Part shown: positions 1 through 64,000 of the stretch, piece after piece
Layout of the letters: each line of letters begins with the position of its first letter
Numbering within the stretch: the stretch's first letter is position 1
Assembly: GCF_963853765.1 (NCBI RefSeq)
Contig: NC_088855.1
Coordinates: 11,284,001 to 11,348,000, forward strand
Origin: Magallana gigas
Lineage: Eukaryota
Reading direction: 5' to 3'
DNA: 64,000 nucleotides
The notes under the pieces: generated by a model
Seen by the model: the letters and a program-made list of their open reading frames with translations, nothing else
Told to the model about the DNA's origin: nothing
Database searches by the model: none
Made by a program: the position numbers and the translations under genes

Positions 1-2
1 AT

Positions 3-896
3 TACGCGTCTTGTTTTTTTCATTCTAAAATATATTCCTTTGCAACCAAGCTAAAACCGTATCTCTTCCAAGTGTCATTGGATTTTCTTCTACTAGCAAC
101 TTTGTTCATTGTGAGGACACTTCCATCCTGTGGTATTTTGAGACAGAACACATACTTGTATTTGCAAAATATTTCGATCGAAAACAAATCCACGACACAT
201 ATCATGGATCAGAGAAAGAGTGCAGTCATCTCCATGGCTATTGGACTTGTCCTTCACATTCCTTTTTTAGTAATGGCATTGGTTATTCGTTTTGTTTTTA
301 TTGACAATATATACAACATAAGAGAGATATGGCAAAACCTCGTTATCTTTCAAAAAGTACTAATGTCAACAGCGATTTTTGTTGCATTTTCACACATTAG
401 AGATATAAAGACAGACTCGGGCGTTTGGAGACTAGGAGCCAGTGACTATGTACTTCTATCTTGCAGTGTTGGTAAAGTAGTCATGCAAGCTTTTGATATA
501 CTTACAGCTACGTATTGTGCAGAAATTCATATTCTTCTAAGTAAAGGCCTGATATCTCTCGTGTTTTACTTCTATCAGACATTGTACATACTTATATCTA
601 AAAGATCTTCACCGTCGTTTCGGAACCAATCAAATGTAGTTGTGTTTGTCCATGTCTTGCTGTTGACACTGAGTGTTACCCAGTGGATTACTACAACATT
701 TATACTCAGCGTGCAAGGGAATTTTGTTTTAAATGAAGGAATTGGCTGTTTGTTTGAAAGCCCTATTGTTTGGAAGGTGTTGCAATATATTAGTGTACCA
801 TTTACGATGTACTACGACTTCCAATCTGCAATGCATAATTACAGTATTCTACCTACTTTAGATTCGCTAATCATGGGTAAAAAAATAGCTTTTTAA
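3..896 (+). CDS. Otopetrin-like protein, copy A (5'-partial; derived YYD type)
   Basis: The frame is open from base 3 (YASCFFHSKIYSFATKLKPYLFQVSLDFLLLATLF...), upstream of the listed ORF at 72. It aligns by eye to TM6-TM12 of the other copies: TM6 PYLFQVSLDF and TM12 WKVLQYISVPFTMYYDFQSA, versus the otopetrin consensus YPFNIEY and PFxIFYRxH. Confidence 0.85.
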   Translation, partial: YASCFFHSKIYSFATKLKPYLFQVSLDFLLLATLFIVRTLPSCGILRQNTYLYLQNISIENKSTTHIMDQRKSAVISMAIGLVLHIPFLVMALVIRFVFIDNIYNIREIWQNLVIFQKVLMSTAIFVAFSHIRDIKTDSGVWRLGASDYVLLSCSVGKVVMQAFDILTATYCAEIHILLSKGLISLVFYFYQTLYILISKRSSPSFRNQSNVVVFVHVLLLTLSVTQWITTTFILSVQGNFVLNEGIGCLFESPIVWKVLQYISVPFTMYYDFQSAMHNYSILPTLDSLIMGKKIAF

Positions 897-1582
897 ATAC
901 TTGCATGAACAGACAATTTGATTCATAGTAAAATAATCCTATATATATTGCACTGAAATAATCCCCGCATGAATTGTATTGTTATATCTGTATGTTTGAT
1001 ATTCGGACGTTGTTTTAATTAATAAATTTCAATTTCCAAAAAAATTGATTAATATTTGCTGAAAAGAATATGTGTCTAAGATTTTTTATATTGTTTTATA
1101 AGGACATAATCCTATAAAACTCATTAATTCTCATAACAATTGTTTCGCTATAATTTTATTAAATGTTTTGAACCCAAACGATACAATTACGCAAGAAAAA
1201 TTTTGTATTTTACTATCCATAAGATGAACTAATCGATCTTTTCCAGTTTTTTTAGGGGAAGAAATCATCGATTGATGTTTGAAAATGTATTATATGAATA
1301 TTGTAATAACATATGTATGATTTGTATATTCAGTTATCGTGACTCCATAAGATACCAATGAGCAAACCACTGTTCTATACCCCCCCCCCCCCCTGCGAAG
1401 ATTCATTCAATGATTTAATCTAAAAAAATAAAATATTTGACCATAAATCTGGAAGTTCCTTTTACACATATGAATTTATAAATTTCATACACTTATGGTA
1501 AAGAAAAAATAAAACAATTAAGTTCCGTCGAACAAGGAAATGTGTTTTTGAACTTTAATTTTTGTTTAAAATATATATCTTG

Positions 1583-3094
1583 GACGAAAGAGACAGCAAA
1601 GAGAATGCCGTCCTTCATGGACTCAACGGTAAAATATTGAAAACCATTCTCTGTTTTCCTTTTGTGATGGGACAAAAAAGGTTCCTGGCTGGGATTCCAT
1701 GGAAACAAACTCCAACCGCGCTATTGTGTTAATTGTATGCCTCGTTTCAATCTTTGACGCTGTTATTGTTGTGTTTCGTATCCAACACATGCACGACGAA
1801 TATGAAGATCTAAGCAGCGAGTAATGATACGTTACTTCATATCTGATGACTATAGTAACAATTTATCTCTTCGTTTTACTTATAATATCATATTTTAATC
1901 TCTGGGGTCAACCGCTTTCTTAACGTGTTTTCGAAACTGATTATATCCCCTCCTCTAATTAAGTTTCAACTGGGATTTCTTTGGCCATTTGGCCTAGTCT
2001 TGATTGTAAAGATTTCGTTAACAATTGCAAAACAATAACTAAAAATACAATGTACCAATGCCGAAAATCTTTACACTGAAATCGCAAGTATATATAGGAT
2101 CATCATACATGATGATTGCATTTGTATTATCCCAAACGACTTTGATTTTCTTAACACGGTAGTCAAGATTTTGTAGACATTTGTAGATTTTGTTTTCAGT
2201 TGGACCAATCATACTATCTAATGGAAGCATTTGGTTTCACCTTTTACTTGCGGTCATCGCCGAAAATCTTACTCAACGGAATGGAATCTAAAGTTGAATA
2301 ACAGTGATAAGCAAACAAAAAATTCATGATTTTATGCCACTTTATCTCCTATCCATTTTGATATTTTTTCTAGCTTTTTCCTTCTTGTTTTATCTTAACG
2401 ATTTGGAAAAGGTTAATAACACTCAAAGACGATTTGCCAAGTTCAAACAAATTGAAAACAAATAGTACACGGAAAGTGAAGATTGTTTCTGCTGCCCTTG
2501 GATATGTTATTAATATTCCATTCTATTTAATTTATCTATGCCTATGATTTGTATATTCTGATACAGAAGTGATGCATGATACATGGACTACAATCAAACG
2601 TGTTAAAAAGTCATTGATGTTGTTGCTGATTATTATTGCTTTTTCATGCCTCAAACAGAAAGAAACAATTTTACGTTCGAGTGGCTTTGAATTCAGTGAT
2701 TGATCTTTTTCTTCTTTGTTGTTTTGCCGGAAAAGTTGCTCGACATGTACCGAGAACTATCACTGCTTGGTACTGCTACCGTGGTGCAAATCCACTGTTA
2801 TTTAAGGGTTTGATATCTGTTGTATTTATTTCTACAACACGATGTACGTAATTATACCAATGTGTCCATGTTTATCCATGTTTTACTCTTTACACTGAGC
2901 ATGGCACAACGGATCGTTGCAGGCCTGATTCTCAGCATGCAGGGTGACTACATGTATGTTGTTAGCGAGGGACAGGGTTGTTTATTTCAGAACCCACATA
3001 GGGGACCATAATACAATGCTCCATCACACCATTTTCTTCATACTATAATTTTCAATGTGCAGTGCATTTTTATAGTCAGATTGTAAAATCATAG
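1583..3094 (+). pseudogene. Otopetrin-like pseudogene, copy B
   Basis: Fragments across frames match paralog segments: GKILKTILCFPF, KFQLGFLWPFGLVLIVKI, AFVLSQTTLIF, ILSNGSIWF, KVKIVSAALGYVINIPFYL, LFLLCCFAGKVA, MFIHVLLFTLSMAQR, EGQGCLF, PFSSYYNFQCAVHFY*. There are several in-frame stops (e.g. TGA 2545-2547) and frameshifts. The 5' boundary is approximate. Confidence 0.85.
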
Positions 3095-5535
3095 AATCTA
3101 AAAAAGTACACTTGGTATGTTTAATCTTAAACAGAATGCTTTCTAGACGAGATTTTTGTCATCAATTTCTGGATATATTTCTATACATTTTATGAAGAAC
3201 TTAATTCCTTGGACGAATCAAATTATTATACATTTATGAGTTAATATAACAGCTTACACACAATACAATTCATGATTAGAGTGGCTATTTATATTGACGG
3301 AAGAACTGTTTACTTCCTTAGTGAACAATTGAAGCTTTTATTTTGATTTTTTATAGATAACGAGAAAAAAGCTTTAATAAAATCAAAGTCATTATCAATC
3401 ATAAGGAAGAATAGGATTTCCTTATTTTTTAAGCGGAAGAAAATGTATTTTTGCTTTGTTTTAACAACTTTTCTATTATATTCTAGATGAATGTTGTATG
3501 TATTAATTTTGCTGGTAAAACTTGGTTTTGTTTCTTATTCTAATACAAATTATGACAGCTAACTTGTAAAGTCCAATTAATGTCTCTGTTATAATTGATA
3601 AGAGTGAAATATTAAATAGTGGTCATAATTCTTCCGAAACAATATGAATTCTTAAAATTTGATTGAGCCTGTCAAATATAATTCATTATTCAAATTGGCT
3701 TCTAGGTACCTCGAAGTACGCAAGGGACACGTGTTTATTTAAAAATGCATACATATTAATGTTTTATTACTTTATATAAAGTAATTTGATATGATTTCAT
3801 TACTGAGTTTTTTTTGCTTGTTATTTTTATTTAGGCTAATTAATGAGAAATATTTTCAAATCACAACATGCATGTGTTGTTCTTGTATTCCTCTTCATAT
3901 AATAATGAACTTGTCTTTATTAATTTTTTTATGCATATTGACAAATTTCATGATCATGCTCTTTATTTATTTTAATTTTTGAAGTTAGTGCAAAAGATAA
4001 AATTCTATATCTTAGATTTGGCGGTCGCCCAATGAAACAATAACTATACACACTTGTAATTTTAAAGTTTCAATCGTAATTAGTGGCCATGGCAACATTG
4101 ATGATTCTTGTTTTACATCCCAAACAAGAAAGCTACTTGAGCTGTGGAAACAGATGCTAAAATATTTGCTCGCCTACTCCGTACTAAACTTAGCAGAGCT
4201 AAGTTGGTCTTCATCATTTTGAGACTAAATCAGATATGAGGAAAATTTCTTTACTAAATGTTATTTTTAGTTTTAAATCAATTGTTGATCAATCATCCTC
4301 TTTGATTCAAAATATTCATATAATATTTATCATCAACGATGTGCACTCATTGATATTCTATTTATATGGAATTTGATAATAGATGCTAAATCTGTCAGGC
4401 GTTAGTTCTTTTTACATGGCATCCCAATAAAGATATGTAAAAATTTAAACATAAATTTAAAATTTAGGTTTCAAATCGTTAAAATTAGCAAATATCTTTT
4501 TTAATTATGTTTTCTAGCTTTCCATCTTCCCTTAGTCGAAATAATTGCCCCATAGATCATAATGCCTACGTACATGTACTAACGGCTAAATATGATTTTT
4601 GTGAGTTGAAAATCCCCTTTCTTTTTTGTCTTTACTGTACATTTAATCTGATATAAGATATTTACAAATGTATGTTGTTTAGTTTAACTATAGAACACAG
4701 AAAAAATATGTTCCTTATTATGCCCCTTCTCTAATGACTGACGTCACTTTTTCTTATCCTTTTAAATTACCTACTTACTCTAGACTGAAATGTTTTCCTT
4801 AGGAAACAGCTTATCTAGATATCTATAACGGAAGCTTTTCCCTCATTCACAATCACCAGAATTTTCTCTCGATTGTTATACAGAGAAAGAAGTGCATTTG
4901 TATATTTCAAGTCATTTAGAAGGTGCATGCTTTACATGTGGTAGTTAATGATAAACTGCGGGAATGATCGCTGTGTTGTTTTCAGGCATAATATTAAGAT
5001 GGCTAGGTATTCAACAAATTAAACATCAGATCTACCTAAATTAATGATTTGTTTAGCGTTAGACTATTATTTAGTAAATAAGAAAATCGATACATTTTAT
5101 CTTTTGGTATTTACCTATATTAATTTTTTTAAGAGTACTTCTTCTAATGGACACCAAAACTATCGAGCCCTTTCATATAAACTTTGGACAAAATTTACAT
5201 GTATTATGAGCAGCCTCAAATAAAAATAGACCCGAATTTTTGACACGGTTCCGTCTCTTATCAAATACAACAATCACTGCCCAAGTCATCTCATCTAACT
5301 GTATCAAGGACAAGGTTAAATATGGGTTAAGATTTTGGGACAACTTCTCTGGATGTGGATTTGAACTTGATAAAACTGTTTAATTAATATGTTCCACACT
5401 TTCCCCGATAATGTCCTTCAGAGTTGCATGTGATGCCGTCTTAAAGCATCTCTCTGGTGCGGGCATGGTACAGCGCATTGTGCTGGTGAGACTTCTGTAC
5501 GTTTTACTCTTTGGAATTGCAGATCAGATCGTTAA

Positions 5536-5950
5536 AGCTGAACACCGATCGTAAATAGGCACTGTCCGCCAAATTTCATTTTCATCTCTGCTATCCCTTC
5601 AACACTTAATATATAAGCTGCACACTTCTTTAAAGGTGAAATTATTTCGCTGCAGGGGTCACACCTGTGTCGATTTACATATTACATTGCCATTTTACTC
5701 GGTCGTGATAAAATTATAAAACTTTTTGCTCTTTTTTTCAAGCCAGAAGAATACTAACATCTAATTAACAGGTCGATGCATTATTGACAAACTAAATATG
5801 CATATAAAATAAGAAATAAATGCATAAAATCAAAGATAACAAAAGGAATACTAAACATCGTCAACGAGCTTTAAGTGTGCAATTAAGTGTAACGAAATCA
5901 ATTGTTTATATACCTGTGTGGCGGTGACTACTTACTAACGGTGTTCAGCT
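5536..5950. mobile_element. Non-autonomous Kolobok-like DNA transposon (MITE)
   Basis: Terminal inverted repeats AGCTGAACACCG / CGGTGTTCAGCT, imperfectly extending to about 35 bp, flanked by TTAA at 5532-5535 and 5951-5954. RR..YY termini with a TTAA duplication fit Kolobok. Confidence 0.7.
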
Positions 5951-6991
5951 TTAACACTTATTATAAATAAAGCATTGCAAATGCAAAGTACGTGTATGTG
6001 TAGTTGTGATTAATGCAACGTCATAAAACTAATGAATCTTTTAAATCTTCATATATTCAAAAACGGAGTCATATGCTTAACAAATTAAAAATCTTTTTTT
6101 AAGGATAAAATATTTTTTAAAATGAACAAATTCAATATGGCTTAATTAACTTTGTCCTTGTTGAATTTTGCTCTAAAATAAGGAAACATTATTTTCGTGT
6201 ACGGAAACAGTCAATTTCTAATCGTTTGTTTTTAAAGTAAATCACTAACACGTCCTTCTATAGATAAGTTATCAAGGAAGTAATACTTTGATATTTCCCT
6301 GTCTGAAAGCGGCTTATGGCGTGTTGAATTCCCTCGAACTTTACAAAAAAAGGATACGTAGTCGCCATTGAGTGGAATATGTAGTCAGTGTTTCTAGACA
6401 AAGGTTTGTATATAGACAAACTTTTTATTAGACCGACATTATAAAACATTTCAAATAAATAATTATGATGTAAATTATAAATATTATATTTGTAAATACT
6501 GTTCATTGTAAATTTTACGCATTGTACACAGTGTATTAAGTTGAATTGACCTGACTTTTTTTTTAGGTTTATATTTAACCGAAATGGAAAGATTTGCGTT
6601 TAATTTTCAGAATCTAAAAAGATTTTACAAGGATTATTAAACAATTAAGCTATAGCGTTTCATCTTTAACAATAAGTAATTAGAAAATGTTTTCCCCGAA
6701 AACTTAGTTAAGTAGTTGGATTGAAGCGCATGTTAAGTTTAGCGAATAAAATATATTTAAGAAAAATACGAGAACAAAATGTTGATATGAGCATAAGAAT
6801 AAGAAACATATGATATTTGAAAAAATTATAAAATTGATCATATTTTTTTTTCAATATTTAAATGTTATGAAGAAGTTTTATGGTAATATTAATGATAAAA
6901 TTTTCCATTATTTCTATATCTGGAATGCATGTACATGTAAATATTTGTACCGGTATGTATGTTGATTTATAAATGTATCTTTGTAGGAAAC

Positions 6992-8542
6992 ATGAAAACT
7001 TTTTCATGGCTTCATGGCATAGTGAAAACGATATTGTTACCGTTTTCCTCTGGAACTTCTCCTACAGCTCAACCAGATGAAAGTAACATGAACGAGGAAA
7101 TATCGCCTACACTAACATTTGCGCACTTGGTTTCTTGTTTCTGTATAGTCCTTGGAATCTACTCCGGAAAACAAACGACTGATGATACTGCGCGTGCAAT
7201 TGTCTGGGGGTTAGTAATGGGACTCGTCAGCTGTGGAGTTATAGCCTTGGTCGTGCTCATATTCTCCAATTCAGTCATCATACCTCAGTCTGAAAATACA
7301 GAGACAAAAGATTATTCCATGAACTTGAGGATTATTTTCCTTTGGTTATTTGGCCTTGCAGTCATATTGCAAAGCGCTGTAAATTTTGCTATAGATCTGG
7401 AGTGTGTCCAAAAATTTCCTGAAGAAAACATTATTTACATTGGATTTCTTAGTTCATCTGTACTTGTCTTATTCATCATATTGCAAATGGGAGCCATAAC
7501 ATACTTCAGAAATCATTATTTTAACAAATCTGTACAGATAAATTTTGCGGTCGTGTTTATCTCTTTGGCTAATTTTGGATTGTGGTTCAACTCTGTTGTT
7601 AGTAACTTAAACGATACGTATACTACGAATCCAAACATATCCCATATGATTATTTTCAAAAATGCGACCAGCTGTTACTTTGATTCGAAAATCCAACACG
7701 CTCTTAATAGCAAGCTAACTCCTTTTTTACTACCTACCCGTATGGAATTTTTCATTTTAGCATCCAGTTTCTTTATATCATTTTGGCATTCCTCATCAAA
7801 GCAACAAAACTGTCATTCACGTGTTATCAGCGAAGAATTAATACACGGAGTTTGTGATGAAACTACCGCCCTTTTGCCCAGGAGCACTGAAAATCGCGCT
7901 AGCCACGTTTTCGCCATCATGATTTCAATATTTCTCAGCCTGCCTACCTTTTTGACATGGCTGCTACTGTCCTTCGTTTATAAAGACGACAGTGACCATC
8001 TAAACACTGCCTACGAAATATGTCATTGCTTTAATTCCCTTGCCATAATCGTCATAGTTTACATTACTTTTGACAACCTGTCCAGAAGATACATTATTAG
8101 AGAGAACCATCGCCCTCTTACGACTAGTGAAACTATTCTGGTGTTTAGTTCGGCTGGGGTGGTGGCCTACAGCACATATGGACTGCTCTTTGCTCTCCAG
8201 TCCCAAGTAAGTGAACACATGGCAGCTTTATTCCGAAACATATTTTGGATTTTGGAAACATTTTTACAAACATCTCTTTTGATACAGTGTCAGCGGTACG
8301 TACTGTCAGAGAAAAGATCCAAACTCCTCTCCTCGTTTGCCCTGGTTATAACTATTACAAATTTAATCAATTGGTTTCTGTACTCTGTTTATCAAAATGG
8401 GCCGACAGAAGGAAGAGAGCTAATCGTCGGAAACAAACGTAACTGGGCGTACGTTAAAACAATACTGGTACCGTTGTTAATCTTTTACAGGTTTACCTCT
8501 GCTATGAATTCATATTCCCTCTACAATCAAATTAAACCATGA
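6992..8542 (+). CDS. Otopetrin-like proton channel, copy C (canonical-motif copy)
   Basis: Uninterrupted ORF with about 12 hydrophobic segments. Otopetrin motifs: IILQMGAI (TM4 Gln), LANFGLW (TM5 Asn), LLPTRMEFFILAS (TM6 Glu), ILETFLQT (TM10 Glu), TNLINW, PLLIFYRFTSA (TM12 FYR). The ORF opens at 6959, but a polypyrimidine-AG acceptor at 6985-6986 favours ATG 6992. Confidence 0.9.
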   Translation: MKTFSWLHGIVKTILLPFSSGTSPTAQPDESNMNEEISPTLTFAHLVSCFCIVLGIYSGKQTTDDTARAIVWGLVMGLVSCGVIALVVLIFSNSVIIPQSENTETKDYSMNLRIIFLWLFGLAVILQSAVNFAIDLECVQKFPEENIIYIGFLSSSVLVLFIILQMGAITYFRNHYFNKSVQINFAVVFISLANFGLWFNSVVSNLNDTYTTNPNISHMIIFKNATSCYFDSKIQHALNSKLTPFLLPTRMEFFILASSFFISFWHSSSKQQNCHSRVISEELIHGVCDETTALLPRSTENRASHVFAIMISIFLSLPTFLTWLLLSFVYKDDSDHLNTAYEICHCFNSLAIIVIVYITFDNLSRRYIIRENHRPLTTSETILVFSSAGVVAYSTYGLLFALQSQVSEHMAALFRNIFWILETFLQTSLLIQCQRYVLSEKRSKLLSSFALVITITNLINWFLYSVYQNGPTEGRELIVGNKRNWAYVKTILVPLLIFYRFTSAMNSYSLYNQIKP

Positions 8543-9479
8543 TAGTATCATTTCAAGCAAATGGTGGATATAATTATGAGCAAAGTTTACATAAAATGGT
8601 TTATTGAAAAAACAAATTCAAATTAAAATGAAATATGTCTGTACCTATGTTGACTTCTGGTTCATATTGTGCATGTATATGAAAATGTATCAATGAGTTG
8701 TTCATTATTCGCGATGCATGTATATGAATGTATGAAAATATAGTAAGTAAACTTTGTAATACAAAGATAAATTAGTTAATGAGGGTATTTAGCAAAAGTA
8801 CACAGCATGGATGGCATTCAATGTAGTTCTTAAAACTGAAGTAATTTATCAATAATGATTGTACTCATACAGAATATCAGAATAACTGTTGTATTAGTAA
8901 AAAAGGAGTTGAAGTATTGTAACTTGATTATTCATATAGTTCTACAATCATGATGACAGAAAATAGTCTAAACTGAAGTATCAAAAAATAAAAAAAGTTA
9001 ATATGTTTTAGAAAGACTTTAATTGTAGTTGCGCATAGCTAGTTCAAAAACATGCAGTCTTGTTATTATCTTTAGTTATACTAGTATTTTTGACAGAAAA
9101 ATAATGAGTAAAATAAGCAGATATTGTTGTTGTGGATATACCTGTAGTTGTTTTGAATGTTTAGTTGTATTGATTTAAGTTATCGTTGTGCACTTAATTG
9201 TTGTCCTACTAAAGGTAAAATGAAAATACGAAATAGAAGTCGTAACAGTAGTTTAAGTTGTTTTTCTACTTCAAGAAGTTGTTATTATTTTTAGAGTTTT
9301 AGAGATATCGCCGTAGATGTCGTTACTAAGTGTACGCTTTGTAGCTTTAATTCTAAAATTGACTGCAGGAAAATTATAAATACGAGCTGTTGTAATTGTC
9401 AATATTAGATTCAACAGTTGTTGTTCAAGTAATGGTGTTTGTGAAAGATATAAATAGCAGCAGCTAAAAAAGATGTTCA

Positions 9480-10087
9480 AGAAATACATTGTAGTTGTAA
9501 AAGCAGCAGTAAAAAAAGAGTTTTGTGGTAGTAGAAAAAGTAGAAGTAGCTGTAGCAGTAAAAGTAGCAGTAGTATTATTATACATACTATTCAAATTAA
9601 TAACTATAGTTGAAGTATATCTAGAACTAATATTATCAAACGAATCGTTGTATAAGATAGATAAATAATTATTTTGTCTTAGACGTTGAAGTAGTAGAAG
9701 TAGAAGTAGTAGTAGTAGTTGCAGTGGTAAAATTAGTGGTAGTATTAGTAGCAGTAAATCTAGAAATAGTAGTGCAGTAAACGTAGTAGTCGTAGTTGTA
9801 GCAGTAACAGTAGTTGTTGTAGTAGTAGTAGATGTAGTTTCAGTAGTAATAGTAGAAGTAGTATTAATAGCAGTAGAAGTAGTTGTAGTAGTAGTAGTAG
9901 TAGCAGTAGTACTAGTACTAGTAGTAGAAATAGTAGTAGTTGTAGTAGTAGTAATAGTAGTAGTAGTATTAGCAGTAGTAGTAGTTGTTGTAGTAGTAGA
10001 TGTTTTTTGCAGTGGAAATGGTAATAGAGTAGTAGTAGTAGTAGCAGTAGCAGTAGAATTAGTAGTAATAGAGTTGTAGTAGTAGTA

Positions 10088-10139
<52 letters not shown>

Positions 10140-10390
10140 AAGTAGATGTAGTTGCAGTAGTAATAGTAGTTGATTTATCATTATTAATAAAAGTAGAAGT
10201 AGTAGTAGAAAAAGTAATATCAGTAGTAGTTGTAGTAGTGATAGTAGTATTATAATAGTATTTGTAGTAGTAATAGTAGTAGAAACAGTAGAATTAGTAA
10301 TTGAAAAAAGTTGTTGGAGTCCTAATAGTTGAAGTGGTAGCTAAAGTCATAGTAAAGAAGTAGTACATGTAGTAGTAATAGTAATTTTTT
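9480..10390. repeat. Degenerate (AGT)n / (TAG)n simple-sequence tract
   Basis: Long imperfect agtagtagt run, purest at about 9880-10140. Confidence 0.9.
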
Positions 10391-11009
10391 TATATACTTT
10401 GGGTACATGTTATAAGTAAAGTAATATTGCTGATATAGCACTTATTTTTTAACATGAAATTTAGTAATAGTGGTGTTCATAGAGAATAGTATCATAATGT
10501 TATGTTGGTCTTTAGAAACAATGCAACAGTTTGCAATGTTTTAAGGTTTTAATGTTGATTTTATGCTTTTGTTTGTATGTACATTTTGAATTCGAATATA
10601 ATATAATGTACGTTAAGTTACATTAAAAGAAATATTCTGAATTTTAGCTTTGTTTTATGAAGTCCAAATCGATCGCTTTCTTTATTTATTTTTGGTGTGC
10701 ATTATGCCTCTGAACACACAATTAATACAATAGTTGATAATCAAAGGGCTGAAAAGATGCCATTTTTGATCTTCCAATTGTTTCCTCTATTAAACCATTT
10801 TTTAAAGAAGAGATTAACACCTCTTTCTAGTTTTACTAACCGACAGGATATAAAACAAACTTAAAAAATAAACCATGAAAAATAAAGACATAAAATCACA
10901 ATGGTAAAAAGAAACAAATAGTTCCTAGGACGAAATCTTTACTTTTGAAATTAGAAAAAATACATGTTACAGGTTATGAATTTAAATGTCTCGTTATCAA
11001 TGTATTCAA

Positions 11010-11200
11010 GAAATGCAGTGGACAATGCATTCGCTTCGCAACGCTGCGACGCTAGTTCGATCCCCATGATCAACAGTAGTTTTTGATACGGTATGTGACG
11101 ACCGCTTGGACACGTGGATTCTCCGGCTTCCTCCCACAACAATGACCCAATCGCGCTTTCACCCGTGTCAACGAGAGATAATAATATAAGTTTTAAAACG
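11010..11200 (+). mobile_element. Degenerate tRNA-derived SINE (V-SINE-like)
   Basis: A-box-like tgcagtgga, B-box-like agttcgatccc, and a V-domain-like TCTCCGGCTTCCTCCCAC near 11120-11137. Confidence 0.55.
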
Positions 11201-12007
11201 TGTTCTACAATCGCCGAAAATAAAAAAAGTTCAGTTTTATGTTTTTTATGTTTTTCATATGGGTATAACGGTTGTGATCATTTCAGGAAAAAACAAGAAA
11301 AAAATGTTCATGTTACAATGTAACGTTAAACTACTCACTAAAACGTTCCCTACATGTATGTGTACTTATCGTGACCGTTATACTAGATACACAAAGAGTC
11401 AGAGAAGCATGTTCTGCTTCTTCTTACAAAACTTACATTTACCAAGAAAAAGAATACCAGGTAAAGTCTCAAAAGACTGGATATATGGTTATAAGATTAA
11501 GAATAAATCAGAAAAAAAAAACATACAGGGATTTGAAATGATTTTTTAAAATATATGCGCGAAAATGCTCCATGCAATTAGTCGTGGTAATGTTTCCCCT
11601 TCTTCTTAATAATATTTATTTGAAGTGTTAACAACAGCTGTAATAACTTATTAAATTTAAAATTGAGTTTTTATGATCATTCCTTCCTTCATTTAGATAA
11701 ATTCTTATCCTGTGTCATTTTTTTTTTAAATTGAATTCATGCAAAGAACGATCGACATAATTTTTTTACCATATTCACAAGGTTAGTGATCGTTGAGGTA
11801 AAATTCATATATCCAATTTTCTAAAAATAAAGTTGGATATAATTTTCTAATTTGATTTATAACTGATATTGATATATTAAACTAACCATTTTGAAACAAT
11901 ATTTAAAATTGAGATAAATGATGGAAACAAAATCATCCTCATGCATGCAAAACTTAGCAAACATAATTCGATATGTAAAATCGACTTCTCTTGTTGTCTT
12001 TAGCAAT

Positions 12008-13552
12008 ATGACGATTCGAATAAAGAGAAGACTTTCATTCATCATCAACTTTTTGTTGCTGAAACCCCTTAGTTTTGGAAATCCTACTGTTGAAGGAAAT
12101 TCGGACGGAAGTACGTCATCGGCTGTCTCCTTTGCCTGTGGTTTCGCGATTTTACTAATAACAATTGTATATTTTAGTGTGCAAGTTACGATGGAGAATT
12201 TTTCAAGCAACCCATTGTGGGGACTTATGTTATTCTTAATCGCCATAGGAATAATTGTCTCAGCTCTTCTGGTACAAACCGCATGCTGTCAGTCGAATGG
12301 CGTCATACAACGACAACAGTTAAAAGACAAATGTGTCGAACTAGAGATAAAGTTTCTTTGGTTTTCCGGGCTAGGGGTCATTCTACAAACTGGTCTATTT
12401 TTGGTGATTGGTTTCGAATGCATTAAATATTCATCAGACTCTTGGGATTTATGCAAGATCATCTCCTTATTCCTAAAGATTGTGTTTTTTTTAATCCAAA
12501 TGAGTTTTATTACATTTTCAAGGAACACGCGTTTGCTTGGTGGTATATTTATTAATTACTTGATTGGGGTGCTACTTCTGGCAAACACCAGTATATGGGT
12601 CAATTTTTTCACATTTAGTGTAGTTTATATCTATGATTTTTTTAACATTACAATTTCACTCACAAATTCATCTGCTTTGAATGACTGTTATTATCACTCT
12701 AAAACGCAAAAGATATCCAGACATCTAAGTTCTTTTAGTCTCAGCGTAAGCATGCTGTTTCTTTTGTTATCATCTATGTTTCTTATTCGTCTGTGGCCAT
12801 CCATTCAAAACGCATCAAAAATGAGCAACCGTATGACTTTGAATAAATGCACAGTATCGAATACCAGTAGTGAACAACCCAACGCCAACAATCGAGCTTC
12901 GAAGAGTCGTAGGATAGTCCGAATTATTTCATTTTGGGGGAGTTTCTTAATCAATTTTCCGTTTTTCACGATGGCTTTATTGATGAGGTATGTGTACACT
13001 GATGATATCAATACTGTTAAAGTGTTTTGGGACTTATTTGTTATTTTTTGTGTAACTGTCATGGTGCTGATCATTGTTTTTGGAATCCAAAACCTTAATT
13101 TAAATTGTATAGAAAAGAGACCTTTTTCAACATGGGAATTCATTTTCCTGGTATCTATGGCTAGCAAAGTTGTCATGAGCATCCTTGGATGTACTTCAAT
13201 CTTTATTTGTCTTGTTGATAAACCAGTCACAATCTTTACAAAAAACCTATTGGATTTAATCTTGACATTGTATCACAGTGTTTACATCATAGTTGCTCGA
13301 CGCACGCCTCAGTTCGAGTTTGACAAATCGATCGCAAATCTTTCAATCCATGTAATTCTATTTTGTTCCTGTCTTGGGCGTTGGTTTCTGCAAACGTTTA
13401 TTCTTAGTTCTGAGGGAATGCACATATTTGAAGAAGGTAAACAGTGTTTGTTTACCGATCGAAGATCTTGGCACACTACACAATTTGTCTTGATACCTCT
13501 GAATGCTTTTTATGATTTCCAATCATTTGTATTTTATTACGGTAAAATATGA
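12008..13552 (+). CDS. Otopetrin-like protein, copy D (derived FYD type)
   Basis: Intact single-exon ORF (open from 11918). An acceptor ctttag at 12002-12003 precedes ATG 12008. Motifs: CVELEIKFLW, LIQMSFI, LANTSIW, SMLFLLLSS, YHSVYII, CLGRWF, PLNAFYDFQSF. Confidence 0.88.
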   Translation: MTIRIKRRLSFIINFLLLKPLSFGNPTVEGNSDGSTSSAVSFACGFAILLITIVYFSVQVTMENFSSNPLWGLMLFLIAIGIIVSALLVQTACCQSNGVIQRQQLKDKCVELEIKFLWFSGLGVILQTGLFLVIGFECIKYSSDSWDLCKIISLFLKIVFFLIQMSFITFSRNTRLLGGIFINYLIGVLLLANTSIWVNFFTFSVVYIYDFFNITISLTNSSALNDCYYHSKTQKISRHLSSFSLSVSMLFLLLSSMFLIRLWPSIQNASKMSNRMTLNKCTVSNTSSEQPNANNRASKSRRIVRIISFWGSFLINFPFFTMALLMRYVYTDDINTVKVFWDLFVIFCVTVMVLIIVFGIQNLNLNCIEKRPFSTWEFIFLVSMASKVVMSILGCTSIFICLVDKPVTIFTKNLLDLILTLYHSVYIIVARRTPQFEFDKSIANLSIHVILFCSCLGRWFLQTFILSSEGMHIFEEGKQCLFTDRRSWHTTQFVLIPLNAFYDFQSFVFYYGKI

Positions 13553-13788
13553 TAATAATGTTATTCATAAAAAAGGTAAAAGTTTTCTGCATATTTATGT
13601 TTTTTGCAAAAAGAGTAATCACGTTATGGACTACTAACAGATAAAGAAAATAGCACATCTGCATAAATAATTTTTTTTTATCACAGACAAGAATACTGCA
13701 AAAGGTGACATTGTATATAACATAATGCTTTGAACCTGAAACACAAACTCATCTCAGTTGAGAAATTTATTTGCTTTGCACCAAAATG

Positions 13789-13990
13789 CTGTAAACAGGG
13801 TTATTTTCACCCCGTGTTATATTTGACCTTCTACACTGCAAACAGTTTCGCCCCGTCTTGAATTCGATGAGGCGTTTATTTTTAAAAATGGATAATATGA
13901 GATATTTGAGTTCGCCAAGTCTTAAATTCGTTCTCCAATAACGACAAAAGGGTCTAATATAAAACGGGCAAATATTTACCTATATACAGT
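13789..13990. mobile_element. Short Tc1/mariner-type MITE
   Basis: Ends CTGTAAACAGGG.. and ..CCTATATACAG are imperfect inverted repeats, with TA at the right end. Confidence 0.5.
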
Positions 13991-15359
13991 AACGTTTATT
14001 GTATCATGTTTTTTACTTAATGATGCTAGCTTTCTCAAAAACTTTATTGAAAATATTTTGTCAGTCGAATGTTATGAGCAAAGAAAAGTGATGTATTGCA
14101 TATTAAGCATAATATTTATATTTGATGCCTTGTTGTGGACGGTCAAGGCAAACAATAAAACTGTTTTGGTGTCCCCACTTTGTCATAGAATCTTTATATC
14201 CTGACAATATTTAAGACTTTTCATCGAAAGGGTTGTGGCCTTTGAGCTAACTTAAGGATTTTGTGGGAGGATTGAACATTGAAGATTTACGAATAAAACT
14301 TGTATTTTCAGACATAATTTTACATTGTTTATAATTTGAATTTTCAAACTTAAAATTGAAAACGTTGTCCTACAATTTATGTCCGCGATTGCTATGTTAG
14401 CATTGGAAGTAAAATAGATGCATTGTACTGAAATATTTTTTTGTTTATATTGTTCCCATATGCATGCATCTTAGTTGTAATTGTAAAGTGCATATACATT
14501 ACACATTTTAAACGTTCAAATATTAGGGAAAAAGTCAGATCGTGCGATAATTGTTCTTTTAATAATGATGGATGTGTCATTATTGTGACTGGGAATGGAA
14601 ATGATTTCTGGGAAATTAAAAAAAGCTGAAATTTCTTATAACACGAAGAAAAAAACTCACAAAAAACAATATCTTTCTGTGGAGCAACATTGCTTAATAA
14701 CGGACTGATAAAGATACGACTTTTTAAGACGTGGGAGGTTTTTAAAAAATGAAAATATCTTCACACTTGAGACAATGATGTATTTAAGGAACGAAATTAT
14801 TTAATGTTTGAGCTTGTAATGGATCTGACTTGTCCCCTAGTAAATACACTTCCTGGTAATTTAGGAATAGGATAATATTTCCTGGTTAATTAGTCGTGGA
14901 AATGACAACATATTTTTTAGAATTAAACATTGCGCGAGCACATGCTTATTGTTTGTACGAAATAAATGTATGCTAATTAAGGTCATGTGACGGAAACATT
15001 CATACAATTAAATAATTCCTTGACTTAACATTTGCACACATATTCACTCATGAAAAAAAGTGAAGAATTTATGTGTGAACTTCTTTCATATATTTATAAC
15101 GAAACGATACCCATCTCACGTGCTTGTGTTTGATGCTTAATAAAATGGCAAAAATAAAAACAACTTGATTTTAAAAAAACAAAAACTTGTCAACGACCAA
15201 ACTTAGATACACAAAAATAGATATGGTAAAATAAATGGAACTATCTCGAGTAAAACAATTTGGAGGTAGCTTTACCAAGATACCACGATGCCTCTGGAAT
15301 ACGCTCAAACGAATAATACAGATCGAACGCCAGTCAGTGGAAGGAGGAGAGGGATCAAA

Positions 15360-16423
15360 CAGAGATGTGGTAATAGTAATCAGTAATCGTAATCAGTAAT
15401 CGTAATCAGCCGTAATCGATTACAGGCTACCGAAAAATCATAAGCAATCTATAATCATCTATTATTCTGATTACAAGTAATCGTAATATCATCGATAACT
15501 TTGAAAAAGTACATGTAATCCTAATTAATATTTGATTAATTTGATGATTACAATAGTAATATTATTTTGCTTCAAACCATAATTTATAAAGGAAATTGAA
15601 GGGAATAGAGTTCAACCTTAGATATTGTCTCAGTAAGGAATTAATAGGAATTTTTTTTTTGCATTTAATAATACAGTTGTGTTTTAAGTTAGCTGGGTAC
15701 CGTAAAAACAACACATTTATCAAAGCATGCTTTTTCAACCATTGTGTTAATTGTAGTAAAACAAATACCAATTTGTAATCTAAGTTGAACACAGTCACTT
15801 AAACGTAAACGGTTTCATTTATGTTATTAAAAATGTGTCTTACTGTAAATTCCTAATTAAACGTGAGGAATTAATATCCGCGTAAAATTGCGAGAAATTC
15901 GTCTTGCAAATTTTAAAATCTCGCTTTTGATATTCGAGCATATCTAATTTACATGGAACTATAATAAAATTTCGACACTCGCGCTTTTATGTTCTTGCGA
16001 GTTGATGGAAATTTTAGTAGAAAGAGATATTTACGCAACTCAAAAAGATGGTAAGAAACAAAACATATCAAATGTCAATGGACACATACATACAAAAACT
16101 TCCTCAAAATGTTAAAGATAATACAGTGTATTGAAAAAAGTTTTTAAAAAATGATAGTTTTATATCAGATATATTACTTTGGTCAAAAATTGATTCTTCC
16201 TTTCCTAAATGTTAAACATTAAAACTTAGAAAATACGGGGGAACCCAGAATACTGGTAAAGTATTCTAAAGTAATCACAAGTAATCATGTTTTCAGGGAG
16301 GAAAAGTAATCAAAAGTAATTGGTCACTTCTTGAATTGATGTAATCAGCTTGCTATCCATAACTTTTAAAATCCAACTTGTTATTTAATTGATTACTCTT
16401 GAAAGTAATCGACTCCATCCCTG
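15360..16423. mobile_element. GTAATC/GATTAC-rich MITE-like element with a probable nested element near 15841-16040
   Basis: GTAATC and GATTAC motifs cluster at both ends. The termini CAGAGATG.. and ..CCATCCCTG are imperfect inverted repeats. Confidence 0.45.
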
Positions 16424-18429
16424 GGGTCAAAATACGTGTCCTTCTAAATTTACATTAAACAAAGATCACGTGATTAAAAGTAGTAAAGTTTGTAAATGTA
16501 AGATATAACTGAAAGTTGAGATAAGAGAAATCCGGAAAATTAAAACTGAAGATTAATGGTGGAGAGTTCAAATACATGTACCTAAAATTTATGTTTTACA
16601 TAAGACAAACAGTTATGTTAAATGTTCAGTCATTCATTCTTCACACAGGAAAAATGTAAGGAAACAAATTAGTTTTGGACGTATTTTGTATGATACCGAG
16701 TGGAAGGGAAGACATTTAAAACATAATTGTTGTATTTCTATTCCATGACCGATATATCACTAACATAGCAACGAAGCCTTAAAATTTGACAGTTTTATTC
16801 AAAGTACTGCACATACCTTACGAAAAGTCTTTCTGATGGTAAGGAATGAGAAAAATTGGACCAAGGGAAGAGAATATACATTGTAGGGCCCGGAAAAGGA
16901 TTTCATACTTAGGTATGCTATAATCTTAAACTTTTTTCCATGTTACTTCATACCCGTACCCTTCCTTCTAAGAAGGCTCTGTGTGGGTGAAATATGAAAC
17001 ACATTAATTGGGCTTACGAGAATGAAAATTCGCTCCATACAAGTCATGTCGAACAGACAGAAAGACAAACCGATGGACGGACAGACAGTCAGACTCATCC
17101 CTACTTTGATCATTTTCAAAATTTTATTCTCTCTTAACGCTACATATGCGAAAACGATATGACAAGAAGTTTAAATAACAAATGTTTAAATGCGTAGAAA
17201 TGCAACTCAGATGTCCAAATGCGACTGTCACATTGAATAAAACTAACTCCTTTAAAACATTACAAAAATATTGTTGTAATAATTTGAATACCCTATTTTA
17301 GAAAAAAAAACCTCCAGAAATTGATATTGAAAATTGTGTTTAAAGAGTTTAAGTTCTCAGAAATCGTTTTGACAAGATATATATATATATATATATAAGT
17401 ATTTCAATTTGTTGAATTGAAGAAAACACGAGTGTATGTCCTCATAAAAGGAAATTCCAATTTGATGTAATCTACTCAGGACTATCAAATAAACTCTTTA
17501 TTTTATATAACAAAATAGATATAATAATTCAACTTACACACTGTAAACAAGAAAAAATAAAATAGTTTAGTAAATCATGTTATAGATACTTAATTTTTTT
17601 TTTAATTTTACTTAGATTTTCCGTTTATCCTTAGGATCATTTTTAATGTAAGTGGTAAAACTGTAATTTCTTATTGTTTCAAGCGTTTATTCATTCGCTT
17701 ATTTATATTAAGCGAGGCTCATAAGCTGAAATCAGTAACAAGATCATTCTGCTGAGCAGTATTAAACTGAATGAGATTTATTTTTGAATAAATAAGTACA
17801 CATGTATCAATATTTTCGTAAATATCTTAGGACTATTATCATTCTTAGTTTTTTTCTCATCTTCTCATGTTCTTTCATATTTTGTATATATACTTTTTAA
17901 CCCAAAAGCAATTTTCTGTTGCAATTCTTAAATTCACTAACTTTTTTCTTTTTCACCTTTAAAATATTAATTTTTAGAAATTAACGAGAGAACTTTGAAG
18001 AAAGTTACGATGAATGAAGTACATAATTATACCAATCATGCTAAGCACGAAAACGACGATTTAAGATTGTTTAAAACGTGTATTTTAATATTAGTTTAGA
18101 CAAAGTAATTTTAAATTGACTATATGGTTAATGCAATTATTTTCCTTCTAAAATTCCTTTGTATATATCCTTGTATTCTTTATTGGAACGCAAGAACACA
18201 TTTAGTGAACATAACAACGTTCAATTTATCTTAAAATGTAATTAAAGTTTACTAAATTCGTTTGTGTGGTTTACGATTTCATTCAAATCTAAATTAATAC
18301 TAAGGCATTGAGGGACCTAGAACAATATTACTTGAAATAGTATACTGAATGCATGTACATTGCACCTTAAGCAGAAGCGGGTCTGTACGTGTCTAAATAT
18401 TTTTTATCTTTGTAAAACAGTCAAACAAG

Positions 18430-19956
18430 ATGGGAGAGTTCTTGAAGAAAACTCTTCTGCTGGTACTACGTACACCATTGGTTGCTGGCAATCCAACAAG
18501 CGAGGCGGCTTGTAGACGAGACACAGACGGGAGCACTTCGGTGACAGTGCTGGTAGCAGTCACCTTTCCTATGACTATAGTTTTGTTTTTCATGCTAACA
18601 TGGTACAAGGGAGATAGTGAAACATTGTACAACCTACATTGGGCTAGCAGAGCACCATTCATGTCGATTGCTGTTATTAGTCTGACTGGGTTTTTTGTAG
18701 TTGTATTGAAAAATAAAAAATATTGGATGAAAGACAACTTAGAATGGAAGCAAAATCGATCTGCTGTCATCCAGTTGGGATTTTTATGGATATTCGGAAT
18801 AGCAATGATCTTCCAAAGTTGTTTAAAAATCATCGCCACGGGAGAATGCATTACAAGTGTTCATAGTGTCGCTTTTGGTTACACTGGACGACTTTTTTCA
18901 TTAACTGCAAAAACTGCATACTTACTATTCCAACTAGTGTTCCTGTCGTGCAATTTTGGAAAGCACTTCATAAAAAACACAATATATATTAACTTCACAT
19001 TTGGTGGTTTGTTGTTTGCTAATGGAGTTATTTGGCTGGAATATGTGTCTGAAAGGTCGGTGCACTTGTTTATGTATGAGAACAGTACGAAGCTTAACCA
19101 TACATGGTTGTGCTACTCCCATTCCACGGGCCACCAAATTAGCCAGACCATGTATGCTTACATGGTTCCTGTAACAGCGGAATACATTTTAGTAGCCACA
19201 TTGTTTATAGTTAATATGTTTCCAAAGAAAAAGAATACTGAACATTCTTCAGAAAACAGTCATTACTATAGTGAGGAGAATGAATCTCGACCAAATATGA
19301 ACATGAAAACTATAAAAAATATGGGATACTTGATTAGTATTTTTGTCCATGTTCCTTTGTTCGTTTTAGCAATATTGGTTCGTTTTGTATATGTGCATAA
19401 TACAGATAGTATCCTGGCTTTGTGGGAGACCTTAGCAACAATACAAAAGCTATTCATGCTTATTTTAAATTTCGTTGGGTTTTCTTTCCTTGAACCCCGA
19501 AAATATAGTTCTTGGATGTTTTCTTCTAATGATTATATACTCTTGTGTTGTATGGTTGCAAAGCTAGTATGTATACTTCCTGTCATTCTTTCCATTTTGA
19601 ACTGTAATATATTAAATCAAAGAACTTTACTTTTGTCCAATAATATGTTATATCTTCTCCAAGTATTTTATTTTACTATTTATATCCTTATGTCTAGCCG
19701 CCCGATGTGCGTGCATAACAGGCATAGATCTCGCGTTTCAACATTTATCCAGTCTGCGTTTTTTGTAATTACGACCGGTAGGTGGGGAGTAGAATCATTT
19801 TTTCTCTCAGAAAAAGGAACTGATATTATAACAGATAAGACAATTTGTTTATTTAATGATAAACGAGATTGGACAATGATCCAATACGTGATAACACCAT
19901 TAAGTGCATCTTACGATTTTTTCTCTGCCATGATTTTGTACAGGTCGCTACATTAA
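18430..19956 (+). CDS. Otopetrin-like protein, copy E (TM6 Glu retained, TM12 SYD)
   Basis: Intact 508-aa single-exon ORF with an acceptor cag at 18418-18420 just upstream. Motifs: IQLGFLWIFG, LFQLVFL, FANGVIW, VPVTAEYILVA, TTGRWG, PLSASYDFFSA. Confidence 0.88.
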   Translation: MGEFLKKTLLLVLRTPLVAGNPTSEAACRRDTDGSTSVTVLVAVTFPMTIVLFFMLTWYKGDSETLYNLHWASRAPFMSIAVISLTGFFVVVLKNKKYWMKDNLEWKQNRSAVIQLGFLWIFGIAMIFQSCLKIIATGECITSVHSVAFGYTGRLFSLTAKTAYLLFQLVFLSCNFGKHFIKNTIYINFTFGGLLFANGVIWLEYVSERSVHLFMYENSTKLNHTWLCYSHSTGHQISQTMYAYMVPVTAEYILVATLFIVNMFPKKKNTEHSSENSHYYSEENESRPNMNMKTIKNMGYLISIFVHVPLFVLAILVRFVYVHNTDSILALWETLATIQKLFMLILNFVGFSFLEPRKYSSWMFSSNDYILLCCMVAKLVCILPVILSILNCNILNQRTLLLSNNMLYLLQVFYFTIYILMSSRPMCVHNRHRSRVSTFIQSAFFVITTGRWGVESFFLSEKGTDIITDKTICLFNDKRDWTMIQYVITPLSASYDFFSAMILYRSLH

Positions 19957-20199
19957 ATATGTTTGACATTTTTGTTAAAATGTTAATAAATTACTTTGGC
20001 TATAATATAATTTTTTTGTCTTTCACCTGCAAATACACATAGTTGCTACTGACAAGCAACATTTTTTTTCAAGAGTATTATTGTGAAGACAGTCATTAAA
20101 CGATAAAGACTTATAACATAACAAATGTTCTACCAGTTATCTCTTATTAAACTTTGCTTAATAAGAGACTAAGTGTTGTATCTCTTAACAAAACAGATA

Positions 20200-20361
20200 T
20201 ACAGTAAAACACGCTAACAACGAAGTGCCAGGGACAGGCGATTTTTCTTCTTTATAAGCGTAATTTGTTACAACATGTAATAAAGTCACAGGGAATGAAA
20301 TCACTTTGCTATAAGCGTCAATTCGTTATAAGCATGTTCGCTAAAACCGTGTTATACTGTA
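20200..20361. mobile_element. Short Tc1/mariner-type MITE
   Basis: TACAGTAAAACACG.. and ..CGTGTTATACTGTA inverted termini bounded by TA. Confidence 0.6.
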
Positions 20362-22013
20362 ACATTTTCTAAACATCATACACAAGTAGATAATAAAAAG
20401 AAGTTTAACTTCAATTCTTGTTTGTTTTATTTTAATTTTGTGCTTTTCATAATTCTAAATGTATAAGACATAAAGTAATAAATTTCCGAGTCATTTAAGT
20501 TTGCTAGAAAGGACAATATCTTTATATAATGTAAAGAGAAAAATTGAATATTTGTAAGTTGTAAAGCAATATGTAAGCAATTTAACATCATTTTCTAGTT
20601 GTTACCCTCCCATTGTTTACAATAACTCTACTGCATAGTTATTGTATATATTCCGCCATTAAACTAAAAAACATCGACATTCGTAAGGCTGCAAAGGGAC
20701 TGTATTAGAAAGACTGATCCTATCTGTTTAATTGTGTTTGAGAAATGGATACTCGTGAACTCGACAACTTTTCAAATTCTTTTGTTGAGTTACTTTATAT
20801 ACATATCATATTGTAACATTTTTATGACTATANNNNNNNNNNNNNNNNNNNNNNNNNNNNNNNNNNNNNNNNNNNNNNNNNNNNNNNNNNNNNNNNNNNN
20901 NNNNNNNNNNNNNNNNNNNNNNNNNNNNNNNNNNNNNNNNNNNNNNNNNNNNNNNNNNNNNNNNNNNNNNNNNNNNNNNNNNNNNNNNNNNNCGACACGA
21001 ACAATAGAAATAGACAATTTCTATTGTTCGTGTCCTTAGCCATTTTTAGTGCTTTTTATATTCAGTTTACTGGCTTAGTATCTATATATTAGATCCGACA
21101 CTTTAAAGATGCCTAGTGTTGTTGATTCTATTCAGTGCTTTATATATATATAAGAAGCACCAACAACACTCGTTATCTATAGTTTCGGATTAAAAGATAC
21201 ACGATTATAAGATGAGATATGAAAAAGCACTAAAAATAACCAACGACACGAACAATAAAGTAAAATATTGTCAAATTTTCGGGACAACCCGTCCCTTCTT
21301 CAGGACAACAAAATAAAAACTACATATGAAAGAAGAAAAACATCTACAAAACTAGCACTAAACTAAAACTAAATAATATATAAAAACTAAATAATGTATA
21401 AACACCGGATTTAAACGTGGCAGCTACATCTTTGTATTGAAGATTTCAAGCCCGAGAAAGAAAAATCCCGCCCGACGCAGCGAACGGTCTGTGAAGAAGT
21501 GCTGAAAGATAACACGAACGAATTAATTTGCTAATTGGGGGTTGCTGTTAACTTAGTTGTACTAGTAAGATAATTCGTAGTGAAGGTTTATAGGGAAGAT
21601 AGGCTCTGTAAAAGACCACATAAATATACATATGAGTGTAAAAACTAATGGGAGTTAAANNNNNNNNNNNNNNNNNNNNNNNNNNNNNNNNNNNNNNNNN
21701 NNNNNNNNNNNNNNNNNNNNNNNNNNNNNNNNNNNNNNNNNNNNNNNNNNNNNNNNNNNNNNNNNNNNNNNNNNNNNNNNNNNNNNNNNNNNCTATTTAT
21801 CAATTACCACTGAAGCATTTATTAAGTAATACATGAAAATAAGAAATAAGTATACAGTATTTGTGTAGGATGATACGTGAAAATATCATTAACCAATAAA
21901 AAAATCAAGACTCTAGAATTACTTCAGAAAATATAATCATTCAATAACTCAAAAAATATGTTTAATGTAACTATCTGATTAATAAGGAATCAATACTATC
22001 TTTAAGCAAGATT

Positions 22014-22125
22014 AGTGCCTGTTTGTGAGGGTAACTGTTGAAAATTAACACCCCCGAGAAAACCATTCTCAATCGACGCAAAGCGAGGGTGTCAATCTCA
22101 ACTGTTACTCTCCCAAACAGGCATT
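22014..22125. repeat. Palindromic short repeat element (hairpin MITE-like)
   Basis: Arms AGTGCCTGTTTGTGAGGGTAACTGTTGA and TCAACTGTTACTCTCCCAAACAGGCATT are imperfect reverse complements. Confidence 0.7.
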
Positions 22126-24658
22126 ACTTATTTGATTTTACTTTTAATTAAAAAAAAATTTTACTGCTGACGTGAATTCTATGGCGAACTGTAAGCGCAT
22201 AATTAACGCGCATGTAACAATTAGTTGTGTTACCCGTTGCCAAGTGTGTTGCTAACGCTGAGAGTAGTAGAACGGATTATAAACTGCGCCTACACCAATC
22301 AGAGTTCAGTATATAACATGGAACATTTATGATATGTAATATGTATGATATGTTACCAGTTCTTTTTACCACAGGCCATCCATAGAAATGTTCAATTTAA
22401 TATGACCAGAAGAATTCGCATTTTAGTTTTAAATGATTATTGCAGAAAAATAGATTATTGGACCTTAATTATTTTCTGATTAGACAAGAGATCTATCACA
22501 TTAAATTAAATCAGGTATGCAAAAGGCCACAGAAACCCTTATTACAGAAATATGTACTATAGGGCGAAATACAGAAATCCAAACCAACAAACCTTCTTTC
22601 TTCTTACATGCATCCCAACATTTTTTGACAATTTTACGTGACCTGATCCAGCCCAAGAATACATATAAGCTTAATAGCAAGCATCAAATCAAAAATTTGA
22701 TATAACATTCTTACTTCAGTCCAATTCAACTCAATTTAAAAAAAAAACCGATAGTATATATGTGCGAGATTACACGAAATTGTAATTTTACTAATTCGCC
22801 ACTCAAGAACTCATAAAAAATCAAAGTACTGAGAGTACTGAAAGACGGGGTCTTGAAAGTTTGAATTTGTAATTGTCCTGGATTTCCTCGAATATGCTTT
22901 CAAAATTTATGAGTTTGAATAAGTTGTTACAATCTATGTTAATTCTGCTTTTTTGCAATTGTCTGATACTTTGTCTAAATTTTACTCAATCCCGGCATTC
23001 ATAATTGTAGAAAATTGACACAACGGTATGTTATGTAAAATAAAATCCCAAGGAAATTTTTTTTAAAATTACTACTAACCGGGAAAATCAAACAACTATA
23101 TCAAAGTAAATAATTTTAATCATTAGATTTATTCAATTTTGTGATCCAAGGGAAAATCCACAAGTCGGACGGTATCCGTAATAAAAGTTTTATGAAAACT
23201 CCGAAAACTCTAAAACTGCTGAATTAACAAACAAAGTAAAACATTTTTATACCGATAACAAACACGGGCACCTGACGTTAGAAATATTTTTTTACCATAA
23301 GATTCCAAGAACTTTGACAATAAAAAGATTTGTCACGGTCGCCATTTTGATTTTTAAGACCGACTTATTTGACACGATTTTCTATATTTGCGATTCATGC
23401 AAAATTAATAGGTAAAATTAAATCCGTTCGCCACTTACTACTTTTTTGTGTAAACACGTGCATCACCTTCACGAATTACGGCACAATCGTTCCTTTCATT
23501 AAAAATCATACTCCGAAAATCAGAGACATAAATAACAGGATTGTCAACTCCGCCATTAGCGTGTACATTTTACGGGACCAACCTTACTTTGAGAACTACA
23601 AGTGCAACAGCAATCTTGGATAAGTCATTAAATTCTAACCTGATAGTGAACATGAACATGAACCTGTAAATATTTCAAGCATGTTTTATTAATGAAATAT
23701 TTACAAAAACTCTTTATTTAGCTTTGAAATTACTTTTTATAAAAGTTATTGACTTTTCACAAAGTAAAGGTAATGCATTACTTTACTCATGTAATGTTAA
23801 TGTAATGCATTACTTCAAGAAAATTAAGTAATGGTAAATTAATGCCCTAATTCATGAAGTAAATGGTAATGTAATGCATTATTTTACAATGTAAATTTTC
23901 ACCCCAAGCCTGATTCCATCTAAGTCGGAAAACATGAACATTAACATTTAACTTGGTTCTTCAATCGATAAGATTGTATATATTATATGATGTATAAGTC
24001 TTCCAAAATGTTTAATCTACTAAAGATTTTGCTTACAATACATTGTTTAAAATTTAAATTCAGTTTAATCAACTAAAGAGCCAACAAACGAGAAGGCAAA
24101 TTCAGTCTTGTTTTTATTTTCTTTGTACATGATTCCTTTAGAGACGAACAGAAGTCATACCGCAAGTAGACTGGAAGCCAATGAAACACCTATTTAATTT
24201 GTAAAACATCTGTGTATAACCCGTCCCGATTTTTACTTCGGCTTGCGCATGAAGCTTGGTAGTATTAAGGTGAAAGATTGTCAAAATAAAATTCACAACT
24301 TTTCAAAAATGGCACATTGCGTTTGGGAACTTTAATATCGATTCCACCACCAACCTCTTCTATTAATTAATGAGCTCTTACACCAACTGAATCGTCAACG
24401 GCGCTGTGCATTCAGTTACGTAACTCATTCCGCATTTGAACCCGAGCAAGAAAATTTTGATCAATAAAACTATTTGTTTATTTTCTAAATAGAATTATGT
24501 TTGTACACAGAGGACTTAAAAAGATTTAATGCGTGTTTTTATAATACATATTTACTGAAATGCATGAACACTTTCTGCACTATTTTCTTACGCGTGGACT
24601 CAATTCATGTGTTCTACGCGTGCCTTTCTGTTTGAGACTTCGGCTAACAGTAAACCAA

Positions 24659-24684
24659 TAGACGGGGTCACGTGACCCCGTCTA
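24659..24684. promoter_or_regulatory. Perfect 26-bp palindrome centred on GTCACGTGAC (E-box / CLEAR-like)
   Basis: TAGACGGGGTCACGTGACCCCGTCTA is its own reverse complement. CCAAT lies immediately upstream and GGAAGTG downstream. Regulatory function is not demonstrated. Confidence 0.35.
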
Positions 24685-24864
24685 AAAACGGGAAGTGCTC
24701 TGAGTTTTAAATCATGACGTTAACATCTGAATATGCTATATTTCTGTTTGGTTCTATACCAGTTATCGGCTAGGCCTAGTTATCAGCTACACCGTCAGCT
24801 TATTACATATTCAGTTATTAAATCGTCTGCTACTAATAAAGAAACGCACTTGGCATCCACAGAC

Positions 24865-25679
24865 TATGGTGGCATATCTCTGCCCCTTGTGTGCAAGTTA
24901 TTTTTCTATCAAATATGCCGACATGCAAGATAAATATGTTGACATGCAAGATAACTATGTCGACATGCAACATAAGTATGTCGACATGCAAGAAAATTGC
25001 AATTAGATAAGAATTATACAAAATCTCAAATATCGCCCACCTGTGACATCCAAGATGCTAGATGCTTCCTTTTTATGTCGACATGCAACTAATTTATGTT
25101 ATCATGCAAGATAAATATGCTGACATGCAACTTATGTACGTCAACATGCAACTTATTTATGTCGACATGCAACTTATTTATGCCGACATGCAACTTACTT
25201 ATGTTGACATGCGACATAAATATGTTGACATGCAACTTAGTTATGTTTACATGCAAGATAAATATGTTGACATGCAACTTATAAGTTGTATGTCAACATA
25301 ACTTAGTTGCATGTCGACACAAATATGTTGCATGTCAACATATTCATCTTGCATGTTAACATAACTAAGTTTCATGTCGACATAAATAAGTTGCATGTCG
25401 ACATAAAGAAGTTGCATGTTAACATAAAGAAGTTTCATGTTAATATAAATGTTGCATGTTGACATCAATAGGTAGCGTATATAGCATCTTGGATGTCACA
25501 TGTTGGCGATATTTGAGATTTTTTATAACTCTTATTTGATTGCAGTTTTTTTTTGCATGTCAACATAGTTATGTTGCATGTTGACATAAATATCTTGCAT
25601 GTCAACATATTTATTTTGCATGTCGACAAAATCAGTAGAAAAATAACTTGCATTCAAGGGGCAGAAATATGCCACCATA
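24865..25679. mobile_element. Foldback-type non-autonomous DNA transposon, IS3EU-like, with internal 21-bp satellite
   Basis: TIRs TATGGTGGCATAT.. / ..ATATGCCACCATA, 6-bp direct repeat ACAGAC at 24859-24864 and 25680-25685. Internal about 21-bp tandem units (TTATGTCGACATGCAACTTAT-like) switch orientation near 25284. The superfamily is inferred from the TAY..RTA termini plus the 6-bp duplication. Confidence 0.75.
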
Positions 25680-25790
25680 ACAGACATTTGATATAAGCAT
25701 AAACAAATATAGAATATTTCTCAAATAGAACAAACGCTCAGGAGATTACAGCGGTGTTGGAGAGTTAGGTGGAAAGAAAAATCTTGTTTA

Positions 25791-25992
25791 ATATGTTTGG
25801 ACGAATTAGGATTTGTTCGGTCGACTTGAGATTTGTTCGGACGAGATAGCTTTTTTTTCGGACAATTAAGTTATTTGTTCGGACGAATTAGGATTTCTTC
25901 GGACGAGTAACTTAAGTTATTTTTTCGGACGAATTAGGATGTGTTTGGACAAATTACGATTTTTGCGGACGAATAAGCTATTTGTTCGGACA
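25791..25992. repeat. Degenerate about 21-bp tandem repeat (TTCGGACGAATTAGGATTTG-like)
   Basis: About nine imperfect copies with a CGGAC core. Confidence 0.75.
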
Positions 25993-26030
25993 AAAAAGGT
26001 ATTTGGTGTGAATAAAATAATCATTAGAGC

Positions 26031-26065
<35 letters not shown>

Positions 26066-26090
26066 GAGAGGAGGAGGAGAGAGAGAGAGA
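26031..26090. repeat. (GA)n microsatellite
   Basis: Visible GA dinucleotide run with a few interruptions. Confidence 0.95.
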
Positions 26091-27650
26091 TTTTCTAATC
26101 ATGGATACGTAGATGTAAAGTCGAAATCAATTAACGAGATCATGCCGCAGATCCAGTAAATCTTCTCGATTGAGGGGGGGGGGGCTGTAAGATAATTTTG
26201 TCTTAACTAGAGAATTCACTAAAAAATTATATAGTTTACCCAGTTACTAGTCCATAGTCGGTATGACGTTCTTTTAATTACATGTATATGGGACAGTCAG
26301 GGGTTGAAGAGGGTGACCGTGCACGTGTGTAAAAACAACCAATCACTTCTCCTCCAATTAGAAACACGCATTGTAACAGATGTCAATAATGTCTTCTTTA
26401 ATATATATTTTAAACATTTGCCAGAAACTGTAAATATATCTAAGTGCCTTCAACATTTATAAAATGGTTTGACTTAACAATGCTTGGAAAAAATATTTTT
26501 AAAAAAAACTGGAAACCACGTCTTTAATTGAATCTAGTTAATGCAGAGAAATTAATAATCTCTGTACTCTAACGACACTTCTTGACATAAGTGGACAAAA
26601 TAAATGAGTATGATTATAACTTAGAGTCCTTTACATTTATATAATGTTTTATTTTTAATCAAACATTTGAAATATGTTTAAGTCCGAGTGTTTGAGTGTT
26701 CTCAACACCTATTACGAATATGATTAATTTCATTGCCTGTCAACAATTTCCTTCTGTACTTGGCATTTTCATTTTCCATTCTAAATGTCATGTTATTGAT
26801 TCATTGCAAAGAAGAACCAGTCTGATCAAAAGGTACGTTTTTTGTTAAAAATTTCTTCCCAGTGTTCTAGAGTTTACTCATACAGATTGTGACATAATAA
26901 AAGTATTATTTTCTAGCAATTTAGTCGGTATTGACACCCATTTTTGCAATTTGTTGATATTTTGTTGATATTTCTGACGGAGAAAAAAAACTTAATAATG
27001 TTATGATGTTTTAGCTAACCATTGAATAGTTACCAAGAAACGATGTATTCAGTTTTCCATGGTAAATAGGCAGTTTTTGCCATTAAAAATCATTTTCAGG
27101 TAAAGTTTTTTAAAATTCTGAACGATTAATTTTGTTTTTATTTAACAAGTAATGATGTAATAAAGAGTAAAATAGCATGCGTCATATATTTTTTCTTGTT
27201 GCGTAAACTATTTTCAAGAATACTTAATCTAAGTAACGCCCAGCGCCATTATATCTTAACAATTTTGCTAATTCCGTTTTTTAATTAAGTTAATTCATCA
27301 ACTTTTTAAAGAGATCTAAACAATATGAATATTGTTCTAGTATAAAAGGATTTGATTCCAGTTATTGGTAATGAAACTTGAACTTTTTCAGTTTAATGGT
27401 CTTTCTTCGATTTTCTTGTGAGTTCGTGGATATACTGGAACTCATTGTAAACTTATACAAAAAGGTAAGGTCTTTTCGTTACATGAATATATATTTTCTG
27501 GTTGTAAATCGCTCAAGATAAAAAATTATTTTTTAGAGACTAAATGATTTATTTACGCCGATTTAATAGTGCGTTGTTTAGATAATATGTAAATAATTTG
27601 TAAATTGTTTAATATGCAAGATTCATCATACCCACTTTTTGTTTTCAGCT

Positions 27651-29201
27651 ATGAAAGATGAAATAAAGAGGATAATCTCATACATCATTAACTTTGTGTT
27701 GCTGAGACCTCTCAGTTTCGGAAATCCCACTAATGACGGAATTTCGGACGGAAGTACGTCATCGACTGTCTCCTTCGCCTGTGGTTTCGCTATCTTACTT
27801 ATCACCATTGTTTATTTCACTGTTCAATTTACAATGGAAAATTTTACAAGTAACTCGTTATGGGGATTGTTAGTCTTCATATTGGTGTCAGGGACAGTTG
27901 CTACAGGTCTTCTTCTGACCTTAATCGTATTTTGTCACTCATATGACGTCATTCGTCGACAACAGTTGAAAGACCGATGTGTCGAACTAGAGATCAAATT
28001 TTTGTGGTTTTCTGGTTTAGGGGTTCTTTTTCGTGCTGTTATTACTTTGGCTATTCAGTGTGAGTGCGTAGTTGTGTCTGAAGGCTTTCGTGAGATTTCA
28101 GATATAACATTGTCGTGTATGAAGATAATTTTCATGTTAATCCAAATGTTTTTCATCACGTACTTACGAAACTCGCGTCTACTTGGTGGCTTGTTCATTA
28201 ACTATTTAATCGGGGGTTTGTTTTTAGCAAATACCAGTACATGGGCGAATTATGTTACTTTCAGAATAAGTGATATCTATATTCATACTAACGGTACATC
28301 TCTCCTACCACTTTCAAATCAATCGATATATAATGAATGTTTCAATAATTCCAAGATGCACAAAGTCTCCCGTATATTAAGCTCTTTTTTCCTCAATGTC
28401 AGCATGCTGTTTCTTTTGTTATCATCAATGTTCCTCATAAGACTTTGGCCCTTAGTTCGAAACTGGCAACATATGAGAAATAGTTGTATTGTAAACGCAG
28501 GTATTAATAGTGTCAGTGGGCAGCCTGATACCTCTGGCCGAATTATTCAAAATCGCAGGACAGTTCGAATTATTTCCTTCTTTGTCGGATTTCTAATAAA
28601 TAGTCCGTTTTTTACAATGGCTATTTTGATGAAGACTGTATACAGTAATGATATAAAATCCATTAAAGTTCACTGGGATTTGTTTGTTATTCTTGTCTTA
28701 GCTGTAATGATAGTTATCGTTCTTGTTGGGATTCAAAACCTTAATTTGAATTGTCTAGAAAAGACCTCTTTTTCCACATGGGACTTGATTCTGATGATGT
28801 GTATGACGGGAAATGTGATCATGAACACACTCGGAATCACTTCAATCTTCCTGTGTAATGTAGATAGATCAGTCACAATTTTTACCAAAAACTTGTTAAA
28901 TTTATTCACGACTTATTATCACACTGTGTATATAATAGTTGCTAAACGTACACCCCACTCCGAGTTTTGTAAATCGATTTCAAATCTTTCCATTCATGTA
29001 ATTCTATTTTGTTCCTGTCTGGGGCGTTGGTTTTTGGACATGTTCGTTCTCAATTCTCATGGTAAATACATTTTAAAGGAAGGTGAAGGCTGTTTATTTC
29101 CTGATCATAGATGTTGGCTTACGGCGCAATATTTTTTAATACCTTTAAATGCATTTTACGATTTTCAATCATTTGTATTTTATTACGGTAAAATATGGTA
29201 A
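27651..29201 (+). CDS. Otopetrin-like protein, copy F (derived FYD type)
   Basis: Intact single-exon ORF. The acceptor ttttcag at 27647-27648 is followed by ct and ATG 27651. It has the same motif set as D, G and H and ends FYDFQSFVFYYGKIW. Confidence 0.88.
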   Translation: MKDEIKRIISYIINFVLLRPLSFGNPTNDGISDGSTSSTVSFACGFAILLITIVYFTVQFTMENFTSNSLWGLLVFILVSGTVATGLLLTLIVFCHSYDVIRRQQLKDRCVELEIKFLWFSGLGVLFRAVITLAIQCECVVVSEGFREISDITLSCMKIIFMLIQMFFITYLRNSRLLGGLFINYLIGGLFLANTSTWANYVTFRISDIYIHTNGTSLLPLSNQSIYNECFNNSKMHKVSRILSSFFLNVSMLFLLLSSMFLIRLWPLVRNWQHMRNSCIVNAGINSVSGQPDTSGRIIQNRRTVRIISFFVGFLINSPFFTMAILMKTVYSNDIKSIKVHWDLFVILVLAVMIVIVLVGIQNLNLNCLEKTSFSTWDLILMMCMTGNVIMNTLGITSIFLCNVDRSVTIFTKNLLNLFTTYYHTVYIIVAKRTPHSEFCKSISNLSIHVILFCSCLGRWFLDMFVLNSHGKYILKEGEGCLFPDHRCWLTAQYFLIPLNAFYDFQSFVFYYGKIW

Positions 29202-31234
29202 AATGGCTGTGTTTTTTAATTACGGTATGAACATTCGCCTTAGAACATATTTTGTATATCTAATTTTTCCCCTTTTACATGCTATGTTGTAAAATAAAAA
29301 GTTAAGGTTTTTCAAGCATGACGGATTTTTTAAAAAATCATTTTAATCAATTTTATCAAGAAATTAACTTTGTGATCATAAATGTAACTATTTTCTTTTT
29401 ATTTTTGAGATTTGTAGTACTATTGAATATTAGCGATGTACCCGGGTAAAAGGTTCTGGTAATGAGTATACCTAATACTTTAACATTAAAAATTTTTATG
29501 TCAGATTTTTAGTTTATGTTGATTTATTTATTATGCAGTCTTTGCTGTGGCGAAGAATAACTAACTTTAAGAAAAAGATGTCTTTTTAGTGCAAAAAAAC
29601 CCGCAACAATCCCATGATACCGGGCTTTGTGTTGAGTAATCTTGTGAAAAATATTTTTTTATCAATGAAGATCTTAAAAAAGATTAGGCTAATAGAAGCG
29701 CATCACGTATTACAGTATATAAGTATATGAATTTGACACTTGGGGTCTCAGTGAAGTATTAAAAACAATTCATTGAAAGAAATACAATGGCCGTTTATGA
29801 AATATGTGAAAATGGAGCGCATGCAACTGCAAATTATAATTACATGAATTTACAAGTCAACATTTGATTTAATTAGTTTTATGATTTCCGAAACATGCTT
29901 TTTCCTGAAATTATACCCTCTCTTACAAAAATACAAGATCGTACTGTATTATTTTTTGTTGATGATATGAATTTATGGCGATACATCTTAAGTGTAATTT
30001 TTTTCTATAGTGTATCCCGGATGCAAATAGCAAAACAAAAATATGTAATGGCTTTGACTGTTGTCAATATGAAAACGCTTTAAAACTATTACGGAACTCC
30101 ACATAAAGTTTTCCTGATTGGGCGTGAGATTAAATGAATTCTATAAAGTTAAAGGATGCACGTGATTATTATTTGAATCCAATGCATTTGATATATTCAA
30201 AATGTATTATGACAGGTGTATAATTAAATTCAGGTGCTGCGCTAAATGAGCAGCTGTGTGCCTTTTTAAAATGGTATTTAACGATTATTGTCGAACCTGC
30301 ACCAATCTCAGCGTCGAAAATATGAGGCATGAGTTCGATCTATTGGCTTATTATGATTCTGTATTTTTGTTAACTATCATCAATTAGTCTGCAAAGTAAA
30401 ATTTTCAAAATTGCAAATGTCACTTTCAATAAAATCAATTTTTTCAAAATCTCATATTTCACAACTACGAACAAACATTAAAACATATATTTTATTTCAT
30501 GCGTTCATGAACTATAGAGGTTATCAGCATTGCGTTAAAAATACGCAACCCACCTCAGCAGGTTTTGTATTCTTTCTGCTATTATTGCTACATGTACTTT
30601 CTTAACCCGTATGAATAGCTAAAGAAAGCTTTTCGCGCCTTTTTATCAATATCCCTCTCTGAATCGGTTAATCAATTATAGATTAAATATTGAAAAAGTA
30701 CGTAACGTATCATTACATGAATATAATTGTCAATTATAGATTGTTACACATAAGCAACGGCCATTTTTAGTCAGACCGCGGGCTGACTAATTAAGTTAGG
30801 ATGAAACTTCAATTGCGTTAATTATAATTGGAATTCTTGAAAGGAATTAGACAGTTCGTGTTAAAAAAATTCGAAGAAGTAATGAAACTGGTCAGATTCT
30901 AGGTCAAACTGCGCATCGATGTATTGAAAGACTGTCAATGGGAATCGTCTGCAGCCCCATGCAGTCCGGAGTCCGCGAATATCACCCCGACTCTCTTACT
31001 GAGATCGGATAGTAAATATATTGGTAGTGGTTTGTGAAGAGACCAGGAAATTCAAAGAGCTATGTTTGCAAAGTTGAAACTTTAAGTATTGAGAAGGTGT
31101 GCAGTCATACATTGTATGTACACCCTACACGCTTATTTCCTCACCTACATGTACAGCCATAAAAATAAGGGTGCAAATTTAATGTGAACCCGCATAATAT
31201 TATTGTTCTGGAAACTATTTATCTTGTATTTTAT

Positions 31235-31391
31235 AGCATTGAATGATTTATTTTTGACGTCGTCGTGTCAATAACTGCCGTCAGGTGAGCAGACAAATTG
31301 AATAACGCGCGTTAGCGCGTTATGATAATTTGTCTGCTCACCTGACGGCAGTTATTGACACGACGACGTCAAAAATAAATCATTTAATGCT
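31235..31391. repeat. Near-perfect 157-bp palindrome (hairpin MITE-like element)
   Basis: Arms 31242-31299 and 31327-31384 are perfect 58-bp reverse complements. There is an inner stem ATAACGCGC/GCGCGTTAT with a GTTA loop. Confidence 0.9.
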
Positions 31392-32805
31392 TATATTTAC
31401 ATTCCCATACTGATGAAATTAATTATTTATTTAAATAAATCGATATAAATTGCAGACAACGGAGGGAGTAAATTAGTAACAGCAAGAACAGCTGTTTATA
31501 AAACCGGTTTAAACTGGTTATTTAAAAGACTGTTGAGATGAGATCGACGAGCATGAAAATATAATCCATGAAAAATGACTCTTAAAATTTTGCTTTTAAT
31601 AATAAATTCAATTTTTAAGAATAACTGTGAAACATGATGTTTTGACAACATTTATAAAATGTATTTTTTCACCGATAACATAGAAATCACTGTTTGAGAA
31701 CTACTTTGTAAATTACTTGTTAATTCATACGCAGTGAATAGGTGTTGCATTTAGAGGCATTTAAACATCACTGAATTTAATGGAAAAACATAGTAGAATG
31801 TAAATATTAATAGATTGTGTATTCACTTTTGACCTAAAATTAAAATTCCGCTGGCTGTTTTTTTTTTAGCTTTTTAAAAAGCTAATCTTGTTCCAAATAA
31901 TTATTGGATTATGTGATTATGCTACCATGGAAGCTAAATGAGAGATATAAAATCTATTTATTATAGCTACTTGAATTAAAGTTGGCATTTTAAAATAACA
32001 TAATGCATTTGAATTCAGCTTTCAGAAATTAAAGGAATCGTTATATTTATGTTTGGTTGATGTTTATATCAAAACATGGACTGTCAGTAAAATTTATGCG
32101 TAACACTTTATCAAGCACATCTAATGTAAAATACCTTCGCCCGGAAATTCCCATATTTGTATTAATGCTATTCAAACGTATCAACGTTTCCTTAAATTTA
32201 AGGATTTGAAATTGTCTCAATAATTTGAATAGGTCAGACTACAATTTAAAATATCATTTCAGATTAACTTTTCTTCCTGTATTTAGTTTTATTTCCCTTT
32301 ACAACGATTTCTTTGGTACTCTACAGAGAATTAAACGTGAACTCGGTGGGCCACTTTAGCATTAGATATTTACCATTTAAACGAGTCCTTTCTCAACGCT
32401 CTTCAAGGTCCGAAAAAATATCAGTCAACTCGAAATGTTATTGCGTACCAACACAATATGTTGAGTGATTTTTTTTTAATTGAAAGTATGCCAGTTTCTT
32501 TATCAGGTGAGAATTACGTGAATAAATTTCAAGAATATCTTTAACGAAATTTATATATGCTATGCTAATATTTACATTGTCTTAAAAAGTCAATTACAAT
32601 TGTCAGCAACAATTGTATTTTTAAAACGACCAAAAAAAGTTAATATTTCGTTTCATAAAACAAATTATTTTGCATGTACTATAAGAGATGCACAATTTTT
32701 GTTACGCACTTAAAAATGTAGATATAACAATAATAGCAAATCTTGCCCTCATAATCTAGACAAATCCAAATTTCAAAAAATTTAAAGTTTTGTCTTGTTT
32801 TAGCA

Positions 32806-34359
32806 ATGACAGAAAAAATAAGGAGAAGAATATCATACGTCATCAACTTTGTGTTGCTTGGGCCACTAAGATTTGGAAATCTTACTGATGCTGAAACGTC
32901 GGACGGAAGTACGTCATCAACCGTTTCATTTGCCTGTGGTTTCGCAATTTTACTTATCACCATTATATATTTATCTTCTCCTGTTGCTGATGACTTTTTA
33001 AACACCGACTCTATTTGGGAACTTTTGGTGTCATTGATGGTCACAGGAACCCTTGCAACGGTTGTTCTTCTGGTTGGCATCGTATTTGGTCGTTCATATG
33101 ACGTCATTCGACGACAGTTAAAAGACAAGTGTGTCGAACTAGAGATAAAATTTGTGTGGTTTTCTGGGATAGGAGTACTTTTCCGTACTGGGATAAATTT
33201 GGCGATTGAATTTGAGTGCGTAAACATTTCTTCAGGCTTTCGCGAGATTTCGAAAATAGTATCTTCGTTCTTGAAGATAATGTTCATGTTAGTCCAGATG
33301 ATATTCATTACGTATTTAAGGAATAAGCGTTTAATTGGAGGGATATTCATCAACTACTTAATTGGAGGACTGTTTCTGGTAAACACTTGTATATGGGTCA
33401 ATTTTATAACAGTAAAAATAATTTATATTTATGCCTTTCAAAACGCTTCTTCTTCCGTGCTAGCTAGGAATTTATCAACATGGGATAATTGCTACTGGCA
33501 TTCCGAGACGCACAAAATATCCCAAAGGCTTAGTTCTTTTCTTCTCACTGTTAGCACCTTGTTCTTTTTGTTATCGACTATGTTTCTCGTTCGTTTGTGG
33601 CCCTCCATTCAAAGCACAACACAAATGAGAAACCGATGTGTTGTAAATGAAGACGTGTCGATAAACAGCGATGGAAGACCTAACACCGCAGACCAACTTA
33701 TTAAGTATCGGAGGAAAGTCCGTATCGTTTCCTTTCTTGTTGGATTCCTAATGAATAGTCCGTTTTTTACGATGGCTATCTTAATGAGGTGGGTGTACTT
33801 TAACGATATCGTTCCCGTAAAGGTGTTCTGGGACGTGTTTGTTATTCTTTGCCTGTCTATATTAATACTCATCATCCTTGCTGGAATACAAAACTTACAT
33901 TTGAGTTGTCTTGAAAAAATACCATTTTCCACGTGGGACGTGATTCTGATGTTGTGCATGGCGGGTAATGTAATTTTAAACATTCTTGGAATCACTTCAA
34001 TCTTCGTTTGTCACGTTGATCGGTCAGTCACAATTTTCATCAAGAACGTTTTGGGCCTAATCTTGACATATTATCACACTGTGTACATCATTGTTGCTCA
34101 ACGTACCCCCCTGTCCGTGTTTAGAGAATCGACATTAAATCTCTCCATCCATGTTATTCTGTTCTGTTCATTTCTGGGACGCTGGACACTGCAAACCTTC
34201 CTCCTAACTTCTCAAGGAATGTACATTCTGAAGGAGGGCGAAAAATGCTTGTTTCCTGATGAAGAATCCTGGCGTACGATGCAGTATTTTTTGATACCTA
34301 TGAATGCATTTTATGATTTCCAATCATTTGTATTTTATTACGGTAAAATATGGTTTTAA
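32806..34359 (+). CDS. Otopetrin-like protein, copy G (derived FYD type)
   Basis: Intact 517-aa single-exon ORF. The acceptor ttttag at 32802-32803 precedes ATG 32806. It ends PMNAFYDFQSFVFYYGKIWF. Confidence 0.88.
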   Translation: MTEKIRRRISYVINFVLLGPLRFGNLTDAETSDGSTSSTVSFACGFAILLITIIYLSSPVADDFLNTDSIWELLVSLMVTGTLATVVLLVGIVFGRSYDVIRRQLKDKCVELEIKFVWFSGIGVLFRTGINLAIEFECVNISSGFREISKIVSSFLKIMFMLVQMIFITYLRNKRLIGGIFINYLIGGLFLVNTCIWVNFITVKIIYIYAFQNASSSVLARNLSTWDNCYWHSETHKISQRLSSFLLTVSTLFFLLSTMFLVRLWPSIQSTTQMRNRCVVNEDVSINSDGRPNTADQLIKYRRKVRIVSFLVGFLMNSPFFTMAILMRWVYFNDIVPVKVFWDVFVILCLSILILIILAGIQNLHLSCLEKIPFSTWDVILMLCMAGNVILNILGITSIFVCHVDRSVTIFIKNVLGLILTYYHTVYIIVAQRTPLSVFRESTLNLSIHVILFCSFLGRWTLQTFLLTSQGMYILKEGEKCLFPDEESWRTMQYFLIPMNAFYDFQSFVFYYGKIWF

Positions 34360-35559
34360 AGTGATTTCTTGTATAAAAATTTAGAAAACTTTCTCTCTTT
34401 GTATATTACTTTGTTAACTTAAAATGCAAAGCTAAGCTTCTCAAAATATGTAGACGTTGGCGTTATCTACGTTTCCTAATTTTCTTACAGGCCTACTTAT
34501 TATGATAAGATGATTAACTGATTATGATTTCGAATGATGCGCGATTGCCCATAGTCAACTTTGGAACAAGATGCTTTGCCGAACGTCCTTTAGTTAATAC
34601 CCAGTACTACTTTTAAATGAACAATTAACTAGTTGCGTCATTGATAATCTTTATGAAGATTGGAGTATCAGACATTTCAGGAGCAAACATTAAGTGCACA
34701 TTTTATTAATAAAACACAACGTTTGAACAGCTACAAAGTGGAGTTTAACATGAGTAACTTCAGAAAAAATAGAAGTACCTCAATACTCTTTGTCCTTCTA
34801 TATATTTGTAAATAAACTATTTTACAGTTGAGACATAGAAACTGCATACCTTTCAAACGGAGTCTGGACAACATGTTAAGACTACTATTATTTCAGGTAT
34901 GAAACGGTTACATTGGCCATACGTGGCTAACCAGTATGGCATTTTGCTTTTGATAATCTCAAACTCATACATGTACGTACTTTGTACACGAGTCTCAAAC
35001 AGGGACATGCATGCCGTCTGAAAATTTGATCTTTCAATTTCTTATATGTAAACGGCAAAGATATTCTTTTGGTGATTAGAGACCAGCAGGTCTGTAATAG
35101 GGAATCTTAAATAACATTCACAGTTGTTTGCACACAAAATGCATACAGCTTTTTTATATACGTAATGTACAATGCACTGTATACTAATAAAAATAGATTT
35201 TCTAAAATAGAACACATATTTAATTCAATATTGCTAAGTGACAATATACCATGTTTTTTAAGATGGGGTTTAAATTGTAATGGATGACAGACAGCAGATG
35301 AAAATTTCATTTTTAATATTCAAACAATAAAATGCTTTCTTTGGCGATCCATGCGGAATATGAATGTGGCGACAAAAAAATGTCGATGAAAAAATACATA
35401 ACCCGCGTTAGCGGGTTACGTTATATTTTTTGCAATGACCGTTACCTCCATAACCCACATGAATCATCCAAGAGAACGTTTTATTGTTTATATTTACATC
35501 ATTCTTTGACTAATTAATTAATTTATTATAAAAAGTAATTCATTTAATTACTGTCAATG

Positions 35560-35790
35560 TACACAAGTACGTTAGCTAAAAGAAACAGCCAAATCGTCTC
35601 CTCTGAGACTTTGAGTCTGACGTCATCATGATTATTACGTGCAGTCCGTGATTTTTCTTAGGTCGTTATAGGTAACGACCAATCGATAAACAGGGCGTGT
35701 CGATTTCAGTCCTGTCAGTTTCAGCCACTGTAGATTTCGACCAATCGATAAACGGTTTATGTAGATTTCAGTCTGATTGTTTCTATAGAG
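35560..35790. repeat. Dispersed repeat family member (second copy at about 63040-63200)
   Basis: agaaacagccaaatcgtctc...gagtctgacgtcatcatgattattacgtgcagtccgtgattttt closely resembles agaaatagccaattcgtctt...gagtctggcatcgtcatggttatttcgtgcagttcgtgattttt at 63061-63140. Confidence 0.7.
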
Positions 35791-36726
35791 CTATGAATTA
35801 ACCATAAGTTTCCGTAAGAAATAGAGGGAATCACACTCGGTAGATGTAAATATATGGATATATGGTCATATATCATATACCTAGTAGTGTATCAGCCCTG
35901 ATACACGTGTTTTGGTGAGACAGCAACCGGAAGCTAGGGCTGTATCGCCCTCGGGGCTGATATTTCTCTGTCTCAGCCCGTCGTCAAGGCGGTGTATTGC
36001 TCTCAAATTTGAAATTGATAATTTCCATATATCTCTGCTTTAAATTAAGACTAGTTTGTGAAAAAACGATAGAATAACGAATATATAATACAAATTATCA
36101 CCTTACACGTCTGAATATTTTGATGTATTACCAAAAAAAAAAATTATGATTCAAAAATAGCGCCAAAGAGTGATGTGTATCTAAGTAAGGGGATTGTATT
36201 TATAGAACAATAGCACGATTTATTTATATCAATCAACGTTTAAATTATGGAGGATATAGAGAAGGATGGAACGAGACTTAATCTTAGAAAATCAGAGATT
36301 AGACTGTAAAAATTAAGGGGTTAAAGTAATGGACGCGCTTATGAACGTTCTCCAATAACTTTCTATATAACAGTATGGATCTTTATGAATGGAATCTGAC
36401 GGGAAACTTACAAAATCCCAGTGAAAGAATTTGACTCATAACGAAGCTGCGTAGGAGGGAAGTTTATCTCGCGATAATTTTGAATTCTAGAAGATAGTCC
36501 TTCATTTCAGACGACAGACTCTCTTCTACTGTATTTTAAATGACGATGGTTTGTCAACAAAGTCCGACAACTCTTTACAGTTTTAACACATATAAAAAGA
36601 AATAAGAACGAACAAGTTTTGTAAATCCGAAAAAAATCTATAGCTTCTTCATGATAAATTATATTCCTTATTTGGAATTTAAATTTGAATTAAAGTCTTT
36701 GATTTTAGATATATGATATAAACAAC

Positions 36727-36855
36727 ATCACACTTTTGTTTTGATCTCGTCCCTGGTATCAGCCCTCGGATGGTATCGGCCCGCGCCCTTCGGGCTTGGG
36801 CCGATACCAACCGCTCGGGCTGATACCAGGGCCGAGATCAAAACAAAAGTGTGAT
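36727..36855. repeat. 129-bp palindromic element (hairpin MITE-like)
   Basis: Arms ATCACACTTTTGTTTTGATCTCG.. and ..CGAGATCAAAACAAAAGTGTGAT with few mismatches, and a central GCCCTTCGGGC mini-hairpin. Related motifs (TATCAGCCCT, GGGCTGATA) occur at about 35890-35960. Confidence 0.85.
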
Positions 36856-37619
36856 ATTCTATATATCCCCCTGTATAAAAAGCCTCAGCTTCTGTCCAAT
36901 GGCCTGGCCCAGTGACAATGAATTTAATAATTTAGGTGGGTGATTTCGTGGACACCAGAATTGGGCATTTACTTTTTTCTCAAATATATATTTTTCTTTT
37001 TCTTTTACTAAAACCGGTTTAAATTTAGAGACAGAAGCTATTTCGAATTTAATCAATCGTCAATTAATTAATGTTTAAATGATATCTAACATTGTTGACA
37101 GATCTAGCCAGAAAACTGTAGCAAAATGTGATTTTTACGGATTTTTTCGTCAGGGTCTACTTGGTTTAGAGCTTATAGCGTGAAAAGTAATCCGTCAACA
37201 TATAATTTATTTTACCAAATATGTTTTCTAAGATGTCAATCTATAGAATAAACACCATGAATTTAAGTTTGAGTCCATAAAATAGTAAAAAAAATTACCA
37301 AACGCGATACTAGCATTGCTTTTTATGTATTCTATTTTGATACATCAGGTCCATAAAGCGTACTTACTTACAAAAATTTGCGCAAAATTATTGATGAGAT
37401 ATGGCTTAAATAAATATTTATACTCTATTTTGTATGTTCAGTTCTAATTTTCCCAAAAAATTATTTTTAGGAAAAACGGACGTCTGGCAAATTTCATAAT
37501 TGTAAATAATTTTCGCAAGGGGGTACACCCGTCTGAGAGGTGATAACAAACAAACTAGCATGTAAACATACATATTTTCTTTTGCATATGTATTGCTAGA
37601 ATGTATATTTATCATTTAA

Positions 37620-38421
37620 AGCTATACACGCTATAATTTGCGTCAATTTTGAATAAAGGGGAAAATGTATGTGTTTGATTACTAATAAAAGTTACCTTTA
37701 TTCTGTTAATTATAATGCTCAATTCGATCACGTAACAAATAAATCAAATATTAAACAATAAAAAATATTTATTTTCCTGCCAGGAAAGTAATGCCTCCTC
37801 GTGAATATCAATCTATCACGTGATATCGACAGCTAAATTTAGCTTATCATACCAAAACTGGTGAAGGGTCAACATCTTCATAATTGTGATAGTTTCACAA
37901 AGGAAAGGATATTTTCAGTAAAGCATAAATTTGTCCGATATACGAGTACAAACAAAAGAAAAAAATACAAGCCTGTGAGTAGATATGAATACTTCCTTTA
38001 AAAAAATGACGTAGACCTGTGTTTTTCCCCTATGTGCTATTTATAGATCCTATAAGTGTTAATGCAGAAGTAAGGGTATCGTGAATGGCAAGCGTATTTT
38101 ACTCATTATACATGTATGTATTTCAAATAAACAACTGTTAAGCATATTAAAAATCAAGTTGGATATTTAATTAGGCAAACAATAACGACCACCTAGTTCT
38201 CCGCGGACATGCGCAATGTGGTCGGTTTGCTCTTCCTTCATCAATATTCATGAAAAGGTATATTTTCCTGGCAGAAAAATAAACAATTAAAAATCTATAT
38301 CTTTGTAACGAGATGGAATTCATCCTTGTAATTTACAGATTAAGGATAACTTTTATAAGTAGACAAGCACATGCGTTTTCACTGTCATTCAAAATTGACG
38401 CAAATTATAGCGTGTATAGAT
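37620..38421. mobile_element. Non-autonomous Kolobok-like DNA transposon with long imperfect TIRs
   Basis: AGCTATACACGCTATAATTTGCGTCAATTTTGAA.. and ..TTCAAAATTGACGCAAATTATAGCGTGTATAGAT, with imperfect inverted similarity extending about 190 bp. TTAA flanks at 37616-37619 and 38422-38425. Confidence 0.75.
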
Positions 38422-39987
38422 TTAAAGCTAAGCTTTTAATGATTGAGTCCATTTAGTGCCGAGTATAGGACTACCTTAAAGGGCAATGTACGTGTAAGTG
38501 CATTGCCTCAGCGGAAGCAATGATTTAAGTTACACTGGAAAGTCCGAATATGTTAGGGGAAAACAGTTAATTTTACAAAATAATTAATTTGAAAGCAATT
38601 TTTTATATGCACTTTATTGTTTTCTTTTTTTTAAGATGAATACATCTGTGTCTCTGTCACTTTATATTCCTATACAGAGTCTTAATTATTTGATCTATTC
38701 TATGTCGGAAAGAACGATAATGATCTTGACCATACCTAAATAAAATACAGTACACAGTAAATATACTCCCCTTTTTGAATTCGCTCTCGTTGTCCGTGGG
38801 CAAAGCGAAAACACGGGGGGGGGGGGGGTCAACACTGTATACACTAAAATGATTCAATCAAATGTTAATGATACATTCATTTGTTAATATTGTCTGTTTG
38901 TTTGTTTGAAAATTTCCTTACTCTTTCAATAAACAAAAGTAGAATATTCTTTCCTTACAGCTGTGATTAAATGTACATTCTTCCTCATTTAATCTAAACA
39001 AAACCAATAAATTATAATACTGCGCATTTCAGACAACAGTTTTAAATACATGTACATGTAGTGTTGAAAGAAAAAGTATGAATATTTAAAGAAGAGATAT
39101 AAAAAAAAATGATACCAATTAAACTAGCTCTATAGTGAGCTATTTTAAAAAATCCCATTTTCGACCGACATATACGGTACGGTGTATTATTAATTACAAA
39201 ACAAAAAGGAAAGTCTGTCCCGATTTTCAGAATATATACAATAAGTGAGGCTCCACTGTATAATGTTGAAAAGTGGTGGGGGTATCCATGCCCTAAATGA
39301 TCTTTTGTAAAGTCGAGTTTTGAAACGAATACATTGTGTTACTTAATCGATAACTTAAGACACTTATTTATTTTCAAGAAAAATATTTGTAAATCATGTC
39401 CACCCGAGCATTTCTAACCCATGCACTTGCAGTTTTTGAAAAGGGACGTATATACAAAATGTCCTTAATATCAAATAAACAATATTATTACTTTCGTATG
39501 CAACAATAAATTTCAACTTTATGTCATTTTCTTGTTAAAATTTTCCTGCATTTTGGTATTGTAGTTTTTTAAAATATATATATGTAGTTAATGGTTCGTA
39601 CAATGCTTTCCTGGTGAGTTCGGCGTACTTGTGTCTTGGATTTAATTGCTTACATAAACATCGGTATAAGAAGATATGGGTAAGATTCTTTCATAAAATT
39701 AGTATTACTGAAATTATTATTTTTTTTTTTGGCTTTTCATGCATGTCAAAAGAGAATGGCAAAGATCTATAGTAAAAATGATGTTTTAAGACGGCAAGCC
39801 TTAAGGGTTTATTGTGAAATTTTCCGATTTTAAATTTGTTTTAATTTTAAGCTTTTAATAAAAACGGTTTCAATTATAGAACTTACAGAGGGCAGGTGTT
39901 TGTGTTTAGATGATTACGATACACTGTAATAAAAAAACCACATGCTAATTATGTATTTTGACTGGATTTTTTTTTAATTTTATTGAT

Positions 39988-41538
39988 ATAAAAGACGAAG
40001 TAAAGAGGATACTTTCTTACATCATCAACTTTTTATTGCTGAGACCACTCAGTTTTGGTAACCCTGCTGAAGAAGGAAATTCAGACGGAAGTATGTCATT
40101 GACAGTCTCCATCGCCTGTGGTTTTGCAACTATACTTATCATGATTGTATATTCGTTAGTTGCAGTGGAGAACTCTACCGTCTCTTCTTTACGAGAAACT
40201 CTAGCACCAGCAGTGGTTGCGGGAACAGTTGCTTTAGCCTTCGTTTTGATCCTCTTCGTCGTCTGTCGGTCAAATAATGCCTTAAGACGTCGGCAACAAT
40301 TAAAAAACAAATGCGTCGAACTAGAGATCAAGTTTCTGTGGTTTGTTGGGTTAGGGGTGCTTTTGTTTTCCGGAAAAAATTTGGCCATTAAATTTGAGTG
40401 CGTGAAAAAAAGTCCAGTACTTAACGAGATTACAAGCATAATGTCATCACTTCTGAAGATAGTGTTCATGTTGATCCAATTGAGTCTGATTACGTATTTA
40501 AGAAATTCTCAACTTCTTGGTGGATTGTTAGTCAATTACTTAACTGGAGGATTGCTTTTAGCAAACACTAGTGTATGGATCTTTTTCATAGCGAGGGAAA
40601 TAAGTTATATTTATACTTTTCGGAATGATACATCACCAGAATCCAATTCATCAACATGGGAAGATTGCTTCTGGCATTCAGAAACGCAAAAAACATTCCA
40701 AAAATTTAATTCGTTTTTTCTCAGTGTTAGCATGCTGTTCTTTTTGTTATCATCAATGTTTCTTGTTCGTCTGTGGCCCTCAATACAAACTACATCACAA
40801 ATAAGAAACCGCTACACAGTCAATGAAGAAGACGAATTGTCAACTGCAAGTATTCCACAACAAGAGAACACAAGTTGTCGAGGTAACCAAATCCGTAGGA
40901 TAGTTCGAATCGTATCCTTTTCTGTCGGGCTTCTGATGGGATGTCCGTTTTTTACGATGGCTCTTCTAATGAGATACGTGCCTGATGATGTCGGTACCGT
41001 TAAAGTTTACTGGAATATGTTGAGTATTTTTTGCCTCATTGTTATGATACTCATCATCCTTGCTGGAATCCAAAACTTGAATTTAGGTTGTATCGAAAGA
41101 ATCCCTTTTGCCACATGGGACGTAGTTTTCATGTTTGGAATGGCGGGGTATGTTGTTATATTCATAATTGGAGGTGCTTCGGTCTTCGTTTGTCAAGTGG
41201 AGGGATCAAGTACAATTTTCACCAAAAACGCCTTAGGGTTAATCGTGACATATTATCACTCTGTCTATATTATAGTTGCTCGACGCACGGCACAGTCCGA
41301 GTTTAGAGAATCGACAACAAACCTCTTCATTCACATTATTCTGTTTTGTTTATTTCTTGGACGTTGGACTCTGCAAACCTTCCTCCTTAGTTTTAATGGA
41401 ATATACATACTGAAGGAAGGCGAAGATTGTTTGTTTCGCTCCCAAGAATATTGGCGCATGACGCAGTATTTCCTCATACCTTTGAATGCGTTTTACGATT
41501 TCCAATCATTTGTATTTTATTATGGTAAAATATGGTAA
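39988..41538 (+). CDS. Otopetrin-like protein, copy H (derived FYD type; ancestral start codon lost, first ATG at 40093)
   Basis: The frame is open from 39958 with no stops. The position homologous to the copy F ATG reads ATA (39988-39990), and the first in-frame ATG is at 40093. It ends PLNAFYDFQSFVFYYGKIW. Confidence 0.82.
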   Translation: MKDEVKRILSYIINFLLLRPLSFGNPAEEGNSDGSMSLTVSIACGFATILIMIVYSLVAVENSTVSSLRETLAPAVVAGTVALAFVLILFVVCRSNNALRRRQQLKNKCVELEIKFLWFVGLGVLLFSGKNLAIKFECVKKSPVLNEITSIMSSLLKIVFMLIQLSLITYLRNSQLLGGLLVNYLTGGLLLANTSVWIFFIAREISYIYTFRNDTSPESNSSTWEDCFWHSETQKTFQKFNSFFLSVSMLFFLLSSMFLVRLWPSIQTTSQIRNRYTVNEEDELSTASIPQQENTSCRGNQIRRIVRIVSFSVGLLMGCPFFTMALLMRYVPDDVGTVKVYWNMLSIFCLIVMILIILAGIQNLNLGCIERIPFATWDVVFMFGMAGYVVIFIIGGASVFVCQVEGSSTIFTKNALGLIVTYYHSVYIIVARRTAQSEFRESTTNLFIHIILFCLFLGRWTLQTFLLSFNGIYILKEGEDCLFRSQEYWRMTQYFLIPLNAFYDFQSFVFYYGKIW

Positions 41539-42289
41539 AACTCTCTTCTGGTACATATAAATGATTCCAATTGTTAATTTTTTAATTTGATTTCATATGA
41601 GCGTTGAATGTAGAGCATGCTTTATGTGGTATGTCCATGTATGCTGACATCGTTTTTCAAACGTTGGGGAAGGGGGAAGGGGTAGAGTTACCAAACAACC
41701 TACCTAATCCTTTACCAATCACTAACTCACTCAAAATCTTAATCTGTTTGGAAAGAAGATGGGGCAATGTACTGGATCTTAAACCTATTTAAGTGAAAGG
41801 CCTTGGGCCAGTTCGTTGTAAAAATATTTATTTTTCTATGTATATGTGTTTATTAGAAAAAAAGGTTGCCTACTCCACCCACACCACCCACCCCAACCCC
41901 TGGTTGGTACGTTCCCTGTATATAATACTACGATCCAAATGCCCACAGTTTAGAAATATGACACCATAAAGTTAACCGTTTCCCGCCATTTTCGAATTCT
42001 TAGCATAAATCGGCTTGCTTGTTAAAAATAAATTACTAAGTACCCCTCCTCCGTCACGGATTAGAATTTTCAAGATTTTGGGAAGTCCCCCTCCCCCTTT
42101 TTTTGCTAGCCTAGATTTTTTTAATGAGTCTATATATTATATCAACAAGTACATGCAAGTATAACTGTTGAAACCCGTTTATCTCTGCTAAACACCAATT
42201 TTGAAAAAAAAAATAATGACTGGTTAGAAAATTGTTTAACCCAATCAAACTGAATGTATGGCATTTCTAATAAAATTAACAGGCCTTTT

Positions 42290-43000
42290 CATCGATCCCT
42301 GGCTTACATGTATATTTAATAATGTTCACCTCAAAGAAGTTGAATCGCACAAACATCTTGGTGTAATTTCTAGCAGTAACCTATCGTGGAACCTACAGAT
42401 TGCTGTAGCCGTTCCAACTAAATGCTACATGTATCAAAAACGTACACAAGATTGAGACAAATGCACACACGAACTGCTTACAAAAAAATATGCTTTTCTT
42501 CTATTAGATCAGCCTTAGAATATGCTCATGTTTTTAATAATATACCGGAATAAAATCTCTAAAATGTAACACATAATATAGGAAGTAATAATTCTACACA
42601 ATATACGCTTCAACAAAACTATTTTATGAGTTTTAAATTTTCTTTCAAATACATATACAACGAGGCTCTGAAATACATATACATTACCGAAAGAAATACA
42701 AAACAACTTTTCTTTAAGAAATAAAAAAAAATATATCTAAATCGTAACAATATAAAAATTCCCCATTACTATAATTTTAGATCCAGAATAGGACAAATTT
42801 CTGTAAAGTGTAGTACCCTCAAACTTTATTTGTTCCGCAGAAACCTTTGTCCCTCCCCATTTTGTACCTGTGGTTCAATAAAAAGTAATAACCATTATCT
42901 TGTCAAAATTCCAATGAAATACGTAGTTTTACAATTAGCAAACTTCCAGACCCAACTAATGTCAACTTACATGTACTTCTCTTTGGGTGCTCCAATCTTA
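42290..43000 (+). mobile_element. Degenerate CR1/L2-type LINE 3' fragment
   Basis: Fragments NNVHLKEVESHKHLGVISSSNLSWN, RSALEYA and RRNLCPSPFCTCGS..NHY are typical of the RT thumb and C-terminus of CR1-group LINEs. The frames are broken. Confidence 0.65.
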
Positions 43001-44187
43001 GCAATAATTATAATCGATCTATCTTTATTTGTTTAAAAAGAATATCATCGAGAGGCAATTCAATTCAATTTATTTATTCTCTCAAACCATTATCATACAA
43101 TGGTACATGAGGTACAATAACATATTTACATTAAATTGTGATGTCAAGGGTCTAATAAATTATATATAAATTATAATACAACATAGTATTACATGTGTTA
43201 GTAAGCATAATTAAGTAAGAGAAAAAAAAATAGTAATAATACAAAAAGTGGTAGAAAAAAAAAAAAATAGATCATCATATAAAAATTTAATACAATGTTT
43301 CATTGGTGTTCAATACGCGGAGAGTAATAATAATAATAAATGCTAATATAGTTTAGGCTGGACAGCAGAATTGCTCTTGGATATTCAATATAAAAGAGCT
43401 TAATTTTTTCAATGTTTTGATGTTCGTTGTCATCAGCAGTTCCCTAAATTTTAATGTACTTGGTTTTTGAAAATACTTGGTACATAGAAATTGCTTACGT
43501 AAAGTTAAAAAAAAATTTACATTCAAGAATAAAATGGTATTCGTCCGCTAATTTACCACTATTACAGAGTGTGCAGCTTCTGTCATTTACAGGAATTCCA
43601 TACCATCTACCGGTTTCAATCGGTAAACGGTGATTTGCTGTTCTGAATTTAATAAGTGGTTTCCAAAATTTTTTAGTAAGAATGCCTAAGTATTTTTCAA
43701 AACCAAACTTTTGTTTATAAATTTTATATATTTGACCTTTAGATGAATTATCTATATCTTTTGCCCATTTCTGAATGAACTGGTCCTGCAGTCTTTGTTT
43801 GATGGCGGCAGAAATCCACTTATCATTAACTATTGCAGTACATTGTTCTGTCCAGATATTAGAGAACCCACATGAGTCTAAGATATGTCGTATAAAATCA
43901 GTCCATGGATTTACACAGTCATTATTATACATATATTGGTTTGCTAAATATTTGTAAACAGTAAACACAATCTTATTGTCTTGACCTTGGATCATTTTTG
44001 TCCAATAAGAAATCATTCGAGAATATACAGTTACGTATAAAGGATAACGACCTGATTCACCATAGACCATATACGATGGAGTACTACTTTTCATACATAG
44101 AATATATTTTTAAAATTTCAAATGGATTTTTTCAATAATATCTATATTCTCGTAACCCCAGATTTCACAAGCATAGAGCAAAACCGG

Positions 44188-47100
44188 TGTAACGAAGAAT
44201 ATTGACCCGGGTTGAAAATTGACCCGGGGGTCATTTTTCAACGTTGAATATTGACCCCGGGGGTCATTTTTCAACGTTGAAAATTGAGACCAAAATCGTG
44301 AAATTTATACCCGGGGTCATTTTTCAACGGTTTGAGAAAGATTTTTCTAAACTCTATTGACCACGACACGTTGAAAATTGATCCTGTTGAGAATTGACCC
44401 CAACTTCAAAGTGTTGATCTAAACTGGAACTTACTCTACACGGTTTAAATGTAAAATCATGCACATGTTTGAAAGTTTCAGTTTTAAAATTTTTATACTG
44501 TCCGATGCATATGCGGACGTGGCTGATTTATTTTAGGTTTATATGTCTGATTAATCATTTAAATTTGATACTGAAAATATAATATTCATTTATTAATACA
44601 ATACTCTGAAATAAAGCTAAGAAGATGACCGTTTGTTTCGAAATGGAACGGGCGAGTCAGGCTATAATTATTTTTGACAGAATCGATTTTTATTCCCTCA
44701 TGTGACAGAATTTAAAGTTTAAACTTGTCATAATCTCTGATAAATATATCTAACGAATATTGACTCTTATCGTTACTTTTAACTAAAGGCAATTCAACCA
44801 AAAGCTTTATTCGACAGGCACCTGACATTGTATATTTTTCTAATAATTAAAAACTATAACCTCTCTACTGTTATATTAAGTAACGGGTATATATATATTT
44901 ATATTAAGACAAAAAGATATAACGTCAGGTACCTGTGCTTAATTTGAAGAAGTCAGAATATTTCCCTGTCAAAATAATAAATGAATGGTTGTCATATTTT
45001 TATCCAACAAGTCGTCAACAGTTTTTATTCATTTTATACGACTTAACAATAGTTTTTCATAAACTTGCCAGATAAACTATTTTTGATGCACCGGCCAACT
45101 TTCTGCATGTGCAAAGTCATAGTTTAAACAAAAAAATACAATTCATCTCTATTATTTTAAGTTTTCAATTCCATTGTTTACCTGTAAATTAGAAACACAG
45201 GCAACTGACGTTATATATTTTCTCATAATTAAAAACAAATTCCCTCTACACTAAAAATGTAAACATGCGATTTAAAAAAGTAGGCTTACATCTACATGTA
45301 CAGTCAGAGGATGGTTGATCTAAACATATTAATGGTACATATGAAAAGGCATGCAAAAAGTTGAATAGATAAAGAGTTCTCAAGGATTTTTTAAATGATG
45401 AGTGTCGATGTTTATACTGTGGGTCTGAATCTGAAGGAAATGTGATTTTTTTCTTGGATGTCCAAGATACACTCAACAAACAGACGAACTTTTTAAACAA
45501 CTTATTGACATTAGTGTACCTTTTCATATTAGATATATATTTTATGGTAGTTCTGATTTTTCATACAAATAAAATTGTAAAATTGTTTCAAATGTTTATA
45601 GTTACAATGTATATTAGAGCTCCCAAGCGCTTTTGATTCTCTTAAGTTACAATATATACTTAAACATATTTAAGTATTATACATGTTTACTTACTTATTA
45701 TATAGTTCCCTTTTATTTACTGTTCTTTTCAAATGTGCTAGATCATGAAAATCTCATTCTTATGTTTAATTGTATCTCTGCAAGTATAAATGAAGGTGAT
45801 AGGTTTGTTAATGTAGGTGTGAGTGAACATGTCTACCAACAATATGTCTTACAATCATATATGGTAAATGTTCAGATAATTATTCAATATTCAAGTATCC
45901 TTTGTCTTATATACAATTTTAAGAAAACACTTTTTAAATTACTGGGCATTAAAACGTGAAGAGGGCCTAAACTCTGGAAAACTTGATACTTATTTTTTAT
46001 ATAAAGAAAATTTTACAATGGAATCATATATGTTTATCCATTCTCATAATTTAAGAAAAATACTTTGTAGATTCAGAATAAGTGCACATGACTTACGAGT
46101 TGAAAGAGGTAGATATGAATTTACAAAAAATAATACTGGTCAAAGAATTCCTTTAGAAAGAAACAAAAGGACATGTTTATTATGTAACCAAAATTGTGTA
46201 GAAGATGAAAATCACTTTCTTACTGAATGTCTATTATATAAAGAAGAAAGAAATTCATTTTTCCATTATGTCTCAATACTCAACAAAAACTTTATACTTT
46301 TAACAAAGAAAGACAAATTTATCTGGTTAATGTCGAATGAAGACAAAATAATAATTACAAAGTTAAGGGAATTTCTGATCAATGCTTTCAAAAAAAGACA
46401 GAATACTTTGAGATCTAAATGACCGGTGAATTACTTATACAAATCTTGATACTATCTTTATATTTGTATAAATTACCTTTATGACTATATATTATATGCA
46501 CACTGTTCATATGTTTTGACATACTGATGTACATTTGCCCGGCTGTTACAAGTTCATGTATGTGTATGGACTATTTTTATATGCTGAATCTATTATTTAG
46601 GCATTTCTATCTAATATCTGTAATCTTGTATGCCCTCTGGGCCCAAAATTGGAAATAAACTATTATTATTATTATTATTATTATACACAAAATAGCAATA
46701 ATATTCTGTAAACTAGTAATATATATTCTTATGATCACAGATCATTTTATAACACCACTTCTTGACTTTGTATGTTTGAAAGGGTCTACATAGGCTATGT
46801 CTGTTATCCGATCCATTTGAATTTCAATGAAAAACGTTTAAATAAAATCAATAATGTAGGTGCCTGTGATGGGAAGGTAAAACATCTACTCCAACGCTGT
46901 TGTATGATCTTCTACATATTTCTATTCAGAAAATGTAATTTACCAATTTATTGGCGAAAACAATTACTGTTAGTAAATTTATTTTAAATTTTTGTGTTTA
47001 AAGCAATTAAGAAACTATTAAAGCAAAATTATTTGATGGTCATCTTGTACAAAAATTAGGTTGCCAACTTGCTACAGATTCCATGAAGCAGAATAGTTTA

Positions 47101-47982
47101 TGCCTAGAAAAATTAGCGATTTGGTGATATTTAGTTACATCAGAAGTTATCCTAACGGAACAAATAAAACACTAAAATATATCGGCTTTCGAGATATATA
47201 GTTACTACAGCATTGTTCATGAAAGAGTACATGTTAGCGTATCATCATTTTGTAAACTGCTATTGGCTGGATGGGCGTGAATAAAAAATTCAGATAATCA
47301 CAGTTTTAATAAACTCAGTGGGTGCAAAAACAAAACTCAAAATATGAAATACTGTAAATTTTGTATTTACACCCACCCAGAAAAATTGCAATGAACAATA
47401 TCAAAGTTTCAATTTACTGGGTGAATGTAAAACCAAAATTAAACAATGTGACGTATTGTAATTTTCTTAATTATTTATATTTTTACACTTATCCAGCGAG
47501 TTTAAAAAAAGGAGTGTTATTGAATTGAATAGTTTAACGTATAACCATGTATATTCTTAAAAAAAAACATCTTTTTTTAAATATAGATATAACACAAAAC
47601 AGCAATACGCGAACAGTTTATTATGAATAAAAGAGTTATTACACATTAAAAGGGATAATATGTAAATTCGAAAAATAATCATTGAAGTCTCATTGTTGCC
47701 CCCCCCCCCCCCCCCAATTTGAAACGTGAACATGTAAATCTAAAGAATGAATATGTAAAAACTGATAATTTTTAATTAAATAAACTCAAGTTATAAATAT
47801 TGATTCGTTAATTTGTGCTTCTTTGCCGTTAAATTTTGAACCGGTTTCGTGATCAAAATTCAACGATGCGGGTCAATTTTCAACGGATTAGGGTCTTTAT
47901 TCAACACCTTTCGTCTCAATATTCAACGTTGAAAAATGACCCCCGGGTCAATTTTCAACCCGGGTCAAAATTCTTCGTTACA
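44188..47982. mobile_element. Ginger1-like non-autonomous DNA transposon (3.8 kb)
   Basis: Termini TGTAACGAAG.. / ..CTTCGTTACA with about 66-bp TIRs and subterminal GTTGAAAATTGACCC repeats. CCGG duplication at 44184-44187 and 47983-47986. Removing the element restores the LINE codons GTG CCG GTT TTG. TGT..ACA termini with a CG-rich 4-bp duplication are typical of Ginger1. Confidence 0.8.
46018..46684 (+). mobile_element. LINE 3'-terminal fragment nested in the Ginger1-like element
   Basis: ORF CRFRISAHDLRVERGRY..RTCLLC..VEDENHFLTEC, followed by AATAAA and a (TAT)n tail at about 46654-46684. Confidence 0.8.
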
Positions 47983-49622
47983 CCGGCACTACTACTTTAT
48001 CAAACAAATCAAACTGTTGTTCCATGGGTAGATTAAAAAGTCTTATTTTTCTTATAATACTATACATAGCTTTCTGTGCTTGCTCAACCAAGTGTTTTTT
48101 TGCTTTACAAAAAGATCCACTTCTGGAAAATACAGTACCCAAATATTTGAATTCACTCACAATTTCAACAACGTTATTATTATAATAAAAAATGTTTTTT
48201 GGCTTAGTGCCTTTTGAAAAAACTAATATCTTTGTTTTTTCTACATTGACATTTAGTTTCCATTGGGAACAGTACACATGGAATTCATCTAGTGCTTTCT
48301 GGAGATCATCAGCGGTCTCAGACATAATAACTGTATCGTCTGCATAAAATAATAGGCAAAGTTTCAAGTATAACATCAACTCATCTTCAATGGAAGAACT
48401 AATACTTTGTAACCCAACAATATTTTTATCTAATAAAAAATCTTCTAAGTCATTAATATACAATGAAAATAAAAAAGGAGATAAATTTTCTCCTTGACGC
48501 ACACCTATATTACAACAGAAAAAATCAGATGACATACCGTTCATACATATCTTAGATTTTTAGAGGAAATGATTTTAAGGTGTTTATATTATAGTGTAAT
48601 TTTTACATTTTGCTACTTACCGGTAATTATCTTTTCTTAGAATGTAAAAACTATCTATAGCACATATTTATGCATCGATGTTATACATATGTTCTTTAGG
48701 GTAGTACTTTGTATTAAATATATTGTATAATTTTCTTAAGTATTAAATATTGATATATACATGTACGTGTATACGCTCCTGAGATTAGCTCACTAGTATT
48801 ACAACTCTCAAATCGATCAATATAATGAAATATGTTTAATACAAAGTACTACCTTAAAGACATATATAAAACATGTAAAACTGGTTATTTTATATTTTTT
48901 AATGTTTTTTCTCCTTTATATAAGATTTCTGGGGGTTTTCTTTCTTTACGTGATTTGCACCTCTCCTAGCTATTTCTCTTACCTAAGAGAGGGATATGTA
49001 TAAGCTTTTTGGCTTGTTTTCCTATCTTATACTTAGTCAATTATTTGTACATGAATCTGCTATTGATAAACATCAATAAATATTGTTTAAATTAATTTTT
49101 TAGATCAGATCACTTTTGTGTATGTATACAATTAAAAGTAATCGCAAGTTTATTAATTAACTAATTAAGCATGACTGAAAGGTTGTTGAGAGCTGGAGTT
49201 ATTTGCCAGGGGTACGTGTATGTTATACATTATACATCTTGTATCTTGCTTTTTATTGTATTCATTTTTTATTGTGTACATTCACGTGTTTATTCATGCA
49301 ACATGAGATTAAATTGAATCACATGTTGGAAAATATATCCTGTCGGAAAAGGTGCTTGATNNNNNNNNNNNNNNNNNNNNNNNNNNNNNNNNNNNNNNNN
49401 NNNNNNNNNNNNNNNNNNNNNNNNNNNNNNNNNNNNNNNNNNNNNNNNNNNNNNNNNNNNNNNNNNNNNNNNNNNNNNNNNNNNNNNNNNNNNNNNNAAG
49501 TCAGTTTACCAGCGTGCCTTCAATTCACTGGTGTGCTGTCACCACTTGATCCGCCTCTGTGATCCTTGATAAACTCTTCTGTGCTGTGAGGTAAGTTTTA
49601 GTCCACGTAGAAAACATTGAAG

Positions 49623-52600
49623 ATGGCGGTTCACGAATCGTTCCATCTGTAAGTGGGCGTTAAAGTTTGTCTTTACTTTTAAGTTAAATACTTTAATTAT
49701 GATTTATTGTGTATTGTACAGTATTGGAATGATACTTACTATTGTTTATCAATCGATAATGAAAAATTTAGTTTTTTCGATCGATTTCAAATCATGCAAC
49801 CGGCTCAACTGCTCAAGAACTGAAGAAGTCATCGATTGGTTAATAAAAACGTATGATTCGAACTGAGAGGCCTCGTACTATAGTGAATACTCGATAATAC
49901 GATTATCTCTATCGAATGATAAAAATTAAGATGTTGGAATGTTATGAATATAACCTTGGGTTATGTATAACTTATTATTTTTTTTTATAACTGATCTGAC
50001 CCAGTGTGTTCAGACCCACTTCATGATAATGATGATACTTAGTTATAATTCCACTCTATGTAATCAGTGTAACATAATCACATGTGACACTTATATGATA
50101 TAGTGAGCACAGTAAAATATAAGTTAAAATCCTTCTCTGAGCCATGAAGGCGCACAAGGCCTATGCTTATCCCCAATTTCACTGGTGCTAATAAGATGAG
50201 AGTCATTAATTGACTCCCACTGGATGGGACACCAGTCCATCACAGGTTAACTCCCAGCATAAGCAGGTACCCAATTTTAGTTGGGTGGACTGAGACAATG
50301 TAGATAAACTGTCGTAATTATCTAAGGCATCATCAGGAAACCACAGTGGGACTCGAAACAATGACCTTAAAGTTACTGGACTATAAATACTGAAGTCAAG
50401 ACCACTGAACTTAATGCTCCACAACATATATATAGCAAAGAGAATGTCCAGTGAACACCAGGAAGGAATTTAGAAATATGAAATTAGACCTACTAATCTA
50501 TATTTATCAGTTAGTCTGCACAGAAACAGGAAGGTAGTACATACATTCCACAGGAGCAAGCTCTTTTTAACCTTTGGTTACATTAAAATTAAGGTTTAAT
50601 GGGCATGGCCATTGCAATGAATTCCTTTCCTTTTTTATGATTTCCTGTAAAACATACAGTTATAAAAGTTAAGGATGTACAGTGTGTAAACGTTTGAAAA
50701 AGATTAGAACTGAGATTGTGCTGAACTCTTTAAATCTTTGAATGATCCGACAGAAATTATATTTGAAAAGCTTTTGGAAAATAAGGAATTCTTAGATGCA
50801 GATAGAAAAATCTTTATGAATACAGGTTTTAGCTTTCTATGGATATAGTTTGTTACTTTTCTTAAACAATGTCAAACTTGCATCAAAAGGATTATGAACC
50901 AAAAATTACTGAAACTTAAGCAGTATAACAAATGATACATGTAATATACAAATGATTTAATACAAATTTCAAATTGTTAACAATTCTATATTTACATTTA
51001 ACGAATCATGCANNNNNNNNNNNNNNNNNNNNNNNNNNNNNNNNNNNNNNNNNNNNNNNNNNNNNNNNNNNNNNNNNNNNNNNNNNNNNNNNNNNNNNNN
51101 NNNNNNNNNNNNNNNNNNNNNNNNNNNNNNNNNNNNNNNNNNNNNNNNACCATATTGAACCCTTATAATTTGTATATACTGGTATACCGATATATATTGT
51201 TTTTGTCTTTCAGTCATGTAACAACAGACAAGTTTTATATCCAGCCTGTAGATTCTGGGATTGATGAACTGTTGGTTATCGACAGAGTGTCACAAGAAAT
51301 CAGCCTCCAAGGTATGAAGGAATAAACTTGAATTTCTACATGGATAAATTATGTCTTACATTCATGAGTTTCATGTACCGGTAATTTGTTATCATTCATT
51401 TCTTAGCTGCCTTCGTTTATATCTGCTCAAAAATCAACACAATATATGAAATTCTATTTTTGTAATGAAAACAAAACAAGGGTCTAATCAAATTTTTCTT
51501 TAGACATTATTGAAAAACTGTTAACTTTTGATGTGTGCACTGTTATAAAATAAATCTTATAGTAACTGTGGCTCAAATATCTCGGATAATTCTATGATTG
51601 TAATCATATTAAAACTACTTACTGTCATTTTTGTTTTTTTTACATTTGCTTTACATATTCATGAATTATGTATGTTTATAAAATTCAGGGGAATGGTCCC
51701 TCATATTGAGAGTTATATCTGCCATTCTCTTTGCAGCAAACAAAGGACAGTTGCCTGAGTCCAGTGTAACCAAGATTATCTATGGAATATTTGGGATGAT
51801 CAGGCTTATAGCAGGTGAATGTTAAGCTTTTTACAAGTCATTCAGTTGACTCTCTTTTCAACTATTTTCTATCAACCTGTATACAAAGATCTTTGTACAT
51901 GACTGTTTAACGGTCAGACAAATCCATTTGTTATTGAATGAATGGATAAGAATATTTTAGATTGTTGAATTACATGCATACTGCTATTGATATTTTAAAG
52001 TTTTATTTAAATTATGAATGTATTATGTAGGTCCATACTTGATTGTTATCACAAAGAGGGAGAAGATTGGTGATATTGATGGCCGTACTGTGTGGAAAGT
52101 TGTCAGCACAGAAGTCTTGTCGTTCAAAAGGACCCTGCTACATCTTACAGAGCAACAGGTCTGTGACATCAAGCTGTTTATTTATTCAAGCAGGATATAT
52201 GTGAAATCAAATCATGTAAACAGTTGCAATTACCAGAGTTCTCCCTATATGTTTAATGTTTTTAATTGAAGCAAAATGTTAGCTCTTAGAATTTTATAAT
52301 TTTACATCAATTTATTGATATTTAAGAATCAAGGAATTTTTATCCTGCAAATTGTTAAATCAACAAACTTCACATTCTATTTTTTTTTTTTTACATTTAT
52401 TATGGGTTTGAATTGCATGCATATTTTAAAAGAGAGGGAGAGGAGAGAGAGAGAGGATATACATTTATCAGTAACTAAAGAAGTAACTTATGTTTGTGTT
52501 TTGTAGAATGCTCACAATAAAACCTATCTAAGCATGCTTGACAATGCCCTGAAGATGGAGAGTTACTACTACAGCAATAACTATGATCTGACCCACAGCT

Positions 52601-55600
52601 TCCAGAGACTTTACAACACCAGTCCCGACTTCCACTCAATGTCACTCCTAGAGAGGGTAAACAAAGCACACTTAATTTACATGCATTTCATTTTCTATAA
52701 ATATCTGAGTCTAATTCTTAATGGGTTCATTCATTTTGGTCATTCATTCTCAGTACACTCTAAACATATTATATTTGGTTGTAAATTTTTTTTTTTGGGG
52801 GGGGGTGGAAAGTAGATTTCTTTTTTCTCTGTTTCTCAAAGTTTGCAATCTTCAGAATTATGGATTTCATTTAATTTACATACATAAAGCAAATGTGCAA
52901 TCAAAAGGAAAATTTTTAAAGTTAAGCAGAATACATGTACTTCTTTTGTATGCAATATTCTATTTTAGCTCTCTTTTAGGACTTCAGTGTTGAGCATAGG
53001 CTATCTTTAATCCATCTTTTATACATGTATTTATAGGCAGATCCTAGATTTACCTGGAATGGACACCTGTTGAGGGAACTCTCCCAGCAGTCAGAGCTTG
53101 GCCGGTATTGTCTGCCCATTGTACATGGATGTATCCTCATTTGGAAACAAAATGTCTAATCATTATCATTAACTTTTCTTGAAATGATCAAACATTTTTT
53201 ATTTTTTTTAAGCCTTAATATGATTGTGTCCTGTGGGCAGATACACTAAGAAATATCAATTAATGAAAAAACGTTATTATACTGGCTGGTATATATGCTT
53301 TAAATAAACTAGATATAACATTTGAATTTCAAGGCTTCACTGAACAAATGCTATTGTTTGACCAACTAAAACAAAATGAAAATACTATTTCAGCATTGTA
53401 GCAACTTTTTGGACTAGTAAATCATGATTACCAGTACACAAATTATACAGAGTTTAGTACCTAGTGCTCTACCACACTTATTTCTAAAACTCTCGTCCTG
53501 ATATGATTAGATTACTTTATTGTATATAACAGCCAGACAATTTTGGCACAAACATTGTCTAGAAAATTTTGAATATGGTTACTGAAACACCCACACAGTC
53601 ACAAAGGGACTCTCAAGCCAAGTGTTTTTGACAATAAGAGTTGTCCTTGATCTGTGACAGTCATAGAATGCCAGTCGTGTACAATCAACAACAAGAGCTT
53701 TGACTACATCCTGGTTTCCCGGCGCTCTGTGTACCGGGCTGGTACCAGGTTCTATGTCCGAGGCATCGACACTGAGGGACAGGTGGCCAACTTTGTGGAA
53801 ACAGAACAGATTGTGCAGTATGAGGGCAATAAGTGCTCCTATGTTCAGGTAAGCTCTTAATCATGTACAATATGTAGATGTACAATAAAGAATTAATCAA
53901 ATGGGGTATTATAACATATTGTATGATAATTATCACTCATATATATGTATGTGTAAATGAGAGGGAAACTATTCAATTTAAACAAAGATTTATGCTTATT
54001 GATTTTATAATGTTATTGAGATTTTTCAGGTTGTTGTTTTGTTGTTGTTGTTGAAGAATTGGCTGGTAGTGTGATGATTCAAAATATGATAACTTTATTT
54101 ATGATTTAGGTCAGAGGCTCCATTCCCCTGTTCTGGACTCAGAGACCCAATCTACAATACAAGCCTAAGTTTAAAATGAACACATCTAGTCATGTTAGTA
54201 TATCCAATGAACATATTGCATTGTTTCTCAGATTAAATTTTTTTAAGAGGGCTTTATGGTTGTGACCATTTTAGACTGTATTGATCTCCTTTAGAAGAAG
54301 AGTTCTATATAAAAATACAGAAAAATTGTAAAGTGTTGATGGTTAAAATATATACAGATTTTTCTCTACTAGCTAGATAATAGTATACATCTAAACAAAT
54401 CATTTCTTAAATCTTTAGGTAGGCCTGATGATTAATTTGTTGACCATCCAATCTCCTTGACTTTTTGAATTTTTAATTTCAATATTTTAATGTGCATTTA
54501 TTGCTCAAAATCAAAGTGTTTTAATATTTATAAAGTACTTTCATGTATGCATTAAAAAGTTACGTGTAAAGGGACTCCGTGAACTTTGCCATACATTTAT
54601 TGTTTATGACAAAAATGTTTTACTTGTGTATGTTTTCAGATAGAGGTCTTTAAAAGACATTTTGATGATTTAGTGTACAATTATGGTGATCAAGTGTTAA
54701 TTAATTTGGTAAGTGCTGATAGTTTATATTATATAGCAATGCATAAAAATATGTGGTTTTGGCATAATTGTAGTATGCAAATATGCAATATGATTCTGTT
54801 GCTTCAGACTTGTTTATGTCAAGGAGAAATGATCAAGGAAATTTTTTTTATCAATTTCATTTAACATGGAAGAAAAATGTATTAATTTCTTTTCTGTGTT
54901 ATAAGATTATCAACCTGTTTTTTGATGCTACAGATTAACCATACAGGTGGAGAAGGGCAGCTAGAAAAGGCATTTTCTCAATCAGTGACCAACACACAAA
55001 ATCCGAAAATTAGGTAGGCATATTTTGGTCTGAAGTTCAAGAGCAAATCTGATATAATATGTAGCATTTAGAATCAATAGGTTTAAGGAAAAACAAAGAA
55101 CCAAAGAGACAAATTCAGAATCCTTCAGAGGCAACTTGAGAGTTTAAAATGTGATACATGTCATTATGGAGTCTAATTAGTTTATTTTTTTTATTGTTCA
55201 TACATGTATAGAATACCTTCATTTATTTTTGGTAGATATGAATATTTTGACTTCCACCATGAGTGTCGAAAAATGAGATGGGATCGGTTATCATTGCTGA
55301 CAGATAGACTTGGAGAGGATGTCAAGAGATTTGGGTACGAGTCTTTCCCTGTAAATATGGCAGATAAGACTTTTATGACTTAATATGATCAGTTTGTACA
55401 TGTATGTTTAGAAATCTTACAATGAATGTCATGCCTTATCTTTTTACAGTTAAATATTGAAGCCAAACTATGAAATCTAAAATCAACTAACACAATTAAT
55501 TCTTTTTGTAATATTGATTGTATAAATGTGTAATAACTTTTTGGTTTCTATACAAAAAAGTGTCATATTTTTGTTTGACAATATTATCGTAATTTTACAC

Positions 55601-57778
55601 ATATTAAGGCAAGGTAAATTTTTATATTGGGATGCTTTTCAATTTTTTTTAGATATTTTGCCATATCAAAGGATGGGAATGTTCTAAGTCAGCAAGAAGG
55701 GGTGTTCAGAACAAACTGTATAGATTGTTTGGACCGTACCAATGTTGTGCAGGGGTTACTTGCCAGGATCATCCTAGAAACACAGCTAACTGTAAGCCAT
55801 ATACTATGACTTCATTTTAGATGAATAAAAAATGAGCGGACAAACATTTGAGTGAAAATAATTTTTCAAAATCTTCTGTTTATATGTGTAAAATCTTTTA
55901 CAAGTGAGATCACTTTAATATTTTATGATTGATCAGATGATATGATATTTTTGATATCTTTTTAACAGCGTCTGGGTGTGTTAGAAGCAAGTCAAAGAAT
56001 AACGGACATGAAAACCTTCATATCTAAGTTCAATAACAGTAAGTTAGTTAGAATTGCTTTATTTTTTTCAATAAATCAAAATACATATTAAAAATTTATG
56101 TGTTTATTTATGTTGCTCTTTCTTGGTGTTTTCTTAGCACTGCAGAAAGTACATGTACATGTATCGTCCTTTAACAGTGAAATAATCTTGTAAAAGAAAT
56201 TTTTTAAAACAAAAGATTTATTTATTGCTCATGTACATACACTGTGGTTATTTGCAGTAATTGAATAACATTATTTGCATTTTCTTAACGTTCGCAAGAA
56301 GTATTTTTGCAAGAAAGCAGATATTCAGTTTGTTCTATTTCCTCGGTATCTGATTTCGTCTCTTTGTCAGTCTGGGCAGACAATGCGGATGCAGTGTCCA
56401 AGCAATATGCAGGAACAGGTGCTCTTAAAACAGATTTCACCCGGTATGTGAGCTTGTACCAGTATTTATTAATTTAAAGCAAAGCGTGATACTAATTATT
56501 GGTGTTAACAGAAGGACTGTATTCCTTTGAATATAATTGTGTGACTTGTCCATTATCTGATTTGCTTTGAATTATTTTTAGGCAGGGAAAACGCACCAAG
56601 ATGGGGCTTGTCATGGATGGTTGGAACTCGCTGATTAGATATTTTAAGAATAATTTTGGGGATGGGTTTCGACAGGTAAACTGTTGCTTGTCTCAAGTTT
56701 TAAAGAGTGCTCTCCCTTGTCAGAATCACTCTCTCCTTCATTTTCAATATTCAAATAACAAAAAATTGTCGGATTAAAATAAAAATCATCTTTAGTATTT
56801 AATACATTCGGTAGATTTTAATGAACTTCTTTTACCAGGATGCTATTGATTTGATCTTGGGTAACTACACTGTGGAAGAAAATGAAGGAATTTCCAGGCC
56901 CTCTCCTCTGCAGGCAGAAAGAGATTGGAAGTTTTATGCAGTAAGTCCAGCATGTATAATTCTAAATTTTCGATGAAATGTACTTTAAATTTTTTTTTTA
57001 CCAGTACAAGGCATTTCAATGAATTTTAAAAAAATGGAACAATTTCAAGTATTATGGCATTGATGATTGTACATTTCAAGATGAATTTAAACAGATGTAC
57101 ATGTGTAAGCTTTTGACACAAGGCAAGTTTGGCTTGGCTATAGAACACATGTATGAACTGTTTCTTGTAACTGAATGTTACCTGTATACTGCTATTCATT
57201 ACATGCATCTTTTAAAAGATGTTTAGGAATCCTTTCCTTTGTTTTGTACAGGTACCTGTGATATTTGTTATTGCCATGGGGATGTGCTTAATCAGCATAT
57301 TGTTGCCAGATGGTAGGTTATGTAATAGAGATTTCTGAATTCCTTTCTGATTTATAGCAATTCTGTGATTGAAATGAATGGCAAAGAAATTTATTATCTA
57401 GAATTTATTAAATACAAATGGATTTATCATGAAATAATTATGTCCTATCGGGTATAGAAGGAAAAATAATTGCTTTGATCGATGGACTTGTTTGTTTATT
57501 TCACAAAATAAGGTTGAACAATGAAAGTTACTGGTACTCTAACTTTAAATTGATTTTTATGATATAATATAATATGATATAACTCTTGACCTTGTTTTTT
57601 GCCTGCAGAGTCGTGGAGTGAACAGTTCATGTACATTTTATTCTGGGGCACTGCCAGCGTTGTGTCTCTAGCAGTGATCTACATCTATGGGAGTGAATTT
57701 GTGGACCAACCCAAACTTGTCCATACCCATGCCAGGGTTAATGGTGCTGTCATGTATGACACCCCCAAAACAGCCTGA
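49623..57778 (+). CDS. SACM1L: Phosphatidylinositol-4-phosphate phosphatase SAC1, 18 coding exons, 600 aa
   Basis: Exons: 49623-49648, 51214-51311, 51737-51814, 52031-52158, 52507-52656, 53037-53130, 53661-53848, 54110-54193, 54640-54708, 54934-55013, 55236-55334, 55653-55791, 55969-56038, 56371-56443, 56582-56675, 56839-56940, 57252-57312, 57609-57778. All introns are GT-AG, phases are consistent and the total is 1803 nt. Catalytic CX5RT motif [18 protein letters not shown] motifs [25 protein letters not shown] and WADNAD, and two C-terminal TM helices. Confidence 0.96.
50130..50425 (-). mobile_element. tRNA-derived CORE-like SINE in SAC1 intron 1
   Basis: The minus strand has a tRNA-like head (gtttcgagtccc B-box), then ctcagtccacccaactaaaattgggtacctg and aacctgtgatggactggtgtcccatccag, which resemble conserved SINE central domains. 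Confidence 0.6.
53131..53660 (+). other. U12-type (minor spliceosome) GT-AG intron in SAC1
   Basis: 5' splice site GTATCCTC, branch site TCCTTGAT at 53644-53651 with the branch A about 10 nt upstream of the AG at 53659-53660, and no polypyrimidine tract. Confidence 0.85.
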
Positions 57779-59140
57779 GAGTGTGTTTGTCTGTATACAG
57801 CCTCATTCCATATGACAGAACTATTCTTAAATTCAATGGAAAGAAGAAAAATTTGATTTGCTTTTAATATTGCCCTTTAAGATGGATCTTCCTTGTTTAT
57901 ATGAATGGTTTATTCCTCATTTTATGGAAGTAAAATTTTAATTTGGTCCAATGTTAAGTATTTATAAAAGGATAATCAAGAATGAATTGTGTAGCACAGT
58001 ATAAACTTTTTAAAGAATTATACTTATATCTGCACCTTATTTGACAAAATATCACATGCTTTGTATTTTGAAGGAATGAAAGAAAAATTTGGTAATGTAG
58101 ATAAGTGTATGATTATGGTACCGGTACATGTATTAGAATACAGATATTGAATCCTTTTGTAAATACATGTACTTTATGACGGTCAACAAACATTAATTCA
58201 TGTATTTTATCTTATGTAGGCATTGAAATCCTTCAAATTGTATGTACTTTAATCAGTTATGAAAAATGAAAATGTGATCATTGTTAGACCTATATTGCAG
58301 GGATATTAAAAAAAAATGTATCGTTCAATCATTTCAATAACTTTATTTTTTTTTTTTAAAAACATAAATTTATGTAATTGTAAATTGATTAAGTTGATCT
58401 GTGGAATTTATACCAACTTAGATTCTCATTGGTTACTTTTCTCTACAGAACTGGTTTGTTTTGTGTATATTATACAAAAAAATATGATTAAATACATGTA
58501 GATTACAAAGAGTCTTGTGTGTTTGTGAATCAGAATGTTATATAATAATGTTCTCCTACCATTATATATATCTAAAAATTTCTTAACATTGGGAACAAAA
58601 TAAAAACACCAGTTGACATGATGTGTCTGTTATGTTTATATAGACCTACATTTAATTACTGGTATATGGGTTTTTTTTATGTTCTTGTATTTACTGCAGT
58701 TATTGATGTAGTGTAAAAAAAGAAACTCTGTGAAAAGGGAAATAACTCTAAAATTTAAAAAAAAAAACGAGCATTAAATTTCGATGTAACCCATAAAATT
58801 GATCTGCTTAAAATGAAATTCTGAAAATTTAAGAGAAGAAAAGTTCAAAAGTAACATGCAATATGTATGTAATATTAGTTGCTTTTGAAATTTCATGTAA
58901 ATTATTATGGATAGTAAAGGTAACGTGATATATATCAGAAATCAATAAACAACAGACACTGGTACTTTCACTTAATTATTTAATTGAAGACTTATCAACA
59001 ATTATTGGCATAAAGTAAGAAAATATACCGGTATTTGTGAAGTTGATAAAAAATTGTGACATATGTACATGTATGACTTCTAAATTAAAATACAATATAA
59101 ATTACTCCATTATTTATTATTTCTATCTTCTCTTGCTCTG

Positions 59141-60785
59141 TCAACTAATTTCCTTTTTATCTTCTATCTCTATAAACTGAAAAAAAAAAAGAATTTCCTG
59201 TGCAGTTATTAAAACAACATTCTGCTTCAACTATTCTTTACCAGTTCTTGGATGACTGAAAGACACAGTATGCACCAATTAGATAAACATAGTGTTTATG
59301 TATCTAAATATGATAATTTATTTAGTATCATATAATTTATATTCAAATTAAAATTAAGAATACAATAAAGAATTGATAACAAAATATTATCTACTTGTAC
59401 CTTGGAAGACTCTTTCTCATAACAGAGAAACATGGACCACATGAAGGAAGCACACCCCATCACTTTGGTCCGGTGTTTGTATGGAACTAGTGAGAAATTG
59501 ATACTTTGAACAATTGGCCAAAAGGATACCCCAGTCTGAAAAAATTAACAAAGTACATAATTGGTAATATGTCATATATTTTATAACTTCACCAGCAGTT
59601 TTGTGAATGTAGGTTTTTGTTTTTGTTTTTGTTTTTTTTTTTTTTTGGGGGGGGGGGGGGGGGTTAAAGAAATAAAATCACCGGTATTTCACTCTATATG
59701 CCACATACTGATATACTATAGTATAGGATATGCAGGATGTAATTATAATTTAAAAAAAGGAAATAGCATACTGAGTATATTGTTTGTGAAATAATATTTG
59801 GTATTGAATAAAAATTTTTAATGTTCACAAAAAGCTTTTGAATCTACTCGGTACTAGAATGATATGAAGTGAATAGTTCATGTACTAGAAACAAAATCAT
59901 TTTATCATAATACAAAATGTTAAGAGAATATATAATATGTCATCGTCGGAACCCACGGGTTTTTTATCTGTTACATTGAAAGCAGTGTAACGGATAGAAA
60001 ACCCATGGGTTCCGACGATGATAATATATGTTTGGACGGTACATTTTTGGCTAAAGCAAATGAATTCTACATTTTGTAAAAGACATAAAAGGAGCATATA
60101 TATAGGTACCTTGTATGTGATTGGAAATTTTTGTAACCATTCTTCTTTAAACTGCTGCAAAGATTTTTTCTCGAGCATACATGTTGCTGAAAATATACAT
60201 GTTCACATGAACAATGGAAAAATCAAAAGTCACCTGATTTTGCACAACAAATTTAAGGTGATGAAAATATTTACTGTAAAATATGCATGCCATATAAAGT
60301 CATATCAGCAGTAAACTTCTTGACTTCTGAACTTTATACTAAAGATTTATAGAACATGCTCCAAATGTTGTACTTAAGTTTGACATGTGTATTAAGTTAT
60401 ATGAGTTAAATTGAACCAAGAAATATGAAGTTGGACTTACAGCAAGTCAAACACAGCTAGGCATTCAATATTATTCTCATTTTATAGAATAATTGCATTT
60501 ATAAAGCTTACAGAAATAAAAAGTTGATATTGCAAAGGGGGCAAACACAGCCTGTCCTGCTACCATTTTCTTTGCCACAGTTTTAAAGGTCCTTCCTGGA
60601 AACGCCCGTTCCACAAGGAACATCCAGGAAAACACCATTGGTGCCATGACAAATGTTCCGACTGTGAACATCCTCAGAGACTTCTGGCGGTCCAGTTGCT
60701 GTTTCTTACAGATAAATTTCTGTTCAATTAGGTCAGCAATTGTCCACAAGGTGGCATAAGTTGCCATCGTTTGTAAAAGAGTCAT
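59141..60785 (-). CDS. MPV17/PMP22-family membrane protein (Mpv17-like), 4 coding exons, 173 aa
   Basis: Exons 60512-60785, 60110-60186, 59401-59535 and 59141-59176 (522 nt, GT-AG, phases consistent). Family motifs: ADLIEQK, SLRMFTVG, W...ER.FPG, KKM..Q.VFAP, FWPIVQSINFSLVP..R. Confidence 0.9.
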
Positions 60786-61713
60786 TGTTCAGTTGTTTAA
60801 CACCTCTATTTCTGCATTTTTACATGAATTTCATCTACAAAATATACAGAATAACAGTGTACACTTTTATTAATATGACTATCTTAGTTACCTGTGATAT
60901 TTATTGATATATCCATTTTCAATTCTGCATTTCCTTTAGAAAAAAACATATTCACAAAGTTGCTCTTTTGTGCAACTAGTTATGATTTCAGGGTAGGATG
61001 AACTATTCTTATCAATATACTGTTAATACACATATACCCTTTCCTAATAAGCACTTTTGTTTTTAATTTTTAGAGTTTTTGTACAGCTTTAAATTAGTTT
61101 AAAAGATTGTGAATTTATCACTTGCTGTGAACAACATTGTCCAAACGGAACACCATACAAAAATTATCAACCGATACTAGTACTTTCAGTACTTCGATTT
61201 AGAGAGTTTGTTCGGCGTGTGACAAATCAATGAACGTCATTTAATATGAATAAATGATAAAGAATATATACACTTAAAATAAGCACATACCTTGGTTAAT
61301 GGTTATGGTTATGTAACTAAATAATTATCTAACATCAAGACTTCGTGTATGCCAAGAAACAATGTCCTGTGATGATTGTACTCTGATTCCATCAAGGTTT
61401 AATGACATTTTACAGTTATTTGAATATATACGTGGACTGACCTTTTAGGATAACGCATCAGTGTAAATCATAGACTTTACAGTTCGTTAGGGTTAGACTT
61501 TTAAGTCAGTATGGAAACGTGGTCATGTAATAAATCAGGGGTTGTTGAGAGACGGACTTGAAATACCTATAAAAATGTAAAACAGACAGTTTAAAATTTA
61601 TTATTTATTAAAATATATTATATTTATTATATAGTTCATAATTTCTGATATTACAGTATTTTCAAAATAAAGAAACTTATCATTCCTTAGCCTTATTATT
61701 TTTTTACGGTTAA

Positions 61714-62049
61714 GGTGGAATAACACATCATCACAAAATGGCTGACCTCTTACCGAAACGACATGTCGTTTTATTAAGGGATTTTATCGACAGGAATGTG
61801 TCACCTACTCCATAGCCAAGTGGATAAAGTGTTGGACTTGTGATCCCTACATCCCGAGTTCGTATACCGAATTAAGGGGCTTTTGTTCTTACTTACTGAA
61901 CTGAATTTTTTATATATTCATTTTTTATCCCCAAACTGGAAATTTTTCGCTTATTTGACATATGTACAGTTTATTTATGATTAAATCTTTCATAATCAAA
62001 TAGTTTAATGTTAATTTGATTGAGCTTTTTCCAGGTGTGTTATTCAACC
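61714..62049. mobile_element. Kolobok-like MITE containing a tRNA-like segment
   Basis: GGTGGAATAACAC.. / ..GTGTTATTCAACC termini, with TTAA at 61710-61713 and 62050-62053. An internal tRNA/SINE-head-like stretch at about 61809-61875 has A-box-like TAGCCAAGTGG and B-box-like GTTCGTATACC. Confidence 0.6.
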
Positions 62050-64000
62050 TTAATAAGGTAATCCAATATTTAATGTAGGCTCAATTTAATGATACAGAAA
62101 AACTCGTTTAAAACGAACACAGATATAGCTAGCGAAATTTCTTGGAAGTTTTGTGGAGTCCCCGGCAATATTCTTAACCATTGTTAACAAATCATAGCAA
62201 AGTTAACGGTTTTAATGAACTAGCATTGGTTATAACTAATTTACGAATACATGTATAAATATCGAATCGACTTTTAAAATAGTAGATGTGAAAAATAACG
62301 AAATTTACACTTTTAACAGCGAATTGGTTCATAATTTAAAAAAAAATATATTTTGTGAAAATCATTGCAGTACGCGTACGCTCTGTGGGCCTGATATATT
62401 AAAATGACAAAGTATATACCCCCCTCCCCCCCCCCCAACTACACTGCTCTCGAAGGAGGGGGGGGGGGGTGAAACAGAAAAGGAAAGTCAACCTGATATT
62501 ATAAATTTTTACCAAGGGATGATGATTTCGATAGGAGAGTTTCTACATATGTTATACTCCATTTTCCTGGTGACCTGGCTATGAAAAAGGGCTAGCTTGA
62601 TATAGTCTGTCCCAAGATATTTATTTGCTGCACATTAATACGATTTAAAAAAAATACATATACCTGTATACCTGTGAAAGAAGTGCAATTGAAATCGATG
62701 AAAGGAAAAAAGATAACTTTAAGAGGTATTTAAAAAATATCGAATAATTTAAGAAATGCAGAATAAGGCAATGAGGCTTGTATGCTTAATTATCAATTTC
62801 CAGCCACACAATCCTAATTTTACGACTTTGTTACAATTAGGGGTCATACAATTGAAATGGCAGAAACAATTTACAATAAAAAAGTTTTCTTTGGTGATTC
62901 ATGTGGGACATGAGAATAGCGATATTGCAGAAATAATTTATATATATAACCCGAATTCTATAATGTTTATTTTTAAATTATAGCTTTAATTTCTTATAAC
63001 AAACTAATCAATTTATCGTAAAGTAAATCGTTTTTTAATAAACAATGTACGTTAAATAAAAGAAATAGCCAATTCGTCTTATATCAAATTAGAGTCTGGC
63101 ATCGTCATGGTTATTTCGTGCAGTTCGTGATTTTTTTTTAGGTTGCTGAAGGTTTCGACCGATCGATAAACCGGTTAGAACTTGATTGTGCAGATTTCAA
63201 CCCTTTCAGTTTTTAAACCTTGCTCTCTGAAATAACCTTATGAAACCAGGTAAAATCTTCAAAGATTCGAGATATAGAGGTTGAAATGCATGAAAAAATA
63301 GTAAATTGGAGTTCAACCTTTTACATGATTTCGGAGTGCATAGGTTCAACTGTAACTTTCAATTTTGCGAAATGTTCACAACTTTGCACACACACAAAAT
63401 GCACACACCAAAATGCAGCAAAATTAGTCGAAAATAGCTTGTTGGAGGCGTAAAAGGCCAGCCATCTTCACGTTTTGACCCGCGCCCATACATTGTAGAA
63501 CCATTTTAAAAAGGCCTTGGACTTTCAGTAGGACGTAACTATCTACTTATTGCGTCAAAACAAGTTAAAAAATGACACTGGATTCAGGCGAAATATGTAC
63601 ACCGATTGCGTAGCCTAAGCTCAAAAGCCAGATATATCTTGTTGATTTCAAAGAGCCATAGCTGAGTGGCCAGCAATGAAACAGGCAGGCCTACGTCACA
63701 TTGCTGTTTGACACAACTACCCAAAGTCCAAGCTCTTGTTAAAATGATTCTATTTAGCTTATACTTCGAGACGGTAGCCATGTTTTTTATGTGCTGACAT
63801 GCTATACGTTTATGGATATTGATTGCATTATACATGCACTTTAGTTACCTTAAAAGAATGACCATCTCTGGTGTAAATTTTTGTTTACATAGTTTATTTT
63901 TCAGATCACATTTTGATGTTCTTAAAGCATCTATCAAATTCATACATTTTAACTAAAAGTTTGTCTTTTAATTAACAATACCATTATTAAACATGTAAAG

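Follow-up and report, generated by a model that had tools for sequence, protein, structure and literature searches.

The window, the whole stretch of 64,000 nucleotides that was analysed, contains a portion of a tandem array of single-exon otopetrin-like genes that is specific to oysters. Apart from copy C, the array members form one clade that predates the Ostrea/Crassostrea/Saccostrea split. Within that oyster clade the Arg of the FYR motif was changed to Asp, and the site has been held acidic by selection since. A second, independent Arg-to-Asp change took place in Pinctada (pearl oysters). The oyster copies carry the Asp and have lost most other residues of the proposed proton path, yet they are kept by selection. 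The function of the Asp clade is therefore probably not ordinary proton conduction.

The tandem array and its otopetrin homology

The Asp-type tandem cluster reaches about 32 kb upstream of the window and holds nine intact copies, with ORFs of 508-544 aa, and two broken ones. The features inside the window are as follows.

1..896, + strand: copy A, 3' part; YYDFQ, Asp GAC 816-818; A-type subclade in the tree
1892..3076 (approx.), + strand: pseudogene B, A-type, with stops and frame changes; SYYNFQ 3038-3055, Asn AAT 3047-3049
6959..8542, + strand: copy C, 527 aa; FYR kept, AGG 8489-8491, context IFYRFT
11918..13552, + strand: copy D; FYDFQ, Asp GAT 13514-13516
18430..19956, + strand: copy E, 508 aa; SYDFF, Asp GAT 19915-19917; TM6 Pro and Glu kept
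20833-20992 and 21660-21792, no strand: two assembly gaps, intergenic between E (end 19956) and F (start 27651)
27651..29201, + strand: copy F, 516 aa from the first ATG; FYDFQ, Asp GAT 29160-29162; the copy modelled with AlphaFold
32806..34359, + strand: copy G, 517 aa; FYDFQ, Asp GAT 34315-34317
39951..41538, + strand: copy H; FYDFQ, Asp GAT 41497-41499

The gene start of copy A lies upstream of the window (G000:C3:11283310), and its full 528-aa ORF was read at L038:511-2094. The true start of copy D is probably an internal Met near 12008, which would be in line with the starts of the other copies. In copy H the ATG at 39951 is out of frame by 1 nt against the ORF that is open from 39958, because the length of a T-run differs from that in contig L039. 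The second broken copy of the array is located upstream of the window at C3:11275061-11276568. No otopetrin-family remnants were detectable near the two assembly gaps, which are intergenic. Therefore, none of the analysed reading frames is affected by them.

Every codon cited in the preliminary description was found: copy C has Arg, the six copies A, D, E, F, G and H have Asp, and pseudogene B, whose YYNFQ reads as claimed, has Asn. The alignment check placed the Asp opposite the FYR Arg (R572 of zebrafish Otop1), and the proposed homology of the two residues was thereby confirmed. In BLASTP, copy C matched copy F at 6e-28 and copy E at 8e-19 with full-length coverage and with Asp opposite Arg. 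A 117-sequence family profile, in which the Asp copies are in register, matched every one of the OTOP structures at 1e-27 to 1e-40, and FYR, N528 and E429/Q433 fell in the same columns as in those structures. Only this profile linked the oyster proteins to solved structures; searches of these with copy C (phmmer) or with a 7-sequence profile gave no otopetrin match. The homology of the Asp copies to otopetrins thus appears clear by transitivity, from C against F and then from the family profile against the OTOP structures.

Standard domain annotation misses the FYD branch. With the Pfam Otopetrin model (PF03189, cut-off 27.8 bits), copy C (49.4 bits) was the only window copy above the cut-off; E reached 25.4 bits, and A, D, F, G and H gave no match. 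FYR-keeping intronless paralogues were detected by the same model. The AlphaFold model of copy F was obtained with pLDDT 89 and pTM 0.88. Its 12 best Foldseek matches in the PDB were all otopetrins with a probability of 1.00 and TM-scores of 0.5-0.75 at the top, and no non-otopetrin PDB match fell below E = 0.08. The Asp copies are thus predicted to keep the twelve-TM double-barrel otopetrin fold. The same twelve-helix, two-barrel fold is that of the vertebrate proteins OTOP1/2/3 (6NF4, zebrafish Otop1; 6NF6, chicken Otop3; 6O84, Xenopus OTOP3; 8UG6, mouse OTOP2), and the identity of the Asp clade to the solved OTOP structures is about 12%.

Origin and conservation of the acidic site

Asp was read in 10 of the 10 readable copies of this cluster and in none of the 29 other intronless otopetrin-like ORFs of the same genome, 27 of which keep Arg. 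The TM12 motif is (F/Y/S)-Y-D in the nine intact genome copies and in their orthologues (Glu in one; P0022, the orthologue of copy E, reads FYEFF). Hence these proteins do not carry the FYR box, a motif of TM12 and the C-terminal tail described as "present in all ODP proteins" (Hughes 2008). A library of 1.84 billion proteins was also searched, with 455 hits. Among its column-readable representatives, Arg is present in 92 and an acidic residue (Asp or Glu) in 20; 19 of these 20 belong to two groups, the exception being one short unnamed fragment.

In the tree, the oyster Asp copies form a single clade (SH-aLRT 99), with XP_022312590 of C. virginica, XP_056015761 of O. edulis and LOC133172016 of S. 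echinata as named members. The sister group (98) consists of L015, an FFRFH gene at C3:47.86 Mb, and its O. edulis orthologue, followed by the C clade (97). Among the FYR-keeping paralogues, L015 and copy C are the nearest relatives. Copy C is not the parent form of the Asp copies; their closest FYR gene lies at a distance of 36.5 Mb. The Pinctada FYDFH pair takes a position separate from the oyster Asp clade. When the oyster and Pinctada Asp proteins were forced to share one origin, the AU test rejected the constraint (p = 1.5e-5); the grouping had been defined after the tree was seen.

The site is acidic (Asp or Glu) in all 15 tree members of the clade, within which the summed branch lengths amount to roughly 9 substitutions per average site. 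The dN/dS values are 0.23-0.43 between Asp paralogues and about 0.52 (0.5-0.7) for copy E against its orthologue, which is fairly relaxed. FYR paralogues gave 0.15-0.63. The view that the Asp has become fixed in a deep clade that is under purifying selection is borne out by the 15 acidic sites and by dN/dS well below 1. A dN/dS near 1, the sign of decay, was not found; the values of 0.23-0.52 lie in the range of the FYR-keeping paralogues and therefore do not indicate decay.

Expression was compared from read layouts in a single run search in which D was the only Asp copy examined. Copy C was found in RNA-library contigs at a depth of 20-27 with a 3' tail to about 9654, and copy D was found in scraps only, at a depth like that of intergenic DNA. 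Two Logan contigs that carry H-like and E-like genes run colinear with the genomic sequence and have no splice or poly-A; therefore, RNA and DNA are indistinguishable in them.

Pore residues of the Asp clade

The proton path of otopetrins is debated between the N barrel, the C barrel and the inter-barrel interface. The published constriction triads are Q174/N204/Y268 in the N barrel and Q433/N528/Y571 in the C barrel. The triad Q174-N204-Y571 given in the preliminary description mixes the two. The FYR Tyr and Arg are members of a C-pore hydrogen-bond network. The E429-R572 salt bridge exists, the mouse Otop1 mutation R586E greatly lowers the current, and the double swap E433R/R586E partially rescues it (Saotome et al. 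2019). TM6 Glu and TM12 His form a proton-transfer pair, and changing this His to Ala or Gln kills function in XtOTOP3; E325 and H567 of CeOTOP8 underlie the Glu/His relay model.

In the N barrel, Gln and Asn are retained in nearly all Asp copies. No full-length window copy lacks the TM4 Gln, the TM5 Asn or the TM12 Tyr, as had been noted, and one upstream array copy has Glu at the TM4 Gln position. The N-barrel Tyr (Y268) is Phe in most Asp copies, and Phe is also common in FYR paralogues including copy C. The C-barrel triad, to which the FYR Tyr belongs, is not intact. Its Tyr (Y571) is retained in the Asp clade, whereas its Asn (N528) is replaced by C, F, S, T, Y or G in all window Asp copies. 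Its Gln (Q433) has become His in the D/F/G/H type and Phe in copy E and is retained in the A type. TM6 Glu is Leu or Ile in the D/F/G/H type, Asp in the A type and Ala in the O. edulis member P0024; only E and P0022, the closest orthologue of E, keep it. The TM6 Pro of Pro-x-x-x-Glu is lost throughout the clade except in the E type. The TM12 His (H574) is changed to Gln or Phe in all oyster Asp copies. Gln (A, D, F, G and H) or Phe (E) had been reported two residues after the Asp, and this was found, but copy C has Thr rather than His at that position. Taken together, the changes of the C-barrel Asn, TM6 Glu and TM12 His agree with the proposal that pore-region residues were broadly rewired.

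Not all of these losses set the clade apart. Many FYR-keeping oyster paralogues are likewise without the TM12 His, and relay loss is therefore not peculiar to the Asp clade. On these residues, the whole oyster expansion may work differently from vertebrate OTOPs. The TM10 Glu (LETFLQ in copy C) is absent from all Asp copies, as described. However, its loss was rejected as a hallmark of the clade, since among FYR-keeping paralogues the position reads L, G, I, C, H, T, V, Q, A, Y or E. It carries no weight because the position is unconserved both in the oyster family and in OTOP3.

The clade has also gained residues that are conserved clade-wide: a basic one where TM7 ends on the outer side, Tyr, Gln-Tyr and Leu positions in TM10-12, and a clade-specific pair of Cys, in the TM9-10 and TM11-12 loops. 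In the D/F/G/H and E subclades, an Arg in the motif G-R-W has appeared one turn above the position of the lost TM11 Asn. As a universal partner of the Asp this Arg was rejected, because it is missing in the A-type subclade and present in some FYR paralogues. The basic residue at the TM7 end probably lies too far towards the outer surface to be the partner. A metal site from His, Cys and Asp in D and F was dropped, as the Cys is unconserved in G, H and the orthologues.

Compared with vertebrate OTOPs, the Asp clade keeps the N-barrel Gln and Asn, the TM11 Trp and the TM12 Pro and Tyr. It differs in the Asp at the FYR Arg, in the lost C-barrel Asn and the frequent His or Phe for Gln, in the loss of most TM6 Pro/Glu and TM12 His residues, and in its single coding exon. 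CeOTOP8 of C. elegans (8UG4), Drosophila OtopL and the nematode OTPLs are likewise lineage-specific paralogues with the same fold, and some invertebrate otopetrin-like paralogues serve as acid sensors according to PMC9909269 and PMC8211824. Unlike the oyster Asp clade, the described invertebrate otopetrin-likes retain FYR and the Glu/His relay. The FYR-keeping oyster paralogues (copy C, L015 and others) share architecture, size, fold family and dN/dS range with the Asp copies, but retain the Arg (27/29), the TM11 Asn and the TM10 Gln. Copy C itself retains TM10 E-x-x-x-Q, TM11 Asn and TM6 Glu, with Thr for the TM12 His. The engineered mouse R586E reverses the charge at the very Arg that was changed in the oyster clade. 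In contrast to the mouse double swap, the oyster clade lacks a basic residue where E433 stands and gains the TM11 Arg (two subclades) and the TM7-end basic residue. The Pinctada Asp proteins gained a Lys beside the E433 position and are thus nearer to the engineered swap than the oyster clade. They also retain Glu, His and the full triad alongside the Asp. Asp alone need not abolish channel function.

Possible functions of the Asp clade

The reading that we favour, and hold to be fairly probable, is that the Asp clade carries a rewired C-barrel site on the otopetrin fold. Proton conduction by the published Glu-to-His relay or by the C-barrel polar network would have been given up, and the Asp would invert the charge within the C-barrel vestibule. 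Its probable partner in the D/F/G/H and E subclades is the new TM11 Arg of G-R-W; in copy F this would join Asp 504 to Arg 459. The ion preference or the gating would be altered as a result, or the protein would serve as a sensor. A more specific proposal, tentative and somewhat doubtful, is that the FYD clade left proton conduction and that its acidic C barrel (Asp with the TM11 Arg, or with His, residue 424 in copy F) is a putative site for metal, Ca2+, ammonium or a ligand, a change begun independently in pearl oysters as a Lys/Asp swap. If true, this would be the first non-proton function of the otopetrin fold and a natural dissection of the current-carrying barrel.

It is rather unlikely, in our judgement, that the FYD proteins are still proton channels, conducting through the intact N barrel or another route while the Asp is tolerated or tuning in a minor-path barrel. 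The N-barrel Gln and Asn, present in nearly all copies, are consistent with such channels, and so are the Pinctada FYDFH proteins, in which Asp stands beside the whole relay and triad; the three candidate pathways are still open in published work. On the other hand, the greatly reduced current of mouse R586E argues against proton conduction, as does XtOTOP3, which is dead with Gln or Ala for His, because the oyster FYD copies all have Gln or Phe there and most are without TM6 Glu. The FYD proteins might instead be non-conducting partners that dimerise with FYR subunits and modulate them, or chemoreceptor-like sensors on the scaffold. OTOPs are presented as obligate dimers in 10.1101/542308, the lineage-specific, tandem and intronless family with moderate dN/dS is typical of sensory families, and the extracellular Cys pair and conserved loop residues of the clade would suit such a role. 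This explanation is nevertheless improbable, since strongly conserved new residues are found in the membrane helices too, besides the loops.

Decaying duplicates, with the Asp as a neutral leftover, are by far the least credible explanation and were already disfavoured. Two array copies are indeed broken (B and C3:11275061-11276568), the start codon of copy H is out of frame in this assembly, most copies are no longer recognised by Pfam, and the RNA-library depth of copy D is no higher than intergenic. Against decay stand the nine intact ORFs, dN/dS values well below 1 and equal to those of the FYR paralogues, orthologues in three other oyster genera, the acidic residue kept in all 15 members despite heavy divergence, and the confident fold of the copy F model.

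The Asp clade offers a natural test case: the N-barrel polar residues are kept, while the FYR charge is reversed and the C-barrel triad and Glu/His relay are dismantled. Copy C, L015 and the pearl-oyster FYD proteins complete a comparison series for which elements conduction and selectivity need. A literature search for mollusc otopetrin expansions or the FYD variant found no paper. The otopetrin-like expansion is also relevant to how a calcifying animal of estuaries senses pH, ions or chemicals. Oysters have about 40 intronless otopetrin-like genes, and the FYR-keeping paralogues of this genome also occur in clusters on C8, C3, C5 and C10.

TM12 codons and their homology to the FYR arginine

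The window (C3:11284001–11348000) carries six complete single-exon ORFs of 508–544 aa (copies C, D, E, F, G and H) in head-to-tail order on its + strand, together with copy A, which is the 3' part of a seventh ORF, and the broken copy B. Upstream of the window, the array goes on with three further intact copies and one broken copy. Saccostrea, Crassostrea virginica, Ostrea edulis and Pinctada supply the nearest named proteins. The TM12 codons were re-read from the window sequence, and all of those cited in the preliminary description were correct.

TM12 codons of the array and assembly gaps (window positions)
816, + strand: copy A, Asp (GAC)
3047: broken copy B, AAT, in SYYNFQ
8489, + strand: copy C, Arg (AGG), in IFYRFT
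13514, + strand: copy D, Asp (GAT)
19915, + strand: copy E, Asp (GAT)
29160, + strand: copy F, Asp (GAT)
34315, + strand: copy G, Asp (GAT)
41497, + strand: copy H, Asp (GAT)
Upstream of the window: four copies, (I/M)YYDLQ
20833–20992 and 21660–21792: assembly gaps between E and F, with no family remnant there and no reading frame affected

The proposed homology of Asp to the FYR Arg was upheld by BLASTP, the family alignment and a structure model. Asp stands opposite Arg in the full-length BLASTP alignments of C with F (6e-28) and of C with E (8e-19). A family alignment of 117 sequences, with the Asp copies in register, matches all solved otopetrins (1e-27 to 1e-40), and its Asp/Arg column is zebrafish R572. 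In the same alignments, N528 falls in the TM11 Asn column and Q433 in the TM10 Gln column, and E429 comes four residues before Q433. The AlphaFold model of copy F is of high confidence (pLDDT 89, pTM 0.88) and has only otopetrins as its best 12 PDB matches; nothing else was significant. With the Pfam Otopetrin model, copy C is detected at 49 bits, as are the FYR relatives, and the Asp copies are missed, E reaching 25.4 bits, under the cut-off. Therefore, orthologues of the Asp clade are filed as uncharacterised.

Several minor features of the reading frames were also seen. The ORF of copy D has a 30-residue N-terminal extension (11918–12008) absent from the other copies, whose starts match an internal Met of D near 12008 in the alignment. 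Copy H has a single upstream ATG (39951), which is shifted by one base from the reading frame of the ORF (39951–39990) because the T run differs in length from that of L039, a contig of another individual; in L039 the ATG is in frame, and the protein (P0016) has 528 aa. The difference reflects either an assembly error in the homopolymer or allelic variation. Downstream of the array lies a reverse-transcriptase fragment (Pfam RVT_1, 1.6e-18; 47978–48544, – strand), and additional N runs are at 49361–49497 and 51013–51148.

Origins and constraint of the Asp clade

A maximum-likelihood tree of 74 full-length proteins placed the oyster Asp proteins in a single clade (SH-aLRT 99) with three subclades. 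The A type comprises A, the upstream copies and the library proteins P0021 and P0025. The E type comprises E, P0022 (which has Glu) and O. edulis XP_056015761, and the D/F/G/H type comprises those copies, Saccostrea LOC133172016 and C. virginica XP_022312590. As its sister, the whole clade has L015, an FFRFH gene at C3:47.86 Mb, grouped with the O. edulis orthologue of that gene (support 98), and the copy C clade branches next (support 97). Copy C belongs to the array, but, with L015 nearer in the tree, it is not the parent of the Asp copies. P0008 and P0028 of Pinctada imbricata, both FYDFH, fall with another FYR clade. Constraining all acidic proteins to one origin costs 80 log-likelihood units (AU p = 1.5e-5). 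Replacement of Arg by Asp occurred at least twice. Any change from an Arg codon to Asp takes at least two base changes.

The dN/dS values (NG86) were 0.43 for the youngest pair, up1/up2 of the upstream copies, 0.25 for A/up4, 0.23–0.32 among D, F, G and H, 0.52 for E against its orthologue of another species and 0.24 for two H alleles. FYR-keeping paralogue pairs of the same genome gave 0.15–0.63. Because the values are in this range, the Asp clade is constrained as its FYR relatives are and is not decaying. Decay with dN/dS near 1 was the alternative to the selection claimed previously, and the values of 0.23–0.52 agree with that claim. About nine substitutions per average site have accumulated in the clade (summed branch lengths), 14 members have Asp at the acidic site and one has Glu, and the Asp position is among only 23 invariant columns of a 14-sequence alignment. 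The Asp observation is real and highly non-random and reflects a selected state.

Residue changes around the acidic site

The C vestibule contains an E429–R572 salt bridge; mouse E433R and R586E each cut the current strongly, and the double swap gives a partial rescue (Saotome et al.). The C-pore hydrogen-bond network includes the FYR Tyr and Arg (Chen et al.). A 2024 study of CeOTOP8 and mOTOP2 proposed proton transfer from TM6 Glu to TM12 His, and His-to-Ala or His-to-Gln was dead. The published triads are Q174/N204/Y268 (N barrel) and Q433/N528/Y571 (C barrel) (Saotome et al.), not Q174-N204-Y571 as in the preliminary description. In the Asp clade, Gln and Asn of the N barrel are retained, and so is the TM12 Tyr. 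The TM11 Asn is lost (replaced by Cys, Phe, Ser, Thr, Tyr or Gly), and the TM10 Gln is His in the D/F/G/H type and Phe in the E type, being kept by the A type only. The TM6 Pro and Glu are lost except in the E type. TM12 His is replaced by Gln or Phe, as described before. Loss of the TM10 Glu carries no weight as a signal, since the E429 position varies throughout the paralogues, and OTOP3 and the canonical oyster OTOPs have Gln there.

The clade also has gains (copy F numbering from the ATG at 27651). Residue 328, at the outer end of TM7, is basic (Arg/Lys) in 18 of 19 members; among FYR-type sequences, just 1% have the clade's usual Arg there. A Cys pair, Cys402 of the TM9-10 loop and Cys481 of the TM11-12 loop (about 28854 and 29091), occupies the same columns in all Asp-clade copies and may form a new extracellular disulfide, given its pseudo-symmetry to Cys139/Cys230, the pair found family-wide in the N half. 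Other gains are Tyr427, Leu467 and Gln493-Tyr494. In the D/F/G/H and E subclades, an Arg lies three residues past the lost TM11 Asn (G-R-W). Helix geometry would put it roughly one turn higher than the triad, in the zone where the canonical Arg extends toward E429, which makes an Asp–Arg pair plausible. The Pinctada proteins retain a complete C triad along with TM6 Glu and TM12 His, and have Lys beside the E429 position where their FYR sisters have Thr. This Lys/Asp combination resembles the engineered mouse charge swap and looks like a natural one.

The Asp clade is best read as a neofunctionalised, oyster-specific otopetrin-like subfamily, in which the C barrel and the inter-barrel relay would be rewired around an acidic residue. 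Its members may conduct other ions, may still pass protons via the N barrel, or may have a role as sensors or partners. The FYR box was reported in all family members (Hughes et al. 2008), and our literature search found no paper on a mollusc otopetrin expansion or an FYD variant. The clade and its relatives are a natural test set for otopetrin mechanism.

Expression and wider distribution

RNA-library contigs cover copy C and its 3' tail at a depth of 20–27, and a 1% sample of a poly-A run gave reads in the 3' region of C only. Copy D appears only as 157–268-nt fragments at a depth like that of intergenic pieces, and the contigs that contain H-like and E-like genes match the genome colinearly and so are uninformative; these libraries therefore do not demonstrate transcription of the Asp copies. 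The contigs run from copy C to about 9654 and again over 10173–10641, ending in an A run; the repeat at 9655–10172 was left out of the read layout. The stretch 8543–10641 may be a long 3' UTR belonging to C.

In the M. gigas genome, four canonical OTOP genes with introns (C2:14.33 Mb, C2:50.37 Mb, C5:18.90 Mb and C5:55.28 Mb) are accompanied by about 40 otopetrin-like ORFs without introns, which form tandem clusters on five chromosomes (C3, C8, C5, C4 and C10). Outside the Asp cluster, Arg is kept in 27 of 29 intronless ORFs, the exceptions being the loci L013 (Gln) and L004 (Leu). TM12 His is also missing from many FYR-keeping intronless copies. An exhaustive profile search of 1.84 billion representative proteins gave 455 hits. 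Among the column-readable sequences of the best 150 of these and earlier hits, the residue was Arg in 92, Asp or Glu in 20, His in 8 and others in 11. The eight His representatives fall in a clade with a named mussel member, FYHFE/K (P0101, Mytilus californianus XP_052068526; P0110; six more), a further natural departure from FYR in which the Arg is His and the TM12 His is Glu or Lys. FYLFH occurs in L004 (C8:31419325–31420302, – strand) and P0124, both with Arg for the TM11 triad Asn; in this lineage, the pore Arg appears to have shifted from TM12 to TM11.

Follow-up and report, generated by a model that had tools for sequence, protein, structure and literature searches.

A tandem array of single-coding-exon otopetrin homologues with replaced pore residues in Magallana gigas

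Otopetrins are a recently recognized family of proton channels, whose conduction path is still debated. The 64,000-nucleotide stretch of Magallana gigas DNA analyzed here (contig NC_088855.1, positions 11,284,001 to 11,348,000; hereafter, the window) contains a tandem array of otopetrin-like genes, which raises the question of whether they encode ordinary proton channels or membrane proteins that have acquired another role.

The ORF listing and profile scans yield exactly eight otopetrin-like loci in the window, all on the + strand (Table 1): seven open frames of 508–544 codons and one decayed copy. Together with tblastn, they confirm the eight same-strand paralogs, seven open and one a pseudogene, given in a preliminary description of this DNA. 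A chance origin is ruled out by the occurrence of frames longer than 500 codons within DNA of 31% GC. The complete ORF of copy A is C3:11283325–11284851, starting 676 nt to the left of the window. Pseudogene B is colinear with profile positions of about 38–520, although scattered across three frames with many stops, the matches in three frames covering profile positions 114–520; two TGA codons within it are also seen in the scan of the oyster's own genome. As had been suspected, the array extends further to the left: the flank at C3:11.2517–11.2812 Mb holds four further open copies and one broken (frameshifted) copy. The entire array comprises 12 loci in 74 kb, ten open and two broken, the window covering its right-hand two thirds. 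To the right of position 41538 in the window, a six-frame profile scan finds no additional copies. The decay of B and the frameshifted copy in the left flank bear out the proposed birth-and-death mode of evolution.

Both assembly gaps lie within the spacer between copies E and F, 877 nt downstream of the E stop and 5.8 kb upstream of the F start, and a full-sensitivity six-frame profile scan detects no family fragments next to them. As the gaps cross no copy and have no adjoining fragments, the frames of all copies are independent of them; the distance between E and F is uncertain, and an extra copy could be hidden within a gap.

Table 1. Features of the array, in window coordinates. dN/dS was calculated against the closest copies from sequencing runs, assumed to be orthologues. 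In the pore patterns, the semicolon separates the N-pore part from the C-pore part.
Feature	Position	Strand	dN/dS	Pore pattern	Remarks
Copy A	3–896	+		Q N D-F; Q S Y D Q (A-type)	Final 297 codons and stop of an A-type otopetrin-like gene; 215 bits against family profile A2
Copy B	about 1700–3090	+			Decayed A-type pseudogene; tblastn with full-length A, six-frame profile scan
Copy C	ORF 6959–8542; coding exon 6992–8542 (516 codons)	+	0.09	Q N E-F; Q N Y R T	Acceptor-like motif and ATG
Copy D	ORF 11918–13552; coding exon 12008–13552 (514 codons)	+	0.57	Q N L-F; H C/F Y D Q (D/F/G/H)	Acceptor-like motif and ATG
Copy E	18430–19956 (508 codons)	+	0.40	Q N E-Y; F T Y D F	Separate derived lineage; Pfam Otopetrin 25.4 bits
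Assembly gaps	20833–20992 and 21660–21792	.			Both within the E–F intergenic spacer
Copy F, non-coding first exon	27390–27464 (5' end undefined)	+			Spliced Logan contig L060, F orthologue
Copy F	ORF 27639–29201; coding exon 27651–29201 (516 codons)	+	0.26	as D	Exon start 27649
Copy G, non-coding first exon	32365–32506 (5' end undefined)	+			RNA-run contig
Copy G	coding exon 32806–34359 (517 codons)	+	0.30	as D	Exon start 32804; modelled copy
Copy H	ORF 39958–41538; copy 39988–41538	+	0.56	as D	Ancestral ATG missing

Each gene of the array opens with a short exon that is non-coding, followed by one small intron whose end lies 2–9 nt upstream of the ATG; the coding sequence occupies a single exon. 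Copies C, D, E, F, and G all have an acceptor motif ahead of the ATG. In C (tttgtag, 5 nt upstream of the ATG at 6992) and D (gtctttag, 4 nt upstream of the ATG at 12008), the true start codon is internal to the mechanical ORF, and contigs of the C orthologue (L063/L064) lose colinearity 7 nt upstream of the ATG. The contig of the F orthologue aligns to 27390–27467 and resumes at about 27646–27649 (27646 with blastn, 27649 in a base-level alignment); the donor is AAG/GTAAGG at 27464/27465, the intron spans 27465–27648, and ttttcag precedes the exon. In copy G, a 252-nt RNA-run contig (X8) connects 32504 with 32802, omitting 297 nt, and the intron (32507–32803) has GT..AG ends. In the spliced contigs of G and of the F orthologue, the 5'UTR intron terminates 2 nt before the ATG; these contigs support the single coding exon per copy that had been read from the letters. 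Transcript evidence is thin, with one spliced contig for G at depth 2.2; the G CDS is covered by RNA-run contigs at depth 2–4, a 1% sample of a polyA run contains no reads on G, and expression is low in the RNA runs examined. Contigs of X1, guessed to be RNA but possibly DNA, extend over F to 1 kb beyond its stop. In copy H of M. gigas, ATA stands in place of the ancestral ATG, and TG in place of the acceptor AG; the open frame begins at 39958, the next ATG lying 35 codons downstream of the lost one. On another haplotype (L069), H has an in-frame ATG 12 codons upstream; in the window the same ATG is shifted out of frame by one extra base just after it, a site at which a T/A substitution also separates the two sequences.

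The Pfam Otopetrin model (PF03189, gathering score 27.8 bits) matches copy C with 49.4 bits, the sole window copy above the cut-off; E falls below it, and A (partial), D, F, G, and H give no match at E ≤ 0.01. Profile comparison with hhalign aligns the D/F/G/H profile with C over 477 columns (probability 99.9%, E = 6.6e-31), and the family profile matches zebrafish OTOP1 (E = 1.4e-6) and mouse OTOP2 (E = 9e-4). The AlphaFold model of G, the one copy modelled, has 12 long helices (pLDDT 72.5, pTM 0.73); in a structure search, its top 12 PDB and top nine Swiss-Prot matches are all otopetrins (target TM 0.57–0.77), with matches below these reaching TM of only about 0.2, and the solved structures matched are OTOP1/2/3 and CeOtop8 only. 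All window copies are otopetrin homologues, and the encoded proteins, of about 515 residues, are predicted to have 12 transmembrane (TM) helices in the otopetrin double-barrel fold. The otopetrin homology and the approximately 12 membrane segments noted earlier are thus upheld by the Pfam match for C, by hhalign, and by the agreement of the G model with solved OTOPs.

Pairwise identity among D, F, G, and H is 56–65%; A and B are both A-type, and E is set apart. The identity comparison and the tree match the initial subgrouping, in which D/F/G/H formed a close subclade and the other copies were more distant. In a quick tree, the A-type copies, E, and D–H form one clade (SH-aLRT 99), and copy C clusters with the C3:38.4-Mb cluster and Pinctada, not with its array neighbours. 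The census of the oyster's own genome gives 42 family matches, 35 of them uninterrupted ORFs of at least 486 codons. Other single-ORF clusters are found at C3:38.42, C3:44.6, C8:15.2, and C8:31.4 Mb, with single genes on C3, C5, and C10. Four canonical multi-exon otopetrins, matched exon by exon, lie on other contigs, and their last exon alone scores 210–257 bits with Pfam Otopetrin. The designation of C as the one canonical copy therefore has to be dropped: at about 50 bits, C belongs to the intronless clade, and the true canonical genes are elsewhere.

Single-ORF otopetrin-like genes in tandem are also present in Mytilus, a scallop, and Saccostrea, with a homologue in Pinctada; the derived A/E/D–H clade is seen solely in oysters (Crassostrea-type, Saccostrea, Ostrea). 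The proposed lineage specificity may therefore hold for the derived clade, but not for the single-ORF family, which is common to mussels, scallops, and pearl oysters. The orthologues of copy C have 516–518 aa, and an orthologue of copy E in Ostrea edulis shows 49% identity. Nearly all family genes in oyster are annotated merely as "uncharacterized protein", and a literature search on molluscan otopetrins found no paper. The background figure of about three OTOP genes, given for vertebrates and flies, is not general: OTOP-like genes number at least seven in C. elegans (PMC2268672).

Pore residues were compared using equivalences from MAFFT and HMMER alignments to solved OTOPs, not from structural superposition. 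The Gln of the C-pore triad was taken to be the conserved TM10 Gln, four residues past the Gln554/backstroke position; "Gln585" of XtOTOP3 sits inside segment 575–605, unmodelled according to the same paper (PMC6483595). The canonical genes and most intronless clusters show the pattern Q, N, E-Y/F; Q, N, Y/F, R, H. The N-pore Gln and Asn are present in all window copies and are invariant in 15/15 sequences of the family alignment, while the N-pore Tyr is found in E alone, with Phe in A, C, D, F, G, and H, as in several pore-conserved oyster copies. The C-pore Gln/Asn/Tyr triad is complete only in C among the window copies. The acidic residue of TM6 is Glu in C and E, Asp in the A-type, and lost (Leu) in D, F, G, and H. 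The FYR-x-H region reads FYR-F-T in C, with the FYR Arg kept and the TM12 His lost; YYD-F-Q in A; (F/S)YD-F-F in E; and FYD-F-Q in D–H. The replacements in D/F/G/H are, then, TM6 Glu to Leu, C-pore Gln to His and Asn to Cys or Phe, FYR Arg to Asp, and His to Gln; H424, D504, and Q506 are invariant in ten D–H-type sequences, down to 50% identity.

In XtOTOP3, the FYR Arg and TM12 His are Arg667 and His669; E321Q, H669A/Q, and most C-pore Gln/Asn mutations abolish the current, Glu321 tolerating Asp and being inactive as Gln (PMC6483595), although at an identity to frog OTOP3 of only 12% these mutational effects need not transfer. That the derived copies lack residues essential for the XtOTOP3 current had gone unremarked in the preliminary description. 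Copy C, which keeps the conduction-relevant residues apart from the TM12 His, would most likely be an otopetrin-type proton channel.

The A-type, E, and D/F/G/H copies are not decaying. Transcription and splicing are seen, different oyster genera share these copies, and their dN/dS stays below 1. Slowly dying duplicates, with frames open merely through the youth of the copies, are hardly credible here: B and the left-flank copy are indeed broken, H lacks its ATG and acceptor, and D and H show dN/dS near 0.57; however, the D–H paralogues differ in 35–44% of residues and have all kept frames of 515 codons, Saccostrea and Ostrea carry orthologues, dN/dS is below 1 for all copies tested, the replacement residues are invariant, and spliced transcripts exist.

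Pore residues needed by known otopetrins are replaced in most copies, which points to a probably new role; the His, Asp, and Gln replacements being invariant within D/F/G/H and dN/dS there lying at 0.26–0.57, the products of these four copies appear to be functional proteins that are doubtful as conventional proton channels. Our main reading, to which we assign a probability of roughly 0.7, is that the derived copies are neofunctionalised otopetrin-fold membrane proteins and not conventional proton channels. They retain the N-barrel Gln/Asn, with the C-barrel constriction and the FYR-x-H motif rebuilt; in D–H, the constriction Gln has given way to an invariant His, FYR-x-H to invariant Asp and Gln, and the buried TM6 Glu is gone. 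Instead of standard acid-gated proton channels, such proteins may be non-conducting partners, or channels in which permeation or gating is altered. A bolder version is put forward tentatively: the oyster clade might be a re-engineered otopetrin, with a His-based C-barrel constriction, the FYR Arg inverted to Asp, and a new permeant ion, ligand, or gating, within what may be the largest otopetrin-fold family yet seen in an animal (~40 genes).

It is rather unlikely that every copy, the derived ones included, is an ordinary proton channel in which the substituted residues are non-essential in this lineage, protons being carried by the conserved N-barrel, by the intrasubunit interface, or by the new His as a shuttle. 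Such a route would fit the presence of the N-barrel Gln and Asn throughout the alignment and the fold, wholly retained in the G model, and a titratable His at the constriction is compatible with proton transfer. Nevertheless, five residues are altered together in D–H, and such changes abolish or strongly reduce the XtOTOP3 current; the authors of that study, on the other hand, leave the permeation path unsettled by their own caveat, calling the conduction path unproven (PMC6483595). As these residues persist in other intronless clusters of the oyster genome, the loss in D–H is derived and specific. Whichever barrel conducts protons, paralogues with and without the C-barrel residues are material for deciding it: the array offers natural variants in one genome, some with the N-barrel residues kept and the C-barrel triad, buried Glu, and FYR-x-H replaced together, next to paralogues that retain all of these.

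The family might instead be chemosensory, as had been proposed at the outset, the derived copies being receptors or channels of few cells that diversify by birth and death. This seems unlikely too, even though it would agree with the tandem arrangement, the pseudogenes, the 5'UTR intron ahead of a single coding exon, raised dN/dS (0.3–0.6), and the very low depth in bulk RNA runs, and OTOP1 and fly OtopLa are taste receptors (PMC8211824). The outer loops of D–H are not hypervariable, the TM11–12 outer loop being among the most conserved segments (0.76) and TM2 and the short loops the least conserved.

About 40 otopetrin-fold genes in a calcifying, acid–base-stressed bivalve raise a question for research on ocean acidification, on acid sensing, and on how shells form. 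Neither otoconia nor the larval skeleton of sea urchins can do without otopetrins (PMC13000164), and the expansion occurs in calcifying bivalves; still, it is quite improbable that the array clears protons from sites of CaCO3 deposition in the manner of sea-urchin Otop2l. The derived copies are without the residues tied to proton current, and depth in RNA runs is low, whereas transcripts for mineralisation are usually abundant in mantle. Better candidates are the clusters keeping the pore residues, or the four canonical otopetrins.

Compared with the vertebrate OTOP1/2/3 (6nf4, 6nf6, 6o84, 8ug6), the array has the same 12-TM double-barrel fold and N-barrel Gln/Asn, and copy C also the C-barrel Gln/Asn/Tyr and the FYR Arg. 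The identity is, however, 11–14%; the vertebrate genes are multi-exon, while the oyster coding sequence is single-exon; the oyster proteins, about 515 aa long, are the shorter ones and their loops are short; five pore residues are replaced in D–H; and the Pfam model misses A, D, F, G, and H. Outside vertebrates, lineage-specific sets of several OTOP-like genes likewise occur (PMC2268672), among them C. elegans OTOPL/CeOtop8, Drosophila OtopLa-c, and sea-urchin Otop2l, CeOtop8 being the second-best structural match of G and the best sequence match of the oyster canonical genes. These invertebrate genes correspond to the four canonical oyster genes, whereas the window genes fall into a bivalve clade of their own. 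With about 35 single-ORF genes, part of them with a rebuilt C-pore, this clade far exceeds the at least seven genes of C. elegans and the three of fly. The other single-ORF clusters of the oyster genome share architecture, length, fold family, and tandem organisation with the array; in most of them Q-N-Y/F and the FYR Arg are retained, often together with the His, while the A-type, E, and D–H copies have lost them.

The window carries a tandem birth-and-death array of otopetrin-fold genes, each with a single coding exon; the array, a member of a very large family in bivalves, is under purifying selection and yields spliced transcripts. In this AT-rich sequence (GC about 31%), the ORF search yields seven long plus-strand ORFs, and tblastn together with a full-sensitivity six-frame profile scan of the window adds one decayed copy (B) and no further family member, in agreement with the eight same-strand copies (A–H; seven open frames and a pseudogene) of the preliminary description. 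Pairwise identity among D, F, G, and H is 56–65%; these four share about 25% with C and with E, while A and E share about 31%. Two assembly gaps fall in the E–F spacer and no family fragment was found beside them in the six-frame scan, which rules out a copy broken by the gaps: the reading frames of all copies are independent of them, and the uncertainty is confined to the length of this spacer.

Features of the window, with dN/dS computed against the closest copies in other runs
Feature	Position	Strand	dN/dS	Remarks
Copy A	3-896	+		C-terminal part; continues past the left window edge
Copy B	about 1700-3090	+		decayed; spread over three frames, numerous stops
Copy C (ORF)	6959-8542	+	0.09	ATG at 6992
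Microsatellite	9690-10282			C-D spacer; long (AGT)n, about 199 copies, 69% match
Copy D (ORF)	11918-13552	+	0.57	ATG at 12008
Copy E	18430-19956	+	0.40	
Assembly gap	20833-20992			E-F spacer
Assembly gap	21660-21792			E-F spacer
Tandem-repeat blocks	24911-25991			E-F spacer; 20-21-nt and 42-63-nt; palindromic core GTCGACATGCAA-like
Exon 1 of F	27390-27464			donor AAG|GTAAGG; acceptor ttttcag|CT ATG
Copy F (ORF)	27639-29201	+	0.26	
High-copy repeat	31100-31900			between F and G
Intron of G	32507-32803			ends 2 nt before the ATG
Copy G	32806-34359	+	0.30	
Copy H (ORF)	39958-41538	+	0.56	
Reverse-transcriptase fragment	47978-48544	-		Pfam RVT_1, 67.7 bits; retroelement debris right of the array
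Assembly gap	49361-49497			right of the array
Assembly gap	51013-51148			right of the array

The array extends to the left, as had been thought possible. It comprises 12 loci (C3:11251709 to 11325535 of the oyster assembly, G000), and the left flank (G000:C3:11251709-11284851; loci L011-L014, L018, and L034) contains the rest of A, three open copies of the A type, and one broken copy, whose frames of 154 and 375 codons overlap by 37 nt, reflecting either a frameshift or an assembly indel. The whole-assembly scan (564 Mb) gives 42 family matches, 35 of them uninterrupted ORFs of at least 486 codons; single-ORF genes are clustered on C3 (11.25-11.33, 38.42, and 44.6 Mb) and C8 (15.2 and 31.4 Mb), with singles elsewhere. 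In total, the genome's single-ORF otopetrin-like genes number about 35 and form at least five clusters; it also has four canonical multi-exon otopetrins (C2:14.336, C2:50.368, C5:18.904, and C5:55.280 Mb), which match Pfam Otopetrin exon by exon, the last exon alone scoring 210–257 bits. Copy C, initially taken as the one canonical copy, reaches 50 bits in the same scan and is therefore not the canonical otopetrin of this genome.

By Pfam Otopetrin score, C is the only member among the window copies: it scores 49.4 bits, above the cut-off of 27.8, E falls slightly below it (25.4 bits), and the search of A, D, F, G, and H returns zero matches. The D/F/G/H family profile aligns to C over 477 columns (probability 99.9%, E 6.6e-31). 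The profile over all copy types (A2) matches zebrafish OTOP1 (E 1.4e-6) and mouse OTOP2; it alone found solved otopetrins, which were found neither by phmmer of C nor by the D/F/G/H-only profile. The AlphaFold model of G has 12 long helices (pLDDT 72.5, pTM 0.73); its best 12 PDB matches are all OTOP1, OTOP2, OTOP3, or CeOtop8 (target TM 0.57–0.77), its best nine among Swiss-Prot models are all OTOP1-3, and matches past the otopetrins fall to TM of about 0.2. Homology and fold are established by the profile alignments, the A2 matches to OTOP1 and OTOP2, and the structure matches of G, and the proposed otopetrin-like nature is upheld. A short N-terminal motif P-[LF]-[ST]-x-G-N precedes TM1 at residues about 16–25 (window 32860-32880 in G); it is kept in the subclade of the window copies, including the C3:38.4 cluster, C3:47.865, C3:32.921, and Pinctada, and is missing from the remaining clusters and from Mytilus.

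An exhaustive profile search of protein clusters matched 635 clusters, and a word-indexed protein search gave 5–11 matches per copy, mostly run assemblies. Cluster look-ups name the relatives as "uncharacterized protein" entries in Saccostrea, Ostrea edulis, Pinctada, Mytilus, and scallops. One paralogue of this genome is almost the same as a C. gigas RefSeq protein, which places the genome in C. gigas or very close to it. In mussel, scallop, and Saccostrea, too, the homologues consist of one ORF and have further copies adjoining, hence this architecture is old within pteriomorph bivalves. A metagenome contig from ENA (L003, another oyster) holds the end of an E-like gene (3-398) and, 2.4 kb apart, a D–H-like gene (2766-4346), in the order of E and F in the window. 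In a quick IQ-TREE analysis (SH-aLRT support only), rooted with the last exons of the canonical genes, the single-ORF genes form one group, and A-type copies, E, and D/F/G/H form one clade (SH-aLRT 99), here called derived, in which E pairs with Ostrea and a Saccostrea gene is sister of D/F/G/H. Closest to the derived clade, as its sister, stands the lone C3:47.865-Mb gene, with intact pore residues in the alignment. By position C is inside the array, yet it groups with the C3:38.4-Mb cluster and Pinctada.

The single coding exon of the preliminary description is borne out by spliced contigs for G and for an F orthologue (87% amino acid identity), both showing an intron that separates a non-coding first exon from the exon with the ATG. 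For G, a contig from an RNA run passes directly from 32504 into 32802, and the skipped segment has GT..AG ends; the Logan contig of the F orthologue is spliced likewise. Polypyrimidine-AG motifs occur 2–9 nt upstream of the ATG in C, D, E, F, and G; given these acceptor-like motifs, ORF C and ORF D probably begin with intronic sequence, spanning 11 and 30 codons respectively. Comparison contigs L001, L002, L059, L061, L062, L069, and L070 are uninformative on splicing, being colinear with the genome, and L065 (an E orthologue) loses colinearity 10 nt upstream of the ATG, which is not decisive evidence of splicing. Expression is real and low in the RNA samples examined: G has depth 2–4 in RNA runs, and no reads on G were found in an approximately 1% sample of one polyA run (X23). 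Depth over the high-copy repeat between F and G was rejected as gene expression; RNA-run contigs there have depth in the hundreds, with plenty of loose ends and variant letters, and the repeat is probably a transposable element with no relation to the genes.

The dN/dS values show that selection on the derived copies is relaxed, with constraint still present; the outer loops of the D–H clade are not hypervariable. In H, the ancestral ATG is ATA and the acceptor AG is TG (window 39940-39990) in both haplotypes of this species, both sites being retained in a sister species. Another haplotype (L069:1070-1175; cf. L059:215-310) carries an ATG that lies 12 codons upstream and is in frame; in the window this ATG is put out of frame by one extra base directly after it, and a T/A substitution is also seen there. 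Either polymorphism or a run-length assembly error accounts for the base-count difference.

Pore positions were anchored by HMMER (family profile and oyster canonical exons against solved OTOP1, OTOP2, OTOP3, and CeOtop8), and residues were read from a MAFFT alignment of 47 sequences, where canonical genes are represented by the last exon only (N-half not aligned). In the frog XtOTOP3, the N-pore is formed by Gln232, Asp262 (an Asn in the majority of otopetrins), and Tyr322, and the C-pore by Gln, Asn623, and the FYR-motif Tyr666; E321Q is dead while E321D is fine, the current is lost with most substitutions at the C-pore Gln and Asn, and Arg667 and His669 (H669A and H669Q dead) are also key (PMC6483595). 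The C-pore "Gln585" falls in residues 575–605, given as unmodelled in the methods (PMC6483595). The alignment suggests that the residue meant is the conserved TM10 Gln, four residues past the position of Gln554 and the backstroke residue (zebrafish E429); as the pseudo-symmetric counterpart to the Gln of the N-pore, it served here as the C-pore Gln.

Residues at key pore positions
Sequences	N-pore	TM6	C-pore	FYR Arg	TM12 His
Canonical last exons and most single-ORF clusters (N-pore and TM6 from single-ORF clusters)	Q N	E-Y/E-F	Q N Y/F	R	H
C	Q N	E-F	Q N Y	R	T
E	Q N	E-Y	F T Y	D	F
A-type	Q N	D-F	Q S Y	D	Q
D/F/G/H	Q N	L-F	H C/F Y	D	Q

Elsewhere in the family, the TM12 His position is occupied by Leu in the C8:15.2 cluster and by Gln in the C3:44.6 cluster. 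In G numbering, the D–H pore residues are L252, F253, H424, F456, Y503, D504, and Q506; H424, D504, and Q506 are invariant in 10/10 D–H-type sequences with identity down to 50%, and a Saccostrea member carries the same pattern. The pattern is a new, conserved arrangement and does not reflect decay.

On its residues, C probably works as a proton channel. For the derived clade, a role as conventional proton channels is improbable, since several residues whose replacement silences XtOTOP3 are replaced together, with the N-barrel Gln and Asn invariant; these copies may use the N-barrel for conduction, rely on the new His, pass a different ion, serve as ligand sensors, or be silent partners. A literature search for molluscan otopetrins (oyster, bivalve, mollusc, Crassostrea, Lophotrochozoa) returned no relevant paper, and databases label genes of the window type "uncharacterized". 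Multigene otopetrin-like sets are already known in nematodes (PMC2268672), hence such sets are not new as such; the oyster set is likewise multigene and differs in what is new here, namely how large the family is and how its C-pore has been rebuilt.
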